A stretch of 32,000 bases of DNA. It comes from Candidatus Korarchaeum cryptofilum OPF8. GTDB lineage: Archaea; Korarchaeota; Korarchaeia; Korarchaeales; Korarchaeaceae. The stretch covers positions 690,001 through 722,000 of the forward strand of contig NC_010482.1 in NCBI RefSeq assembly GCF_000019605.1, in the 5' to 3' direction. The notes under the pieces are model-generated. The model was given only the letters and a program-made list of their open reading frames with translations. It had not been told where the DNA came from and ran no database searches. Positions within the stretch are counted from its first letter, which is position 1. Every line of letters begins with the position of its first letter. The position numbers and the translations under genes were made by a program. Shown piece by piece: positions 1-32,000 of this stretch.

Positions 1-110
1 CATTCCAAATATTCCTCAGTGATACTGCCTAAGCTCCTGCCCCTGATGGCAGCGATCTTCTTAACCTCATTCGGCAAGCCATCCACGATCAGGGGCTTCT
101 CCTTGACCAT
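1..110 (-). CDS. partial CDS (continues beyond left window edge); possible small ribbon-helix-helix/CopG-like protein
   Basis: The reverse-strand ATG at 110..108 opens MVKEKPLIVDGLPNEVKKIAAIRGRSLGSITEEYLE... with no stop before position 1. The strand-then-helix pattern resembles RHH regulators or antitoxins. It is too short for the ORF track. Confidence 0.3.
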   Translation of the reverse strand, partial: MVKEKPLIVDGLPNEVKKIAAIRGRSLGSITEEYLE

Positions 111-617
111 CCGGATCCATGTATACGGATATGAGACATAAAAGATTTTCTGATGGAAGATGCTCCGCATGGAGATGAGGATTCGGGAAGTATTTTAAGC
201 TTAAAAATGACTACTGTGAGGAGAATCGTACGGCATTGGGTTTATTGTGGGCAGCTTAGTTCTTCGAATGAGAGTAATAGAGATCATTGCTGCTACTTTA
301 GAGGCGAGACTAATACTCGAGGAGATTGAGAGCTAAAAACTCTGGAATCGCTCAATTATCATTTGGATGCCCCTGCGGGATTTCGGATTACATGTCAACA
401 GAGACCTACGCGGAGCAGGATTTAGCTGAGGGATTTTCTGGAAAAAGCACTACTGATTCACGGGATGAGATAAATGAAAGAGGAAGAGCTTCGGAATTCA
501 TGCCGGAAGGATTCAAACGGAGAGCCCGGCCGATCCTAGAAGGTTCATTAAGATGTGAAAGTTAAGGGATTACCGATTCAGCATCAATTAAAAATAACGA
601 AAAGGGTAGCTGCCCAC

Positions 618-2768
618 TCACGCCGGAGGCTTGGCCCTAATGCGTAGCAGGAGGATCGCTATTATGAGGGCTATCGCCACTACCGCTATGAGGAGCAGCC
701 CCGTGAGGTCGAGTGAAAGCGGGGGCTGAGACGGGGAAGGTGAGGGAGCTGGAGATTGAGTTTGAGTAGTTGATGTTTGAGTTGAAGTTGGGGGCTGGGT
801 TTGAGTAGTTGAGGATGTTTGGGGCTGGGGGGTTGAAGATTGAGTTTGAGTAGTTGATGTTTGAGGCGGGACTTGAGTAGTTGAAGTTGGGGTCTGGGTG
901 GCCTGGGAGGTTGGAGGTGAGATTACCTGCAGCTGGAATGTCTTCCTATCCATTATGTCCCACCTACCCGCGGATTGATAGCAGGCCCTTATCTCGTATG
1001 TGTAGCTGCCGGGTGAGGATGGAGCGTTAAATGTCGCTGTATATGATAGATCACCAGTCCCGCTTCTAGAGACTGAGCTGTCAGGATTGCCCCAGACACA
1101 GTCCCAGTAGCTATTGGTCCACCTGCATATCGATACTAACACGCTCGTGCTTCCGATTATCTCATAGTGGACTGTGACCGGAACCGGTACGCTGCTGCCC
1201 GCTGAAGCCGTGGGTGGTGCAGCGAAGTTCATGATTATCACTTTCGCTACTATCGGTACCTGTATGCTGAAATCCCTGCTATCGTTCACTGTAAAACTGG
1301 ATAGAGAGGGCCCATAACCGACTTCCAACCTGTATGTGTAGCTGCCGGGGGAGGATGGAGCGTTAAATGTCGCTGTATATGATAGATCACCGGTCCCATC
1401 CTTAGATCCGAAGTCGTAACTCCAGACCTCGGTAGCGCCTGAGGTTATCCTCGCGAGGACGTGCGTGGGTGCTAAGGTCTCGTAGTGGATCGTCATCGGG
1501 ACCGATACCCTAATTCCAGGTGGAGCTGTAGCCGGGGCACCGAGGCTTGAGATGCTCACCTTGATCCGCAACAGAGGGGTCATGGGAGGAACTGTTATGG
1601 GAGTGCGGAAGTAGAGCCCGCGGGGCAGGTAGTCAATGTTATTAGGATTGATACTGTATGGAGTATCCACGATACCATCGGATCCACTCTGATCCTGGTT
1701 TGGACCTTTCTTCGCATCAGTTCCCCTGCAATCGCTCCAGTAGTTCCCTCCCGTTGGATAGCTAGCGTTCCAGTAGTTTTGCTCCATCGTAGCGGACACT
1801 TGCACGTTGTTGTTGGTGAAGTTATTGAGCCAAAATCTGTTTCCGGAGGAGCTGGAGAGGTAGACCCCATTACCGTTGTTTGTTATGTTGTTCTCGTGAA
1901 TATTATTTCCGTTGGAGCCCGTGAGGTAGATACCATATCCGTTCCCCCTTATCGTGTTCCCGGCTATCGTGTTACTATTGGAGGAGGAAAGCCTTATGCC
2001 ATAGTCCCTGTTTGATTCTATTGTGTTTCCTAGGAAAGTGTTACCAGGAGAGCGGACATCAATGCCAGCACCGTTCGCTGTTATCGTATTTCCCTGGATG
2101 GTATTTCCGGAACCGCCGACGATTATGCCTCTCTCACCATTATTTCTTAAGGTGTTATATTTGATAATGTTGCCGTCGGAGCCGGAGAGGAGGATGCCCC
2201 TATAGTTGCTTTCTATGATGCTTCCTTTGATCGTATTTCCGCTGGAGGAATGGATGTAGATTGCTTCCTCATGGCTGCTTTCTATGATGCTCTCTGCCGT
2301 AGTAATAACACCTATTCTTATATTAGAGATGACGTTGTTAGAAGATACTTCCATAAAAATTCCATAGTTATTTTCTATTAAGTGGTTCCCCAGGATCGAA
2401 ATTTCACTGGAACGTATGAGGCCGATGCCACTATGGTATTCTCTGATGGTGGTCCTCATCACAGTCACATTATTTCTACCCTCTAGATATATTCCTACGA
2501 CATTTTCAGGCCCTTTAATCGTGTGGCCATTTCCATTGATGATTATGTTGTCTCTTTCCACCACAATCCCGTATCCAGTGGTTGTGATATCACCAGTTAT
2601 ATCATAATGAACTCTGTCAGGGGTCGATATAGGAGGAGGAGATGCACCCGATGGACGCCAATCAATGTCCCCATTGGACCTTATATAAATTGTTTCACCG
2701 CTCCATAGGATACGCGCGTGCACCTGCTGAAAATTCCCGGAAATACCAGCGATGAGGAGTCCTAACAT
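618..2768 (-). CDS. cell-surface protein: right-handed parallel beta-helix (PbH1/NosD-like) repeats, two duplicated ~112-aa beta-rich domains, Thr/Gln/Pro stalk and C-terminal TM anchor
   Basis: 716-aa ORF with a hydrophobic N-terminus (LGLLIAGISG..VHA). It has many 'N.I.GN.I..N..GI.L'-type repeats and two copies of '...GTGDLSYTATFNAPSSPGSYTY...'. A 'TSTTQTQ'-type stalk precedes the C-terminal 'LLLIAVVAIALIIAILLLRIRAK'. The frame stays open upstream of ATG 2768 to 2801 (GGILRKFLSLL), which would give a better signal-peptide n-region, so the true start is uncertain. Confidence 0.85.
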   Translation of the reverse strand: MLGLLIAGISGNFQQVHARILWSGETIYIRSNGDIDWRPSGASPPPISTPDRVHYDITGDITTTGYGIVVERDNIIINGNGHTIKGPENVVGIYLEGRNNVTVMRTTIREYHSGIGLIRSSEISILGNHLIENNYGIFMEVSSNNVISNIRIGVITTAESIIESSHEEAIYIHSSSGNTIKGSIIESNYRGILLSGSDGNIIKYNTLRNNGERGIIVGGSGNTIQGNTITANGAGIDVRSPGNTFLGNTIESNRDYGIRLSSSNSNTIAGNTIRGNGYGIYLTGSNGNNIHENNITNNGNGVYLSSSSGNRFWLNNFTNNNVQVSATMEQNYWNASYPTGGNYWSDCRGTDAKKGPNQDQSGSDGIVDTPYSINPNNIDYLPRGLYFRTPITVPPMTPLLRIKVSISSLGAPATAPPGIRVSVPMTIHYETLAPTHVLARITSGATEVWSYDFGSKDGTGDLSYTATFNAPSSPGSYTYRLEVGYGPSLSSFTVNDSRDFSIQVPIVAKVIIMNFAAPPTASAGSSVPVPVTVHYEIIGSTSVLVSICRWTNSYWDCVWGNPDSSVSRSGTGDLSYTATFNAPSSPGSYTYEIRACYQSAGRWDIMDRKTFQLQVISPPTSQATQTPTSTTQVPPQTSTTQTQSSTPQPQTSSTTQTQPPTSTQTSTTQTQSPAPSPSPSQPPLSLDLTGLLLIAVVAIALIIAILLLRIRAKPPA
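720..900 (-). repeat. low-complexity tandem repeats encoding the Thr/Gln/Pro/Ser-rich stalk
   Basis: An exact 28-bp copy 'gattgagtttgagtagttgatgtttgag' occurs at 754-781 and 838-865 (84 bp = 28 codons apart), embedded in related degenerate units. Confidence 0.8.
996..1061 (-). repeat. 66-bp near-identical intragenic repeat, copy A
   Basis: 'gtatgtgtagctgccgggTgaggatggagcgttaaatgtcgctgtatatgatagatcaccAgtccc' matches copy B at 1332-1397 with 2 mismatches. The copies are offset by 336 bp (112 codons). Confidence 0.9.
1332..1397 (-). repeat. 66-bp near-identical intragenic repeat, copy B
   Basis: Same sequence as 996-1061 except G at the 19th base and G at the 61st. It encodes 'GTGDLSYTATFNAPSSPGSYTY'. 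Confidence 0.9.
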
Positions 2769-2820
2769 CAGGAGGGAGAGGAACTTCCTCAGTATACCAC
2801 CTTAATTTTGAGAGGCATGC

Positions 2821-2832
2821 TTATATAAATTT
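2821..2832 (-). promoter_or_regulatory. candidate archaeal TATA box for the surface-protein gene
   Basis: The reverse strand reads 'aaaTTTATATAAg', centred ~57 nt upstream of ATG 2768 and ~25 nt upstream of the start of the open frame at 2801. An 'aaggtgg' SD-like element lies between. Confidence 0.3.
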
Positions 2833-3172
2833 TTGGTCTTATATTAATTTCCATCAAAATAACTTCTGGAAGTGGAGTCATCAATAAATATAGATTTTTG
2901 AGTACTGATTAATGAAAGTTTCATGTAAGATGCAAAGAAATGTTAAGAGAATGGAATTTTTGGAGAAGTTAAATAATATATCCATATTTATATGATTTAT
3001 TAAGAAATTTAAAGTATTGCAATCGAGACTTCGTTGAGAAGGGTATGCGATTGATCATTTTAACCCTAAACTGTCGAATTTATTAAGAAATCTCACCTCA
3101 TTGCTTAAAAATTTTAATCGTTATAAGCGGGAGGTAGCTCCTAATTCGATCGCGTCTATAGGCCATTACGAT

Positions 3173-3979
3173 TTATATCAGGAAGAGCGGTAGGCTCAGG
3201 CACGTCACACCCCCGTCGCACTTCCTGAACTCCGAAACATCCACCTCCACTATTCTATAGCCCTCCCTCCTCAGCCTCTCAGCTGTCCTTGGATACCCCT
3301 GGGGCATGAGTATCCTGTTCTCTCCAAGGTAGAGGACGTTCGCAGCATATGCTTCCTCTAGAGGCACGTTTATCTGCCTGAAGCCGCTGAAGTACTTTGA
3401 ATCCACTAGCTCAGGCACGATCACGACCTTCCTATTTCCTACGTAGTTCACTGCAGAGAGGAGATGGAATACTCTCTCAGTGGGTACCGATACAACTTCC
3501 TGCCCTAAGAAAGACCTGAGGGCCTCAGCTCCACCCTCATTCGTCCTGGTCGTGAGCCCGACGAAAGCTAAGCCGAGGTCCGTGATCATGATATCCCCTC
3601 CCTCCAGTGTCGCCGGCGCCTCCACATTGACAGCAGTGAAGCCTAGCTCTCCCAGGAACTCCCTGACGCTGGCTTCCTCACCCCTCCTGCTTGGCTCCCC
3701 GAACCTCGAGATTAACGCTTTTCTGTTTAAAGCTCTAGCTAAAGCTGTGTCCTGTATGAAGACAGAGTCTGGAAATCCATCGAGGCTCGGCAGCTTCTTC
3801 ACATCTATCCCCTCTTCCCGCAGAGCGCTAACGTAGTCTTCATGCTGCTTGAGGGCCAAGCTCAGGTCTACAGTATCCTTGAGCGGGTGGGTTGAGACGC
3901 ACCTGGGGAACTCGCGTGAGGGGGGCCTCACCAGAGCTGCGTTGAAGAGCTCACCCGAACTTCGGCTCATGGGCATCAT
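3173..3979 (-). CDS. amidinotransferase-superfamily enzyme, dimethylarginine dimethylaminohydrolase (DDAH)/arginine-deiminase-like
   Basis: 268-aa ORF with 'VFIQDTA', 'LEGGDIM' and 'VFHLLS'. The C-terminal catalytic-Cys-type motif is 'KCDGGVTCLSLPL'. Confidence 0.75.
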   Translation of the reverse strand: MMPMSRSSGELFNAALVRPPSREFPRCVSTHPLKDTVDLSLALKQHEDYVSALREEGIDVKKLPSLDGFPDSVFIQDTALARALNRKALISRFGEPSRRGEEASVREFLGELGFTAVNVEAPATLEGGDIMITDLGLAFVGLTTRTNEGGAEALRSFLGQEVVSVPTERVFHLLSAVNYVGNRKVVIVPELVDSKYFSGFRQINVPLEEAYAANVLYLGENRILMPQGYPRTAERLRREGYRIVEVDVSEFRKCDGGVTCLSLPLFLI

Positions 3980-4113
3980 AATGGAGCGGTCACTGACAAA
4001 TATATTCTGGTGAGGATATGAGCTCCTGAAGGTGGCAGATTTATGGAAATTCCTTTATCAGTTTGAGGAATTTCAGAGAATTCTCAGCGAGAAGGGGATC
4101 GTAATGCGCTTAA

Positions 4114-7100
4114 TCACCTCTTCATGACATAGATTCTGAATACCTTCCCCCTCAGCATGTTAGCGACTCTATGAAGTGTTGGATGAGTGGCGAGAAAGAA
4201 TATTGCCTCTGCTCCGGCCAACTTTTCCCTCATCGCTTCCCCATCTAAATGCCTAACTTCCTCCCTCTTTATATTCAAGACCACTGGCTCCATCAGGGGG
4301 AGACCGTAATTCTTCATCTTCTCTTCCAACTTGCTCAGGATCATCTTCCTGTAACCGTGGGGCACTAAGAAAGCCAGCTTCATCCCTGGGACCCCGTTTT
4401 CCACCATATAGAGTAATGCTACAAAGGATAGGAGCTCGCAAAGATATTCCTTATTTATATATGCGGCCCTATAGTGTATATAACCGTTCCTCATTAGGGG
4501 GTTGTAGTACTTCAAGAATTCCCTGTGATCCTCGATTACCTGCTCCCTCAACCCCCGGACCATGCCCCTGTAAAGCTCCTCTATTGAACTTGAGAGGTAC
4601 TCCTCTATCCTTCTCTTCGCGATAGAGTCCCTCTCCTCCCTAGATGCTTTCAGCAGGAGTGAGGAGAACTCGTTCATTAGGTAGAGGGAGAAGAGAGTGT
4701 GGAATTGGTCATCGGAGATGAAAGCAGCTACTTCCTCAATTGGAACCCTCTTTATCGAGCTCACCTTTATTGCCTGCGTGGGGACGTTCGTCACAGGGAT
4801 CCAGTTCTGCTTCCGGTGTTCACTCACTATTATATCTCCACTCTCGCTGAGATACAGATCGCCCCGGCCGACGGCCTGAGCGTCGCCCGTCAGGCCCTTA
4901 CCATTTATGGGATATAGGGGTCCTTTGAACGATCTCCTGTCAACCAGCACGAATTTCTCGCGTACTATATCGTAATTGAGAATATTTAGATTGGATAGTG
5001 TGTTCAAAGCCCTCTCAATAGCGTTCTCGAGGAATTCGGGCAGGCGGCCCTGAGACCTCAGAGAATCCATTAAATCGCTCTCATCGTACTTCCACAGGAG
5101 GAGAGGAGCTAGGAGAATCATCGGAACAGATGCCCCCTCATCCGCACGCGATATAGCAGAATAAATTTTAGTTACGAGCATTGGATCCAGCAACGTCCTC
5201 TTTATTAGTGCCAGCCTGCGCTCATAATCGTATCCCGGGGAGTAGAGCATGACAGCTCTGCAGATTTTACCGTCCCTGCCTCCCCTCCCTATCTCCTGAT
5301 AGTAATCTTCTATGCTCTCTGGCATCATGTAGTGGACGACCCACCTCACGTTGGGGATATCCACCCCCAGACCGAAGGCCTTAGTGGCCACCACTATCCT
5401 TGGCTCCTTAGCTTCCCCTCTGCTGACTCTGTAAATCCTGTTAAGGACATCTTTCTTCTCCGAATCGCTCATCTGGCCGTGAAAATAGATGACGTTTCTC
5501 CCGAGATTCTCGGAGAGGAAATCAGCTATATATGGGGCGTTCTCATGCTCCTTAGTGGACCTCACGAATCCAGTGTATATTATGCCGAGCCAGGGAGAGC
5601 TTCCTGAGAAACTATCGGCCCACCTGGATAGCTCACTTACCACATTAAGCAGCTTATATAATCTTTCTTGACCGCTGGGTGCCTCCACAACATCTATTAT
5701 TATATTATCCCTTATCGCAGGCCCCTTGAAAACCTTTACCTGCTCTGTATCTGGCTTTGATGGATCGAAGTCTGTGTTGAAATCTATTTCCTCCATATTG
5801 AACTTCTCATCCCCTGTCAGGACCTTGATCACCTCCTCCAATCCCTTTCCCGGCAGAGTCGCGGTGAAGCCAGCTAGAGGCAACCAGAGGCCATATTCCC
5901 TGCTCCTCTTGATGTACTGAGCTAGATACTCGTAGCTCGGCCTGAAAGTCCTGCCCCATTTGTAAAGCGTGTGGATCTCATCTATCACCAGGTAATTTAT
6001 GTCGGCCCTCTCGAGGCTCCTCCTGACTTCCTCCTTCTCCAGCTGCTCGGGGGTGATGTAAACTATATCGTATCCCCCTCTAGCCAGCCCCCTTATGTAC
6101 TCATCCAGCCTGTCGCGCGCCATACTCGTGATAGCGCAGGCCCTCACCCCTCTGGACAGCAGGCTGTTGAGGTGATCCTCTATAAGGGCCAGCAATGGGG
6201 AGATAACGACGGTAGTCCCTCCAATTTTCCTCCTCAGGAAGAGGGCGACCGATTGGAATATGAGGGATTTCCCGGAGCCCGTGGGCAGTATAGCTATCGA
6301 GAAAGGTCTGTCTAGCAGGAGTCCCTGATATGTATAGGGCATCAGCAACCGGGCCACCAGTCTCCTCTGATATGGCCTTAATGAGAAGCCCCAGACATCC
6401 CTAACAATCTCCTCTAGCTCTTTTATGGCTTCCTTCAGGGAGGGGAAGGTTGCGTAGGACATACTAATGGGTGGCGCCAGAGGCCTGACCTCCACTTCCT
6501 CCACGAAATCGCTCAAGTTGAGCCGCCTGATCAACTCCCTATCCGCGTTCACTATGATGCAAGTCCCTCCAGATAGACGCAGGACCTCCACTAGGGACTT
6601 CAGCATCACCTCCTCTCCCGATCTGACGAGGGTCCTGGTCGAATAGAGCACTATATTGTAGCCCATGGAAGCGAATTTGTTCACCCTCTCGAGGGTCCTG
6701 ATGAGATCCCCCGAGCGATGCACCTCCGCCCTAGCCCTCATGCGGTAAGATACTTCCCTAGAGACGATCTCTTCAGCGGAGTTGGACACGAGCACGAGGC
6801 TCCTCCCCCTCTGAATGACCGCAGCAAGCAACCCTCCGAAGAGGTTGGAGTGACGGGAGCTCTTATCGATCCCATCCTTTACCAGATAGAGAGTCCTCTT
6901 CACCTCGGGCCTCCTGTATTCCACATCGACAGCGAGATCGAAGGGTGTCTCCAGCTCCACCTTGCTGAAGGTAGCAGATAACTGCTTCAGCAGGCTCGAG
7001 TAATCCTGATAATAGGCCCTCAGGAGGTAAGCCCCTCTGAGGACTATCTTGGACTCCGCCCTCCCCCTCATCCTCCCTAGGAGATCCTTCAGGTACCTGT

Positions 7101-8331
7101 ACTCGACCACGAATCCCTCGGATGGGTCCCTCAGTTGATTGTCCCTCGTTATCCTCTCCACTACCGATGCCAGGGCCTTCTTCAGATCCTCATAAGGCAT
7201 CTCAAGTGCTCTAAGCCTCTCAGGATCCCCTCCGGCTGCGGCGAATGACTTCGCGATAGTTAAGGCGAGCCTCTGGAGGGGAGTGAGGTCCCCTAAATCG
7301 GAGGATGGATCCAAGCTCTTCGGATACCAGGCATCGGAGAAGCTCGAAGCATCTATCGTGACCACTACCTCCCCTCTCTTAGACCCCCTCACCCTGAGCT
7401 GGCGAAAATCCGTCGCAACTTCCGGTATTCTCACTTCCCTCAGACCGGAGAGCGGTTCAAAAGGCACAGCTTTTATCTCCGGGAGTATGCCCTTCCTCTT
7501 CGCTACATGGATGAGCTTCGGGAGTATCGTGAGGGATGCGTGAGCATCTTCATCCGCTCTGTGGGGCGTGTAATCCACTTTGAACAGGAAGGAGAGGCCC
7601 TCGAGTGAGTGGCTGAGGGCCTCGGGTACCGAGATCAGTGCTAATGCGTAGGTATCTATGAACCTCACATCCCCGAAATGGACTCCCCAGGATCTCAGGA
7701 CGTCGATATCGAAGGAGTAGATGTTATGGCCCACCAAGACCCTGAACCTCCTGATCAATTTCGAGAGGAAAGCCTGGGGGATGGAACCGTAAGTCTCGGA
7801 GATTTCCTCAGGCTTTATGTTGAGTCTAGCCAGCTCCTTCCAATCGCTGCTCCTCAATGCTATTAGACCTATTTCCCTCGGCTTCTTATCGTACTCTATC
7901 TCGGTCTCTATATCCAGCCCCAGGATATCGCTCTCACGGAGGAAGTATACCCTGTCGTCAGCTATCCTCAAACGCCCTATGATAGCGAGGAATTTGTTGA
8001 ACTCCCCCCTGAAGAATAGTAGATCTATGCCTGCCGATATTAATCCCCTGTCCATGAGTAGGATACTCAGCCTTGAGCCCGATAGCAACTTGAAGACTCT
8101 ACCTACGTCTTTATGCCGAATTGCATCCTCCAGCTCGTCATTGATCCTCTTCCTGTAGTAGAGGATCGATATTAGGATGAGCAGAGCAATTATGCCCAGT
8201 ATTGAGGGGCTTAGGATGCTATTCTCAATAATAGCACCCTTCGGGAGCCCCATCCCCTCCAAGTATCGGCACCGCACTGAATTACCGGAAAATAATAAAA
8301 GATTGTGTGAAGCTGCGACGGAGGAGCCCAT
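4114..8331 (-). CDS. 1405-aa fusion: N-terminal TM helix + DnaQ-like DEDDh 3'-5' exonuclease + RecQ-family DExH helicase + ~400-aa unknown C-terminal region
   Basis: TM segment 'ILGIIALLILISILYY' (~8157-8208). Exo I is 'LGLDIETE', Exo II 'VGHNIYSFDIDVL' and Exo III 'HRADEDAHAS' (~7490-7930). RecQ motifs are 'ILPTGSGKSLIFQ', 'VISPLLALIEDH', 'LVIDEIHTLYKWGRTFRPSY', 'GFTAT', 'VATKAFGLGVDIPNVRWVVHY' and 'YYQEIGRGGRDG' (~5250-6400). An alternative start is M27 at 8253. Confidence 0.9.
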   Translation of the reverse strand: MGSSVAASHNLLLFSGNSVRCRYLEGMGLPKGAIIENSILSPSILGIIALLILISILYYRKRINDELEDAIRHKDVGRVFKLLSGSRLSILLMDRGLISAGIDLLFFRGEFNKFLAIIGRLRIADDRVYFLRESDILGLDIETEIEYDKKPREIGLIALRSSDWKELARLNIKPEEISETYGSIPQAFLSKLIRRFRVLVGHNIYSFDIDVLRSWGVHFGDVRFIDTYALALISVPEALSHSLEGLSFLFKVDYTPHRADEDAHASLTILPKLIHVAKRKGILPEIKAVPFEPLSGLREVRIPEVATDFRQLRVRGSKRGEVVVTIDASSFSDAWYPKSLDPSSDLGDLTPLQRLALTIAKSFAAAGGDPERLRALEMPYEDLKKALASVVERITRDNQLRDPSEGFVVEYRYLKDLLGRMRGRAESKIVLRGAYLLRAYYQDYSSLLKQLSATFSKVELETPFDLAVDVEYRRPEVKRTLYLVKDGIDKSSRHSNLFGGLLAAVIQRGRSLVLVSNSAEEIVSREVSYRMRARAEVHRSGDLIRTLERVNKFASMGYNIVLYSTRTLVRSGEEVMLKSLVEVLRLSGGTCIIVNADRELIRRLNLSDFVEEVEVRPLAPPISMSYATFPSLKEAIKELEEIVRDVWGFSLRPYQRRLVARLLMPYTYQGLLLDRPFSIAILPTGSGKSLIFQSVALFLRRKIGGTTVVISPLLALIEDHLNSLLSRGVRACAITSMARDRLDEYIRGLARGGYDIVYITPEQLEKEEVRRSLERADINYLVIDEIHTLYKWGRTFRPSYEYLAQYIKRSREYGLWLPLAGFTATLPGKGLEEVIKVLTGDEKFNMEEIDFNTDFDPSKPDTEQVKVFKGPAIRDNIIIDVVEAPSGQERLYKLLNVVSELSRWADSFSGSSPWLGIIYTGFVRSTKEHENAPYIADFLSENLGRNVIYFHGQMSDSEKKDVLNRIYRVSRGEAKEPRIVVATKAFGLGVDIPNVRWVVHYMMPESIEDYYQEIGRGGRDGKICRAVMLYSPGYDYERRLALIKRTLLDPMLVTKIYSAISRADEGASVPMILLAPLLLWKYDESDLMDSLRSQGRLPEFLENAIERALNTLSNLNILNYDIVREKFVLVDRRSFKGPLYPINGKGLTGDAQAVGRGDLYLSESGDIIVSEHRKQNWIPVTNVPTQAIKVSSIKRVPIEEVAAFISDDQFHTLFSLYLMNEFSSLLLKASREERDSIAKRRIEEYLSSSIEELYRGMVRGLREQVIEDHREFLKYYNPLMRNGYIHYRAAYINKEYLCELLSFVALLYMVENGVPGMKLAFLVPHGYRKMILSKLEEKMKNYGLPLMEPVVLNIKREEVRHLDGEAMREKLAGAEAIFFLATHPTLHRVANMLRGKVFRIYVMKR

Positions 8332-8488
8332 ACCGAGCGGGCAATGAGGGGTTTCTGAGATACCTCATCAGACTCTCCTCAAGTGAGATTTAATCCTGCT
8401 TGCAAGTTCATCTAAGTAATTCTTATTAATTAACAGGCTCAATTATAAATGATTCAATATTGTATCTTATGGGTGTTAATAATAGTTA

Positions 8489-8887
8489 TCAAAAGAATAA
8501 GAGAAAAACAGGGAATCCTGAGTAGGCTTTTAGGACGAGGATTCTACTCAGGATCTCAAGGTTGAGGATATGGCCAATTTCTTTTGCTGCTCTTTTTATG
8601 AGTAGAAAGTCATTATAGTATGTAATCAGCTTTTCTTTTCTGTTGACGGCTATTGATGCCACTAACAAATCAGCGAAAGCTTGTGGAGCACCCATCTTAA
8701 GTAGCACCAGCTGCAAAGTGTGGGCCATCTTGAAATCAATCCTTACTGGAAATATCACCTTTCCATAAAAATGGTTGTAGTAGACAATCCTCGGATATTC
8801 GATGAATGTAACAGCCTTTATATCCTCATCAATGGGTTTCCTTGACCTGATCCTGTCAATAGCAACGCTAGTATCGAGAATTGTCAT
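8489..8887 (-). CDS. vapC: PIN-domain toxin (VapC-like)
   Basis: The N-terminal 'MTILDTSVAI' carries the first PIN acidic residue, and 'DLLVASIAV....LITYYNDF' is a late PIN motif. An ATGA start/stop overlap joins it to the upstream small gene. The hydrophobic C-terminal tail is atypical. Confidence 0.65.
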   Translation of the reverse strand: MTILDTSVAIDRIRSRKPIDEDIKAVTFIEYPRIVYYNHFYGKVIFPVRIDFKMAHTLQLVLLKMGAPQAFADLLVASIAVNRKEKLITYYNDFLLIKRAAKEIGHILNLEILSRILVLKAYSGFPVFLLFF

Positions 8888-9132
8888 TTAATCCTCCTCT
8901 TCTCCTTCTCCCTGAGCTCCTTCACGTCATATACCTCTAAATCCTCTGTTAAATCCTCAGGTCTGATGCCAAGCTCCCTTCTGAGCTCCTCTATGCTCGC
9001 TACACCGTATAACTCCGAAACAAGCTCATTCACAGCTTTTTTAAACTCCTCCTCGGAAAGCCAGGAGGGAATTCTTATCCTGATTTCCTTTGACATCTTG
9101 GTTTTTGGCAACAGGACTTTATAAGTCTTCAT
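8884..9132 (-). CDS. vapB: small antitoxin-like protein paired with the PIN toxin (VapB-like)
   Basis: 82-aa charged ORF. Its TGA overlaps the vapC ATG (reverse strand 'aaATGA' at 8887..8884). A likelier start is 'MSKEIRIRIP' at 9096. Confidence 0.5.
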   Translation of the reverse strand: MKTYKVLLPKTKMSKEIRIRIPSWLSEEEFKKAVNELVSELYGVASIEELRRELGIRPEDLTEDLEVYDVKELREKEKRRIK

Positions 9133-9333
9133 ACAGCACAGCTAAGTATCACAAAAATGAAATTGCTTACTTCCGAGCTCTAAAACAAGCTCTATCTAGC
9201 ATGGTCTCTCCCGATTTTATCAGATTCTCCTCTCTGTTGTACTCTATAAGGCCTGAATAGACACCCCAATGAATGAGGCAGTTGAACGCCTCCTCTAAAC
9301 TGCTGCAGTAGCAAAATCCACCTTTAGATGCTA

Positions 9334-17547: not shown

Positions 17548-17894
17548 GTGGCAGCATAGAAATTGCCCACAGCTCAATGCACACGAGATGGAACGTATAG
17601 TAAATGTTAGTTATCCGACAGCGGCCGAATCCAGAGGAAGATGGAACTAGTTAAGCGGATTTCATCAGCTAAGCGATAAAGCTATCAGAAGCTTGGTAAA
17701 CTAGGAGTGTGAGAGCTCCCTGTAGAATGCTATCATTTTCCTCACAGCTTCATAGCAGTCCCCCTCCTTGTACAGGGAGAGGGCTTCATCCAGCAGGGCT
17801 TGAAGCTCAGCAGCCTTATCCTTGCTCAGCTTTCCGGCTGTGATACCCTCACCCTTATAATACAACCTCTCTGAGATTTTTAAAAATAAAGCCT

Positions 17895-17915
17895 TGTTAA
17901 ACTGATTGTTTAACA
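17895..17915. repeat. perfect 8-bp inverted repeat (5-nt loop) at the GC/AT compositional boundary
   Basis: 'TGTTAAAC tgatt GTTTAACA' sits immediately next to the A/T tract 'tttttaaaaataaa' (17876-17890). Confidence 0.75.
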
Positions 17916-18050
17916 GAAAGACCTTTCATGAGTGGTTAGCGGCCCAGAATCTGATCTTATAACAGCTGCGTAGCCCCAACACTAGGATATCCTCGAACTA
18001 ATATTTGAGCGAAATCCTTATAACTAACTAGCCGCTTTTATTACTTCTTG

Positions 18051-18431
18051 ATGATTATACTAACCCATGGAAAATATAAGGAAAATGCTGGATTTATCTT
18101 CTTTGGAAAAGATAAGGAGTTAAATTTGGTGAGGGAGGGAGACAGAAGGGAGGAGGTATGCACTCCTAATTTCCTAAGTACTCTTTTAGAATGTATTTCT
18201 TTAGATTATATTTCGACCTCTAAGTTAGAAAAAATAATTGAAATAAGTGGGGAGAAAATAAAAGAAAGATCAATAAAAATAGAAAATCGAGTAAAGAAGA
18301 TACATAAAAGAGTGAAAATAAACAATAATGGGAGGATCCAGGGCTATCAGATTGATATCGCCCCTGTATGGCATAAAGGATTATCCACTAACGAGAGGGC
18401 ATGCGGGAGGTGGAAATATGGAAATATTTAA
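18051..18431 (+). CDS. hypothetical small protein, possible first gene of the AT-rich operon
   Basis: A ~126-codon open frame in ~32% GC DNA, where stops are frequent. It overlaps the next start by 14 nt. It is Lys/Glu/Ile-rich, and no motif was recognised. Confidence 0.3.
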   Translation: MIILTHGKYKENAGFIFFGKDKELNLVREGDRREEVCTPNFLSTLLECISLDYISTSKLEKIIEISGEKIKERSIKIENRVKKIHKRVKINNNGRIQGYQIDIAPVWHKGLSTNERACGRWKYGNI

Positions 18432-20520
18432 AAGAATAATAGCACTATTTAGGAAAATTTCTCGCATCTTTCAAAAGAAGGAGTTATATATAGGGGATCT
18501 ATCCAGGGAGCAAAGAAGCGAACCTTCTACTGCCGTAGAGAACATAATAGATAAGGAAGAAGCTCGGGGAGAATTGGAAAAAGAGATTGAGGGTAAGTCT
18601 ATAAGAGAGCTAGAAGAGAGAGTAGAACAGAGTATTCCTGAAGGAAGGAGAAGGAAAAAGCCTCAAAAAAAGAGAGCTCCTACTGAACAGGATATAAAGA
18701 CAAGAAGGACTGTTTATAAAGAACAGAGGGTACACGCGATAGGAAAAGAGGTGAAACTAGGCAAAAAGAGATCTACAGGGAGAGCTAAGAGGCCAAAGTC
18801 ATTAGAGGCAGTTCCAAAGGAAAGAAGAGAGGAAAAATCGGCTCAATCCTCTATAAGAGTGAGAGCGCCATTTGTTGAAATTGATCTTGACAGGGCTAAG
18901 GTTTTTCTCGTGATCCCAAAACAAAGCTTAACGGTAGAAAATTCCTCTAAAAAACAATTGAGTTATAGGGTATCCTTAGATAACGAAGTAGAAAGACCGC
19001 TTCCAGTTGGAATTACCGGTAATGAAGAATATCCAGAAACAGAAGAAGAAAGGATTGAAATAGAAAAACCTATAAAAAATTTTAAGGTTGCCTATCCAGA
19101 AGAGCTTGAAGGTAGGAATTATACTTACGAACATAGGGATGATTCTATTTATACTTTCATCGCTGTTGGAGATGGTCTAGGCAGAATGCACTATCTATAC
19201 GAAGATGGGAACATCAATCCACTTCCTCAAAGAGAAATATGGGTCCTTCTTGAGGAGGATTTTGAGCCCGAGATCGAACCGATTTTAGAGGAGGATAGAT
19301 GGATCTGGGAAAAATATAGGCCATTATATATCGATTTGAGAGATAAAAGTGAATTAGTTATAATAAATAGAAAGTTAAATAAAAGAGAAGCTATACCTTG
19401 TAAATCTACTTTTTCCATTGAAGGCGAAGAGATTATTTATGATGATTTCAGCGATCAATCTCCTATTTTTACGGGTAACAGTATTAAAATAAAAGCTCCA
19501 ACAATAAATGAAGAAGGATGGGTCGTTTATGTTCAAAACAAACAAGATGGTTATAAGATTGTTTCCGATAATTGGTTAGGGAAGGATCCCCTTGAGCTGA
19601 GATTTGACCGTGATCTACCCTGTGAATGCGGGGAATTCCAGGTAGATATCTGTGGGCAAGATGGGAAATCTGTTAACACACTGTTCTTCAGGTATATTCC
19701 ATCTTTGCGATTAAATTATTCGAGGGAACTCATCATCCCAGATCCCAAGAAGGGCCATAAAACAGAGAGAGTTGAGATTTCACTTCCATATGCAGAATAT
19801 TTTGAAATAGAAACTGAAGAGCAAATAAAACCCACCCCGAAAGGATATGAGATCATTTTACCACCGAAAAGAGATGTCTTTAGGTTCTCCATCTTCAAGA
19901 AGAATAAGCCGGAAACTAAAGTAAGCTTCAGAGTAACGGTTCCAAGATTAAAATGGAAGACCTCAAGACATATAGATTGGAGGGATACTCCGCTACGTTT
20001 AGAGAGGGAAGAACTGCTCACTAGCGAAGAACTCTACCTCTATATCAATACGAATAGTTTTCCTAACTATAATATTTCGGCGATACTCGAGGCAAATAAC
20101 CAGAAACTGCAGGAATCAAAGTTTGTTAGAAAGAGAAATATTTACAGCATCTTATTAAACCAATTTTATGATACTATTAAGGAAAGCAAAGGTAGGATTG
20201 TGCTTAAGATTAAAATCCTTAAAAACGAAAGGATCATAGGTGAAAATATTCCCGTTCTATATCTCTCTGAAAAGATAACGCTTAGACCTATCCCGCGAGG
20301 ATCGAGAAAGAGTATGAGACCGATTGTAAGGTGCGGCATGGGCATGAGGGAAGGAAGGGGCTTTAGTAAAGAAGAAATAATCCAGGCTGGGATTAGAATA
20401 GAAGATGCTAAACGATTGAACATTCCGTATGATAAGCATAGGAAGTCAGCACATCCCAAAAATATCGAGATTTTAAGATCGTTAGTTGAAGGTGATAATT
20501 ATGCCGATAGATCCGATTAA
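18418..20520 (+). CDS. ~700-aa orphan protein: basic/acidic disordered N-terminus, beta-rich middle, C-terminal ribosomal-protein-L13e-like module
   Basis: ATG 18418 is preceded by 'GGAGGTGG' 5 nt upstream. The 2.1-kb frame is uninterrupted in AT-rich DNA. The first ~150 aa are K/R/E-rich. The C-terminus reads 'RPIVRCGMGMREGRGFSKEEIIQAGIRIEDAKRLNIPYDKHRKSAHPKNIEILRSL'. The stop lies 20 nt inside the downstream helicase gene. Confidence 0.8.
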   Translation: MEIFKRIIALFRKISRIFQKKELYIGDLSREQRSEPSTAVENIIDKEEARGELEKEIEGKSIRELEERVEQSIPEGRRRKKPQKKRAPTEQDIKTRRTVYKEQRVHAIGKEVKLGKKRSTGRAKRPKSLEAVPKERREEKSAQSSIRVRAPFVEIDLDRAKVFLVIPKQSLTVENSSKKQLSYRVSLDNEVERPLPVGITGNEEYPETEEERIEIEKPIKNFKVAYPEELEGRNYTYEHRDDSIYTFIAVGDGLGRMHYLYEDGNINPLPQREIWVLLEEDFEPEIEPILEEDRWIWEKYRPLYIDLRDKSELVIINRKLNKREAIPCKSTFSIEGEEIIYDDFSDQSPIFTGNSIKIKAPTINEEGWVVYVQNKQDGYKIVSDNWLGKDPLELRFDRDLPCECGEFQVDICGQDGKSVNTLFFRYIPSLRLNYSRELIIPDPKKGHKTERVEISLPYAEYFEIETEEQIKPTPKGYEIILPPKRDVFRFSIFKKNKPETKVSFRVTVPRLKWKTSRHIDWRDTPLRLEREELLTSEELYLYINTNSFPNYNISAILEANNQKLQESKFVRKRNIYSILLNQFYDTIKESKGRIVLKIKILKNERIIGENIPVLYLSEKITLRPIPRGSRKSMRPIVRCGMGMREGRGFSKEEIIQAGIRIEDAKRLNIPYDKHRKSAHPKNIEILRSLVEGDNYADRSD
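20314..20490 (+). other. L13e-like domain (C-terminal ~60 aa of the 18418..20520 product)
   Basis: It matches the conserved core of eukaryotic/archaeal L13e as I recall it: human RPL13 '..[62 protein letters not shown]'. The shared elements are RPIVRC, GRGFS-EE, AGI, I--D-(R/H)R and N---L. Confidence 0.7.
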
Positions 20521-23500
20521 GGTTACACAGAATATTCGCGAGAGCTATATCCGATATTTGACGAGTACTTTCCACCTTAGAGACGAACAATTTCGAAGTA
20601 AATTCCGGCAAGAAGTTGAGGCTTTTTCCTTTATAAAGGGCCCCATTTTAGAGGCAACACCACCTTTCGAAAGAGGATGTCATCTTAAGGATTTAATTAG
20701 AGAAGGGTTGCTCAGCGATAAACTAGAGAGTTTTATTTTTGATGCGATGGATTATTTGCGCAATAATCCACTATACTTACACCAGGAGAAAGCTATTAGA
20801 AAGATAATTAAAGGTAGAAATGTGCTCATTGCCTCCGGTACAAGTAGTGGGAAGACGGAGTGCTTCCTGATACCAATTTATAATCATCTTTTAAGAGAAT
20901 ATGAGGAAGGAAGGCTCACACCAGGAGTAAGGGCTCTTTTGCTCTATCCTATGAATGCATTAGCTAACGATCAGCTGAGAAAGCTGAGAAAAATAGCGAG
21001 AGTGATGGAAGAGAAAATTCCCGAAGTTAAAATAACCTTCGGTAGATATGTCGGCGACACTCCTGAAGCTAAGGGAGATGGATTAGAGAAGTTCAAATTG
21101 ATGAATCCCAAGGAGAAGCCCGTAGAGAGCGAACTTCTTTCGAGAGAAGAGATGAGAGAAAATCCACCTCATATACTAATAACGAATTACGCAATGCTCG
21201 AATATTTACTTTTGAGACCAAAAGACTCGCCTTTCTTTGATGGAGAATACGCGAGAAACTGGAAATTCTTAGTTCTCGATGAAGCCCATATCTATAGCGG
21301 GGCAACGGGAATTGAAATGGCTATGCTCATCCGTCGCTTGAAAGATAGAGTCTGTAAAAATATGGAAGGTGACTTGCAGTGCATCGCGGCAAGCGCAACT
21401 CTTGTTAGGGGGGAGGAGGATTTTGAAAAAGTAGCAGACTTTGCAACTAAGCTTTTTGGAGAAAGATTTGAATGGGATCCAGAGGATAGTGAAAGACAGG
21501 ACATAATTAAGGGAGAAAGAATCAAAATAGAGGGCTCGAAGGCTGAATTTAAGGCATCACTCAATCTATACTTAGAACTAGAAGATAGAATAATTCAAGA
21601 TACTTCCTCTCCTACTCTGGAACAACTGTACAAGACTTGTGAAGAAAATGGTATTCCTAAAAGTATTTTGGATAATTCGAGGGATATTTGCGACAATAAT
21701 CCAAAGAGATTCCTTTACGAAGTTCTTTCAAAAGATGAGATGGCAATAAAACTGAAGTCTCTGCTAGAAGGAGGAGCGAAGGGGATTGATGAATGCGCTA
21801 AATATCTTTTAGAAAAAGATGAGCCCTCAAAGGAAGAATATAGCCAGATAATTAGCCTTATTAATGTATTAGTGTGGGCACGCCCAGATGAGGATTCCTT
21901 ACCTCTTTTACCGGCTCGTTACCATCTATTTGTTCGCGCACCGGAGGGGGTCTTTATATCCTTTTACCCTGAACCGAGGATATTCCTAGAGAGGAGGGAG
22001 CTGACGGATGATGGGTATCCCGTCTTTGAACTCGCTTCTTGCCGACGCTGTGGGCAGGAATATTTAGTCGGAGAGGTCGTAGAGGGTAAATTAAAGCATT
22101 CTTTTGCTGAGGTAGATACTCAGAGGAAGAATAGGTATTTCATGTTATGGGGGGAAGATATTAAACTAAAGGAAGACGAAGATCAGGAAGTAGCAGTTCC
22201 TGAAGAAATTGCTAAAGAAGGAGATGTATGGAAGCTGTGCGTAAAGTGTGGGTCGATATGGAAAGATAAACCTACCTGTAATTGTGACCATGAGAGAGAT
22301 TCCGTAAGGACATTGATCGAAGTAACTCCCAAGGACACAGTTCTTAATAAATGCTACCTATGCGGATTACGCTCCATAGATATTGTTCGCGAATTCATTT
22401 TCCAGAGAGATGCTCCTGCAGCAGTATTAACTACAGCGTTGTACCAAAATCTTCCGAGGGATCACGCAAGGGAGAGAAAAATACTCATCTTCTCGGATAG
22501 TAGACAAGATGCCGCATTTTTTGCTCCTTATCTGGAGTTCACTTATAAAAGGATCTTATTCAGGCGTTTGATAGTTGAAGCCATAAAAGGAAATCGATTA
22601 GAAGATTACAGGCTTGAATCCTTATGTGAGGATGTTCTGCGGCTCGGTGAAAAAAGTAAAGTTTTTGATCCAGCGAAGGATGAGAAAGAAAGGAAAAAAG
22701 AGGTCTGGAAATGGATAATTCAAGAGTTCTGCGGAATCTGGGATAGGAGAAATTCTCTAGAAGGTGTTGGGCTGGTATCATTTATCCTGATATTTCCTGA
22801 AAACTGGAGGCCCATCAAAGAGCTACAAGAACCGCCCTGGAATCTTACAGAGGACGAAGCGAGAGCATTATATCAAACATTGCTCAACTCCATGCGCTTC
22901 AATATGGCTATTACTTTTCCTGATGGACTGAATTCCCAAGATGAGTTCTTTAGCCCAAGGAATAGAGAGTACAAATTCAGAGGGGAAGGCTCCGATACCG
23001 GAAGAGGGATATACTCCTTCATACCATCTCAAGGCAGGACTAATGCAAGACTCGAATATTTGGAAAAGTTATATAAGAAGATTACGGGAAAGGAAGATGA
23101 AAACAATGAATGTAGGGAGCTATTAGGAAAAATATGGGAGGATTTGAGAGATAACTGGGTTGATAGGGGTATACAGAGATTTAGCAACTCGAGAGATGGT
23201 GTCCTTTACAAGCTTGATTATAGATATTGGAGAATAATCCAGCCGAACACCTCTTGGTTCATTTGCGATCGCTGCGGAGTAATTGTACCCTCAAGCGTGC
23301 GGGGAGTCTGCCCGACATTCGGCTGTAATGGAAATCTCATTCCAATAGATAACCAAAAATTTGAAGATCTTGAAAGAAACCATTACCGCTATCTATATAC
23401 TCACTTGGAACCCATAGTAATGGCTCCCCATGAGCATACAGCACAGCTCACCACCGATCATGCCTCAAACATTCAGCAAAAGTTTATAAGAGGGGATATC

Positions 23501-25333
23501 AATATCTTGAGTTGCTCAACTACATTCGAGCTAGGAGTGGATATTGGAGAATTAGAAGCTATCTTTTTACGTAATGTCCCACCAGAACCCTCAAACTATA
23601 TTCAGCGCGCAGGAAGAGCAGGAAGAAGACTCGGTACCATAGGATTTATTCTGACTTTCGCCCAACTTCGTTCTCATGACCTTGCATACTTTAAAGAGCC
23701 AGAAAAAATGATTGAGGGAAGAATAAAGCCACCTATCATTGAACTCAAGAATGAGAAGATAATTTCCCGTCATCTCTACTCCATTGCAATTGCGGATTTC
23801 TTCAGAAAATTTAGCGATTATTTCGGGGATGCGGACTCGTTTTTCAGATTTGAAGAAGGTATTTCAGGCACAGAGAGAATAAAGGAGTATCTTCTCACAA
23901 AGCCCGAATCCATCCTGAAATCATTAAAAAGAGTCATACCTGAGGACTTGCAGAAAGTTTTTGGAGTTGATGATTGGAAATGGGTTGATGGTCTTGTGGG
24001 TAAAGAAGGTGTTCTTACAAAAGCAGACGAGAAAATAAGGGACGAATTTACCAGGCTTAAGGAATTCTATAGATTAAAGGAGGAAGAATGGAATAGTGCC
24101 CAAGATCAGCAAAAAAGAAACAAAATACATGCAGATATGAACTGGGCATACAAAAGAAAGGAGACTATTAAGAGAAAACAGCTCATAGATTTCTTAGCAT
24201 CTCATGCAGTTATTCCCAAGTATGGTTTTCCAGTGGATGTTGTTGAATTGGACATCCTATCACACCAGGACGCTGCTAAAAATATCCAGCTAGAAAGAGA
24301 CTTGAGCATAGCTATTTCAGAATTCGCGCCAGGGAGTCAGGTAGTTGCAAATGGGTATATTTGGGAGAGTGAAGGGTTGAAAGTCGTGAGAAATAGGACA
24401 TGGCCGATTTACTGGTATGCTATCTGCAGTGAATGCAATAAATTTTTCATAAAAAGTGGAACAATAGAAGAAAACCCACCCTCCTTCTCATGCGATGTTC
24501 ATGGACCCATCTCACGGGGGGATATACATAGATTTGTCACGCCAATATTTGGCTTTGTGACCTCTAAGGATTTTGAGCCAAAGAAACCGGGTGAATCGAG
24601 ACCAAAGCATGAGTTTACCACAAGACCATACTTCTTCAGTTATGAGAAACCAGAGGAAAGAATATTCACTATTGGCAGATTTAAGATTAAATGTAAGTAC
24701 TCTTCCGATGGAGAATTAGCCGTTATCTGTAAGGGGAAGAAGGGTGGATTTTGGATATGTTTTGATTGCGGTGCGGCTTTCCCGGAGAGAAAAAGAAAGC
24801 ATAAAACGCCTTACGGGATGGACTGCACATCACCTTTGAAAGGCCCGTTTCACCTTGGACATACTTTTAAGACTGACGTGCTTTCTATTTCATTTGAAGA
24901 GCCAAATATAAATGAAAGTTATATTAGAGAGATATTTAGATCAAAGTCTATTAAGATAAATAATAAGTTTGTAGAAAGCTTCTGGCTATCCCTCTTATAT
25001 GCAGTACTAGAGGGCGCAAGCCAGGCCCTCGGGATAAAAAGAGAGGATCTGAATGGATGCCTCCATTCATCTGAGGGCAGAATTATGCTAATATTGTTTG
25101 ATAATGTTCCTGGTGGAGCTGGGCATGTAAAACGAATAATGAGCGAGAGAAACTTGTATGAGGTTCTCAAGGGTGCCCTAGCCCGAGTCAAGAATTGCGC
25201 ATGTGGGCTTGAGACCAGTTGTTATGGATGCCTCCGAAGTTATGAGAATCAATTCTGTCATGACCTACTGAAGAGAGGCGTTGTCTGGGAGTTTCTTGAA
25301 AGAAATCTGGAGGGGGATCAGTTACGTAGATAG
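20501..25333 (+). CDS. ~1610-aa DEAH-box SF2 helicase with multiple zinc ribbons and C-terminal DUF1998 (MrfA-type Zn-binding) domain; DrmA+DrmB / DruE-like
   Basis: ATG 20501 follows a 'GGTGA' SD. Motif I is 'ASGTSSGKTE' (~20831), Ia 'YPMNALANDQ', II 'VLDEAH' (~21275), III 'ASATL', IV-like 'IFSDSRQDAAF' (~22490), 'HTAQL..STTFELGVDIGELEAIF' and VI 'QRAGRAGRR'. CxxC pairs lie at ~22039, 22237, 22354, 23266/23311, 24424 and 24760. The C-terminus 'LFDNVPGGAGH...CACGLETSCYGCLRSYENQFCHDLLKRG' is the DUF1998 signature. Confidence 0.9.
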   Translation: MPIDPIKVTQNIRESYIRYLTSTFHLRDEQFRSKFRQEVEAFSFIKGPILEATPPFERGCHLKDLIREGLLSDKLESFIFDAMDYLRNNPLYLHQEKAIRKIIKGRNVLIASGTSSGKTECFLIPIYNHLLREYEEGRLTPGVRALLLYPMNALANDQLRKLRKIARVMEEKIPEVKITFGRYVGDTPEAKGDGLEKFKLMNPKEKPVESELLSREEMRENPPHILITNYAMLEYLLLRPKDSPFFDGEYARNWKFLVLDEAHIYSGATGIEMAMLIRRLKDRVCKNMEGDLQCIAASATLVRGEEDFEKVADFATKLFGERFEWDPEDSERQDIIKGERIKIEGSKAEFKASLNLYLELEDRIIQDTSSPTLEQLYKTCEENGIPKSILDNSRDICDNNPKRFLYEVLSKDEMAIKLKSLLEGGAKGIDECAKYLLEKDEPSKEEYSQIISLINVLVWARPDEDSLPLLPARYHLFVRAPEGVFISFYPEPRIFLERRELTDDGYPVFELASCRRCGQEYLVGEVVEGKLKHSFAEVDTQRKNRYFMLWGEDIKLKEDEDQEVAVPEEIAKEGDVWKLCVKCGSIWKDKPTCNCDHERDSVRTLIEVTPKDTVLNKCYLCGLRSIDIVREFIFQRDAPAAVLTTALYQNLPRDHARERKILIFSDSRQDAAFFAPYLEFTYKRILFRRLIVEAIKGNRLEDYRLESLCEDVLRLGEKSKVFDPAKDEKERKKEVWKWIIQEFCGIWDRRNSLEGVGLVSFILIFPENWRPIKELQEPPWNLTEDEARALYQTLLNSMRFNMAITFPDGLNSQDEFFSPRNREYKFRGEGSDTGRGIYSFIPSQGRTNARLEYLEKLYKKITGKEDENNECRELLGKIWEDLRDNWVDRGIQRFSNSRDGVLYKLDYRYWRIIQPNTSWFICDRCGVIVPSSVRGVCPTFGCNGNLIPIDNQKFEDLERNHYRYLYTHLEPIVMAPHEHTAQLTTDHASNIQQKFIRGDINILSCSTTFELGVDIGELEAIFLRNVPPEPSNYIQRAGRAGRRLGTIGFILTFAQLRSHDLAYFKEPEKMIEGRIKPPIIELKNEKIISRHLYSIAIADFFRKFSDYFGDADSFFRFEEGISGTERIKEYLLTKPESILKSLKRVIPEDLQKVFGVDDWKWVDGLVGKEGVLTKADEKIRDEFTRLKEFYRLKEEEWNSAQDQQKRNKIHADMNWAYKRKETIKRKQLIDFLASHAVIPKYGFPVDVVELDILSHQDAAKNIQLERDLSIAISEFAPGSQVVANGYIWESEGLKVVRNRTWPIYWYAICSECNKFFIKSGTIEENPPSFSCDVHGPISRGDIHRFVTPIFGFVTSKDFEPKKPGESRPKHEFTTRPYFFSYEKPEERIFTIGRFKIKCKYSSDGELAVICKGKKGGFWICFDCGAAFPERKRKHKTPYGMDCTSPLKGPFHLGHTFKTDVLSISFEEPNINESYIREIFRSKSIKINNKFVESFWLSLLYAVLEGASQALGIKREDLNGCLHSSEGRIMLILFDNVPGGAGHVKRIMSERNLYEVLKGALARVKNCACGLETSCYGCLRSYENQFCHDLLKRGVVWEFLERNLEGDQLRR

Positions 25334-25389
25334 GCAACTTAACGAACTATTTACCCTCCACCGAAGAAATGATCTGTATAGCAAGATAA

Positions 25390-25394
25390 TTTTT
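25390..25394 (+). terminator. oligo-T tract downstream of the helicase gene
   Basis: A T5 run ('aaTTTTTctt') lies 57 nt after the TAG at 25331-25333. A second T5 lies at 25456-25460 in the 160-bp convergent gap. Confidence 0.25.
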
Positions 25395-25492
25395 CTTATG
25401 AAATCTGTCCCATGCTGAGGGGAATTCTGCCCTTCCTGCTCAGGAGATTCTATTATTTTTATCCCATCCTTTCACTATTTTCGAGAGGAAGT

Positions 25493-26740
25493 TCAAGTTG
25501 ATCCGTAAGAGAGGCTAGCGAGCCTCTTCAGTAAATCCGGAGACTTCGTGTGTATGGGCTTCACATCCTTGGGCCTCACTACGCTCATTATACGCGTCAG
25601 CTGATAGGGATAGTAGTGGCCCGATGCCCTCATCCTGTAGTGCTGCACCCCCATGGCGGAGAGCCAGTTAGCTATCACATCGTATTCCAACGCCTCCTCT
25701 ACCTCAGGCTCCGGCTCAGAGAGTACCGCCACGGGGCTCCTCATAGCAGGGCGGAAGCTCGGATCCCTCAGTAAATCTACTATCTCCCTGTGGGAGGTAA
25801 GTATGAAAGAGTTCCCTCCTATCTCCTCAAGGGAAACCTTCTCCCTCATCGTCGGATATCTCACGAAATCCTCAACAAGATTTATCTCAACGGGGGGCTC
25901 TGGTATCCTCTCCAGGAGCTTAGCTATTTGAGCCGATGCAACGTAGCAATCGAATCCGAGCTCCTTCGCTATCTCGAGAATGAGGTAAGCGTACTCGAAG
26001 TCGAGACCATGGAGTGTGAATAGCATGGGAGCTTGAGAGGATTTTTGGGAGATAGCGATCCTCCTTATCATATTTGCGACATCATCCGGTGAGATAGGTG
26101 TCCTATTCGACCCTACATTCGTCCCCTCTATTATGAGAGTGTCCACTCTCACATCCGGATTCTCCCCCAAGTAAGTGAGGAGATCCTCGCCTATTAGCTC
26201 GAGGAACCTCTCCTCCCCGAGGAAGCCGTCGACTCTGAAGTCCCCTGTGTAAAGAATCGTCCCCTCTCTGCCGAAGTACAGGAATGCGTATGCTGGATAG
26301 GCGCTGTGGGATACTGGAAGTGGAATCACACCGTTTTCATCCTCTTCTAAAGGTTTTATCTCCCTTATCTCCAGGAAATATCTCCCTGCAACTAGCTGGA
26401 GCCATGAGGAGGAGTTCTCCCATCTCTCCTTCATATCCTCGTATACCGAGAGGCTCGGCAGGTATACGCGAGTCTCCGAGGGTATGTTGTGCAGGAGCCC
26501 CAGATGATCGAGGTGCATGTGCGATATGTATATGCCGCTGGCGTCCATGTACCATTCCTGCTTCGGGATGACCCCGAGTCTCCTGAGCTCAGCTATCCCC
26601 TGAGGCGTTACCTGCATAGAGTAATACCTGCTCATTATATCGAATCTGATCCCCTGATCGAATACAAGAGTTTTATCTCCATCCCTTATCCTTACAAAAT
26701 TCCCACCTATGCTGTTCTCCCCGGACAGTATCTCTATCAA
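25493..26740 (-). CDS. metallo-beta-lactamase-fold nuclease, RNase J-like (MBL/beta-CASP)
   Basis: The 'HMHLDHLG' (HxHxDH) motif is present. The RNase J-like N-terminus is 'IEILSGENSIGGNFVRIRDGDKTLVFDQG'. Also present are 'TLIIEGTNVG' and 'RASGHYYP'. The preferred start is TTG 26740, which overlaps the SNF2 stop and has GGAGG 7 nt upstream. The ORF-track ATG at 26836 adds a non-homologous 32-aa extension lying inside the SNF2 gene. Confidence 0.75.
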   Translation of the reverse strand: MIEILSGENSIGGNFVRIRDGDKTLVFDQGIRFDIMSRYYSMQVTPQGIAELRRLGVIPKQEWYMDASGIYISHMHLDHLGLLHNIPSETRVYLPSLSVYEDMKERWENSSSWLQLVAGRYFLEIREIKPLEEDENGVIPLPVSHSAYPAYAFLYFGREGTILYTGDFRVDGFLGEERFLELIGEDLLTYLGENPDVRVDTLIIEGTNVGSNRTPISPDDVANMIRRIAISQKSSQAPMLFTLHGLDFEYAYLILEIAKELGFDCYVASAQIAKLLERIPEPPVEINLVEDFVRYPTMREKVSLEEIGGNSFILTSHREIVDLLRDPSFRPAMRSPVAVLSEPEPEVEEALEYDVIANWLSAMGVQHYRMRASGHYYPYQLTRIMSVVRPKDVKPIHTKSPDLLKRLASLSYGST

Positions 26741-29673
26741 GGCTTCCCCTCCTTCGGCCTCAGGATGTACCTCCTCTCCACCCTCTCGAATGCCTCCCAG
26801 TTCATGGTGCTGACCGGATCCCTGAACCTGATCCATTCGGGATCGGTCCCTATATTGTAAACTATGTAGAGCCAGTACCTTTCCCTCTCCCTCTCAGCGA
26901 GCTCTGCTTCGTAAGAAGTCAGCTCCCCGTATACTTCAGGCCCCAGATGGCCCTTCACCTCTATTATCCTAACTTCCTTCGTGGATGGATCGACGCTCCT
27001 TATATCGTAGTGCTCCTCCTCCGGGACTACCTCGGGGATCCTCCCCTCATCCCTCTCCACCTTCATGACGATCTCAAGGGCCTTCTTCTCTACCTCCTTT
27101 TTGACTTCCTCCGGGATATCTAAGCTTCCCTTAGGGGGCTCGATGAACTGTATGGATCCCAGATCGTTGGAAGTCCCTATATCGAGGTCCTCAGCTTTCA
27201 TCCAGTTATCCGGACCCCTGAGTCCCTCCTCCTGCAACTTCCTGGAGTAGTTGATGATCGGTGAGAGGAGTTCCCTACAAGATTTCTGGAATTCATTTAT
27301 CACTATGGCCCTCAATTCCACGGAGATATCCGAGTTAGGTATCTCGGCTATTCCAACTAAATTCGAGATCGCTGATGAGATTAAGTCAATGAGTTCGGAT
27401 CCTCTTATGACCTTCTTTTTCTTTAGATCTATCCCGATGGGCTCCTTGTAGAGCAAACCCCAGCTCCTCCTATCCCTTATCTCCACTAGTTTTATGAGCA
27501 CCCTCCCATTTGGCCCGTAGGCCACTAGATTCACCGGAGATGAACTCTTACACTCCCCGAGAAGCATGCCATAGATTGTCCTTAAGCTTGTTACCGCTAC
27601 GGGCATCTCCGATCCCCTGATAACCTTTAGCTCATCCCCTTCCGAGAGAACCCTCAACCCGAGGAAGCCGGATGCTGACTTGAGGAGCTTCTTCATCGAA
27701 TCCATCAAGTCATGATGACTCTCGAATCCGATCTGGGCTATCGTATTTATTATCGCTTCCCTAGTTTTTTGAGCGTACAGCACCCCCTTGGACTTCAGTT
27801 CCCTCTCTATCTCCTGCTTGGCAGCTATTATGGACTCTATTAGGTCGCTCAGGCCCTTCTCATCTTTCCTCAGATAGGTCTCTATTAATTTAGCTTCAGT
27901 AACCTTGAAGAACCTTTTCTTCCCCTTCTCACTCTTCGTCACGACGTAAGGAGGCAGCTTCGTGAGATCCTCCGTTTCCGTATAGAGGATCACTTCCTGC
28001 CCGGTTATAGGCCTCGCGCCCAAATCCGCTCTCTTCAGGTTGAGGAGCTTCTCGTAGATGGATCTAAGCGCAGTGCTATCGGCTTTATTCGCCATGAAGA
28101 GGGTGTATATCTCAACCTCCCTCCTCTGCCCGAGCCTCCACACCCTGCCTATCCTCTGCTCCAGTTTTATCAGGCTCCAGGGGACCTCGTAATTTATCAG
28201 GATATGAGCTACCTGCAGGTTCAGGCCCTCAGCCGCGACATCCGTAGCTATGAGAACTCTAGCCCTAGGATCCCTCTCAAAAGCTCTTCTTATTTCCATG
28301 AATTTCTTCTCATCAGCCGTTTCATCCGAACTGAGTCTGAGGATCGAGCCTTCAGGCCACCCCTCATTCAGGAGCTTTTTCATTATGTAGTCGAGCGTGT
28401 CCTTATACTCGGTGAAGACTATGACCTTCGAATCCTCCTTCACCTCATCCAGCAGGGAAATTAGAGCTTTTAGTTTACTGTCTCCCTCCCTCATTATATC
28501 CCTCGCCATCTCAACGAGCTCCCTCATCTCCTCCCTATCCCTCTCGGACATGAGGGAGGATGTGGCATCCAGGAACTCCTCCATGATCTCCTCGGGATCT
28601 CTTCCCGGATACTCCTGATCCTCATATCCGGTTCCCAAGAGCGTCTCCACGCTGTGCATCAGTTCCTCCAAATTCTCGTGGGCTGTCCTCCTCAACAGCA
28701 GTCTCTCGAGAGTCGTCACAGCGGCATAGGGGCTGGAGGATGCCCTCTTGAATATGAGAACTAATAGGAGGGGGAGTGCCTTCTTGCTGAGCTCCTCCTT
28801 CTCATAGGCGAGATCTCTGAGTTTTGACTTCAGGAAATTGAGAAGTCTATTTATGAACTCCTCTTCATCCTTCCTCACCTTTATAACTGTCGCGTAAAAT
28901 CTGGCCATTGGGAATATCTCTTTTCCCTCGTATATCTTGTTTATCTCCTCCTTCGTCCTCCTGAAGATTATAGCTCCATGCGTCAGCTCATAGAACTGCT
29001 TCCTATCCAACGATCTCCAATCCTCCAGGTAGGGATCAAGGAGCCGAAGCCTCGATATGTAATCTGCGGGATCCCCTCTGTGAGGTGTCGCTGAGAGGAA
29101 TATCACATTCCTTCTGGGCTTTCTCTCTATAAGCTCCCTTCCTACCTCTTTGAATCTCTTCGTCTTCATCCCAAGCTTATGGGCTTCATCTACAATTATT
29201 ATATCCCATGGGACATCCAGAACTTCTTTTATCCTTTTCTCCCTTTTTATGAAGTCCATTGATGAGAGATAGTATCCATCAGGGAACCCCTGCTTTTTTA
29301 GATACTCTATGTTATCCCTCTCTATCTGATTAACTTTACCTATGCCCATCCTCTCGAGCTCCTTCCTCCACTGCGGTATGAGGACCCTGGGGACTATTAT
29401 CAACGCCTTGGATACTCTACCCACTCCTTCCATATATCTGGAGATCGCTAGGGCCGTTATCGTCTTTCCAAGCCCTATCTCATCCCCTATGAGGACTCTG
29501 ACGGGGTTCCTGAGAGCGAGTCTAGCGAGGACTTCGCACTGATGGAGGTAGTGCTGAGGGGGGTCCTCCGCGGAGGTCCGGAGATACGGGTATATCAGGG
29601 GGTGATAGCCCAGCTCATTCAAGAATCCTGAGATGAAGCCGATTACCCCATCCTTGAGTTTCATTACTATCAC
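26737..29673 (-). CDS. SNF2-family helicase with C-terminal DUF3883-like / PD-(D/E)xK-like domain
   Basis: Motif I is 'LIGDEIGLGKTI', II 'IIVDEAHKLG' and III 'FLSATP'. V is 'LIATDVAAEGLNLQ' and VI 'PWSLIKLEQRIGRVWRLGQ'. The C-terminus reads 'HYDIRSVDPSTKEVRIIEVKGH....YWLYIVYNI' (D...EVK, ~26790-27010). The track start is GTG 29673, and ATG at 29664 (MKLKDG) is equally plausible. Confidence 0.9.
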   Translation of the reverse strand: MIVMKLKDGVIGFISGFLNELGYHPLIYPYLRTSAEDPPQHYLHQCEVLARLALRNPVRVLIGDEIGLGKTITALAISRYMEGVGRVSKALIIVPRVLIPQWRKELERMGIGKVNQIERDNIEYLKKQGFPDGYYLSSMDFIKREKRIKEVLDVPWDIIIVDEAHKLGMKTKRFKEVGRELIERKPRRNVIFLSATPHRGDPADYISRLRLLDPYLEDWRSLDRKQFYELTHGAIIFRRTKEEINKIYEGKEIFPMARFYATVIKVRKDEEEFINRLLNFLKSKLRDLAYEKEELSKKALPLLLVLIFKRASSSPYAAVTTLERLLLRRTAHENLEELMHSVETLLGTGYEDQEYPGRDPEEIMEEFLDATSSLMSERDREEMRELVEMARDIMREGDSKLKALISLLDEVKEDSKVIVFTEYKDTLDYIMKKLLNEGWPEGSILRLSSDETADEKKFMEIRRAFERDPRARVLIATDVAAEGLNLQVAHILINYEVPWSLIKLEQRIGRVWRLGQRREVEIYTLFMANKADSTALRSIYEKLLNLKRADLGARPITGQEVILYTETEDLTKLPPYVVTKSEKGKKRFFKVTEAKLIETYLRKDEKGLSDLIESIIAAKQEIERELKSKGVLYAQKTREAIINTIAQIGFESHHDLMDSMKKLLKSASGFLGLRVLSEGDELKVIRGSEMPVAVTSLRTIYGMLLGECKSSSPVNLVAYGPNGRVLIKLVEIRDRRSWGLLYKEPIGIDLKKKKVIRGSELIDLISSAISNLVGIAEIPNSDISVELRAIVINEFQKSCRELLSPIINYSRKLQEEGLRGPDNWMKAEDLDIGTSNDLGSIQFIEPPKGSLDIPEEVKKEVEKKALEIVMKVERDEGRIPEVVPEEEHYDIRSVDPSTKEVRIIEVKGHLGPEVYGELTSYEAELAERERERYWLYIVYNIGTDPEWIRFRDPVSTMNWEAFERVERRYILRPKEGKP
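26738..26752 (-). promoter_or_regulatory. translational-coupling junction (SD + overlapping stop/start)
   Basis: The reverse strand reads 'GGAGGggaagccTTGA'. The SNF2 TGA (26739..26737) overlaps the nuclease TTG (26740..26738) by 2 nt, and GGAGG sits at 26752..26748. Confidence 0.5.
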
Positions 29674-29683
29674 GAATTTGAGG

Positions 29684-29698
29684 AAAAATAACTTAAAA
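29684..29698 (-). promoter_or_regulatory. candidate TATA box for the SNF2 gene (short or no leader)
   Basis: The reverse strand reads 'TTTTAAGTTATTTTT', centred ~27 nt upstream of ATG 29664, in the 118-bp gap after the upstream gene. Confidence 0.3.
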
Positions 29699-29791
29699 GT
29701 TTAGCTGTCCATGGGAAGTGTTGCTATCCTCATTACCAGCGATGAGCTCTCCTCTGGTAGTTAAAGGGAATCGCACATTTTCTAGATGTTT

Positions 29792-32000
29792 TCAGCCTTT
29801 ATGACCCTTCCTCCTCACTAGGAGTTTGAAGATAGCTCTTCCATTCAGTTGAGATAGCACCGCTATTTTCTGGTCATCCAACACCACATGATTCTCGAGC
29901 TCTATGCTTCCATTTAAATGCGTCCTCAATCCGAGCTGGCTCGCTTGCCTTGATATTTCATCTAACTTCTGGACTAGGAACCTCGCTATATCTATGCTCA
30001 CCCCCTCCATTGAGAAGCGTATATTCCCCCCGAACTCAGCATCGATATTCACTTTAGCCTTCATGCCCAGCTTGCTCACATTTTCTATCGCTATTTTCAG
30101 CGAAATTAGATCGGAACTACTTATTGATAGGAGCTTCTCTCCAGAGATGCTGCTATCTATCTTATCTACGTCTCTCTCCTCCTCAGGGCTCAAGATGACT
30201 ATGGAGACGGATTCCTCCTTGAGCAGCCCGTCCGAGCTCACTGCCCTTATCTTCAGGGGAAACCTCCCCACCCTCCTGGGCGTTACCTCCCATGAGACCT
30301 TCATCGGAGGCCTGCCTTTCCCCTGACTGAGCTCCCCTTCCTCTACCTGGAGCTTTATCTCCTCCGAATAATCTTCTACGGGTTCTATGGATATCTCGAA
30401 TACTGCCTTCTCTCCCTGGTTCAATTCCACATGCTTCGGTTTCACATCGAGAACGAAGCCTCTCTTCAGCTCCTCCTCCCTCTTCTCTATCACCCCGGCC
30501 CTCAAGACCTCTTCCCATCCTTCCTGCTTCACCAAGTCCTCGAGAGGTATTCTCTCCCCTCCAATCTCTACTTCGTACCAGATCCTCTTCGTTACTCCGT
30601 TCTTCCGCACACCGCTTTTGGAGAGGAGCTCCTCCTTCATCTGCTCCGCAGCCCTCTTCCAGGGGAGTATCACTGCTGTATCCCTCAATCCCTTCGGCCT
30701 CTCAGCGCCTGAGGATCCGATTCTCTTCCAGTAGAGTCCCCCCTCTATCTTAATCCCTATATCCAGTTTATCCAGGCCCTCGAGGAGGGCTTCCTCAACC
30801 GCTTTTTGCGTAGTGAAGGGAGCCGCTGTATTCGTGTAGAATACATCCATGATTTCCTTGAACTCGAACTGCCTGTCTCCATTCACTAAATCCCATCCGA
30901 GATTGTCCTTAAGAAAATCGGAGATATCCTTGAATTCCAGTTTTGTCCTGAGCTTCGGTCCAGTTCTCGGGTCTTTGAGCGCCGCTTCCACCTGCGATAT
31001 GAGGTAGGAGGAAGGGCTCGCTTCCACGATCTTTATATCGTTCCCCTCCTTCCCCTTGTATGGGTAAGCGACCTTCGTTAGGAGGGAGAGTATCTGCTGC
31101 ATCAAGTATCCTTTGTTTTCATTAATGTAACTCTCCAACTTATTACTCTGGATCTTTATTATGTCCTTATCCGTGTAGTACTCGCTCAGGTTTTCCTTTA
31201 TTTCTTCAGCTGCTTCTATCTTCGCTACATATCTGAGCTCATCCTCTAAGTTCGATTTCGATGGGAATACTACTGCTATCGTATTTGCATATGTTCTCTT
31301 TCCTCCTCCGGGTTCTCTCAGTATTATATTCCTCAGCTCCTCCTCACTAACATCCGGTTTTACCATTACGACTAACCTCAACGATTTCTCGTCCCTCAGT
31401 TCTCTCCCTATGTCATCTCCATATCCCAGTGTAATCACGTTATTACTGTCAAATACCTCGCCTGATGGCTTCTCTCCCTTCTTGCGGGTTCCGGATGTGT
31501 CTCCTTTAACATGACTTTTTACATAATTGACCAGCTTCCTGTGGAGGTCGAGGATCGCGCCTCTCAGCATCTCATCAGCTCTCCTCTCTACGTACTCCAA
31601 GACCGATGGATAGGGCGTGAACCAGAACCTGTTCTCCTCCCCGGTGAAGTGGGGGAGTTTGACCAGCATCTCCTCTACCGTGGCCTCTATATCTGGTGGC
31701 TGAAGATCGCTTGATGAAAAGCTCTCGGGATCGTAGGTCATCAAAGCTATGTCCTTCAGATCTGGGAATACTTTTAGAGGCTCTTTGAATGTTTCATAGG
31801 TGTAGGTCTTCAATAATACGACTGTAGCTATCTTGAGGGCGAGCGCTGGCTTTGAGCAGTTCGCGATAGAGCCGAGGCTTCCATCCTCGGATACTATGTC
31901 CCTGCTCGCGACATCCCTGAAATTCTTGTAGCTCTCTGTGAGGACCAGGTTCCTTATATCCTTATCCCTCAGGTCTATGTGCCACGGCATTATGAACTCC
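29792..32000 (-). CDS. large protein (>=732 aa; frame still open at window edge), tentatively the non-ATPase part of a DUF499/BrxC-like protein plus an Ig-like beta-sandwich region
   Basis: The 2.2-kb frame is uninterrupted, and the three codons upstream of ATG 31990 (EFI) contain no stop. 'RFWFTPYPSVLEYVERRA' and 'GGGKRTYANTIAVVFPSK...LRYVAKIEAAEEI' resemble conserved DUF499 segments as I remember them. No Walker A is present in the visible part. Residues ~520-620 ('FVLDVKPKHVELNQGEKAVFEISIEP...FPLKIRAVS') look like a beta-sandwich. Confidence 0.5.
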   Translation of the reverse strand, partial: EFIMPWHIDLRDKDIRNLVLTESYKNFRDVASRDIVSEDGSLGSIANCSKPALALKIATVVLLKTYTYETFKEPLKVFPDLKDIALMTYDPESFSSSDLQPPDIEATVEEMLVKLPHFTGEENRFWFTPYPSVLEYVERRADEMLRGAILDLHRKLVNYVKSHVKGDTSGTRKKGEKPSGEVFDSNNVITLGYGDDIGRELRDEKSLRLVVMVKPDVSEEELRNIILREPGGGKRTYANTIAVVFPSKSNLEDELRYVAKIEAAEEIKENLSEYYTDKDIIKIQSNKLESYINENKGYLMQQILSLLTKVAYPYKGKEGNDIKIVEASPSSYLISQVEAALKDPRTGPKLRTKLEFKDISDFLKDNLGWDLVNGDRQFEFKEIMDVFYTNTAAPFTTQKAVEEALLEGLDKLDIGIKIEGGLYWKRIGSSGAERPKGLRDTAVILPWKRAAEQMKEELLSKSGVRKNGVTKRIWYEVEIGGERIPLEDLVKQEGWEEVLRAGVIEKREEELKRGFVLDVKPKHVELNQGEKAVFEISIEPVEDYSEEIKLQVEEGELSQGKGRPPMKVSWEVTPRRVGRFPLKIRAVSSDGLLKEESVSIVILSPEEERDVDKIDSSISGEKLLSISSSDLISLKIAIENVSKLGMKAKVNIDAEFGGNIRFSMEGVSIDIARFLVQKLDEISRQASQLGLRTHLNGSIELENHVVLDDQKIAVLSQLNGRAIFKLLVRRKGHKG

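Follow-up and report, generated by a model that had tools for sequence, protein, structure and literature searches.

A predicted membrane-anchored DEDDh exonuclease and RecQ-type helicase fusion in Korarchaeia and other Thermoproteota

Introduction

In WRN, an N-terminal DnaQ-superfamily 3′-5′ exonuclease of the RNase-D/Klenow-like DEDDy type is followed by a RecQ-type helicase core in a single chain. The Staphylococcus aureus DinG protein (SaDinG) is not known to have a membrane anchor, and TREX1 is an ER-anchored DEDDh exonuclease with a single TM anchor. SaDinG is an example of the Exo-DinG proteins of Bacillota, in which an N-terminal DEDDh exonuclease is fused to an SF2 helicase (PMC3270479, PMC12345164). 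A precedent for defence by location is SNIPE, a nuclease bound to the membrane that cuts the DNA of phages as it is injected (PMC13190303).

Here we describe a gene from the window, that is, the whole stretch of 32,000 nucleotides of the hot-spring archaeon Candidatus Korarchaeum cryptofilum OPF8 analysed here (NC_010482.1, positions 690,001 to 722,000). A sequence-only reading had proposed that it encodes a membrane-anchored exonuclease-RecQ fusion of WRN-like architecture in an archaeal context. We compared the predicted protein with its homologues and with the systems above, and we discuss its possible roles.

Gene structure and start site

The open reading frame is intact, exactly as the sequence-only reading had it, and the motifs quoted there (HRADEDA, LVIDEIH, FRPSY and QEIGRGGRDG) were all found in it.

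4114..8331, (-) strand: complete open reading frame, 1405 aa and stop codon
4114..8253, (-) strand: probable real CDS, starting at M27 (from homologue starts and the GGAGG upstream)
8289..8300, (-) strand: AT-rich box TTTTATTATTTT, preceding the M27 ATG by 36-47 nt (read from the sequence)

The true start is probably M27 or TTG-24 rather than M1, and codons 1-26 are probably not translated. The M27 ATG lies at 8253-8251 with a GGAGG directly upstream at 8260-8256, and homologue N-termini begin 0-12 residues before the TM helix. The anchor survives this correction, since every candidate start precedes the helix, and M93, the methionine that follows in frame, lies past family-conserved sequence. 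The AT-rich box TTTTATTATTTT, a possible archaeal TATA-like element, is conserved only in a 99%-identical contig of the MDKW assembly. The G+C content of the gene resembles that of its surroundings and of the host genome.

Such an ORF could also arise if an assembly or sequencing error had fused two genes, or if a wrongly called start had added a spurious TM helix. The probably untranslated first 26 codons and a database homologue called without the helix (P0030) would fit an artefact of this kind. However, a longer call in the same cluster (P0183) restores the helix, conservation begins immediately past it, and the same single co-linear ORF occurs at 99% identity in several independent assemblies (L001, L009-L011) as well as in more than 15 diverged homologues. 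Because co-linear homologues keep both catalytic sites (18/18 members) and the anchor (every complete Thermoproteota member), the ORF is neither mis-joined nor mis-started; an artefact is scarcely credible, the comparative data having already refuted it.

Domain architecture

Read from the N-terminus, the chain comprises an anchor helix, a small and probably helical domain, the DEDDh exonuclease, a module of 360 aa, a RecQ-type core and a C-terminal region of 370 aa.

8155..8217, (-) strand: N-terminal transmembrane anchor helix, residues 39-59 (hydropathy)
7930..8154, (-) strand: juxtamembrane region, residues 60-134 (conserved KD-V and LDLLFF-x-x-F motifs)
7492..7929, (-) strand: DnaQ-like DEDDh 3′-5′ exonuclease domain, residues 135-280 (Pfam RNase_T, hhalign)
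6412..7491, (-) strand: spacer module, residues 281-640 (AlphaFold2 and Foldseek)
5227..6411, (-) strand: RecQ-type SF2 helicase core, residues 641-1035 (Pfam, PDB matches, motifs)
4117..5226, (-) strand: C-terminal region, residues 1036-1405 (AlphaFold2 and Foldseek)
4117..4482, (-) strand: terminal RecA/KaiC-like alpha/beta domain, about residues 1284-1405 (Foldseek, secondary structure)

The TM helix was predicted by hydropathy only: the segment ILSPSILGIIALLILISIL (residues 39-57) reaches a Kyte-Doolittle mean of 2.72 (19-mer), and no mean exceeds 1.85 in the rest of the protein. An equivalent hydrophobic segment (2.3-3.3) is found in every complete Thermoproteota homologue, at 0-48% sequence identity there, which bears out the N-terminal helix noticed earlier. 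Each of these members has 0-1 K/R on the N side of the helix and 2-6 K/R on the C side, and the positive-inside rule would thus predict that the N-terminus is outside and the bulk of the protein cytoplasmic. The juxtamembrane region, probably helical, has four invariant residues (F106, F111, F114 and D125; alignment A1) and gave no match in Pfam or PDB.

All three DnaQ-type Exo motifs and the DEDDh histidine are present, as had been noted: Exo I (LDIETE) at 139-144, Exo II (GHNIYSFD) at 201-208 and Exo III (HRADEDA) at 257-263. The five catalytic residues (D140, E142, D208, H257 and D262) are kept in all 18 members checked. The Pfam RNase_T model (PF00929) was matched at 27.9 bits, against a cutoff of 24, and in 8 of 11 members. 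When aligned by hhalign to the Exo-DinG-type protein P0042, the domain gave a probability of 97.7% (E 1.7e-12) across all three Exo motifs, and the NCBIfam DinG model PRK08074 matches residues 198-275. By these sequence criteria, the nuclease is of the RNase_T/epsilon/DinG-associated DEDDh type, its nearest relatives being DinG- and PolC-associated DNA exonucleases. In an exhaustive search, many of the listed proteins that match in the exonuclease only are 700-950 aa long; of two that were checked, P0042 is Exo-DinG-like and P0038 showed no helicase domain.

The module between exonuclease and helicase, formerly described as an uncharacterised linker of ~370 residues, is indeed a long spacer (360 aa) but not a featureless one. 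Its AlphaFold2 model (pLDDT 83.5, pTM 0.81) has alternating strands and helices arranged as two alpha/beta domains. Foldseek matched it weakly to eIF4AIII (E 1.7e-3, TM 0.37), DinG (6fwr, 4.5e-3), RecA and KaiC. The spacer had no PDB match by sequence and has no Walker A or B motif, and its G-x-D-K-S-S-R-H loop showed no P-loop-like conservation among members. The model looks like a degenerate helicase-like core, with two RecA-like domains that lack ATPase motifs.

The helicase core is complete and RecQ-type, in agreement with the sequence-only reading. It carries motifs 0, I (PTGSGKS), Ia, II (DEIH; LVIDEIH at 781-787), an aromatic-rich loop (KWGRTFRPSY; FRPSY at 796-800), III (TAT), V and VI (QEIGRGGRDG at 1012-1021), and matches Pfam DEAD and Helicase_C. 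The motifs persist in 18/18 members, the most distant at 30% identity, with some conservative replacements (DEAH/DEVH and GAGKS, for example). Its best solved-structure match is E. coli RecQ (1oyw, E 1e-36), with which it shares motifs 0-VI and the aromatic-rich coupling loop; the WRN helicase domain follows at 4e-29, the only part of WRN matched in the PDB search. In contrast to E. coli RecQ, however, the archaeal protein scores under the RecQ equivalog and subfamily cutoffs (NCBIfam RecQ family TIGR00614: 173 bits, cutoff 219.8), lacks the Zn-binding cysteine cluster, the RQC winged helix signature and HRDC, and has ~1000 extra residues.

These matches also bear on whether the target could be RNA. 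In that case an exoribonuclease and a helicase would form a membrane-anchored machine for RNA decay or processing, on the same logic as the degradosomes that bacteria hold at the membrane (RNase Y with CshA, for example). The DEDDh superfamily also holds RNases (RNase T, oligoribonuclease), the matching Pfam family is itself called RNase_T, and the RecA2 half has weak NCBIfam matches to DEAD-box RNA helicases. We consider this reading highly improbable: the core is specifically RecQ-type with its aromatic-rich loop, RNA helicases match at only ~1e-10, and the closest exonucleases act on DNA.

The C-terminal region was modelled at pLDDT 89.8 and pTM 0.83. A helical segment comes first and closes with one helix and then strands; after it come a beta-rich segment, a helical stretch and, last, an alpha/beta domain. 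The end of the helical segment is possibly winged-helix-like. Foldseek matched RadA, KaiC and SLFN helicase domains over ~140 columns (E about 1e-2, probability 0.95-1.0), which we assigned from secondary structure to the terminal alpha/beta part. The region had no sequence match in PDB or Pfam. As the sequence-only reading had noticed, Zn-binding cysteines, RQC and HRDC are missing: RecQ_Zn_bind, RQC and HRDC had no match in any of 11 members, and no cysteine column is conserved among members past motif VI.

Comparison with known systems

The succession of exonuclease and RecQ-type core in one chain stands, but the likeness to WRN is an analogy only. The WRN exonuclease is DEDDy whereas the archaeal one is DEDDh (PF00929); WRN has the Zn, RQC and HRDC elements that the archaeal protein lacks, and it has neither the TM helix nor the pseudo-helicase spacer found here. 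We therefore read the archaeal fusion as a probable independent, convergent assembly from different parts, not as a WRN relative. Exo-DinG proteins likewise join an N-terminal exonuclease of this subfamily to an SF2 helicase. However, the active helicase of the archaeal protein would be RecQ-type (3′-5′, from its family) rather than XPD/DinG type (5′-3′), the link between spacer and DinG is a weak fold resemblance only (E 4.5e-3), and the anchor has no known counterpart in SaDinG.

The same order of domains is seen in three Exo-DinG-RecQ triple fusions (P0015, P0016 and P0020; 1700-1925 aa), which have a DEDDh exonuclease, then a two-RecA helicase module and then a RecQ-like core; E values for the matching helicase cores are 1e-22 to 5e-29. 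Their middle module, however, is an intact DinG helicase, P0015 and P0016 also keep RecQ_Zn_bind, and in hhalign comparisons the exonuclease aligns with theirs while the spacer does not.

The best PADLOC matches were DpdF of the Dpd DNA-modification system (215.8 bits) and PsyrT of PsyrTA (187.7 bits), but both are confined to the helicase core, and the NCBIfam DpdF model gave 156.9 bits against a cutoff of 550. We know of no exonuclease or anchor in DpdF or PsyrT, and neither dpd genes nor a PsyrA-like partner were found near the gene in the window. That both matches cover no more than the generic helicase core counts against a foreign-DNA role.

With SNIPE and TREX1 the protein may share the principle of a nuclease held at the membrane, where location rather than sequence selects the DNA to be degraded. 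SNIPE has no helicase, and the TREX1 anchor is C-terminal and eukaryotic; the likeness is one of functional concept only.

Distribution and gene neighbourhoods

Co-linear homologues (30-75% identity) were found only in Korarchaeia and other Thermoproteota, as about 13 clusters among 1.84 billion representatives. The archaeal context proposed earlier holds. Database names for members are limited to 'DEAD/DEAH box helicase', 'RecQ' or 'hypothetical', and our literature searches returned nothing on this fusion as a described or characterised family. As far as these searches show, the one-chain combination of anchor, DEDDh exonuclease and RecQ-type core is neither widespread in archaea nor a characterised family. 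The MDKW assembly carries two diverged paralogues, 74% identical, on two contigs. Searches of viral and plasmid collections turned up no copy of the gene on a viral contig, a plasmid or a phage record.

No neighbour gene is conserved across 14 neighbourhood sets, compared by all-against-all BLAST for part of them and by domain annotation for the others, which suggests that the protein needs no dedicated partner. In five or six of the 14, genes for defence or toxin-antitoxin systems or IS genes lie within about 10-12 kb:

L005: GajA/OLD-like ATPase
L017/L049: Eco57I-type methylase with PLD-SNF2 and EVE
L046: PIN/VapB/NmeDI
L003: IS1595 with PIN
L053 (distant relative P0040): HEPN-NTase pairs and IS240
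the window itself: DruE, 12 kb away

PIN toxin-antitoxin genes are very common in thermophilic archaea and are thus weak evidence for defence. Several neighbourhoods are plainly metabolic (L047, with hydrogenase maturation, L048 and L023); one of the 14 sets adjoins rad50-mre11-herA-nurA, and the others are metabolic or uninformative. In that lineage, the P0029/P0177 cluster, the gene is directly beside, and convergent with, this end-resection operon in three independent assemblies (L020, L051, L052).

This adjacency raises the question of genome maintenance. As a functional analogue of WRN or of Exo-DinG, the protein would then act on the chromosome of the cell itself, at stalled forks, recombination intermediates or DNA ends, and its anchor would merely localise the enzyme, or limit its dosage, near a membrane-close nucleoid. 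Most archaea lack a canonical RecQ, a gap that a RecQ-like activity could fill. The co-linear architecture kept at 30-45% identity across several Thermoproteota lineages, the host-like G+C, the core-metabolism neighbourhoods and the absence from viral and plasmid collections would all agree with such a role. However, the rad50-mre11 adjacency is convergent, not an operon, and limited to one lineage, sequence clusters are very few, diverged duplicates in one genome better fit an accessory gene, and a membrane-anchored helicase-nuclease for recombination or repair would have no precedent that we are aware of. On balance we find this role somewhat unlikely.

The same operon would also fit repair use of imported DNA, were the protein a DNA-uptake or exchange motor. 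Its anchored helicase would then draw the DNA in by way of a membrane channel, and its exonuclease would trim or degrade one of the strands, a role comparable to that of the Ced import system of crenarchaea or, in bacterial transformation, of ComFA together with a nuclease. The predicted anchor, ATP-driven translocase and 3′-5′ nuclease are all in one chain. Yet conserved neighbours of the channel, pilus or Ced/Com-like kind are absent from all 14 sets, the protein cannot itself form a pore since it has only one TM helix, and natural competence has, to our knowledge, not been reported for these lineages, all of which makes an uptake motor improbable.

Possible function

We tentatively favour a lineage-restricted, stand-alone, membrane-tethered and cytoplasm-facing helicase-exonuclease that would act on DNA at the membrane, most likely incoming DNA; its activities and polarity are those expected from family membership. 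The protein, of roughly 150 kDa, would be tethered to the cytoplasmic side of the membrane by a single N-terminal signal-anchor helix. Its RecQ-type motor would load on single-stranded or 3′-tailed DNA and translocate 3′-5′ at the expense of ATP, while the DEDDh domain would trim the 3′ ends of the DNA under unwinding. The two motif-less RecA-like modules, in the spacer and at the C-terminus, may be DNA-binding or scaffolding elements and not motors. With the enzyme confined there, the most likely substrate would be DNA that turns up at the membrane with free ends, which would mean incoming DNA of viral or plasmid origin or from transformation.

The neighbourhoods with defence, toxin-antitoxin or IS genes, the diverged MDKW paralogues and the SNIPE precedent speak for a foreign-DNA role; the heterogeneous or metabolic neighbourhoods, the rad50-mre11 neighbour, the host-like G+C and the absence from viral and plasmid records speak against it. 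Of the two roles first proposed, a repair factor and a membrane-proximal sensor of incoming DNA, the gene context favours neither. The biological role would be either restriction or uptake of foreign DNA or repair. If the enzyme acts on DNA entering at the membrane, its location would help to spare the chromosome.

A single-chain protein with a conserved, predicted membrane anchor

The sequence-only reading had described one 1405-aa ORF at 4114..8331 that combines exonuclease and RecQ motifs behind an N-terminal hydrophobic helix. We found a single reading frame of 1405 codons at this position on the minus strand, and its product has the following motifs, all of the quoted ones among them:

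139-144, LDIETE, Exo I
201-208, GHNIYSFD, Exo II
257-263, HRADEDA, Exo III
683-689, PTGSGKS, helicase motif I
781-787, LVIDEIH, helicase motif II
791-800, KWGRTFRPSY, aromatic loop of RecQ type
1012-1021, QEIGRGGRDG, helicase motif VI

More than 15 diverged homologues and several independent assemblies show the identical single-ORF layout, and these comparative data rule out a fusion of two genes by an assembly or sequencing error. A false start creating the TM helix was likewise ruled out by comparison, since all candidate starts (M1, TTG-24 and M27) lie upstream of the hydrophobic segment and since P0030, a database entry that lacks the helix, is a short gene call, while P0183, a longer call from the same cluster, has it. 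In the family homologues, the start is found 0-12 residues ahead of the segment. M27 has a GGAGG directly upstream and an AT-rich box 36-47 nt upstream, and M93, the next in-frame Met, is downstream of sequence that is conserved family-wide. The concern that the true start might lie downstream of the hydrophobic segment thus did not apply, and the predicted anchor stays.

In each complete Thermoproteota member, a single N-terminal stretch of 19 residues reaches a mean Kyte-Doolittle value of 2.3-3.3, so that by hydropathy the proposed helix is both present and kept; in alignment A2 (11 sequences), the remaining segments stay at or below 1.85. The segment itself varies widely (0-48% identity across the family) and its hydrophobicity is kept, as one would expect of an anchor that sits in lipid. 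The N-terminal flank of the helix contains 0-1 K/R residues and the 15 residues after it contain 2-6; given this charge bias, the positive-inside rule predicts a short N-terminus outside and the catalytic bulk in the cytoplasm, which is the sole sensible arrangement for an ATP-dependent enzyme. The sequence therefore presents, on hydropathy, what is looked for in a single-pass signal anchor, namely a single hydrophobic stretch at least about 19 residues long, conservation of the property and a positive-inside bias. The anchor helix is absent from P0040, a distant relative from an Archaeoglobales MAG.

Exonuclease domain and comparison with WRN

All 18 aligned members retain the DEDDh catalytic residues D140, E142, D208, H257 and D262, the H-x4-D motif being the DEDDh mark. 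Pfam RNase_T (PF00929) was matched by the window protein at 27.9 bits (gathering score 24) and by 8 of 11 members at E <= 0.01. No sequence match to the PDB was found for the exonuclease, either with the single sequence or with the N-terminal-half profile A5. When the profile of the N-terminal half was aligned by hhalign with P0042, a protein of Exo-DinG type, the two matched over 134 columns that include all three exonuclease motifs (probability 97.7%, E 1.7e-12), and the weak NCBIfam matches to the exonuclease region were to the exonuclease regions of DinG (PRK08074) and PolC. On the basis of these two comparisons, the nuclease is of the epsilon/DinG-associated DEDDh type.

The protein had been likened to the Werner-syndrome protein (WRN), and the layout does stand, as both carry an exonuclease and a RecQ-type helicase core in one chain, but the implied relationship does not. 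The WRN exonuclease is of the RNase-D/Klenow-like DEDDy type and is accompanied by RQC and HRDC domains, whereas the family protein has a DEDDh nuclease and matches none of the WRN-type domains (PF01612, PF09382 and PF00570) in either the window protein or the 11 members. A WRN orthologue was rejected on these grounds. In the PDB search, the helicase part of WRN alone was matched, even when the full-length chain 9hzg_E was among the targets. Given the different exonuclease types and the helicase-only match, we read the WRN-like layout as convergent.

The RecQ-type core and tests against known families

Motifs 0, I, Ia, II (DExH), III, V and VI are present in every one of the 18 members, where they differ by conservative substitutions only, and the W, F, R, P and Y of the aromatic loop between motifs II and III (xWGhxFRPxY) are kept in all 18. 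Pfam recognised DEAD, Helicase_C and ResIII in the window protein. The top PDB matches were bacterial RecQ (1oyw, E 1e-36), RECQ1, RECQ5 and the WRN helicase domain (4e-29), and the top NCBIfam matches were RecQ models, although they scored below their cutoffs (TIGR00614, 173 vs 219.8 bits; TIGR01389, 192 vs 640). The core thus has all the motifs of canonical RecQ as well as its aromatic loop, but the four-Cys zinc cluster is absent: RecQ_Zn_bind (PF16124) had no match in 11 members, and in the alignment of 18 members Cys is not conserved in any column after residue 1024. RQC (PF09382) and HRDC (PF00570), the latter being optional in canonical RecQ, also had no sequence match in the window protein or the 11 members, so at the level of sequence signatures the earlier description of the C-terminal region was borne out. 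In the structural model of this region, a helix and then a long beta strand, at about residues 1099-1130, could be a winged helix, although Foldseek did not return one.

We rejected an identity with DpdF of the Dpd system, since the NF041063 score was far below the cutoff (156.9 vs 550 bits) and no dpd cluster surrounds the window gene, which has genes for DDAH and a NosD-like protein as well as small ORFs next to it.

Two modules without motifs

The segment between the two enzymes (residues 281-640) had been presented as an unknown linker of about 370 aa. It has indeed no sequence match in Pfam or, with profile A3, in the PDB, yet it is not featureless. A model built from a 7-sequence alignment (pLDDT 83.5, pTM 0.81) shows strands and helices alternating throughout, and its full-length fold matches are two-domain helicase cores. 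The Foldseek matches were weak (eIF4AIII DEAD-box core, E 1.7e-3, TM 0.37; E. coli DinG, 4.5e-3; RecA; KaiC). The spacer carries a G-x-D-K-S-S-R-H motif in a beta-loop-helix element, but this is not a conserved P-loop, since several members have other residues in place of its Lys and Ser. We read the spacer as a degenerate, helicase-like double RecA module.

Three uncharacterised metagenomic proteins of 1700-1925 aa (P0015, P0016 and P0020) contain, in order, a DEDDh exonuclease, an intact DinG-type helicase and a RecQ-like core, to which P0015 and P0016 add a RecQ zinc-binding domain. This Exo-DinG-RecQ triple fusion would itself seem to merit study. Such a layout could be a natural ancestor-like form for the family, in which case the spacer would be a decayed DinG; we offer this as a hypothesis prompted by a weak hint at the fold level. 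When the N-terminal-half profile was aligned by hhalign with P0015 and P0016, the exonuclease was aligned and the spacer was not.

For the C-terminal region (residues 1036-1405), profile A4 gave nothing significant against the PDB. The model (pLDDT 89.8, pTM 0.83) starts with a helical segment, at the end of which a helix is followed by strands; next come a beta-rich segment and a helical stretch, and an alpha/beta domain closes the chain. About 140 columns of the model were aligned by Foldseek with RadA, KaiC and Schlafen helicase domains (E ~1e-2, probability 0.95-1.0), and from the secondary structure we assign these matches to the terminal alpha/beta domain. The corresponding domain of P0040 has an intact Walker A (GLTGSGKT) and a Walker B-like ILDDAD, which hints that the terminal domain of the family may be a decayed NTPase. 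The comparison of the family C-terminus with P0040 by hhalign was not significant, and the placement by MAFFT of the motif-Ia-like strand of P0040 over the VPYGY strand of the family is no more than suggestive.

A small archaeal family

In a scan of one genome per prokaryotic species, we found a 99%-identical gene in Candidatus Methanodesulfokora washburnensis MDKW (Korarchaeia) and co-linear homologues with 31-41% identity in MAGs labelled Thermoproteota, Crenarchaeota or Desulfurococcales. The MDKW genome has a second, 74%-identical copy on another contig (NZ_RCOS01000112.1, locus L002, 7893..12026), where it adjoins three glycosyltransferase genes. Seven full-length relatives were recovered by a k-mer protein search and about 20 further family loci by a metagenome scan. 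In an exhaustive HMMER search with a profile of the N-terminal half (anchor, exonuclease and spacer) against 1.84 billion cluster representatives, only 8 clusters reached E <= 1e-30; apart from a few fragments and two distant relatives (P0036 and P0040), the remaining matches, about 800, were confined to the motif II-III region of the exonuclease, and among the matches listed many are 700-950 aa long. Two of these exonuclease-only matches were checked: P0042 has a DinG-type C-terminal helicase domain, and in P0038 no helicase domain was seen. The members resemble the window protein most in the helicase core (43-87% identity) and exonuclease (27-81%) and least in the spacer and C-terminus (14-70%).

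A 'Desulfurococcales' MAG also has two copies (L006 and L007, 84% identical), of which that at L007 is broken by a frame break. At L023 (10109..13087), next to aconitase and other metabolic genes, a shorter relative with a 992-aa ORF matches family residues ~38-1106 and is missing the last ~270 residues; its homology reaches upstream of the first start codon, and it may be a truncated or decaying copy. A 1455-aa relative at L008 was not retained as a member, since it has the helicase core alone in common.

The sources name the members only as 'DEAD/DEAH box helicase', 'ATP-dependent DNA helicase RecQ' or 'hypothetical protein', and our literature searches found no paper describing the exonuclease-RecQ-like family. 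The fusion is therefore not one that had already been characterised.

Genomic context

All-against-all BLAST of ORFs across the earlier loci and domain annotation of the later ones revealed no conserved neighbour gene, and the family protein would therefore work without a dedicated partner. In the window, the downstream neighbours encode a dimethylargininase and a NosD-like beta-helix protein, and the features on the other side are as follows:

8489..9132 (-), two overlapping small ORFs, 82 aa then 132 aa, directly upstream of the family gene
9951..10355 (-), indolepyruvate ferredoxin oxidoreductase alpha fragment, 134 aa, N-terminus of a 595-aa model
12890..13769 (+), two small genes, 105 and 123 aa, without family match
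18328..25333 (+), DruE-like helicase block, G+C 0.37-0.42 vs ~0.47-0.55 elsewhere
25493..31990 (-), three same-strand genes: metallo-beta-lactamase-fold protein, 447 aa; SNF2 helicase, 978 aa; DUF499 protein, 732 aa

The 82-aa and 132-aa pair was not recognised by Pfam or PADLOC; the 132-aa product begins with MTILDTSVAID, a PIN-domain-like N-terminus, and the pair may be a VapBC-like toxin-antitoxin. On MDKW contig L001, the ORF with the same indolepyruvate oxidoreductase segment is 265 aa long, and the ~2 kb at ~10400..12800 give only short, partial ORF matches to that contig; this looks like a decayed gene, possibly with an indel between near-identical genomes. The 105-aa and 123-aa genes recur as an adjacent pair with 43-48% identity at L005 (18249..19021), near the helicase homologue of another MAG, and may form a small mobile module. 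No tRNA was found in the window.

From ~18 kb, a low-G+C block contains a Druantia DruE-like helicase, a DrmD-like SNF2 protein with NOV_C and a DUF499 protein. The 1615-aa helicase has DEAD and MrfA zinc-binding (DUF1998) domains and scores 626 bits against Druantia DruE. A 730-aa ORF precedes and overlaps it; apart from a short, marginal Pfam match (Ribosomal_L13e, 27.3 bits), this ORF has no family match. The segment 18328..25333 is probably a horizontally acquired, Druantia-like defence module. The 978-aa SNF2 helicase has a C-terminal NOV_C/DUF3883 domain (DrmD-like, 215 bits), and the DUF499 protein runs off the end of the window. At L017, 4 kb away from the family gene, another and different SNF2 helicase is encoded, which has an N-terminal PLD domain and matched the window SNF2 in the cross-locus BLAST.

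Elsewhere, the family genes and their relatives have varied neighbours:

L005, defence-like: GajA/OLD-like ATPase immediately upstream
L017, L049, L050, defence-like: Eco57I-type methylase, PLD-SNF2 helicase, EVE protein
L046, toxin-antitoxin/restriction: PIN/VapB/MazE and NmeDI_C
L003, IS/toxin-antitoxin: IS1595 and two PIN genes
L053, L054 (distant relative P0040), IS/toxin-antitoxin: IS240 transposase, HEPN-NTase pairs
L020, L051, L052, DNA repair: rad50-mre11-herA-nurA, convergent
L002, L015, L021, L023, L047, L048, metabolic/cell-surface: glycosyltransferases, surface proteins, aconitase, hydrogenase maturation
L006, L024, uninformative: ORFs without Pfam match, HAD/PNKP-like phosphatase

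Of the 14 neighbourhood sets, five or six have defence, toxin-antitoxin or IS genes within ~10-12 kb. The P0040 gene (L053, 8001..12242) is flanked by the IS240 transposase, a MoxR ATPase and two HEPN-nucleotidyltransferase pairs. PADLOC gave partial matches to the helicase core only, with no full-length defence-system model and no conserved defence operon, and a known anti-phage defence system was rejected accordingly. No relatives were found on IMG/VR viral contigs, PLSDB plasmids or GenBank phages; since the contexts also vary, they do not decide the biological role.

The main rival to a role on incoming DNA is genome maintenance of the WRN or DinG kind. In the lineage of P0029 and P0177 (L051, 362..14609; L052; L020), the helicase gene is located between that of a HATPase_c_3-SACS-NOV_C protein and the convergent rad50-mre11-herA-nurA operon, and the host-like composition of the family gene and several housekeeping contexts also speak for maintenance.

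Proposed role

At the molecular level, the protein is probably a membrane-tethered, cytoplasm-facing 3'-5' exonuclease joined to a RecQ-type 3'-5' helicase and acting alone, a reading that conservation supports well. We extend this reading only tentatively to a role on DNA at the membrane, where the predicted substrate would be free-ended DNA appearing there, that is, incoming viral, plasmid or transforming DNA. We favour incoming DNA over maintenance because the strictly conserved anchor is the distinguishing feature of the family, because confinement to the membrane would plausibly keep a processive nuclease-helicase off the chromosome, because defence, toxin-antitoxin or IS genes lie near the family gene in a good part of the neighbourhood sets, and because diverged paralogues coexist in one genome. 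There is also a precedent in SNIPE, a bacterial membrane-bound nuclease that cuts phage DNA during injection (PMC13190303). DNA uptake and RNA processing are minor rivals to this role.

A bolder version, which we consider rather unlikely, is that of a one-protein archaeal immune effector that would rely only on position to distinguish self from non-self. Bolted to the inner membrane face, a RecQ-type motor and a proofreading-type exonuclease would unwind viral or plasmid DNA threading into the cell and digest it; SNIPE would then be the bacterial counterpart, the family protein being built from unrelated parts.

Nuclease-helicase fusions, RecQ-like helicases and DEDDh exonucleases are already known kinds of protein; what is new is the conserved membrane anchor, the archaeal pairing of a DEDDh nuclease with a RecQ-type core and the two motif-less RecA-like modules. 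Canonical RecQ is not known from most archaea, and the RecQ-type core of Korarchaeia comes in an unusual package with a membrane anchor, an epsilon/DinG-type exonuclease and two apparently dead RecA-like modules. The family is real, uncharacterised, rare and experimentally tractable, its mechanism being a proposal, and its small size and thermophilic nature make it a good subject for structure determination and biochemistry. Should the activities be real, this would be, as far as we found, the first membrane-tethered helicase-exonuclease of such a type to be described and a clear case of convergent evolution with the layout of the Werner-syndrome protein, as well as a candidate for location-based handling of incoming DNA or for membrane-proximal repair in a poorly studied archaeal class.

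Follow-up and report, generated by a model that had tools for sequence, protein, structure and literature searches.

A putative mobile, Druantia III-like antiviral cassette with a new DruE partner family in Candidatus Korarchaeum cryptofilum

Organization of the two-gene cassette

The window analyzed here, a 32,000-nt stretch of the Candidatus Korarchaeum cryptofilum OPF8 genome, contains two adjoining forward-strand genes, which the ORF listing and direct reading place at 18418..20520 (ORF A, hereafter the partner gene; 700 aa, ATG at 18418 and TAA at 20518-20520) and 20501..25333 (ORF B, hereafter druE; 1610 aa, ATG at 20501 and stop codon ending at 25333). They overlap by 20 nts, and each is preceded by a ribosome-binding motif (GGAGGTG, 5 nts before the ATG of the partner gene, and GGTGA before that of druE), in agreement with the preliminary description of overlapping genes with their own Shine-Dalgarno sequences. 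The identical locus is present on three metagenome contigs, where independent gene calls gave the same starts and the same products of 700 and 1610 aa.

The region from ~17.9 to 25.45 kb has a GC content of 0.31-0.43 and its flanks one of 0.47-0.56, which bears out the AT-richness noted earlier. When compared with a contig of the Korarchaeon Ca. Methanodesulfokora washburnensis (L010:4390-11774), the segment 17889..25311 (forward strand), which comprises a 5' leader, the partner gene and druE, aligned as one block of 7.4 kb with 82.7% nucleotide identity; the flanks of the two copies are unrelated and their genomic contexts differ. Judged by this single shared block, the unrelated flanks and the low GC content, the two-gene unit is by its behaviour a mobile cassette.

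The leader (17889..18417, forward strand) is kept in L010 at 73-82% nucleotide identity, a rough comparison of two sequences, and is probably a non-coding promoter or UTR region. It had no match in Rfam and was not found upstream of family members at other loci. A gene caller places a 126-aa ORF in it (18051-18431), but the product is just 40% identical in L010 and this ORF is therefore probably not a real gene. At the 5' edge of the cassette, within the best-conserved part of the leader alignment, direct reading revealed a perfect 7-nt inverted repeat (GTTAAAC-TGATT-GTTTAAC, 17896..17914), which is a candidate operator or recombination site.

A compact DruE helicase

Profile and motif matches identify the ORF B product as a bona fide DruE, i.e., an SF2 helicase of the YprA/MrfA family in which the ATPase motifs and the MZB zinc-binding domain are both intact. 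The PADLOC DruE models matched it with E-values ranging from 4.9e-188 (DruE1, 626 bits) to 5e-112, with DruE3 at 7.4e-164. Sequence matches in PDB included 9tu7 (2108-aa chain, 4e-74), 9wae (1970-aa chain) and MrfA (6znp, 1e-20); the first two were deposited only as helicases, and we take them to be DruE. All helicase and DUF1998 motifs quoted in the preliminary description were found, namely SGTSSGKTE (aa 112), YPMNALANDQ (aa 149), VLDEAH (aa 258), QRAGRAGRR (aa 1035), FDNVPGGAGH (aa 1533) and CACGLETSCYGCLRSYENQFCHDLL (aa 1566). On the forward strand, motifs I, Ia and II lie in the RecA1 DEAD/DEAH domain (aa 94-304, 20780..21412; Pfam PF00270, 3.2e-25), motif VI (QRAGRAGRR) lies in the RecA2 core (Helicase_C, aa 979-1042, 23435..23626; PF00271, 8.9e-12), and a Cys cluster from aa 1566 lies in the MZB/DUF1998 domain (aa 1500-1578, 24998..25234; PF09369, 3.3e-12). 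Eight CxxC-type pairs are present in the protein, including those at aa 514, 580, 618, 922 and 937 in an insertion of ~670 aa between RecA1 and RecA2 (21413..23434). By position, this insertion is the counterpart of the BrxA-like, zinc-module and MarR-like insert in the domain scheme of the ARMADA/Druantia lineage (Bell et al. 2025, PMC12458937). DruE extends 32 aa beyond the MZB domain, which is the compact form, and no nuclease domain could be recognized in either DruE or its partner.

The fusion of helicase and DUF1998 was initially read as a departure from Druantia; it is in fact normal in DruE, and only DISARM splits the two (Bell et al. 2025, PMC12458937). DISARM (DrmA + DrmB) and MrfA/YprA share the helicase superfamily and the OB-CON-DUF1998 canopy with our protein, but DISARM has helicase and DUF1998 in two genes, plus a methylase and a PLD nuclease, and MrfA (~750 aa) has no large zinc-module insertions and partners the exonuclease MrfB. 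The top-scoring profile is that of Druantia type I (DruABCDE); however, DruA-D genes are absent here, and our protein lacks the inactivated Vsr-like domain at the C-terminus of type I DruE, as the alignment to DruE1 ends at model position 1679 of 1776. With type III-A (DruH-DruE of E. coli and P. aeruginosa), the locus shares the DruE helicase core, zinc-binding modules and MZB domain as well as the two-gene arrangement, whereas the III-A DruE has ~2100 aa and two C-terminal PLD-like nuclease domains, which are absent here.

Members of the DruE clade to which ORF B belongs are 58-93% identical to each other across archaea and bacteria. Many members are bacterial, and these take basal positions in a rough neighbour-joining tree of DruE; contrary to the earlier proposal, the module is not archaeal as such. 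It is very improbable that the pair is a housekeeping DNA-repair module, in which an MrfA/YprA-like helicase would work with an accessory factor outside immunity. Such a module would suit the homology of DruE to the repair helicase MrfA and the absence of nuclease and toxin domains, but the DruE models score far above those of MrfA type (TIGR03817, 122 bits against a cut-off of 874) and the protein is more than twice as long as MrfA. Moreover, the phyletic spread is patchy at high identity across two domains of life, the GC content is atypical, the genomic context varies between loci, and the neighbours include defence and mobile-element genes.

The partner protein and its family

The partner (forward strand throughout) falls into three parts. 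According to AlphaFold and composition, residues 1-150 (18418..18867) comprise an amphipathic helix (aa 1-23) and a disordered Lys/Arg/Glu-rich linker (pLDDT <50 at aa 19-145; K+R fraction 0.28-0.30), in which conserved alignment columns mark short basic motifs at K81-P82 and L114-G115. Residues 151-620 (18868..20277) are predicted by AlphaFold to be all-beta (pLDDT ~90) and to form approximately five tandem Ig-like beta-sandwich domains, and Foldseek searches of PDB and viral libraries with this region returned multi-Ig arrays only, such as CSF-1R, titin, alpha-2-macroglobulin, SbsC and phage Big domains. This Ig-like array is the conserved core of the partner family.

Residues 630-691 (20305..20490) form a C-terminal eL13-type domain that spans the entire conserved core of the archaeal ribosomal protein eL13. 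Pfam PF01294 matched ORF A with 27.4 bits (cut-off 24.9) and the tail alone with 33.5 bits; the tail also matched the NCBIfam archaeal L13e model (E=4e-14) and eL13 chains in PDB, and over 63 aa it shares 41% identity with a free-standing eL13-like protein of 78 aa. For an AlphaFold model of this domain only, the 50 best Foldseek PDB matches listed were all ribosome or pre-ribosome entries (chains of 110-215 aa), whose entry codes overlap the eL13 chains from the PDB sequence searches. By both sequence and fold, the module is a genuine eL13 core, as the L13e-like tail had been interpreted at first sight. Several family members are annotated as 'ribosomal protein L13e' in NCBI and JGI. This label is a domain-level misnomer: the likeness to ribosomal eL13 covers the last ~60 residues, and the module forms the end of a 700-aa protein with an Ig array, co-transcribed with a helicase, and is also found in bacteria, which have no eL13.

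The partner had been described as an orphan, but its family contains at least 139 (about 140) clusters at 90% identity and 89 clusters at 50% identity (E≤1e-30), in archaea as well as bacteria. The distribution is sporadic and includes Korarchaeia, Asgard archaea, Thermoplasmatales, Archaeoglobus, Aquificaceae, WOR-3, Verrucomicrobiia, Bacteroidetes, Clostridia and others. The pairing of the two genes, a central point of the preliminary description, holds across homologues: in all 22 loci examined (20 non-redundant), the partner gene is directly followed by a same-strand druE gene, and this was also observed for four of four remote relatives. Over 91 locus pairs, the mean identity was 71% for DruE and 45% for the partner, and the partner was never the more conserved of the two; it evolves much faster than the helicase. 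The C-terminal module is interchangeable. Among 121 members, this position is occupied by an eL13-like domain in 60, a zinc finger in 22, a full-length uS17 OB domain in two (Pfam S17, E=2.6e-30) and other sequences in 37, the latter including at least two further types.

The partner takes the position of DruH, to which no homology was detected, as had been suspected. None of the PADLOC DruH3 models (at least 10) matched it at E≤0.1, whereas E. coli DruH, used as a positive control, matched ten of them, down to 2e-20. Searches against the PADLOC, Pfam and NCBIfam models gave matches to the eL13 tail only, hhalign of a 72-sequence family profile against E. coli DruH gave a probability of 0.1%, BLASTP against the same protein gave E>2, and remote relatives collected in an exhaustive profile search provided no bridge to DruH. 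In RefSeq, E. coli DruH is named 'STY4851/ECs_5259 family', presumably after NCBIfam. The N- and C-terminal alpha-helical domains of this III-A (YjiT-family) DruH, which hold the reported exonuclease site and part of the ssDNA site, as well as a reported ATP site, are absent from the partner and are replaced by the disordered basic linker and the eL13 domain.

An ordinary Druantia type III system, whose partner is a true DruH that sequence drift has shortened and diverged to an extreme degree, is unlikely in view of these searches and the missing functional domains, although several features are shared. Gene order, gene overlap (17 bp in the mycobacterial pair; PMC13316683) and the two-gene composition are the same, tandem Ig-like domains are central to both proteins, DruH likewise diverges faster than DruE (PMC13192584), and III-B partners are also called 'DruH' in the literature. 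However, a fold as widespread as the Ig-like array cannot prove shared ancestry. We conclude, on sequence grounds, that the partner defines a new and previously undescribed DruE-associated family.

This family is what distinguishes the locus from Druantia III-B, in which a compact DruE without PLD domains follows one upstream partner, DruH (Bell et al. 2025, PMC12458937; Himpich et al. 2026). An example is MSMEG_1253/1254 of M. smegmatis, a DruH and a 1667-aa DruE with no nuclease domains that were shown to defend; its paper calls it type III (PMC13316683), and in our own reading it groups with III-B. As in III-B, the partner gene lies upstream of, and overlaps, druE in a two-gene operon, DruE (~1550-1670 aa) ends at MZB/DUF1998 with no nuclease domain, the Ig-rich partner evolves faster than DruE, and the genes reside in defence islands and mobile elements. 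Unlike in III-B, the partner has 700 aa (DruH, ~1100 aa), shows no homology to DruH that HMM or profile-profile searches could detect, has a disordered basic N-terminus in place of a helical domain, and ends in an interchangeable module of ribosomal-protein or zinc-finger type; in addition, the tight DruE clade shares only ~31% identity with its closest compact counterpart on plasmids. The term 'III-B style' refers here to architecture and not to a place in the published III-B clade; by HMM score, DruE1 is the nearest model. Since a compact, nuclease-less DruE with a single partner has already been named III-B, the new part is the partner family. Of the earlier suggestion of a new variant or family outside the catalogued systems, the new partner family stands, and the system as a whole varies a known kind (Druantia III-like); it is neither a new class nor specific to archaea.

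Genomic context and proposed mode of action

In the window, the pair is located in a defence island, with an Hma system, a DpdF-like helicase and a TumE toxin as neighbours. At other loci, it adjoins type I and type III restriction-modification genes, is bordered by IS110 copies on both sides, or has ATPase and toxin-antitoxin genes nearby. These neighbourhoods are in line with the two-gene defence operon of Druantia III architecture (a large partner, then DruE) recognized in the preliminary description. The Hma-like genes (MBL-fold protein, SNF2 helicase, DUF499 ATPase and DUF1156 methylase) form an operon that begins 160 nts downstream on the opposite strand. Co-localisation and synergy are frequent among defence systems, Druantia III with Zorya II and ARMADA II being an example, and such proximity could mean that the pair and the Hma-like genes are components of one larger system. 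This is highly doubtful, because the cassette boundary at 25311 leaves the Hma genes out, the Korarchaeon copy has other neighbours, Hma genes are found beside the pair in none of 20 other loci, and the two operons are convergent.

We favour, and consider probable, the view that the two genes make up an antiviral cassette that is complete in itself, moves horizontally and is of Druantia type III in the compact III-B style; we infer its defence role solely from homology and context. Its mode of action can be sketched by analogy with the experimentally studied Druantia III systems of E. coli, Pseudomonas and Mycobacterium. Ig-like domains and ssDNA binding are documented for DruH (10.64898/2026.05.12.722862), and 3'-to-5' helicase activity for DruE (10.64898/2026.05.12.722862; 10.64898/2026.05.13.724758); the III-A template of a 3'-to-5' helicase loading at ssDNA with a partner as sensor or ssDNA binder is likely to be shared. 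As no sequence homology was found, we transfer DruH roles to the partner only on the strength of its gene position, its type of fold and its rate of evolution. The partner would be the sensing and targeting subunit: its Ig-like array may recognize an infection cue or serve as a scaffold, and the basic linker and C-terminal nucleic-acid-binding module would anchor it to the invader's exposed single-stranded nucleic acid. DruE, as an ATP-driven 3'-to-5' translocase, would load at single-strand/duplex junctions and unwind or strip replication intermediates, thereby blocking viral replication.

In ribosomes, modules of the eL13 and uS17 types are RNA binders, and their binding to DNA here is our assumption. 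They might instead be directed at structured RNA, at RNA-DNA hybrids or at the translation apparatus, with an RNA-triggered or RNA-acting helicase in place of one that works on ssDNA. Two unrelated rRNA-binding ribosomal proteins have been recruited independently to the same C-terminal position, the eL13 module retains the whole core with its 41% identity and matching fold, and it accompanies DruE partners into bacteria, which have no eL13 of their own. We nevertheless regard such RNA sensing or ribosome action as improbable. Zinc-finger and unidentified helical modules at the same position argue for generic nucleic-acid binding, uS17 has an OB fold, and folds of this class frequently bind ssDNA; on ribosomes, the native sites for eL13 and uS17 are already taken, and bacteria have no eL13 site at all. 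Furthermore, helicases of the YprA/MrfA family translocate on DNA, DNA is also what DruE and DruH act on where studied, and ssRNA degradation by DruH was undetected in one study.

It counts against the favoured antiviral cassette that no nuclease or other effector domain is detectable in it for a killing step. Given that neither protein has a nuclease domain, destruction of the target may be unnecessary, may be carried out by host nucleases, or may depend on an active site of non-canonical type. A PD-(D/E)xK nuclease-like domain occurs in some relatives: one member (P0056) has an HSDR_N-like N-terminus, and a PDDEXK_1 gene (L026) or an HSDR_N + DUF5655 gene (L006) lies upstream of the pair at two other loci. 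Such an N-terminal fusion, or a gene just upstream, suggests that a nuclease is an optional add-on.

Two-gene locus and its DruE helicase

The locus consists of two plus-strand genes. The partner gene, ORF A, runs from a conserved ATG at 18418 (a longer form begins at 18328) to a TAA at 20518-20520 and encodes 700 aa, and ORF B runs from an ATG at 20501 to a stop ending at 25333 and encodes 1610 aa. The preliminary description of two genes that overlap by 20 nt, each with its own ribosome-binding site, was upheld: a purine-rich Shine-Dalgarno-like element precedes both starts, the same 700-aa and 1610-aa calls were made on three public metagenome contigs with an identical locus, and the N-termini of partner homologues align from the 18418 start. 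The AT-rich character ascribed to this segment was also evident, with a GC content of 0.31-0.43 at ~17.9-25.45 kb versus 0.47-0.56 on both sides. Promoter and terminator scans of the window remained at background level.

Upstream of the partner gene, a leader of ~530 nt (17889-18417) is conserved at the nucleotide level with the copy in another Korarchaeon and opens with a perfect inverted repeat, GTTAAAC-N5-GTTTAAC, at 17896-17914. Gene callers place a 126-aa ORF (~18051-18431) in this leader, and it was rejected as a third gene. Its amino acid identity to the Korarchaeon copy is 40% versus a nucleotide identity of 73-82%, it is absent elsewhere, and judging from these comparisons it is probably spurious.

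On the basis of profile matches, ORF B was shown to be the Druantia helicase DruE. The PADLOC DruE models matched it with E-values of 4.9e-188 (DruE1), 7.4e-164 (DruE3), 3e-137 (DruE2), and 5.9e-122 (DruE4), the weakest DruE model reaching 5e-112, whereas the DpdJ, BrxH, DrmA, and Cas3 models matched far more weakly. All of the helicase and DUF1998 motifs quoted in the preliminary description could be located in ORF B (aa 112, 149, 258, 1035, 1533, and 1566), the first four positions corresponding to intact SF2 motifs I, Ia, II (DEAH), and VI. Pfam assigned DEAD, Helicase_C, and MZB/DUF1998 domains, the last of them (PF09369, 3.3e-12) at aa 1500-1578, with a Cys cluster at aa 1566-1586. In addition, the protein contains eight CxxC-type pairs and a ~670-aa insertion between RecA1 and RecA2 in which several such pairs lie, and Pfam placed YjiV_N at this insertion site in ORF B homologues. 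According to Bell et al. (2025, PMC12458937), the ARMADA/Druantia lineage is united by a derived insertion at this place with BrxA-like, zinc-module beta-barrel, and MarR-like parts. The closest solved chains were 9tu7 (2108 aa, 4e-74) and 9wae (1970 aa), followed by MrfA/YprA 6znp (1e-20). The first two are deposited only as helicases, and we take them to be DruE proteins. Since ORF B ends 32 residues past the MZB domain and Pfam detected no PLD, Vsr, or other nuclease domain in it, it is a compact, nuclease-less DruE.

Partner family and its C-terminal modules

The partner had been regarded as an orphan, a view that did not survive database searches. A word-indexed search of 5.8 billion proteins returned 139 homologue clusters with 35-99% identity, found in Korarchaeia, Asgard archaea, Aenigmatarchaeota, and Methanofastidiosia and, among bacteria, in Spirochaetes, Bacteroidales, Verrucomicrobiia, and others. 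When 1.84 billion representatives were searched exhaustively with a profile, the cut-offs E<=1e-30, E<=1e-10, and E<=1e-3 retained 89, 121, and 387 of them, respectively, and those matching least well were eL13 proteins and other proteins with an eL13 domain.

Modelling with AlphaFold2 on 72 aligned sequences (mean pLDDT 75) predicts that the partner begins with an amphipathic helix (aa 1-23), followed to ~aa 150 by a disordered Lys/Arg/Glu-rich linker in which the alignment reveals short conserved basic motifs. The subsequent region (aa 151-620, pLDDT ~90) is all-beta and parses into approximately five beta-sandwich domains, and a small helical domain forms the C-terminus. Foldseek comparison of the whole model with the PDB and a viral library, the PDB set containing no DruH structure, retrieved generic multi-Ig arrays only, and when PDB sequences were searched using the family profile, eL13 chains were the only matches.

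As judged from sequence and predicted structure, the C-terminal domain of the partner is a genuine eL13 core, in agreement with the L13e-like module reported previously. Pfam gave the tail alone 33.5 bits (cut-off 24.9), the NCBIfam archaeal L13e model matched the partner at 4e-14, and alignment of the domain with a free-standing eL13-like protein of 78 aa showed 41% identity over 63 aa. Moreover, the best 50 PDB matches listed by Foldseek for a domain-only model of the tail were without exception ribosome or pre-ribosome structures in which the matched chain has the size of eL13, and several of these entries are also among those whose eL13 chains were found by PDB sequence searches. Whereas ribosomal eL13 is a stand-alone protein of ~80 aa in archaea, the domain here forms the last ~9% of a 700-aa protein in a DruE operon; the NCBIfam L13e score of the partner (51.9) lies under the equivalog cut-off of 96, and the family, unlike a ribosomal eL13 confined to eL13-using organisms, also occurs in bacteria. 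Several family members bear the public label 'ribosomal protein L13e' in NCBI and JGI, a recurrent misannotation that is explained by the eL13 tail.

Across the family, the C-terminal position is interchangeable. Among 121 members, an eL13-type module was found in 60, a Cys/His zinc finger in 22, a complete uS17 OB domain in two (Pfam S17, E=2.6e-30, model positions 1-68 of 68), and one of at least two further helical types in the remaining 37. Apart from uS17, Pfam searches of the alternative modules returned weak C2H2/BED zinc-finger matches only, with two helical types giving no match. The uS17 domains, which stand in place of the eL13 tail in the homologues P0117 and P0118 (loci L024 and L025), look bacterial by sequence, and their acquisition would mean that a ribosomal-protein gene was captured independently for a second time. 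The family shows the recruitment of ribosomal-protein domains (eL13 and uS17) into a putative immune protein. Four distant beta-rich proteins of 412-1268 aa (P0222, P0240, P0250, and P0209; loci L033, L034, and L036) likewise end in an eL13-type domain, and one of them, P0250, starts with a long coiled coil.

Beyond the eL13 or uS17 tail, neither the window partner nor the partners of five other loci had any match in PADLOC, Pfam, or NCBIfam. Some homologues carry N-terminal extensions of 600-1000 aa (P0161, P0169, P0172, P0173, and P0180, ~1370-1418 aa; P0188, 1779 aa), and for P0161 and P0188 neither PDB sequence searches nor PADLOC produced a match. The N-terminus of another homologue, P0056, is an HSDR_N-like (PD-(D/E)xK) domain, and directly upstream of the pair one locus has a PDDEXK_1 gene and another has an HSDR_N + DUF5655 gene. 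No HSDR_N-like/PD-(D/E)xK nuclease, fused or upstream, was found for the window partner.

Obligate pairing and mobility of the cassette

The pairing of the partner with DruE was shown to be obligate. DruE lies directly downstream on the same strand in 22 of the 22 family loci retrieved (~20 non-redundant), its orthologues there measure 1543-1600 aa and have the same Pfam set as ORF B, and comparison of 20 loci showed no conserved third gene. A DruE-type helicase is also the next gene for each of four remote relatives (P0231, 1207 aa; P0209, 747 aa; P0250, 1268 aa; P0240, 427 aa); the one beside P0240 (locus L036) is split into three ORFs, and this locus looks like a decaying copy. In 91 locus pairs, DruE identity was 58-93% (mean 71%) versus 35-69% (mean 45%) for the partner, which never exceeded DruE in conservation.

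Among plasmid-borne DruE proteins outside the clade, the nearest one found is that of C. butyricum, which is compact and 31% identical; its 1069-aa partner is unrelated, with no similarity to the partner family by hhalign or BLASTP. In a rough neighbour-joining tree of DruE, the archaea cluster, WOR-3 and Aquificaceae are adjacent, and other bacteria are basal. From this grouping of archaea and bacteria, it follows that the DruE clade has crossed the domain boundary and that the module is not archaeal as such, so its earlier designation as specifically archaeal has to be given up. The clade documents the passage of a Druantia-type system between archaea and bacteria.

The cassette was shown to be mobile and to occur in defence contexts. 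Positions 17889-25311 form a single block with 82.7% nucleotide identity to positions 4390-11774 of a contig (L010) of Ca. Methanodesulfokora washburnensis (Korarchaeia), and the flanks of the aligned block are unrelated. The boundaries at 17889 and 25311 coincide with the AT-rich segment, and the partner gene and druE are the only genes inside them. No tRNA gene, meaningful flanking direct or inverted repeats, or Rfam match was found in the window. In an Aquificaceae MAG (L001/L017, 9205-18955), the cassette lies between two type I hsdM fragments, one upstream with HsdM_N + N6_Mtase (267 aa) and one downstream with N6_Mtase (306 aa), the latter followed by an unannotated 221-aa gene and then hsdS; it looks as if the cassette had been inserted into the methylase gene. 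At another locus (L005, 7977-18771), copies of an IS110-family transposase flank the cassette on both sides and PLD, DUF87, and ABC-ATPase genes are located just upstream, which suggests carriage as a composite transposon. Elsewhere, the cassette adjoins a type III restriction-modification system (one locus) or SMC-like ATPases and a HepT/MNT toxin-antitoxin (another), and one further locus has an otherwise metabolic neighbourhood. A housekeeping role of the pair in repair is contradicted by its distribution, composition, and genomic contexts.

In the window, druE is convergent with a minus-strand Hma-type system (25493-32000 and past the window end; 11549-21185 in contig L027) recognized by PADLOC and Pfam. 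It includes an HmaA-like SNF2 + NOV_C/DUF3883 helicase (26737-29673, minus strand; HmaA 4.9e-55), a DUF499 ATPase (29792 onward, minus strand) whose full-length copy matches HmaC at 4.8e-45, and an off-window minus-strand methylase of the DUF1156 type (HmaB 1e-37). A functional unit of the pair with these adjacent genes is at odds with the cassette boundaries as well as with the other loci. The 3' end of the Hma operon is occupied by an extra 415-447-aa gene (25493-26836, minus strand) with weak metallo-beta-lactamase-fold matches, which lies outside the catalogued Hma set.

Another candidate defence gene of the island encodes a 1405-aa protein (4114-8331, minus strand) predicted to combine an RNase_T-like exonuclease (aa 189-270) with a DpdF/PsyrT-like SF2 helicase (PADLOC DpdF 3e-64). 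On the plus strand, a TumE-family toxin is encoded at 13398-13769 (Pfam 8e-20), and a small ORF upstream of it (12890-13207) is a possible antitoxin. Window positions 11505-11867 (ORF 11520-11885, 121 aa, no Pfam match) are 86% identical in nucleotide sequence to positions 12273-12635 of the M. washburnensis contig, where this small gene is near the cassette but differently placed relative to it. The host of the window may accordingly be a related Korarchaeon, or the small gene may itself be mobile.

Relation to known systems and possible function

Druantia is among the most widespread antiphage systems, and the role of its partner protein is disputed. The 2026 preprints on DruH variously credit it with binding ssDNA, with exonuclease activity, with scaffolding, or with a role as protein sensor. 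The partner studied here could, though this is unlikely, be a very diverged DruH, which would make the pair an ordinary Druantia III: it has in common with DruH its gene position, the fold class of its Ig array, and faster evolution than DruE, as reported for DruH (PMC13192584). However, every sequence test of this relationship failed. No PADLOC DruH model matched the partner at E<=0.1, whereas the positive control, E. coli DruH from a Zorya-Druantia-ARMADA island, matched ten DruH3 models (E 0 to 2e-20); the PADLOC DruH models likewise missed seven remote relatives and four other proteins that are family members or partners. Comparison of the family profile with E. coli DruH gave an hhalign probability of 0.1% and BLASTP E>2, and NCBIfam produced no DruH-family match (STY4851/ECs_5259, YjiT) for the partner. 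These sequence results bear out the initial impression that the partner has no feature relatable to DruH. Furthermore, the helical N- and C-terminal domains of DruH are missing from the partner, and with them the domains that hold the DruH functional sites: ssDNA and ATP are reported to compete for binding to DruH where Ig5 meets the C-terminal domain (10.64898/2026.05.12.722862 for ssDNA binding), and one study places a 3'-5' exonuclease site in the N-terminal domain.

Druantia III-A systems have a DruE of ~2100 aa with C-terminal PLD-like nuclease domains and a partner of the DruH family, whereas ORF B has 1610 aa and no PLD and, by the sequence tests, the window partner is not a DruH. In gene number and DruE form, the likeness is to Druantia III-B, which has exactly two genes, a partner and a compact DruE without PLD domains; partners of other compact DruEs (C. 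butyricum and Ralstonia) likewise have no DruH model match. With regard to DruA-D of type I and DruM/F/G of type II, no PADLOC Dru match was obtained for the partner, the ORF at 18048-18431, or the downstream genes, the ABC-transporter genes at 15.9-17.5 kb having been screened with Pfam only. In DISARM, the DrmA helicase and the DrmB DUF1998 protein are encoded by separate genes that occur along with a methylase gene and, in most cases, one for the PLD nuclease DrmC, whereas here helicase and MZB are in one ORF, the cassette has neither of the accessory genes, and DrmA models match ORF B weakly (1e-14, PADLOC). The fusion of helicase and DUF1998 was at first read as a departure from Druantia, but it is normal for DruE, the two being split only in DISARM (Bell et al. 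2025, PMC12458937). The repair helicase MrfA/YprA differs in its size (~750 aa versus 1610 aa), in having no large insertions, and in occurring alone or with the exonuclease MrfB; TIGR03817 scored 122 bits on ORF B versus a cut-off of 874, and no MrfB-like gene was found at the locus.

No paper combining L13e with Druantia, DUF1998, or defence islands was found in the literature. DruE is already known, as is the two-gene compact-DruE system, which has been named III-B and tested in one actinobacterial case. We found no description of the partner family, its interchangeable ribosomal-protein-derived heads, or the tight archaea-bacteria DruE clade. Hence, the proposal of a new variant or family holds for the partner but not for the kind of system, and the pair is not a categorically new archaeal system. 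As a DruE model matches the locus and no partner model does, a blind spot of PADLOC-style detection is predicted.

The Druantia III systems studied so far suggest, by analogy, that the partner is the sensing and targeting subunit, with the Ig-like array as a recognition surface or scaffold, and that the basic linker and C-terminal nucleic-acid-binding head keep it attached to single-stranded nucleic acid that is exposed. DruE would act as an ATP-driven 3'-to-5' translocase at ssDNA/duplex junctions. An M. smegmatis DruH/DruE pair without nuclease domains (DruE 1667 aa) protects against phage (PMC13316683), and the PLD domains were reported to be dispensable in the III-A system of Himpich et al.; the absence of a nuclease is thus compatible with function. 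The clade represents a natural minimal Druantia, in which the partner is cut to an Ig-like array with an exchangeable, predicted nucleic-acid-binding head and the helicase is nuclease-less. Because of this minimal architecture and a helicase that is 58-93% identical across archaea and bacteria, it could be used to test which partner features are essential and whether a nuclease is needed.

The recruitment of ribosomal-protein domains on two occasions (eL13 and uS17) suggests a system directed at RNA or the ribosome, a reading weakened by the zinc-finger and other alternative modules at the same position and by the DNA specificity of the studied DruE and DruH proteins. In the most far-reaching reading, the partner family would be a new class of immune sensor that has repeatedly captured ribosomal-protein heads (archaeal eL13 for half of its members and, for a few, bacterial uS17), and the Druantia-type system would be triggered by, or tethered to, RNA or RNA-DNA hybrids without a dedicated nuclease, provided that the heads keep a preference for structured RNA. 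We regard this as improbable; if true, helicase-based immunity would have a branch with a mechanism of its own, which archaea and bacteria have exchanged.

Other DruE genes are preceded by a partner that neither matches DruH models nor belongs to the family studied here, namely the above-mentioned 1069-aa protein at the C. butyricum megaplasmid locus (L007, 2783-10668) and a 470-aa protein at a Ralstonia locus (L030, 5580-12895). These unmatched partners indicate that the diversity of DruE partners is greater than that in current catalogues.

What the first reader, a model, noticed from the sequence alone, without database searches (positions are those of the whole stretch)
18051..32000. Two helicase modules converge tail-to-tail, giving DISARM-like gene content without a visible methylase or PLD nuclease
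The DrmA+DrmB-like fused helicase (ending at 25333) and the SNF2 (DrmD-like) operon (ending at 25493) converge across a 160-bp gap. Class 1 DISARM combines an SNF2 helicase, a helicase, a DUF1998 protein, a methyltransferase and a PLD nuclease. Here SNF2, helicase and DUF1998 are present. An MBL nuclease sits where a nuclease would be expected. An L13e-tailed orphan and a DUF499-like protein are extras, and no methyltransferase is in the window. The two halves differ strongly in base composition, so they may be independently acquired neighbours (a defence island) rather than one system.
Basis: inference. Interest (0 to 1): 0.65.

Follow-up and report, generated by a model that had tools for sequence, protein, structure and literature searches.

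The report
Two separate neighbouring defence systems
The two converging helicase gene clusters in this Korarchaeum-like archaeal window are two unrelated anti-virus systems side by side (a horizontally acquired Druantia-type pair and a resident methylase-based BREX-related operon), not one DISARM-like system, though each carries a component not described for its family in the papers searched.

Summary
The sequence features are real. Two operons converge across 159 bp, the GC3 contrast is strong (0.34-0.39 against 0.60-0.64), and every reported domain is present. The DISARM-like reading is not supported.

**Left half (18051-25333, + strand).** The 1610-aa helicase is a compact DruE of Druantia (PADLOC 4.9e-188, DrmA only 1e-14). 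The "L13e-tailed orphan" belongs to a family whose members directly precede a DruE gene. This held in 14 of 14 other archaeal and bacterial genomes and in 2 further tail variants. None of them carries the right-hand genes.

**Right half (25493 to beyond 32000, - strand).** This is a DUF499-centred BREX-related Type-1 (Hma-like) operon: DUF1156 methyltransferase, DUF499 ATPase, SNF2 helicase with a PD-(D/E)xK domain, and a beta-CASP nuclease. The "missing" methyltransferase lies just past the window edge. The four-gene order recurs in every informative lineage (27/27, 17/17, 15/15). DruE is adjacent only in the window's own lineage (1/19).

A 98%-identical strain has lost the partner and two-thirds of DruE but keeps the right operon.

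**Possibly new.** The DruE partner shows no detectable sequence similarity to DruH. It is predicted as an array of Ig-like domains with interchangeable nucleic-acid-binding tails. The beta-CASP gene is a conserved fourth gene of this operon.

The parts
18051..18431 (+). Small 126-aa ORF of unknown function. It is the first gene of the left cassette and overlaps the next gene by 14 nt. It is lineage-specific.
   Evidence: Gene call on the identical contig L001. No Pfam, NCBIfam or PADLOC hit. Conserved only in Korarchaeia relatives: L021 71%, L003 40%, absent from the other 13 genomes. GC3 is 0.34.
18418..20520 (+). 700-aa DruE partner. It has an N-terminal helix, a disordered K/E-rich linker, a roughly 480-aa all-beta core predicted as an array of Ig-like sandwiches (with a CECGEFQxDIC motif), and an eL13-like C-terminal tail.
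   Evidence: Homologues and alignment. AlphaFold model core pLDDT 85-92. Foldseek hits to titin Ig and complement MG domains. L13e tail. It directly precedes DruE in 14/14 genomes plus 2 tail variants. No similarity to DruH detected.
20501..25333 (+). 1610-aa compact DruE-type (YprA/MrfA family) SF2 helicase. It has DEAD, YjiV_N, Helicase_C and MZB/DUF1998 domains and no C-terminal PLD or Vsr nuclease domain. It overlaps the partner gene by 20 nt.
   Evidence: PADLOC DruE1 4.9e-188 and DruE3 7.5e-164. Pfam domains. PDB 9tu7 (2108-aa helicase, inferred from its length and from DruH entry 9tud to be E. coli DruE) 4.3e-74 and YprA 6znp 1e-20. Motifs SGKT, DEAH, QRAGRAGR and several CxxC present. 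56-90% identical to the helicase downstream of every partner homologue.
25334..25492 (.). 159-bp convergent intergenic gap between the two stop codons.
   Evidence: Coordinates. No intrinsic-terminator-like site, tRNA, Rfam family or flanking repeat. GC is 0.39.
25493..26740 (-). 415-aa MBL/beta-CASP (RNase J-like) nuclease. It is the last gene of the right operon and overlaps the SNF2 stop by 4 nt.
   Evidence: Pfam Lactamase_B 2e-4 and NCBIfam RNase J subfamily 4e-10. HxHxDH intact and invariant in 20 homologues. PDB EF2904 1e-18 and RNase J 4e-8. SNF2 gene directly upstream in 54/56 distant loci, or 27/27 lineages. 99% identical to a Candidatus Korarchaeum cryptofilum protein.
26737..29664 (-). 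975-aa RapA/BrxHII-like Swi2/Snf2 helicase with a C-terminal NOV_C (PD-(D/E)xK) nuclease domain. This is the HmaA-like effector.
   Evidence: Pfam SNF2-rel_dom, Helicase_C and NOV_C 5.6e-20. PADLOC DrmD 5e-64, BrxH 1e-56, HmaA 5e-55. Below the NCBIfam DrmD cut-off. PDB RapA 2e-27. Motifs GLGKT, DEAH and D...EVK present.
29792..32000 (-). C-terminal 736 codons of a 1109-aa DUF499 AAA+ ATPase (HmaC-like). The gene continues beyond the window end. The DUF1156 N6-methyltransferase gene lies just upstream of it, outside the window.
   Evidence: Pfam DUF499 1.5e-286 for the window part, and E 0 / 1378.8 bits for the full length from L001. No stop before the window edge. PADLOC HmaC 4.8e-45. Walker A GGGKT at residue 77, outside the window. 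Methyltransferase: PADLOC MTase_II 7e-166 and HmaB 1e-37; DUF1156 1e-11 and DPPY in the full-length copy of L020.

Best explanation
The region holds two independent, adjacent anti-virus systems in a defence island of a Korarchaeum cryptofilum-like archaeon.

**System A (18051-25333, + strand).** This is a horizontally acquired Druantia-type cassette. A compact, nuclease-less DruE helicase is translationally coupled to an upstream 700-aa partner. The partner occupies the position of DruH in type III Druantia. By analogy with published type III Druantia, DruE would load on exposed single-stranded or forked viral DNA and unwind it 3'-to-5' (inferred). The partner, an Ig-like scaffold with a nucleic-acid-binding tail, would hold or sense the unwound strand, as DruH does (inferred).

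**System B (25493 to about 36.1 kb in window numbering, - strand).** This is a resident DUF499-centred BREX-related Type-1 (Hma-like) restriction-modification-like operon. The DUF1156 N6-adenine methyltransferase would mark host DNA. The DUF499 AAA+ ATPase would assemble and scan. The SNF2 helicase fused to a PD-(D/E)xK nuclease would attack unmarked DNA. A conserved fourth gene, a beta-CASP/RNase J-like nuclease, probably extends the damage or degrades nucleic acid from the nick. All these roles are inferred from homologues.

The tail-to-tail arrangement is an accident of insertion, not a functional unit.
For: **Identity of A.**
- DruE HMMs score 4.9e-188 and 7.5e-164. Domains are YjiV_N and MZB. 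The best PDB hit is the 2108-aa helicase 9tu7, taken to be E. coli DruE.
- Partner and DruE are the only conserved pair in 14/14 genomes spanning archaea and bacteria. The pair also holds for the uS17-tail and zinc-finger-tail variants.
- Gene overlaps are 14 and 20 nt.
- The partner is predicted as an Ig-like array. Published DruH also has Ig-like domains and binds ssDNA (10.64898/2026.05.12.722862; 10.64898/2026.05.13.724758).
- Tails swap between eL13, Alba, uS17 and zinc-finger-like modules.

**Identity of B.**
- DUF499 E 0, 1378.8 bits for the full-length protein. DUF1156 plus DPPY in the methyltransferase. SNF2 plus NOV_C with D...EVK. HmaA/B/C hits of 5e-55, 1e-37 and 5e-45.
- The architecture matches Type-1 BREX-related systems (PMC12839542). 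HmaA nickase defence has been shown experimentally (PMC11232893).
- The four-gene order recurs: SNF2 54/56, DUF499 34/34, methyltransferase 24/24 loci. By 80%-identity lineage the counts are 27/27, 17/17 and 15/15.
- No conserved gene follows the MBL gene.

**Independence.**
- B genes are next to the partner in 0/14 genomes, apart from one weak 26%/99-aa MBL-like hit in L013.
- DruE follows distant MBL homologues in 0/32 loci, or 1/19 lineages counting the window's own.
- GC3 is 0.34-0.39 for A, against 0.60-0.64 for B and 0.60-0.65 for three of four other host genes.
- A 98%-identical strain (L020) carries a 7.2-kb deletion of window 16455-23675. It removes the partner and the first ~1058 residues of DruE and leaves B intact.
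Against: - No experiment exists for either system in this organism, so all mechanisms are transferred from bacterial homologues.
- The partner shows no detectable sequence similarity to DruH, so its DruH-like role rests on gene position and a predicted fold class only.
- Pairwise, the helicase is about as far from E. coli DruE (322 bits) as from the ARMADA helicase ArmC (305 bits). Placing it in the Druantia clade therefore rests on HMM scores and gene context, not on a tree.
- Neighbouring defence systems can synergise, as published for Druantia III with ARMADA II and Zorya II. Lack of co-occurrence rules out obligate coupling but not cooperation.
- The metagenome loci come mainly from related hot-spring samples, so the counts are not fully independent. 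I collapsed them to 35 lineages to allow for this.
Confidence: 0.85

Rival explanations
1. One composite DISARM-like or ARMADA-like system. The YprA-family helicase, the SNF2 helicase, the methyltransferase and a nuclease work as a single unit despite being split into two convergent operons.
For: The gene content superficially matches. DISARM class 1 has DrmA/B, DrmD (SNF2), a methyltransferase and a nuclease. ARMADA has a YprA helicase, a BrxHII-like SNF2 and a methyltransferase, and occurs in archaea (PMC12458937). The SNF2 protein's best PADLOC hit is a DrmD model at 5e-64. The arrangement is kept in three Korarchaeal lineages (L017/L018, L021).
Against: - The helicase matches DruE far better than DrmA (e-188 against e-14).
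- The SNF2 protein is below the DrmD cut-off (233 against 610 bits).
- The methyltransferase is the DUF1156 type. It has no tblastn hit to the ARMADA PglX-like ArmB.
- There is no PLD protein.
- The operons lie on opposite strands.
- The helicase's conserved partner is the 700-aa protein, not SNF2 or a methyltransferase (14/14).
- B occurs without any YprA helicase in 18 of 19 lineages.
- GC3 is discordant.
- L020 lost A but kept B.
Confidence: 0.04
2. The two systems have independent origins but cooperate. For example, nicks or unwound ends made by the SNF2-nuclease and beta-CASP nuclease on unmethylated DNA could give the ssDNA or forked substrate that loads DruE. The pair would then protect more than the sum of its parts.
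For: Published synergy between co-located Druantia III, ARMADA II and Zorya II through shared DNA intermediates (PMC12458937, PMC13192584). HmaA is a nickase (PMC11232893). DruE engages exposed ssDNA or forked DNA (10.64898/2026.05.13.724758). The adjacency persists in lineages down to 84-88% nucleotide identity (L021).
Against: There is no co-occurrence outside this lineage. One strain has discarded A. Nothing in the sequence links the two systems: there are no shared regulators or repeats.
Confidence: 0.15
3. The left cassette is a DNA-repair module of the MrfA/YprA type rather than an immune system.
For: DruE belongs to the YprA/MrfA family, whose other main branch is DNA repair (PMC12458937). 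PDB YprA 6znp scores 1e-20.
Against: - Near full-length matches to DruE-specific models, plus the YjiV_N domain.
- Patchy distribution across archaea and bacteria, with 56-90% helicase identity between domains of life, implies recent transfer.
- Foreign codon composition.
- Presence/absence varies between strains.
- Neighbours include restriction-modification and other helicase defence genes.
- There is no MrfB-like exonuclease partner.
Confidence: 0.04

Closest known systems
Druantia type III (DruH + DruE), especially the compact III-B or 'III-like' branch
   Same: A two-gene core in which an unannotated partner lies directly upstream of, and overlaps, a large DruE helicase. The DruE has DEAD, YjiV_N, Helicase_C and MZB domains. 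It lacks PLD domains, as described for III-B. The partner is predicted to contain several Ig-like domains, as in the solved DruH. No methyltransferase is involved.
   Different: The partner is 700 aa, not about 1119 aa, and has no detectable sequence similarity to DruH. The evidence is negative with PADLOC, NCBIfam and PDB chain 9tud, hhalign gives 0.2% probability, and the Pfam families PF27205/PF27201 are absent. It replaces DruH's globular N-terminal domain with a helix plus disordered linker. It replaces DruH's C-terminal domain with an eL13-like tail (Alba, uS17 or zinc-finger-like in relatives). It occurs in archaea. An extra 126-aa gene is present in Korarchaeia.
DUF499-centred BREX-related Type-1 system, also called Hma (HmaA/B/C)
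   Same: A DUF1156 N6-adenine methyltransferase, a DUF499 AAA+ ATPase, and a RapA/BrxHII-like Swi2/Snf2 helicase with a C-terminal PD-(D/E)xK nuclease, all co-directional in one operon. This type is described as common in archaea.
   Different: A fourth, tightly coupled beta-CASP/MBL nuclease gene is conserved in every informative lineage sampled here. It is not mentioned in the family description (main text and held supplements of PMC12839542). The helicase has only about 44 residues before the motor, so the N-terminal Tudor domain described for the family is probably missing. No HEPN fusion was detected on the ATPase.
MANTIS (Gao_RL; BREX-related Type-2)
   Same: A DUF499 ATPase, a methyltransferase and an SF2 helicase-nuclease. 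It offers a mechanistic model in which ATPase-dependent hemimethylation is coupled to restriction by the helicase-nuclease.
   Different: MANTIS has the small co-regulator MtsB and a PLD nuclease on the helicase. Here there is no room for such a gene inside the operon, and the nuclease is PD-(D/E)xK plus a separate beta-CASP enzyme. The PADLOC Gao_RL-type models score lower than the Hma models.
DISARM class 1
   Same: The same broad ingredients are spread over the region: a YprA-family helicase with DUF1998, an SNF2 helicase, a methyltransferase and a nuclease.
   Different: The helicase is DruE-type. The SNF2 protein is below the DrmD threshold. There is no PLD DrmC. The methyltransferase is DUF1156-type and tied to DUF499. 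The genes lie in two convergent operons of different composition that do not co-occur elsewhere.
ARMADA (YprA helicase + BrxHII-like SNF2 + PglX-like methyltransferase)
   Same: It combines a Druantia-like YprA helicase with a RapA-like SNF2 helicase and a methyltransferase, and is known from archaea.
   Different: ARMADA genes are co-directional in one operon and the methyltransferase is PglX/YeeA-like. Here the YprA helicase has its own partner, the SNF2 protein belongs to a DUF499 operon, and the methyltransferase shows no similarity to ArmB.

Membership tests
DISARM class 1 | DrmA helicase and DrmB (DUF1998) as the system's YprA-type component | tested here: not met
   PADLOC DrmA scores only 1e-14 against DruE at 4.9e-188 for the same protein. 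DUF1998/MZB is present, but as part of a DruE architecture.
DISARM class 1 | DrmD SNF2 helicase | tested here: not met
   NCBIfam DISARM_DrmD scores 232.8 bits against a cut-off of 610, and DrmD_b 132 against 950. BrxH and HmaA models score about equally in PADLOC.
DISARM class 1 | DrmC PLD nuclease and a DrmMI methyltransferase in the same operon as the helicases | tested here: not met
   No PLD protein is present. The methyltransferase is DUF1156-type, linked to DUF499. The helicases lie on opposite strands.
ARMADA | [quoted passage not shown] | tested here: not met
   The strands are opposite. Co-occurrence is 0/14 and 1/19 lineages. The methyltransferase has no tblastn hit to E. coli ArmB. 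ArmC scores 350 bits on DruE models against 626 for the window helicase.
Druantia type III | DruE helicase (YprA family with DruE-specific domains) | tested here: met
   PADLOC DruE1 4.9e-188 and DruE3 7.5e-164. YjiV_N and MZB domains. PDB 9tu7 at 4.3e-74. No phylogenetic tree was built.
Druantia type III | A single partner gene directly upstream of druE that is strictly co-inherited with it | tested here: met
   The partner is followed by DruE in 14/14 genomes and 2/2 extra tail variants, and no other gene is conserved.
Druantia type III | The partner is a DruH homologue (STY4851/ECs_5259 family; Pfam PF27205 and PF27201) | tested here: not met
   PADLOC gives no hit at E<=10 and NCBIfam gives none. 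The partner profile does not hit DruH chain 9tud in the PDB at E<=1. hhalign of the partner core against a 21-sequence DruH family gives 0.2% probability. A DruH HMM finds none of 119 partner-family proteins searched. The precomputed DruH Pfam families are absent from the 120 partner homologues listed.
Druantia type III | The partner has the DruH fold (an array of Ig-like domains that binds ssDNA) | tested here: inconclusive
   The model shows an all-beta core whose best matches are Ig and macroglobulin domain arrays. Published DruH has four to six Ig-like domains. A direct superposition on 9tud could not be run.
BREX-related Type-1 (Hma) | DUF499 AAA+ ATPase | tested here: met
   Pfam DUF499 E 0, 1378.8 bits, over profile positions 2-1022 of 1024. 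PADLOC HmaC 4.8e-45. Walker A GGGKT present.
BREX-related Type-1 (Hma) | N6-adenine methyltransferase with an N-terminal DUF1156 domain | tested here: met
   DUF1156 at 1e-11 and a DPPY motif in the 985-aa copy of the 98%-identical strain L020. PADLOC MTase_II 7e-166 and HmaB 1e-37 on the copy from the identical contig L001. The gene lies outside the window.
BREX-related Type-1 (Hma) | Swi2/Snf2 helicase with a C-terminal active PD-(D/E)xK nuclease | tested here: met
   SNF2-rel_dom, Helicase_C and NOV_C at 5.6e-20. A D...EVK motif is present. HmaA scores 4.9e-55. RapA is the best PDB relative. Catalytic activity was not tested.
BREX-related Type-1 (Hma) | Absence of the Type-2 marker (the small extra gene, written DUF3780 in PMC12839542 and DUF3870 in the MANTIS preprint, plus a PLD helicase) and of the Type-3 markers (PglZ, iSTAND) | tested here: met
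   The four genes abut, with a 4-nt gap, a 127-nt gap and a 4-nt overlap, leaving no room for another gene. No PLD or PglZ hit was found. The MBL gene is the only addition.

The most novel reading that the evidence does not exclude
The 700-aa protein may define a new, cross-domain class of DruE co-factor, in effect a new Druantia subtype. In it an Ig-like scaffold carries interchangeable RNA-binding modules borrowed from ribosomal proteins (eL13 here, a whole uS17 in others), from Alba, or from zinc fingers. If those tails bind RNA, rRNA or ribosomes rather than ssDNA, this Druantia variant would sense infection through RNA or the translation apparatus. Its eL13 tail inside bacterial genomes would record archaea-to-bacteria transfer of an immune gene.
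Probability: 0.2. Interest if true: 0.7.

Novelty: new variant of a known kind. Interest (0 to 1): 0.45.

Why it matters
**Annotation.** Gene content alone can mimic DISARM or ARMADA when a Druantia-type cassette lands next to a DUF499/Hma operon. A methyltransferase can also look "missing" purely because of a window edge.

**Druantia biology.**
- DruE pairs with at least three partner families that share no detectable sequence similarity: DruH, a 1069-aa Clostridium protein, and the family described here.
- The family here is small, with 132 representatives among 1.84 billion proteins.
- It spans archaea and bacteria, and its helicase is unusually well conserved (56-90% identity).
- It carries swappable nucleic-acid-binding tails, including ribosomal-protein domains.
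- This gives a natural experiment on what the still unexplained DruH-type partner does.

**BREX-related systems.** The conserved beta-CASP gene is a candidate second effector nuclease for BREX-related Type-1 systems in thermophilic archaea.

Tried and rejected
- **First contig look-up.** An exact-protein look-up using the GTG-start SNF2 ORF found nothing. The ATG start worked.
- **DruH homology.** I tested it six ways, all negative: PADLOC at E<=10, NCBIfam, a PDB sequence search that includes DruH chain 9tud, hhalign against a single DruH, hhalign profile against profile, and a DruH HMM against partner-family representatives.
- **Clostridium partner.** It was compared with the window partner. 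Only one weak local match appeared (E 0.043, probability 1.2%), which I treat as not significant.
- **Bridging search.** An exhaustive profile search looked for sequences linking the partner family to DruH. It gave 132 hits and none matched DruH.
- **Druantia versus ARMADA by pairwise BLAST.** This could not separate the two placements of the helicase (322 against 305 bits). No tree was built.
- **Signs of a mobile element around the low-GC cassette.** I found no tRNA, Rfam family, terminator-like site, flanking direct repeat or tandem repeat of note. The partner core found no relative in viral contigs.
- **Literature.** No paper links L13e with Druantia, and no paper links DUF499/Hma with an MBL or beta-CASP gene.
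- **Small ORF.** The 126-aa ORF gave no hit in any library.


Full report

Yes. ORF listing and gene calls from a metagenome contig with 0 mismatches to window 16737-32000 give three overlapping + strand genes. These are 18051-18431 (126 aa), 18418-20520 (700 aa) and 20501-25333 (1610 aa). Three - strand genes follow: 25493-26740 (415 aa), 26737-29664 (975 aa) and 29792 to beyond the window end.

The stop codons face each other across 25334-25492, which is 159 bp. That gap contains no terminator-like hairpin, tRNA, Rfam family or notable repeat.

The reported domains are all there:
- DEAD, Helicase_C and MZB/DUF1998 in the 1610-aa protein.
- SNF2, Helicase_C and NOV_C in the 975-aa protein.
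- Weak MBL hits with RNase J-like similarity in the 415-aa protein.
- DUF499 (1.5e-286) in the truncated last gene.
- An L13e-like tail on the 700-aa protein (Pfam 3.9e-6, NCBIfam 4.7e-14, eL13 chains in the PDB at about 1e-3).

The compositional contrast is strong. GC3 is 0.34-0.39 for the three left genes. It is 0.60-0.64 for the right genes and 0.60-0.65 for three of the four other host genes checked (the beta-helix protein gene at 618-2768 is 0.53).

The organism is a close relative of Candidatus Korarchaeum cryptofilum, because the MBL protein is 99% identical to one of its proteins.

**2. The right half is a complete BREX-related Type-1 (Hma-like) operon, and its methyltransferase lies just outside the window.**

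The reading frame of the DUF499 gene has no stop before base 32000. On contig L001 the full protein is 1109 aa and matches DUF499 over profile positions 2-1022 of 1024 (E 0, 1378.8 bits).

Directly upstream lies a methyltransferase gene. It scores PADLOC MTase_II 7e-166, HmaB 1e-37 and DUF1156_MTase 2e-18. In the 98%-identical strain L020 the full 985-aa protein carries an N-terminal DUF1156 domain (1e-11) and a DPPY motif.

The DUF499 protein hits HmaC (4.8e-45) and the SNF2 protein hits HmaA (4.9e-55). The SNF2 protein is RapA-like. It ends in a NOV_C domain with a D...EVK PD-(D/E)xK signature.

This is the tripartite core that Rakesh and Krishnan define as the DUF499-centred BREX-related Type-1 system, equivalent to PADLOC's Hma (PMC12839542; PMC8565338). 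Its HmaA helicase-nickase has been shown to defend against phage T4 (PMC11232893). The related Type-2 system, MANTIS, has been dissected biochemically (bioRxiv 10.64898/2026.09.23.753747).

The SNF2 protein fails the NCBIfam DISARM_DrmD cut-off (233 against 610 bits).

**3. The MBL gene is a conserved fourth gene of this operon.**

A metagenome scan with an alignment of 20 MBL homologues returned 80 loci. I scored them by tblastn with the window proteins.

Among homologues below 80% identity:
- An SNF2 gene lies directly upstream in 54 of 56 informative loci.
- DUF499 is present in 34 of 34.
- The methyltransferase is present in 24 of 24.
- The order is always methyltransferase, ATPase, helicase, MBL.

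Collapsed to lineages at 80% MBL identity, the counts are 27/27, 17/17 and 15/15. No gene downstream of MBL is conserved in 32 loci.

The HxHxDH motif is invariant. The nearest solved relatives are EF2904 and RNase J.

I found no mention of an MBL or beta-CASP component in the main text or held supplements of the family description, nor elsewhere in the searchable library. This makes it a candidate clade-specific addition. Its role as a second nuclease acting after the helicase-nickase is inference.

**4. The left half is a Druantia-type cassette.**

The 1610-aa helicase matches the PADLOC DruE models over almost its whole length (DruE1 4.9e-188, DruE3 7.5e-164). DrmA reaches only 1e-14.

Precomputed Pfam adds the DruE-specific YjiV_N domain. 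The best solved relative is a 2108-aa helicase (9tu7, 4.3e-74), which I take to be E. coli DruE from its length and the adjacent DruH entry 9tud. YprA follows at 1e-20.

Walker A (SGKT), DEAH, motif VI and several CxxC pairs are intact. The protein ends with the MZB domain. It therefore lacks the PLD or Vsr domains of type III-A, I and II DruE, like the compact III-B or "III-like" branch (PMC12458937; 10.64898/2026.05.13.724758).

**5. The "L13e-tailed orphan" is not an orphan.**

It has well over 100 homologues in archaea and in bacteria. The archaea include Methanodesulfokora (67%), Aenigmatarchaeota, Asgard lineages, Thermoplasmatales and Archaeoglobus. The bacteria include Spirochaetes, Bacteroidales, Verrucomicrobia, WOR-3, Aquificaceae, Acidobacteriota and Ignavibacteriaceae.

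A scan of one genome per species found 14 loci. In all 14 the gene is immediately followed by a DruE gene 56-90% identical to the window's. These two are the only conserved neighbours. None of the 14 loci has an SNF2/NOV_C, DUF499 or DUF1156 gene.

Two additional variants checked by exact look-up behave the same way.

An exhaustive profile search of 1.84 billion representative proteins found only 132 members, so this is a small, mobile family.

**6. What the partner is.**

The AlphaFold model built on 24 sequences has these parts:
- A confident N-terminal helix (residues 2-26).
- A disordered K/E-rich linker.
- An all-beta core at about residues 146-620, with pLDDT 85-92.
- A small helical tail.

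Foldseek matches the core to arrays of Ig-like and macroglobulin domains such as titin and complement C3, with low global TM-scores as expected for a flexible multi-domain chain.

Two 2026 preprints show that DruH is a monomer built around several Ig-like domains. It has no catalytic domain and binds ssDNA between an Ig domain and its C-terminal domain.

I recovered E. coli DruH from an O157 chromosome and built a 21-member DruH alignment. No sequence test connects the two families:
- PADLOC, NCBIfam and the PDB (which holds DruH as 9tud) give nothing.
- hhalign profile against profile gives 0.2% probability.
- A DruH HMM finds none of 119 partner-family proteins searched.
- The DruH Pfam families PF27205 and PF27201 annotate every DruH homologue but none of the 120 partner homologues listed.

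A Clostridium butyricum plasmid carries yet another unrelated 1069-aa partner in front of a compact DruE.

I therefore call the window protein a positional and probably architectural analogue of DruH, not a demonstrated member of the family.

**7. A swappable tail.**

The C-terminal module varies within the family:
- eL13-like in the window and many relatives, including bacterial ones.
- Alba in P0272.
- An entire uS17-like sequence in P0117 and P0118.
- Cys/His-rich zinc-finger-like tails in P0052, P0054 and P0072.

All are nucleic-acid-binding modules. This supports a role in holding nucleic acid, parallel to the DNA-binding C-terminal region of DruH. That is inference.

**8. Are the two halves one system?**

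No evidence says so, and several lines say no:
- The partner-DruE pair occurs without the right-hand genes in 14/14 genomes.
- The right operon occurs without DruE in 32/32 distant loci, or 18 of 19 lineages.
- The left cassette has foreign codon composition, whereas the right operon matches the host.
- In strain L020, 7.2 kb (window 16455-23675) is deleted. This removes part of an ABC transporter, the 126-aa ORF, the partner and the first ~1058 residues of DruE. The right operon stays intact.

The adjacency is kept only in close relatives (L017, L018, L021).

ARMADA was considered as a rival. It combines a YprA helicase, a BrxHII-like SNF2 helicase and a PglX-like methyltransferase. It fails on strand arrangement, methyltransferase type (no similarity to ArmB) and co-inheritance.

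Cooperation between neighbours, as published for Druantia III with ARMADA II and Zorya II, cannot be excluded.

**9. Verdict.**

The DISARM-like interpretation is not supported.

Both systems belong to known kinds, and each carries a component I did not find described for its family. For Druantia it is a non-DruH partner family with ribosomal-protein-type tails. For the BREX-related Type-1 system it is a conserved beta-CASP nuclease. All mechanistic statements are transferred from bacterial homologues and remain untested here.

Noticed in passing
window 4114-8331 (- strand), with the small ORF at 8489-8887 upstream: A third large helicase of 1405 aa. It has an N-terminal RNase_T/DEDD exonuclease domain plus DEAD and Helicase_C, and hits the PADLOC DpdF (3e-64) and PsyrT (8e-56) models. 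It is probably another defence gene, so the window looks like a defence island.
   Followed up: partly
L020 13059-13066, corresponding to window 16455-23675: A 98%-identical sister strain has a 7.2-kb deletion. It removes part of the ABC transporter, the 126-aa ORF, the partner and about two-thirds of DruE. The two flanks overlap by 8 bp at the junction, which suggests microhomology-mediated loss.
   Followed up: partly
P0117/P0118 (locus L100 696-2927), P0272 (L103 6047-10159), P0052 (L102 7001-9514): Members of the partner family carry different C-terminal tails in place of eL13: a whole uS17-like sequence, an Alba domain, or Cys/His-rich zinc-finger-like repeats. The uS17 and zinc-finger variants are still followed by DruE. 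For the Alba variant the contig ends before the downstream gene.
   Followed up: partly
L097 3783-11668 (Clostridium butyricum plasmid pNPD4_2): A compact DruE (1559 aa, 31.6% identical to the window's) is preceded by an overlapping 1069-aa protein. That protein has no hit to DruH, to the window's partner family, or to any Pfam or PADLOC model. It looks like a third kind of DruE partner.
   Followed up: partly
window about 8900-13400: A stretch with few long ORFs. It includes a 134-aa fragment matching only the N-terminal part of pyruvate:ferredoxin oxidoreductase (POR_N, 9951-10355), possibly a pseudogene. Synteny with strains L020 and L021 breaks at about 11500-12350, so this is a variable region.
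   Followed up: no
window 18051-18431 and 17701-17865: Two small ORFs of unknown function lie at the left edge of the low-GC cassette. The 126-aa ORF overlaps the partner gene and is kept only in Korarchaeia (71% and 40% identity). The 54-aa ORF lies on the opposite strand, just outside the block shared with L021.
   Followed up: partly
L100 3126-7901: A full-length DruE gene (67% identical to the window's) was not called as a gene in the public collection's annotation of this contig. Look-ups that rely on called genes can therefore miss DruE neighbours.
   Followed up: yes

Follow-up and report, generated by a model that had tools for sequence, protein, structure and literature searches.

Druantia type III is encoded by a two-gene operon, in which a partner gene lies upstream of a helicase of the DruE/YprA family with an MZB (DUF1998) domain. 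According to the published descriptions, the partner, DruH, consists of a helical N-terminus, an array of Ig-like beta-sandwiches and a small C-terminal domain. Studies of Druantia III report that DruH binds ssDNA via its C-terminal residues, or processes 3' ends, and that it passes substrates to DruE (bioRxiv 10.64898/2026.05.12.722862, 10.64898/2026.05.13.724313, 10.64898/2026.05.13.724758). A survey of the YprA family reported that most type III-like helicases carry no nuclease domain after MZB, and that the YprA helicase of Dpd ends with a fused, Alba-like domain of the nucleic-acid-binding kind. Here, we analysed 32,000 nt of the Candidatus Korarchaeum cryptofilum OPF8 genome (NC_010482.1, positions 690,001 to 722,000 of the forward strand; this whole stretch is called the window). 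It contains a two-gene operon of the same organisation, and the partner ends with the core of ribosomal protein eL13.

The operon consists of the partner gene, Kcr_0697 (ACB07448.1), and, directly downstream and overlapping it by 20 nt, the gene of the helicase ACB07449.1 (Table 1). The initial annotation had placed the C-terminal module in a helicase operon. This was correct, as the neighbour is a DruE/YprA-family helicase, matching the PADLOC models DruE1 (E 4.9e-188) and DruE3 (E 7.5e-164). The Pfam analysis revealed DEAD, Helicase_C and C-terminal MZB/DUF1998 domains in ACB07449.1 and no nuclease domain; in lacking a nuclease after MZB, the enzyme is like the type III-like, or III-B, branch, which has a compact DruE without PLD nuclease domains. 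Among the PDB sequences, it matched a 2108-aa chain named 'DEAD/DEAH box helicase' (9tu7_Y, E 4e-74) and YprA (6znp, 1e-20). The GGTGAT located inside the partner gene, just ahead of the helicase start, suggests translational coupling with DruE. A similar overlap of the partner end with the DruE start, about 13-20 nt, was found in six related loci. The neighbouring genes are those of a defence island (DpdF-like, SNF2/NOV_C of the HmaA- or DrmD-like kind, and DUF499), a location which can be likened to that of Druantia type III. The Rfam and tRNA scans of the window gave no matches.

The start of the partner gene was assigned to the ATG at 18418. It is preceded by a Shine-Dalgarno-like GGAGGTG at 18406-18412, and the homologues begin with MEIFK. 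Because both the homologue starts and this GGAGGTG favour ATG 18418, the length of the partner was taken as 700 aa rather than 730 aa. The 127-aa upstream ORF is kept only in the Korarchaeota relatives, with 98% identity in two loci and 40% in that of Methanodesulfokora.

Table 1. Features of the partner-DruE operon and its upstream flank; positions are numbered from the first nucleotide of the window.
Feature	Position	Strand	Basis
Small upstream ORF, 127 aa, overlapping the partner start; possible system member	18048..18431	+	Called as a gene on related contigs
Partner gene Kcr_0697, carrying the eL13 head; DruH-like scaffold	18418..20520	+	ORF list, homologue starts
N-terminal amphipathic helix, residues 1-29	18418..18504	+	AF2 helix H2-29, block pLDDT 72-83
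Lys/Arg/Glu-rich disordered linker, residues 30-145	18505..18852	+	AF2 pLDDT; charge count
Ig/FN3-like beta-sandwich array, residues 146-616	18853..20265	+	All-beta AF2 model, pLDDT about 85-94
eL13-core module, residues 633-690: beta-hairpin and three helices, strongly basic	20314..20487	+	PF01294, NF008914, PDB, Foldseek
C-terminal tail LVEGDNYADRSD, then stop	20488..20520	+	Sequence; homologue tails
Shine-Dalgarno-like GGTGAT, 4 nt upstream of the DruE ATG, within the partner gene	20491..20496	+	Sequence
DruE-like YprA-family helicase, ACB07449.1, 1610 aa	20501..25333	+	Pfam, PADLOC; homologues align from the Met at 20501

In outline, the partner appears to be similar to DruH, and its AF2 model contains an Ig-like array and a small C-terminal domain. 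The differences lie in the length, which is 700 aa in comparison with about 1,100 aa for DruH, and in the N-terminus: where DruH has a helical domain, the partner has just one helix followed by a basic disordered linker (net charge +11; pLDDT below 50 across residues 22-108 and 118-145). In the case of the beta-sandwich array, the Foldseek matches in the PDB were multi-Ig arrays, namely CSF-1R, complement C3/C5 and titin, with E values of 3e-9 to 1e-6. The array also holds the most conserved motif of the partner family, LPCECGEFQVDIC (residues 400-412), which was derived from the invariant columns. The core of the partner received no name from PADLOC, NCBIfam or Pfam, and none of the 59 partner-family members matched the PADLOC DruH model (E<=1). 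When the partner profile was compared with the PDB sequences, in which DruE-like helicase chains are included, eL13 was the sole match. The tail of the protein appears conserved as well (..ADRSD, ..GNRST); this mirrors the DruE N-terminus, MPIDPI, in another frame, since the last 20 nt of the gene overlap the DruE start.

The initial annotation had recognised an L13e-like module at the C-terminus of this protein of about 700 aa, and the profile, PDB and structure comparisons agree with it. The segment is the end of one long ORF; read from the ATG at 20314-20316, the frame gives MRPIVRCGMGMREGRGFSKEEIIQAGIRIEDAKRLNIPYDKHRKSAHPKNIEILRSLVEGDNYADRSD and ends at the TAA at 20518-20520. The Pfam profile Ribosomal_L13e (PF01294), which had been proposed as a check, scored 27.3 bits with the whole protein and 31.1 bits with the 68-aa piece, above its gathering cut-off of 24.9 bits, and was matched over positions 45-98 of 180. 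The NCBIfam archaeal L13e model, NF008914, gave E 4.3e-14 (51.9 bits) with the full-length partner and E 1.6e-15 (56.5 bits; model positions 27-76 of 83) for the module alone. These values, and the 58.5 bits of a verrucomicrobial module, are below the equivalog cut-off of the model, 96 bits; judged by such scores (56-58 bits), the eL13 heads are divergent paralogues. In a phmmer search of the PDB sequences, the Pyrobaculum calidifontis eL13 (9e6q_AH) was found with E 3.9e-7, followed by eukaryotic eL13 chains, and with a profile built from 44 modules the E value for PDB eL13 improved to 2.9e-12. A match of the module profile to Legionella DotG/IcmE in the PDB was rejected as a repeat artefact, since it adds up 16 weak matches to AGFSxxELKxAG repeats, of which no single one is significant. 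The module was also modelled by itself with AF2 (pLDDT 78) and submitted to Foldseek, and the top 50 PDB matches were all eL13, with TMq of 0.62-0.76. Taken together, these comparisons establish residues 633-690 as genuinely homologous to the eL13 core.

The module shares with eL13 (PF01294, arCOG01013, NF008914) both the core fold and the pattern GRGFS-x2-E...D-x-RR...N...L. The module is conserved in 58 homologues in a continuous ORF, and its invariant residues (G648, S650, D672, R675, N682 and L686) sit in this pattern and are identical in the alignment with P. calidifontis eL13. The nearest relatives of the module are the short archaeal eL13 proteins: its best match is P. calidifontis, it is without the 5-residue insertion of the eukaryotic type, and it scores 52-57 bits on the archaeal model and 27-31 bits on that of Pfam. 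Unlike eL13, which is a stand-alone protein of 70-210 aa known from eukaryotes and some archaea, the module forms the last 58-70 residues of the 700-aa partner; it also differs in occurring in bacteria and in a genomic context of defence, not translation. The mean column identity was 46% for the module and 38% for the partner core. The conservation of the module is at least equal to that of the core, and the fusion is both real and old.

More than 136 homologues of the partner were found, which form 160 representative clusters in 1.84 billion proteins. In all 20 related loci that were analysed, the partner lies immediately 5' of a DruE-like gene, the product of which is 56-90% identical to the DruE of the window. 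The eL13 module is present in 14 of these loci, and 13 of the 14 are bacterial; the module is thus conserved in both archaea and bacteria. The bacterial carriers are Verrucomicrobiia, Spirochaetes, Firmicutes, WOR-3, Aquificaceae, Eubacteriales, Kryptonium, Acidobacteriota, Cloacimonadota, Gammaproteobacteria and one unclassified bacterium. Bacterial ribosomes are established to lack eL13, and consequently the function of the eL13 head in bacteria cannot be ribosomal. A much more divergent partner of 1268 aa with an eL13 head precedes a DruE of 38% identity. The search of plasmids for close relatives gave nothing above 32% identity. The best plasmid match, on a Clostridium butyricum megaplasmid, was rejected, since its DruE-like gene is preceded by an unrelated 1069-aa protein, with no PADLOC match and an hhalign probability of 1%. 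The E. coli plasmid matches showed the gene order helicase-methyltransferase-helicase and were read as ARMADA-like rather than Druantia. No relative was found in the IMG/VR viral contigs.

The C-terminal head of the partner is interchangeable within the family. The commonest is eL13; the others are bacterial uS17, Alba, C2H2 zinc fingers (three C2H2-like fingers), HEPN and very basic helical modules. The uS17 head matched bacterial S17 over its full length with 115.7 bits (equivalog cut-off 74), and the Alba head scored 31-36 bits with a cut-off of 25; the HEPN head was likewise found. The S17 fusions were examined as a possible assembly artefact and retained: they form two distinct protein clusters on separate contigs, and each precedes DruE and stands outside any ribosomal operon. 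The mean net charge of the eL13 modules is +10.9 over 72 aa, that of the QKKW-type heads is +13 to +20, of S17 +12 to +17, and of the Alba tails +11 to +13; the zinc-finger heads carry hardly any net charge. The alternative heads are mostly known nucleic-acid binders. The initial annotation contained neither this variety of interchangeable heads, of which eL13 is one, nor the fact that the name 'ribosomal protein L13e' already stands in the databases.

The explanation we favour, with a probability of roughly 0.55, is that a domesticated archaeal eL13 core serves a two-gene defence module, akin to Druantia type III, as the nucleic-acid-binding head of its partner protein. The eL13 core would have been exapted as the C-terminal head of a non-helicase partner, and it is made as the end of this 700-aa chain rather than as a ribosomal protein of its own. 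Being compact and strongly basic, the head most likely binds ssDNA, forked DNA or RNA. In this manner, it may help the scaffold to hold or recognise a substrate that stems from the invader, and DruE, translated together with the partner, would then act on this substrate. The defence role and this division of labour between the partner and DruE are proposed after the published Druantia III, and the transfer of the DruH mechanism is an analogy only, because the partner matches no DruH model. 'Nucleic-acid binding' may not cover every head either, as the zinc-finger heads are near neutral and the HEPN and long helical heads are not classical binders. A parallel is offered by Dpd, a defence system with a YprA helicase, where a small nucleic-acid-binding domain of housekeeping type is also appended C-terminally, and the Alba heads of some partner-family members can be compared with the Alba-like domain found there. 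In Dpd, the domain is on the helicase, whereas here it is on the partner scaffold, the commonest head is ribosomal, and close relatives can differ in their heads. The searched Druantia and YprA papers make no mention of exchangeable C-terminal domains derived from ribosomal or chromatin proteins.

A somewhat unlikely, but credible, alternative is that the eL13 head serves chiefly for protein-protein contacts, not for nucleic-acid binding, and docks the partner on DruE or regulates DruE, for example by breaking an autoinhibited dimer. The eL13 head is kept on partners whose cores are beyond BLAST recognition, each adjoining a DruE-like gene, and its persistence across DruE clades of 38-90% identity could equally mean contact with a conserved DruE surface. 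The 20-nt gene overlap, which suggests co-translation and assembly, is in line with docking, and according to one Druantia III study, the C-terminal domain of DruH contacts DruE and not DNA. However, DruE is highly conserved (56-90%), yet the heads next to it are swapped for unrelated folds, such as the uS17 OB-fold, Alba, zinc fingers and helical modules. The head types are intermingled among partners with closely related cores, with the nearest neighbour carrying the same head in 84 of 121 cases, and the identity of DruE does not track the head type: it is 78% and 73% in L007 and L015, which have other heads, versus 56-61% in L016 and L013, which have eL13. Docking is disfavoured because a conserved docking surface is not expected to take such different heads.

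We consider it improbable that a modular immune scaffold has repeatedly captured housekeeping RNA- and DNA-binding proteins, namely archaeal eL13, bacterial uS17 and Alba, as interchangeable heads that sense RNA or R-loops or as integrated decoys for viral factors directed at ribosomal or chromatin proteins, not as generic DNA clamps. If true, this would connect a Druantia-type helicase with infection signals that come from translation or RNA. It would also be a counterpart, in prokaryotes, of the integrated decoys known from plant NLR receptors, and a defence system would have carried a ribosomal protein domain of archaeo-eukaryotic type through the bacteria. The chances are slightly poorer for the related proposal that the heads are integrated decoys or ribosome- or chromatin-linked sensors, which bait viral factors that attack ribosomes or chromatin, or anchor the system on ribosomes or rRNA, thereby triggering DruE. 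Three of the heads, eL13, uS17 and Alba, do copy housekeeping proteins that are abundant and bind nucleic acid. The uS17 head is in essence a genuine bacterial S17, as a decoy would require, and the frequent swapping is reminiscent of how sensor domains diversify in immune proteins. On the other hand, most eL13-bearing systems are in bacteria, where there is neither eL13 nor its rRNA site and thus nothing to mimic, the eL13 heads have diverged well below the equivalog cut-off, no housekeeping counterpart is apparent for the zinc-finger and helical heads, and the cited Druantia III studies report DNA-centred triggers. Among the functions suggested in the initial annotation, an exapted nucleic-acid-binding domain fits best, while ribosome binding and a decoy fit the bacterial hosts poorly.

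The last reading, that the segment is the functional ribosomal eL13 of the organism, translated alone from ATG 20314 or released from the long protein, is largely refuted and very improbable: the database name, the top L13e rank of Kcr_0697 in an earlier census and a weak GAGG 13-20 nt upstream of the in-frame ATG speak for it, but the internal Met occurs in just 9 of 59 homologues, the fusion is conserved in bacteria, the module is well under the L13e equivalog cut-off, the gene overlaps a helicase gene in a defence island and is not among translation genes, unrelated domains replace the head in close relatives, and a separate L13e gene is reported 115 kb away. The latter, Kcr_0816, is a stand-alone gene of 216 nt listed for the K. 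cryptofilum genome in Table S4 of Yutin et al. 2012, where Kcr_0697 was the top L13e match with a seqscore of 0.888 versus 0.825 for Kcr_0816. Because the fusion is conserved in bacteria and Kcr_0816 is reported, Kcr_0697 is not merely a sole rpl13e lying in frame with an upstream ORF. The product of about 68 aa from an internal start, also suggested initially, was not supported by the homologues, where Ile is the commonest residue at the column of this Met.

The name 'ribosomal protein L13e', given to Kcr_0697 in NCBI and UniProt, is misleading. The domain itself is already present in the databases. The error spreads: presumed defence proteins of 700-800 aa bear this name not only in Korarchaeum and Methanodesulfokora but also in Verrucomicrobiia. 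In the 2012 census, the fused copy was listed as the primary Korarchaeum L13e, and such calls can distort the phyletic profiles of eL13. The variety of heads provides a natural domain-swap series for probing the role of the debated non-helicase Druantia subunit. The partner-DruE pair is a rare yet widely transferred Druantia-like variant across archaea and bacteria, with about 160 representative clusters, and it gives an archaeo-eukaryotic ribosomal protein domain a second, non-ribosomal life, bacteria included.

The gene directly upstream of the DruE-type helicase gene encodes a protein (hereafter the partner) that was identified by exact-sequence look-up as ACB07448.1 / WP_012309345.1 / UniProt B1L4R9. 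Its ORF is single and long. A product of 700 aa was assigned to the ATG at 18418, because homologues begin MEIFK... and GGAGGTG precedes this codon. The C-terminal peptide and the in-frame ATG at 20314 were present in the window exactly as the initial annotation had described them. The features are collected in the table below.

Features of the partner and its surroundings in the window
Feature	Window position	Strand	Partner residues	Basis
1405-aa DpdF-like helicase with RNase T exonuclease domain	4114-8331	-		
127-aa ORF	18048-18431	+		
Partner ORF	18328-20520	+		ORF list of window
Partner gene Kcr_0697	18418-20520	+		
N-terminal helix			1-29	AF2 model
Disordered basic linker			30-145	AF2 model
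All-beta region, confident prediction			150-616	AF2 model
Motif LPCECGEFQVDIC	19615-19653		400-412	
Short linker			between all-beta region and eL13 module	AF2 model
eL13 module			633-690	AF2 model
Metallo-beta-lactamase-fold protein	25493-26836	-		
SNF2 helicase with NOV_C domain	26737-29673	-		best PADLOC matches DrmD, BrxHI/II, HmaA
DUF499 protein, runs off window end	29792-31990	-		

The claim that an L13e-like module is fused to the end of the partner was confirmed by profile and structure searches. With Pfam Ribosomal_L13e, the whole partner scored 27.3 bits and the 68-aa piece 31.1 bits, both above the gathering cut-off of 24.9. The NCBIfam archaeal model NF008914 matched at positions 27-76 of 83 (E 4e-14 to 2e-15), with 52-57 bits, far under the 96-bit equivalog cut-off. 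In a phmmer search of PDB sequences, the top match was Pyrobaculum calidifontis eL13 (E 3.9e-7), followed by dozens of eukaryotic eL13 chains, whose alignments required a 5-residue gap that is absent from the archaeal one. The use of a profile of 44 modules improved the PDB eL13 matches to 2.9e-12. Modelled on its own with AF2 (pLDDT 78), the module consists of a hairpin and three helices, and the 50 best Foldseek matches of this model in the PDB were all eL13. The similarity is real, and these matches allowed us to conclude that the module is a divergent paralogue of the short archaeal eL13 form. A match of the module profile (alignment A3) to Legionella DotG/IcmE in the PDB, with a summed E of 1e-14, was rejected as a spurious repeat artefact. 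The GFS-x2-E-x3-AG core of the module resembles the AGFSAKELKDAGFS repeats of DotG/IcmE (7muc, 9ngw); as this example illustrates, eL13 module profiles can recruit pentapeptide-like repeat proteins.

The eL13 segment is not the organism's own rpl13e, because 13 of 14 eL13-bearing loci are bacterial and bacterial ribosomes are known to lack eL13, because the Met at 20314 is not conserved, and because a separate gene has been reported. This Met occurs in only 9 of 59 homologues, which speaks against the stand-alone product from an internal start proposed in the initial annotation. A candidate for the separate rpl13e that it suggested looking for comes from Yutin et al. 2012 (PMC3353972), whose Table S4 has two arCOG01013 matches for this genome: Kcr_0697, which corresponds to the C-terminus of the partner and is flagged as N-terminally too long, and Kcr_0816, a stand-alone 216-nt gene ~115 kb away. 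The ranking in the table puts Kcr_0697 ahead of Kcr_0816 as the main Korarchaeum L13e. That Kcr_0697 resembles eL13 was therefore already noticed in 2012 and is part of the current annotation, with the protein treated as a ribosomal paralogue. NCBI and UniProt call the partner 'ribosomal protein L13e' or '50S ribosomal protein L13e', a name that is also given to its homologues from Methanodesulfokora and a Verrucomicrobiia bacterium.

The downstream protein, ACB07449.1 (1610 aa, ending at 25333, named 'DEAD/DEAH box helicase'), is a DruE-type YprA-family helicase. PADLOC gave DruE1 at 4.9e-188 and DruE3 at 7.5e-164, and Pfam detected DEAD, Helicase_C and a C-terminal MZB/DUF1998 with nothing after it. 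Its PDB relatives include 9tu7 ('DEAD/DEAH box helicase' chain, 2108 aa) and YprA (6znp). The ATG lies at 20501, after a GGTGAT site and 20 nt inside the partner gene, so the fusion protein does belong to a helicase operon. The partner was modelled with AF2 from a 59-sequence alignment (mean pLDDT 75.7), and the Foldseek matches of its beta region were arrays built of Ig, FN3 and macroglobulin domains. Such an Ig-like beta array, as in the published DruH, the non-helicase subunit of Druantia type III, suggests a DruH-like architecture. According to the published studies, DruH uses C-terminal residues to bind ssDNA, or trims 3' ends, and makes contact with DruE (bioRxiv 10.64898/2026.05.12.722862, 10.64898/2026.05.13.724313, 10.64898/2026.05.13.724758). 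None of 59 partner-family members matched the PADLOC DruH models, and the family profile matched only eL13 among PDB sequences. The system is similar to Druantia III, but its partner is not detectably DruH. Within the partner core, conservation is highest in the motif LPCECGEFQVDIC, in which three Cys are near-invariant. This motif and the invariant residues W297, D342, F423-F424-R425 and W513 may jointly make up a site in the beta-sandwich array that binds metal or nucleic acid.

The partner family is rare yet widespread. A word-indexed search gave more than 136 homologues, and an exhaustive search (E<=1e-3) gave 160 representative clusters among 1.84 billion proteins. Members were found in 17 species genomes, from Korarchaeota, Thermoplasmatales and Archaeoglobus to many bacterial phyla; no viral contigs with the family were found. 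In each of the 20 loci studied, DruE came directly after the partner; it shared 56-90% identity with the window DruE, whereas the partner itself was only 35-67% identical. A divergent 1268-aa partner with an eL13 head precedes a DruE with 38% identity. Two proteins, P0222 (L027 7001-8302, 433 aa; its contig stops 760 bp downstream of the gene) and P0245 (559 aa), have eL13-like C-terminal heads and unrelated N-terminal parts. Relatives of ~1,400 aa (P0172, L023 7001-11257; P0161, P0168, P0173, P0179) are extended by an additional N-terminal half and end in an Alba domain. The P0172 gene comes after a split YprA-like helicase (1578-aa helicase and 745-aa MZB protein), a UvrD-like helicase and a ResIII helicase; the beta-array scaffold is therefore also part of another YprA-type system, which is larger.

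The conserved core closes with an 'NQFYDTIK' motif, after which a variable head follows. About half of the members carry the eL13 head, which is found deepest in the similarity tree of the core and is present on far more divergent partners too. Other heads comprise three C2H2-like zinc fingers, a very basic helical 'QKKW' module, long helical heads, HEPN, Alba (31-36 bits against a cut-off of 25) and, in two clusters, a full bacterial uS17, which scores above the NCBIfam equivalog cut-offs; DruE follows these partners as well. The uS17 heads of P0117 and P0118 (L001 696-2927 and L002) cover Pfam positions 1-68 of 68, which suggests that a ribosomal protein was captured at this site a second time, independently. 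The nearest neighbour shares the head type in 84 of 121 cases and types are interleaved among close relatives, which indicates repeated swapping. Most heads are strongly basic: the mean net charge of eL13 heads is +10.9 over 72 aa, and net charges are +13 to +20 in QKKW heads, +12 to +17 in S17 heads and +11 to +13 in Alba tails. Zinc-finger heads are close to neutral.

On the most economical reading, the head would be an exapted nucleic-acid-binding module carried by a DruH-like scaffold. It is favoured because the head is basic and its invariant residues, presumably the rRNA-contacting pattern of eL13, are identical in P. calidifontis eL13, and because the alternative heads are OB-fold uS17, Alba and zinc fingers. 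The published ssDNA binding by the DruH C-terminal region and the Alba fusion of the Dpd YprA helicase (YprA-family survey) point the same way. Its main rival, in which the head docks the partner onto DruE, is weakened, since DruE is highly conserved, yet the heads are freely swapped and structurally unrelated, and DruE identity does not sort by head type. A decoy or ribosome tether is attractive for the near-canonical uS17 head but fits eL13 heads in bacteria poorly. Apart from the internal start, the interpretation in the initial annotation was supported: the module is fused to the partner, and we infer the nucleic-acid role.

The window is a defence island, because the neighbours include DpdF-like, SNF2/NOV_C and DUF499 proteins. 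The latter two resemble a Hma-type (helicase-methylase-ATPase) system, of which the window shows no methylase. The start of the partner gene is overlapped by the 127-aa ORF, for which gene calls exist on related contigs. Conservation of this ORF is limited to Korarchaeota (40% identity in Methanodesulfokora), and the other loci lack it; it could be a third component specific to this lineage, or it may not be a gene.

The literature search returned no paper that pairs L13e with DruE, and neither ribosomal proteins nor L13 come up in the 2025 YprA-family survey. Databases already record the presence of the L13e domain; the name that they give is misleading. New here are its defence context, its spread into bacteria and the interchangeability of the heads. 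Phyletic profiles of eL13 may be contaminated by L13e names on partner-type defence proteins. The key trait of the family is a head that can be exchanged and whose commonest form is a domesticated core of archaeal eL13.

Follow-up and report, generated by a model that had tools for sequence, protein, structure and literature searches.

The window analysed here is a 32,000-nt stretch of the Candidatus Korarchaeum cryptofilum OPF8 genome, and its positions 25493-32000 are occupied by three co-directional ORFs on the minus strand (29792-32000, 26737-29673, and 25493-26740), the arrangement described in the original prediction. All features discussed below lie on this strand. The most upstream gene, hmaC (29792..32000), encodes the C-terminal 735 aa of an approximately 1120-aa DUF499 AAA+/STAND-type ATPase (BrxC-like). 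Pfam PF04465 matched the fragment over profile positions 279-1022 of 1024 (E = 3.1e-288), and the DUF499 similarity on which the original prediction depended is thus clear. The N-terminal ~385 aa, including Walker A, fall beyond the window end. An ATG at 31990 was rejected as the hmaC start, because it is an internal methionine of a protein cut by the window end.

A short spacer (29665..29791), read directly from the sequence, separates hmaC from hmaA. It contains an A/T-rich TATA-like element, TTTTAA, at 29692-29697, approximately 28 nt upstream of an ATG at 29664. Judged by typical archaeal TATA-to-start spacing, this element is a candidate promoter for a near-leaderless transcript of hmaA and the gene that follows. 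Most relatives differ from the window at this point, where a conserved ~140-aa ORF without a Pfam match lies between their ATPase and helicase genes.

The second gene, hmaA (26737..29673), encodes an SNF2 helicase that ends in a NOV_C/DUF3883 PD-(D/E)xK nuclease, recognized by Pfam (SNF2-rel_dom, ResIII, Helicase_C, and NOV_C) and by the PADLOC models HmaA (4.9e-55) and DrmD (5.2e-64), both of which span the helicase core only. The product comprises 978 aa counted from a GTG at 29673; however, translation probably begins at the ATG at 29664, because homologs begin with M-x-L-x-E-A-V. Walker A (GLGKT) is conserved across 20 homologs, as is the DExH motif. The NOV_C/DUF3883 domain has a restriction-endonuclease fold and covers residues 861-948 (26830..27093; PF13020, E = 5.6e-20). 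Around its catalytic D890 ... E905-V-K907, residues E887, H888, D890, V906, K907, and G908 were invariant in 20 homologs and E905 was conserved in at least 90%, which bears out the D...EVK ending of DUF3883 type first noticed in the sequence. In the Hma literature the PD-(D/E)xK nuclease of HmaA is regarded as the primary effector (PMC11232893, PMC12839542), the protein tested experimentally being a bacterial one only, that of Halomonas (PMC11232893).

The third gene in the window (25493..26740) encodes a 415-aa metallo-beta-lactamase (MBL)/beta-CASP nuclease with an RNase J-like fold, as judged from its motifs, an AF2 model, and Foldseek searches. Its TTG start codon (26740-26738) overlaps the TGA stop codon of hmaA (26739-26737) as TTGA, and a Shine-Dalgarno-like GGAGG (26748..26752), read directly within the 3' end of hmaA, sits exactly 7 nt upstream of the TTG; both details agree with the earlier reading. 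The start arrangement and GGAGG are identical in a locus of 85% identity (L002). Homology also backs the TTG, since conservation begins there and an 86%-identical homolog (P0002) was called at 415 aa. In 16 other loci the MBL start lies within a few nucleotides of the helicase stop, and the distance from stop to start is about -11 to +14 nt in every locus. One database record (P0001) gives an alternative start at an upstream ATG, 26836, for a protein of 447 aa.

Assignment to the Hma system

The window stops inside the DUF499 gene, and the methyltransferase gene is known from near-identical contigs, not from the window itself. Contigs 98.4-98.9% identical to the window (L001 and L029) extend beyond position 32000, where they encode the N-terminal part of DUF499 and a DUF1156 methyltransferase, whose gene had been expected there. 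The full HmaC in the contigs of 98-99% identity is 1120 aa long and scored 1338 bits with Pfam DUF499 and 5.2e-46 with PADLOC HmaC (L029). In the same contigs the hmaB gene adjoins the DUF499 gene directly upstream; in L029 (98.9% identical) it encodes an intact 986-aa DUF1156 protein (PADLOC HmaB, 4e-43). In L001 and L062 the DUF1156 gene is frameshifted by a 121-nt tandem duplication. The order completed in this manner is HmaB (DUF1156), HmaC (DUF499), HmaA (SNF2 plus PD-(D/E)xK), and MBL/beta-CASP. Both DUF499 and DUF1156 were present in 34/34 related loci having more than 7 kb of upstream sequence; the SNF2 gene therefore lies in an Hma context rather than the chromatin or repair context that would have spoken against the original prediction.

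Hma consists of the helicase HmaA, the methylase HmaB, and the ATPase HmaC (PADLOC; Payne et al., 2021); another name for it is Type-1 DUF499-centred BREX-Related (BR) system (Rakesh & Krishnan, NAR 2026). Because the contigs supply the rest of DUF499 and a DUF1156 methyltransferase, the sequence assigns the locus to this system, and the window region is the 3' two-thirds of such a restriction modification-like operon. Co-directional genes for a DUF1156 N6-methyltransferase, a DUF499 ATPase, and an SNF2 protein with DUF3883/NOV_C are all in place, and all three products match PADLOC models. The locus departs from the three-gene architecture, published as the simplest Type-1 organisation, by its fourth gene, which is translationally coupled to the helicase, and is thus a variant of Hma, not the canonical form. 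Its DUF499 protein also differs from others in having no HEPN fusion: the P-loop SLFGGGKTH of HmaC is at about residue 85, leaving no room for an N-terminal HEPN domain, and no HEPN fusion was found on DUF499 of the clade, with or without the MBL gene.

The best helicase-core models in PADLOC and NCBIfam are DISARM DrmD (5e-64) and the BREX helicases BrxHI/II (about 1e-56). However, these matches are confined to the helicase core, and DrmD reached 232.8 bits against a 610-bit cutoff. DrmA/B/C, PglZ, and BrxA/B were absent from the operon, as judged from the called genes of the extended locus and the ORFs of L029. DISARM was rejected on the basis of the subthreshold DrmD score and of partners that are DUF499 and DUF1156 rather than Drm proteins. 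Canonical BREX types 1-6 were likewise rejected, since there is no PglZ and the ATPase is DUF499 rather than BrxC/DUF6079.

Published descriptions of Hma/BR systems list HNH, PD-(D/E)xK, HKD, TOPRIM/OLD, HEPN, PIN, and Schlafen accessory nucleases. None of the literature searched pairs Hma/BR with a beta-CASP nuclease, which agrees with the original prediction that the known versions have no RNase J-type MBL.

Fold and active sites of the MBL protein

Motifs 1-4 of the MBL fold (D28; H74-x-H76-x-D78-H79; H145; D167) and motifs A to C of beta-CASP (E205, H375, and H397) were invariant in 24 homologs. The AF2 model (pLDDT 84, pTM 0.85) gave RNase J or EF2904 as the top 44 Foldseek matches (TM 0.65-0.73, E down to 8e-22), and a profile of the family matched PDB sequences of EF2904 (9.6e-19) and RNase J (4e-8). 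The R-A-S-G-H context of motif B aligns with H-V-S-G-H of archaeal RNase J (aRNase J), and the protein, like aRNase J, is without the bacterial C-terminal domain. The RNase J-like character proposed at the outset was thereby upheld, as a distant relationship: identity to RNase J is only 14-20%, and the NCBIfam RNase J model TIGR00649 scored 39 bits (E = 3.3e-10) against a cutoff of 400, and the RNase J1 family 16.8 bits against 820. The protein is most likely a nuclease of RNase J type with intact active sites, as predicted from these motifs and the model.

By sequence profile, the nearest relative with a solved structure is EF2904 of Enterococcus faecalis (PDB 2az4), a structural-genomics protein of unknown function that belongs to the same length class (~430 aa) and has the same motifs. 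The distant bacterial relatives that we looked at differ in their surroundings, which are transposon-rich or otherwise accessory and contain no Hma genes. A beta-CASP immune effector, Cas14 of type VII CRISPR-Cas, was also among the structural matches (9j9e; PMC13069675), but it is guided by crRNA-Cascade and is much larger, whereas the partners here are methylation-based and no CRISPR components are present.

The MBL fold serves many phosphodiesterases, and Pfam returned only generic Lactamase_B models for the window protein, so that the enzyme might be imagined to hydrolyse a small molecule or a signalling nucleotide instead of nucleic acids. This is very improbable: the protein has a complete beta-CASP insertion whose motifs A to C are invariant, a feature specific to MBLs that process nucleic acids, the alignment of the model with RNase J spans its whole length (TM about 0.7), and the operon contains no cyclase or other signal-generating gene.

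PD-(D/E)xK nucleases leave 5'-phosphate ends, and RNase J-type pockets bind such ends. The MBL protein might accordingly be a 5'-to-3' DNA exonuclease (SNM1/Apollo- or RecJ-like) that resects the ends cut by the PD-(D/E)xK domain during SNF2 unwinding, which would make cleavage of invader DNA irreversible. Its gene is coupled to that of a DNA helicase-nuclease and not to that of the ATPase, sequence and profile searches also weakly matched the DNA nucleases Artemis and Apollo, and ssDNA degradation in vitro is reported for RNase J enzymes (PMC10470531; PMC6447361). On the other hand, RNase J surpassed SNM1 and Artemis by many orders of magnitude in both structure and profile comparisons, and motif C carries the histidine of RNA-type beta-CASP enzymes (PMC3095777), not the valine typical of DNA-specific ones. 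Furthermore, the homologs P0036 and P0048 matched the 'RNA specificity' domain RMMBL (PF07521) above its cutoff. Against the RNA reading stand its reliance on such correlates and the finding that a valine-to-histidine change in motif C left the selectivity of SNM1A unaltered (PMC7458816). A dedicated DNA exonuclease is on balance an unlikely reading, albeit the one among the alternatives that carries the most weight. Because of the fold, the motif C histidine, the S-G-H of motif B, and the RMMBL matches in homologs, the predicted activity is most likely that of an RNase J-like 5'-end-dependent exo/endonuclease on RNA, with ssDNA as a plausible additional substrate.

Conservation of the MBL gene with Hma

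Our survey covered 80 metagenome loci picked by the helicase alone (34-98% identity), 74 of which were assessable and 6 not. The original prediction had proposed counting how often an SNF2-DUF3883 gene is followed by an MBL gene; this was so, directly downstream of hmaA, in 63/74 loci, and the gene was elsewhere in the locus in 2/74 and absent in 9/74. It was thus retained in 65/74 loci (about 88%), at helicase divergence down to about 35-40% identity, and was present in 66/74 clusters once redundancy had been removed at 95% nucleotide identity. Among close MBL loci from species-representative genomes, 17/19 had the order DUF1156, DUF499, SNF2/NOV_C, MBL. In L078 the MBL gene is at the opposite end of the operon and still linked, and L055 has an Argonaute (Piwi-domain) gene pair inserted between the helicase and MBL genes. 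Hma systems on plasmids were without the MBL gene.

The family is small (65 clusters at E <= 1e-30 among 1.84 billion representatives) and patchy, being found in Korarchaeia, Bathyarchaeia, Nitrososphaerales, Methanomethylicia, Thermofilaceae, Desulfurococcaceae, and Ferroglobus, as well as in some thermophilic bacterial MAGs. The gene occurs almost only within Hma operons, with synteny conserved across phyla. These features bear on whether it is an ordinary RNA-decay RNase J standing beside a defence operon by chance. Some source databases do label homologs 'ribonuclease J', and the fold is RNase J-like. However, the score far below the family cutoff, the rarity and patchiness of the family, and its conserved Hma synteny effectively refute a housekeeping role, the outcome that would have undone the original prediction. 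The family is defence-linked rather than a conserved housekeeping one, and most of its members come from TACK archaea; this group, Korarchaeota included, is reported to use aCPSF1, aCPSF2, and the exosome and to have no aRNase J (PMC3553952).

The gene might instead be an autonomous single-gene defence or toxin module that rides beside Hma and works independently of the Hma proteins, since independent defence genes are often embedded in or adjacent to Hma (bioRxiv 10.1101/2024.01.29.577857). Its absence with an intact core from the 9 surveyed loci and from the Sulfolobales genome L110, which keeps the rest of the operon, fits such a module, as do two orphan copies among housekeeping genes (L015 and L017) and the replacement of MBL by an OLD-family ABC-TOPRIM nuclease at its position in L067. 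Nevertheless, MBL identity tracks that of SNF2 (r = 0.98, n = 65) and DUF499 (r = 0.99, n = 50), which is not expected of swapped-in cargo, and the gene is widely retained at a fixed position with its start overlapping or abutting the helicase stop. Close relatives were never beside another defence system without Hma in the sampled loci, and no PADLOC model matches the protein. An autonomous module is thus improbable. The pattern of conservation instead points to a dedicated component of this Hma variant, although loci can keep the other genes of the operon without it.

Proposed function

Taking the Hma variant with a dedicated MBL component as the basis, we consider it rather probable that the MBL protein is a second, helicase-coupled nuclease effector that is probably RNA-directed. 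The original prediction had assigned it the part of effector nuclease; the added nuclease holds, but it would not be the sole effector. Because HmaA already has a conserved PD-(D/E)xK nuclease, the MBL protein would be a second or auxiliary one. By analogy with its family, the methyltransferase would mark host DNA, and the DUF499 ATPase and the SNF2 helicase-nuclease would recognise and cut unmodified invader DNA, a step for which HmaA has experimental support in Halomonas. Translation coupled through TTGA would supply the MBL protein in fixed proportion to the helicase, and from this coupling alone we infer that the two may be physical partners. The MBL protein would then act as the second effector on single strands of nucleic acid that the helicase-nuclease exposes or produces, and it is in this manner that it would presumably take part in defence. 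It could be directed at invader transcripts or at the RNA of R-loops. SF2 helicases are reported to pair with RNase J elsewhere (bioRxiv 10.1101/699629), and RNase J aids type III-A CRISPR immunity (PMC6447361).

Alternatively, the MBL protein could be a backup RNase comparable to the HEPN domain that DUF499 carries as a fusion in other Type-1 BR systems, where HEPN RNase modules recur (PMC12839542). The comparison with HEPN does not discriminate between roles, because loci of the clade without MBL are also without HEPN.

We tentatively suggest, at less than even likelihood, that in a deep Hma/BR clade, mostly of thermophilic archaea, an RNase J-type enzyme docks on the SNF2 helicase-nuclease to form an 'immune degradosome' directed against invader RNA and/or unwound DNA. 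If so, a methylation-based (non-CRISPR) defence would for the first time incorporate a beta-CASP nuclease, and this nuclease would be a functional equivalent of the HEPN RNase that is fused to DUF499 in the bacterial versions.

Organization of the operon

The minus strand of the window carries three ORFs in the same direction between positions 25493 and 32000, as read in the original prediction. The large upstream ORF, hmaC (29792-32000, 735 aa), encodes a DUF499 ATPase, and the predicted DUF499 similarity was borne out by Pfam (PF04465, E = 3.1e-288). Because this match is limited to profile positions 279-1022 of 1024, the window ends within the gene, and the ATG at 31990 is an internal codon. 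It is followed by hmaA (26737-29673), which encodes an SNF2-family helicase with SNF2-rel_dom, ResIII, and Helicase_C matches in Pfam. The D...EVK domain of DUF3883 type noted at its C-terminus was recovered as NOV_C/DUF3883 (E = 5.6e-20), a PD-(D/E)xK nuclease domain (REase). The active sites of both parts are intact; Walker A, DExH, and the nuclease residues D890 and E905-V906-K907 were invariant or nearly so among 20 homologs of 50-99% identity.

The third gene (25493-26740) encodes a 415-aa MBL-fold protein and is translationally coupled to hmaA. Its TTG start (26740-26738) overlaps the helicase TGA (26739-26737), and a GGAGG (26752-26748) lies 7 nt upstream, both exactly as first described. 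The TTG is the probable start, since conservation begins there, a homolog with 86% identity is annotated with 415 aa, and the junction spacing is similar elsewhere, with the MBL start about -11 to +14 nt from the helicase stop in 16 other loci. One public annotation takes an upstream ATG, giving a 447-aa protein. A Candidatus Korarchaeum cryptofilum protein (P0001) is 99% identical to the MBL protein of the window. The spacer between hmaC and hmaA is 118 nt, with a TATA-like TTTTAA approximately 28 nt before ATG 29664, which is homologous to the helicase start of the relatives. This spacer would hold a putative promoter inside the operon, giving hmaA an almost leaderless transcript on which the Shine-Dalgarno motif would drive coupled translation of the MBL gene.

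Contigs 97.8-98.9% identical to the window (L001/L062, L029, L030, and L031) extend past its end. In L029, the operon consists of genes for a DUF1156 methyltransferase (986 aa; PADLOC HmaB, 4e-43), a DUF499 ATPase (1120 aa; HmaC, 5.2e-46), and an SNF2/NOV_C helicase (978 aa; HmaA, 4.9e-55), with the MBL gene in fourth place. The methyltransferase anticipated beyond position 32000 is therefore present in near-identical contigs, the window itself stopping short of it. The P-loop of DUF499 lies near residue 85, toward the N-terminus, and the protein is the "canonical" form without HEPN, the RNase fused to DUF499 in other systems of this type. In a comparison bearing on HEPN replacement, the P-loop was found at about residue 80-90 in every clade member, with or without MBL. 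PADLOC had no model matching the MBL protein or the C-terminal DUF499 fragment in the window.

Two irregularities were seen upstream in the compared contigs. L001 contains a perfect 121-nt tandem duplication within the methyltransferase gene (2269-2510, equal to 3627-3868 of L062, the same contig), which shifts the frame to leave ORFs of 613 and 424 aa. The unit is single-copy in L029, L030, and L031, and the L029 gene is intact at 986 aa; the duplication is either an assembly artefact or a strain-specific inactivation of the methylase. In L098 and L106, the DUF499 frame is open for >1000 codons upstream of the P-loop, which suggests that methyltransferase and ATPase are fused in one polypeptide.

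The locus belongs to the Hma systems (Payne et al., 2021, PMC8565338), for which Rakesh & Krishnan (2026, PMC12839542) adopted the new name Type-1 DUF499-centred BREX-Related (BR) system, and its core shows every testable defining feature of that type. Whereas the published definition comprises three genes, this locus has a conserved fourth gene, and most relatives, though not this locus, have a fifth ORF of ~140 aa. BREX proper was rejected, there being no PglZ in the locus, and DISARM membership was also rejected. A beta-CASP/MBL nuclease is not named with Hma or BR systems in two papers on Hma, in the BREX/BR survey of 2026 with its supplements, in the HEPN survey, or in the papers reached by full-text searches on DUF3883 and on beta-CASP enzymes in defence, in agreement with the original view that an RNase J-type MBL gene lies outside the known versions; the defence-island study of Makarova et al. 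(2011, PMC3194920) falls outside this coverage and may mention one.

Association of MBL with Hma genes

The association was examined in two independent samples. In the first, a scan of species-representative genomes by MBL profile yielded 19 close loci. The order DUF1156, DUF499, SNF2/NOV_C, MBL was found in 17, including L020 and L021, in which MBL is a truncated remnant, while two were orphan MBL copies amid housekeeping genes in Ferroglobus (L015) and Nezhaarchaeales (L017). The second sample, for which metagenome contigs were searched by the helicase alignment alone, comprised 80 loci of 34-98% helicase identity; MBL was directly downstream of the helicase in 63, elsewhere in the locus in 2, absent in 9, and not assessable in 6. 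All 34 loci with >7 kb of upstream sequence contained DUF499 and DUF1156. When both samples were collapsed at 95% nucleotide identity, 66 of the 74 assessable clusters had MBL.

The identity of MBL to the window protein was correlated with that of the helicase (r = 0.98, n = 65) and of DUF499 (r = 0.99, n = 50). This co-divergence fits a module inherited together and not repeatedly swapped cargo. An autonomous passenger gene, a reading that the two orphan copies would favor, is unlikely, and we prefer MBL as a component of the system.

Exceptions to the common arrangement were a locus with MBL at the opposite operon end (L078), one with MBL split in two ORFs (L038), and a Sulfolobales genome with the operon but no MBL (L110). 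Plasmid DUF499 systems matched 140 records, and the two examined (Thermus and Halorussus) had no MBL, which in this small sample supports MBL being specific to this clade. A plasmid search with MBL returned only 21-28%-identical relatives, and no Hma genes were found near the two examined; these relatives were left out of the functional argument.

Several loci differ in content. L055, a metagenomic Hma locus, has a two-gene module between helicase and MBL (4340-7845), encoding a 483-aa unknown protein and a 682-aa Piwi-domain prokaryotic Argonaute. In two loci lacking MBL, the place downstream of the helicase is taken by an OLD-family ABC ATPase-TOPRIM nuclease (L067 13049-15184) and by a 1255-aa protein without a Pfam match (L037 11065-14832). 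Most clade loci contain a conserved ORF of approximately 135-150 aa between DUF499 and helicase (e.g., L011 6578-7026 and L110 8557-8991), with the motifs FxWSSTP, YNRLLIYACVRP, WDAHYWASRFRELWW, and KAFKLFF; a Pfam search gave no match, including to DUF3780 of Type-2 BR systems. This ORF is absent from the window (spacer 29674-29791); in the Korarchaeum lineage, as in a few other loci, DUF499 and helicase are separated merely by a spacer of 120-170 nt.

Both orphan copies are approximately 50% identical to the window protein. That of the Ferroglobus MAG (L015 4263-5492) lies between an AsnC regulator and ThiC, and that of the Nezhaarchaeales MAG (L017 9527-11185) forms one ORF with an N-terminal part of an MFS transporter and looks like a rearrangement remnant. 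Full-length distant relatives (21-24% identity) on a Sphingomonas (L025) and a Cereibacter (L026) plasmid belong to small operons, one of them with an adjoining metallophosphoesterase gene, and are surrounded by transposase, recombinase, and toxin-antitoxin genes; an accessory or mobile nature may therefore extend to the EF2904-like family at large. The one IMG/VR contig with the gene pair, classed as viral (L109, UViG_3300002966_000953), carries the helicase 3' end and the MBL gene, followed by genes with weak PHROGs phage-protein matches (best, minor tail protein, 9e-22). These matches are not taken as grounds for a viral origin; the contig may span the edge of a provirus or have been misclassified.

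Fold and nuclease type of the MBL protein

The MBL active site is intact; among 24 homologs (50-86% identity), there was no variation in motifs 1 (D28), 2 (H74-x-H76-x-D78-H79), 3 (H145), and 4 (D167). The AlphaFold2 model (pLDDT 84, pTM 0.85) has an RNase J-like fold, its best matches being bacterial and archaeal RNase J structures (E to 8e-22, TM 0.65-0.73, 14-20% identity), followed by CPSF-73-type enzymes and Cas14, the type VII CRISPR nuclease. In a sequence-profile search, the best match of the protein was EF2904 (2az4; 9.6e-19), itself uncharacterised, ahead of RNase J (4e-8) and Artemis/Apollo (approximately 1e-3). A small-molecule hydrolase is very improbable given these structural neighbors. 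The family is small: of 1.84 billion representatives at 50% identity, 65 clusters reach E<=1e-30.

Despite its fold, the protein cannot be assigned to the RNase J family by score (39 bits vs a threshold of 400), distribution, or context. For TACK archaea, Korarchaeota among them, aCPSF1, aCPSF2, and the exosome have been reported but no aRNase J (PMC3553952); thus, the MBL protein is not a displaced housekeeping enzyme. A housekeeping RNase J in an unconserved neighborhood, the outcome that would have spoken against the original prediction, is accordingly hardly tenable, and synteny is kept.

The nuclease type was judged from sequence features. Motif B has the context R-A-S-G-H, aligned with H-V-S-G-H of archaeal RNase J, motif C is a histidine, and several homologs scored above the cutoff for Pfam RMMBL ("RNA specificity domain"). 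Histidine at motif C has been linked with RNA-processing and valine with DNA-processing beta-CASP members (PMC3095777), with the caveat that a valine-to-histidine swap left the selectivity of SNM1A unchanged (PMC7458816). These features point to a probable RNA-type enzyme.

Other defence genes in the window

A second defence module (18328-25333, plus strand) is convergent with the Hma operon. It encodes a DEAD/DEAH helicase of 1615 aa that carries an MrfA Zn-binding domain at its C-terminus (DUF1998) and matches PADLOC DruE of Druantia (4.9e-188), preceded by an overlapping 730-aa gene whose product resembles ribosomal protein L13e at its C-terminus (NCBIfam, 4.7e-14) and matched no defence model. 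The GC content of this block is 37-42%, vs about 50% in the flanks. Window positions 16455-23675 are missing in L031; the DruE-like module is therefore variable between strains. A 1405-aa protein with an RNase_T-type exonuclease domain and a DpdF-like DEAD helicase (4114-8331, minus strand; PADLOC DpdF, 3.2e-64) may be the product of a third defence gene in the 32-kb window. A TumE-family toxin gene (13398-13769, plus strand; Pfam, 8.4e-20) and short ORFs with partial matches to pyruvate:ferredoxin oxidoreductase and ABC transporter proteins (9951-10355, 14073-14699, and 16131-17547) suggest that the defence modules flank a decayed, island-like region.

Proposed role of the MBL nuclease

In the Hma family, the methyltransferase marks self DNA, DUF499 is the sensing and assembly ATPase, and SNF2-REase restricts unmodified DNA (PMC12839542, PMC3710099, PMC11232893); HmaA has been shown to confer phage defence in Halomonas through its SNF2-fused nuclease (PMC11232893). 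MBL would be a second effector, supplied together with the helicase and acting on single-stranded nucleic acid exposed by the motor and REase. We favor RNA as its substrate because of the fold, motif C, the RMMBL matches, and the repeated occurrence of RNases with these systems. It could attack invader transcripts and R-loops, or serve as a backup RNase like HEPN in other Type-1 BR systems. The main rival, resection of 5'-phosphate DNA ends, is a real but lesser possibility; RNase J enzymes also cut ssDNA (PMC10470531), a caveat on the RNA preference. RNase J has precedents beside SF2 helicases and in immunity, in the reported association of aRNase J with ASH-Ski2 (preprint, bioRxiv 10.1101/699629) and in the requirement of type III-A CRISPR immunity for RNase J2 (PMC6447361); a further precedent is Cas14 of type VII CRISPR, a beta-CASP enzyme serving as a dedicated immune effector (PMC13069675).

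The thermostable, compact proteins of this clade suit biochemistry and structural work, and "ribonuclease J" or "MBL fold metallo-hydrolase" annotations in TACK archaeal MAGs may often denote defence components and not RNA-decay enzymes. The mechanism of BREX-related systems has so far been mostly inferred, and an RNase J-like nuclease long attached to the helicase-nuclease offers a testable handle on whether the latter yields exposed RNA or ssDNA ends with a 5'-phosphate. That these systems recruit accessory nucleases is well recognised, and beta-CASP would be an added nuclease class among the accessory effectors of BREX-related immunity.
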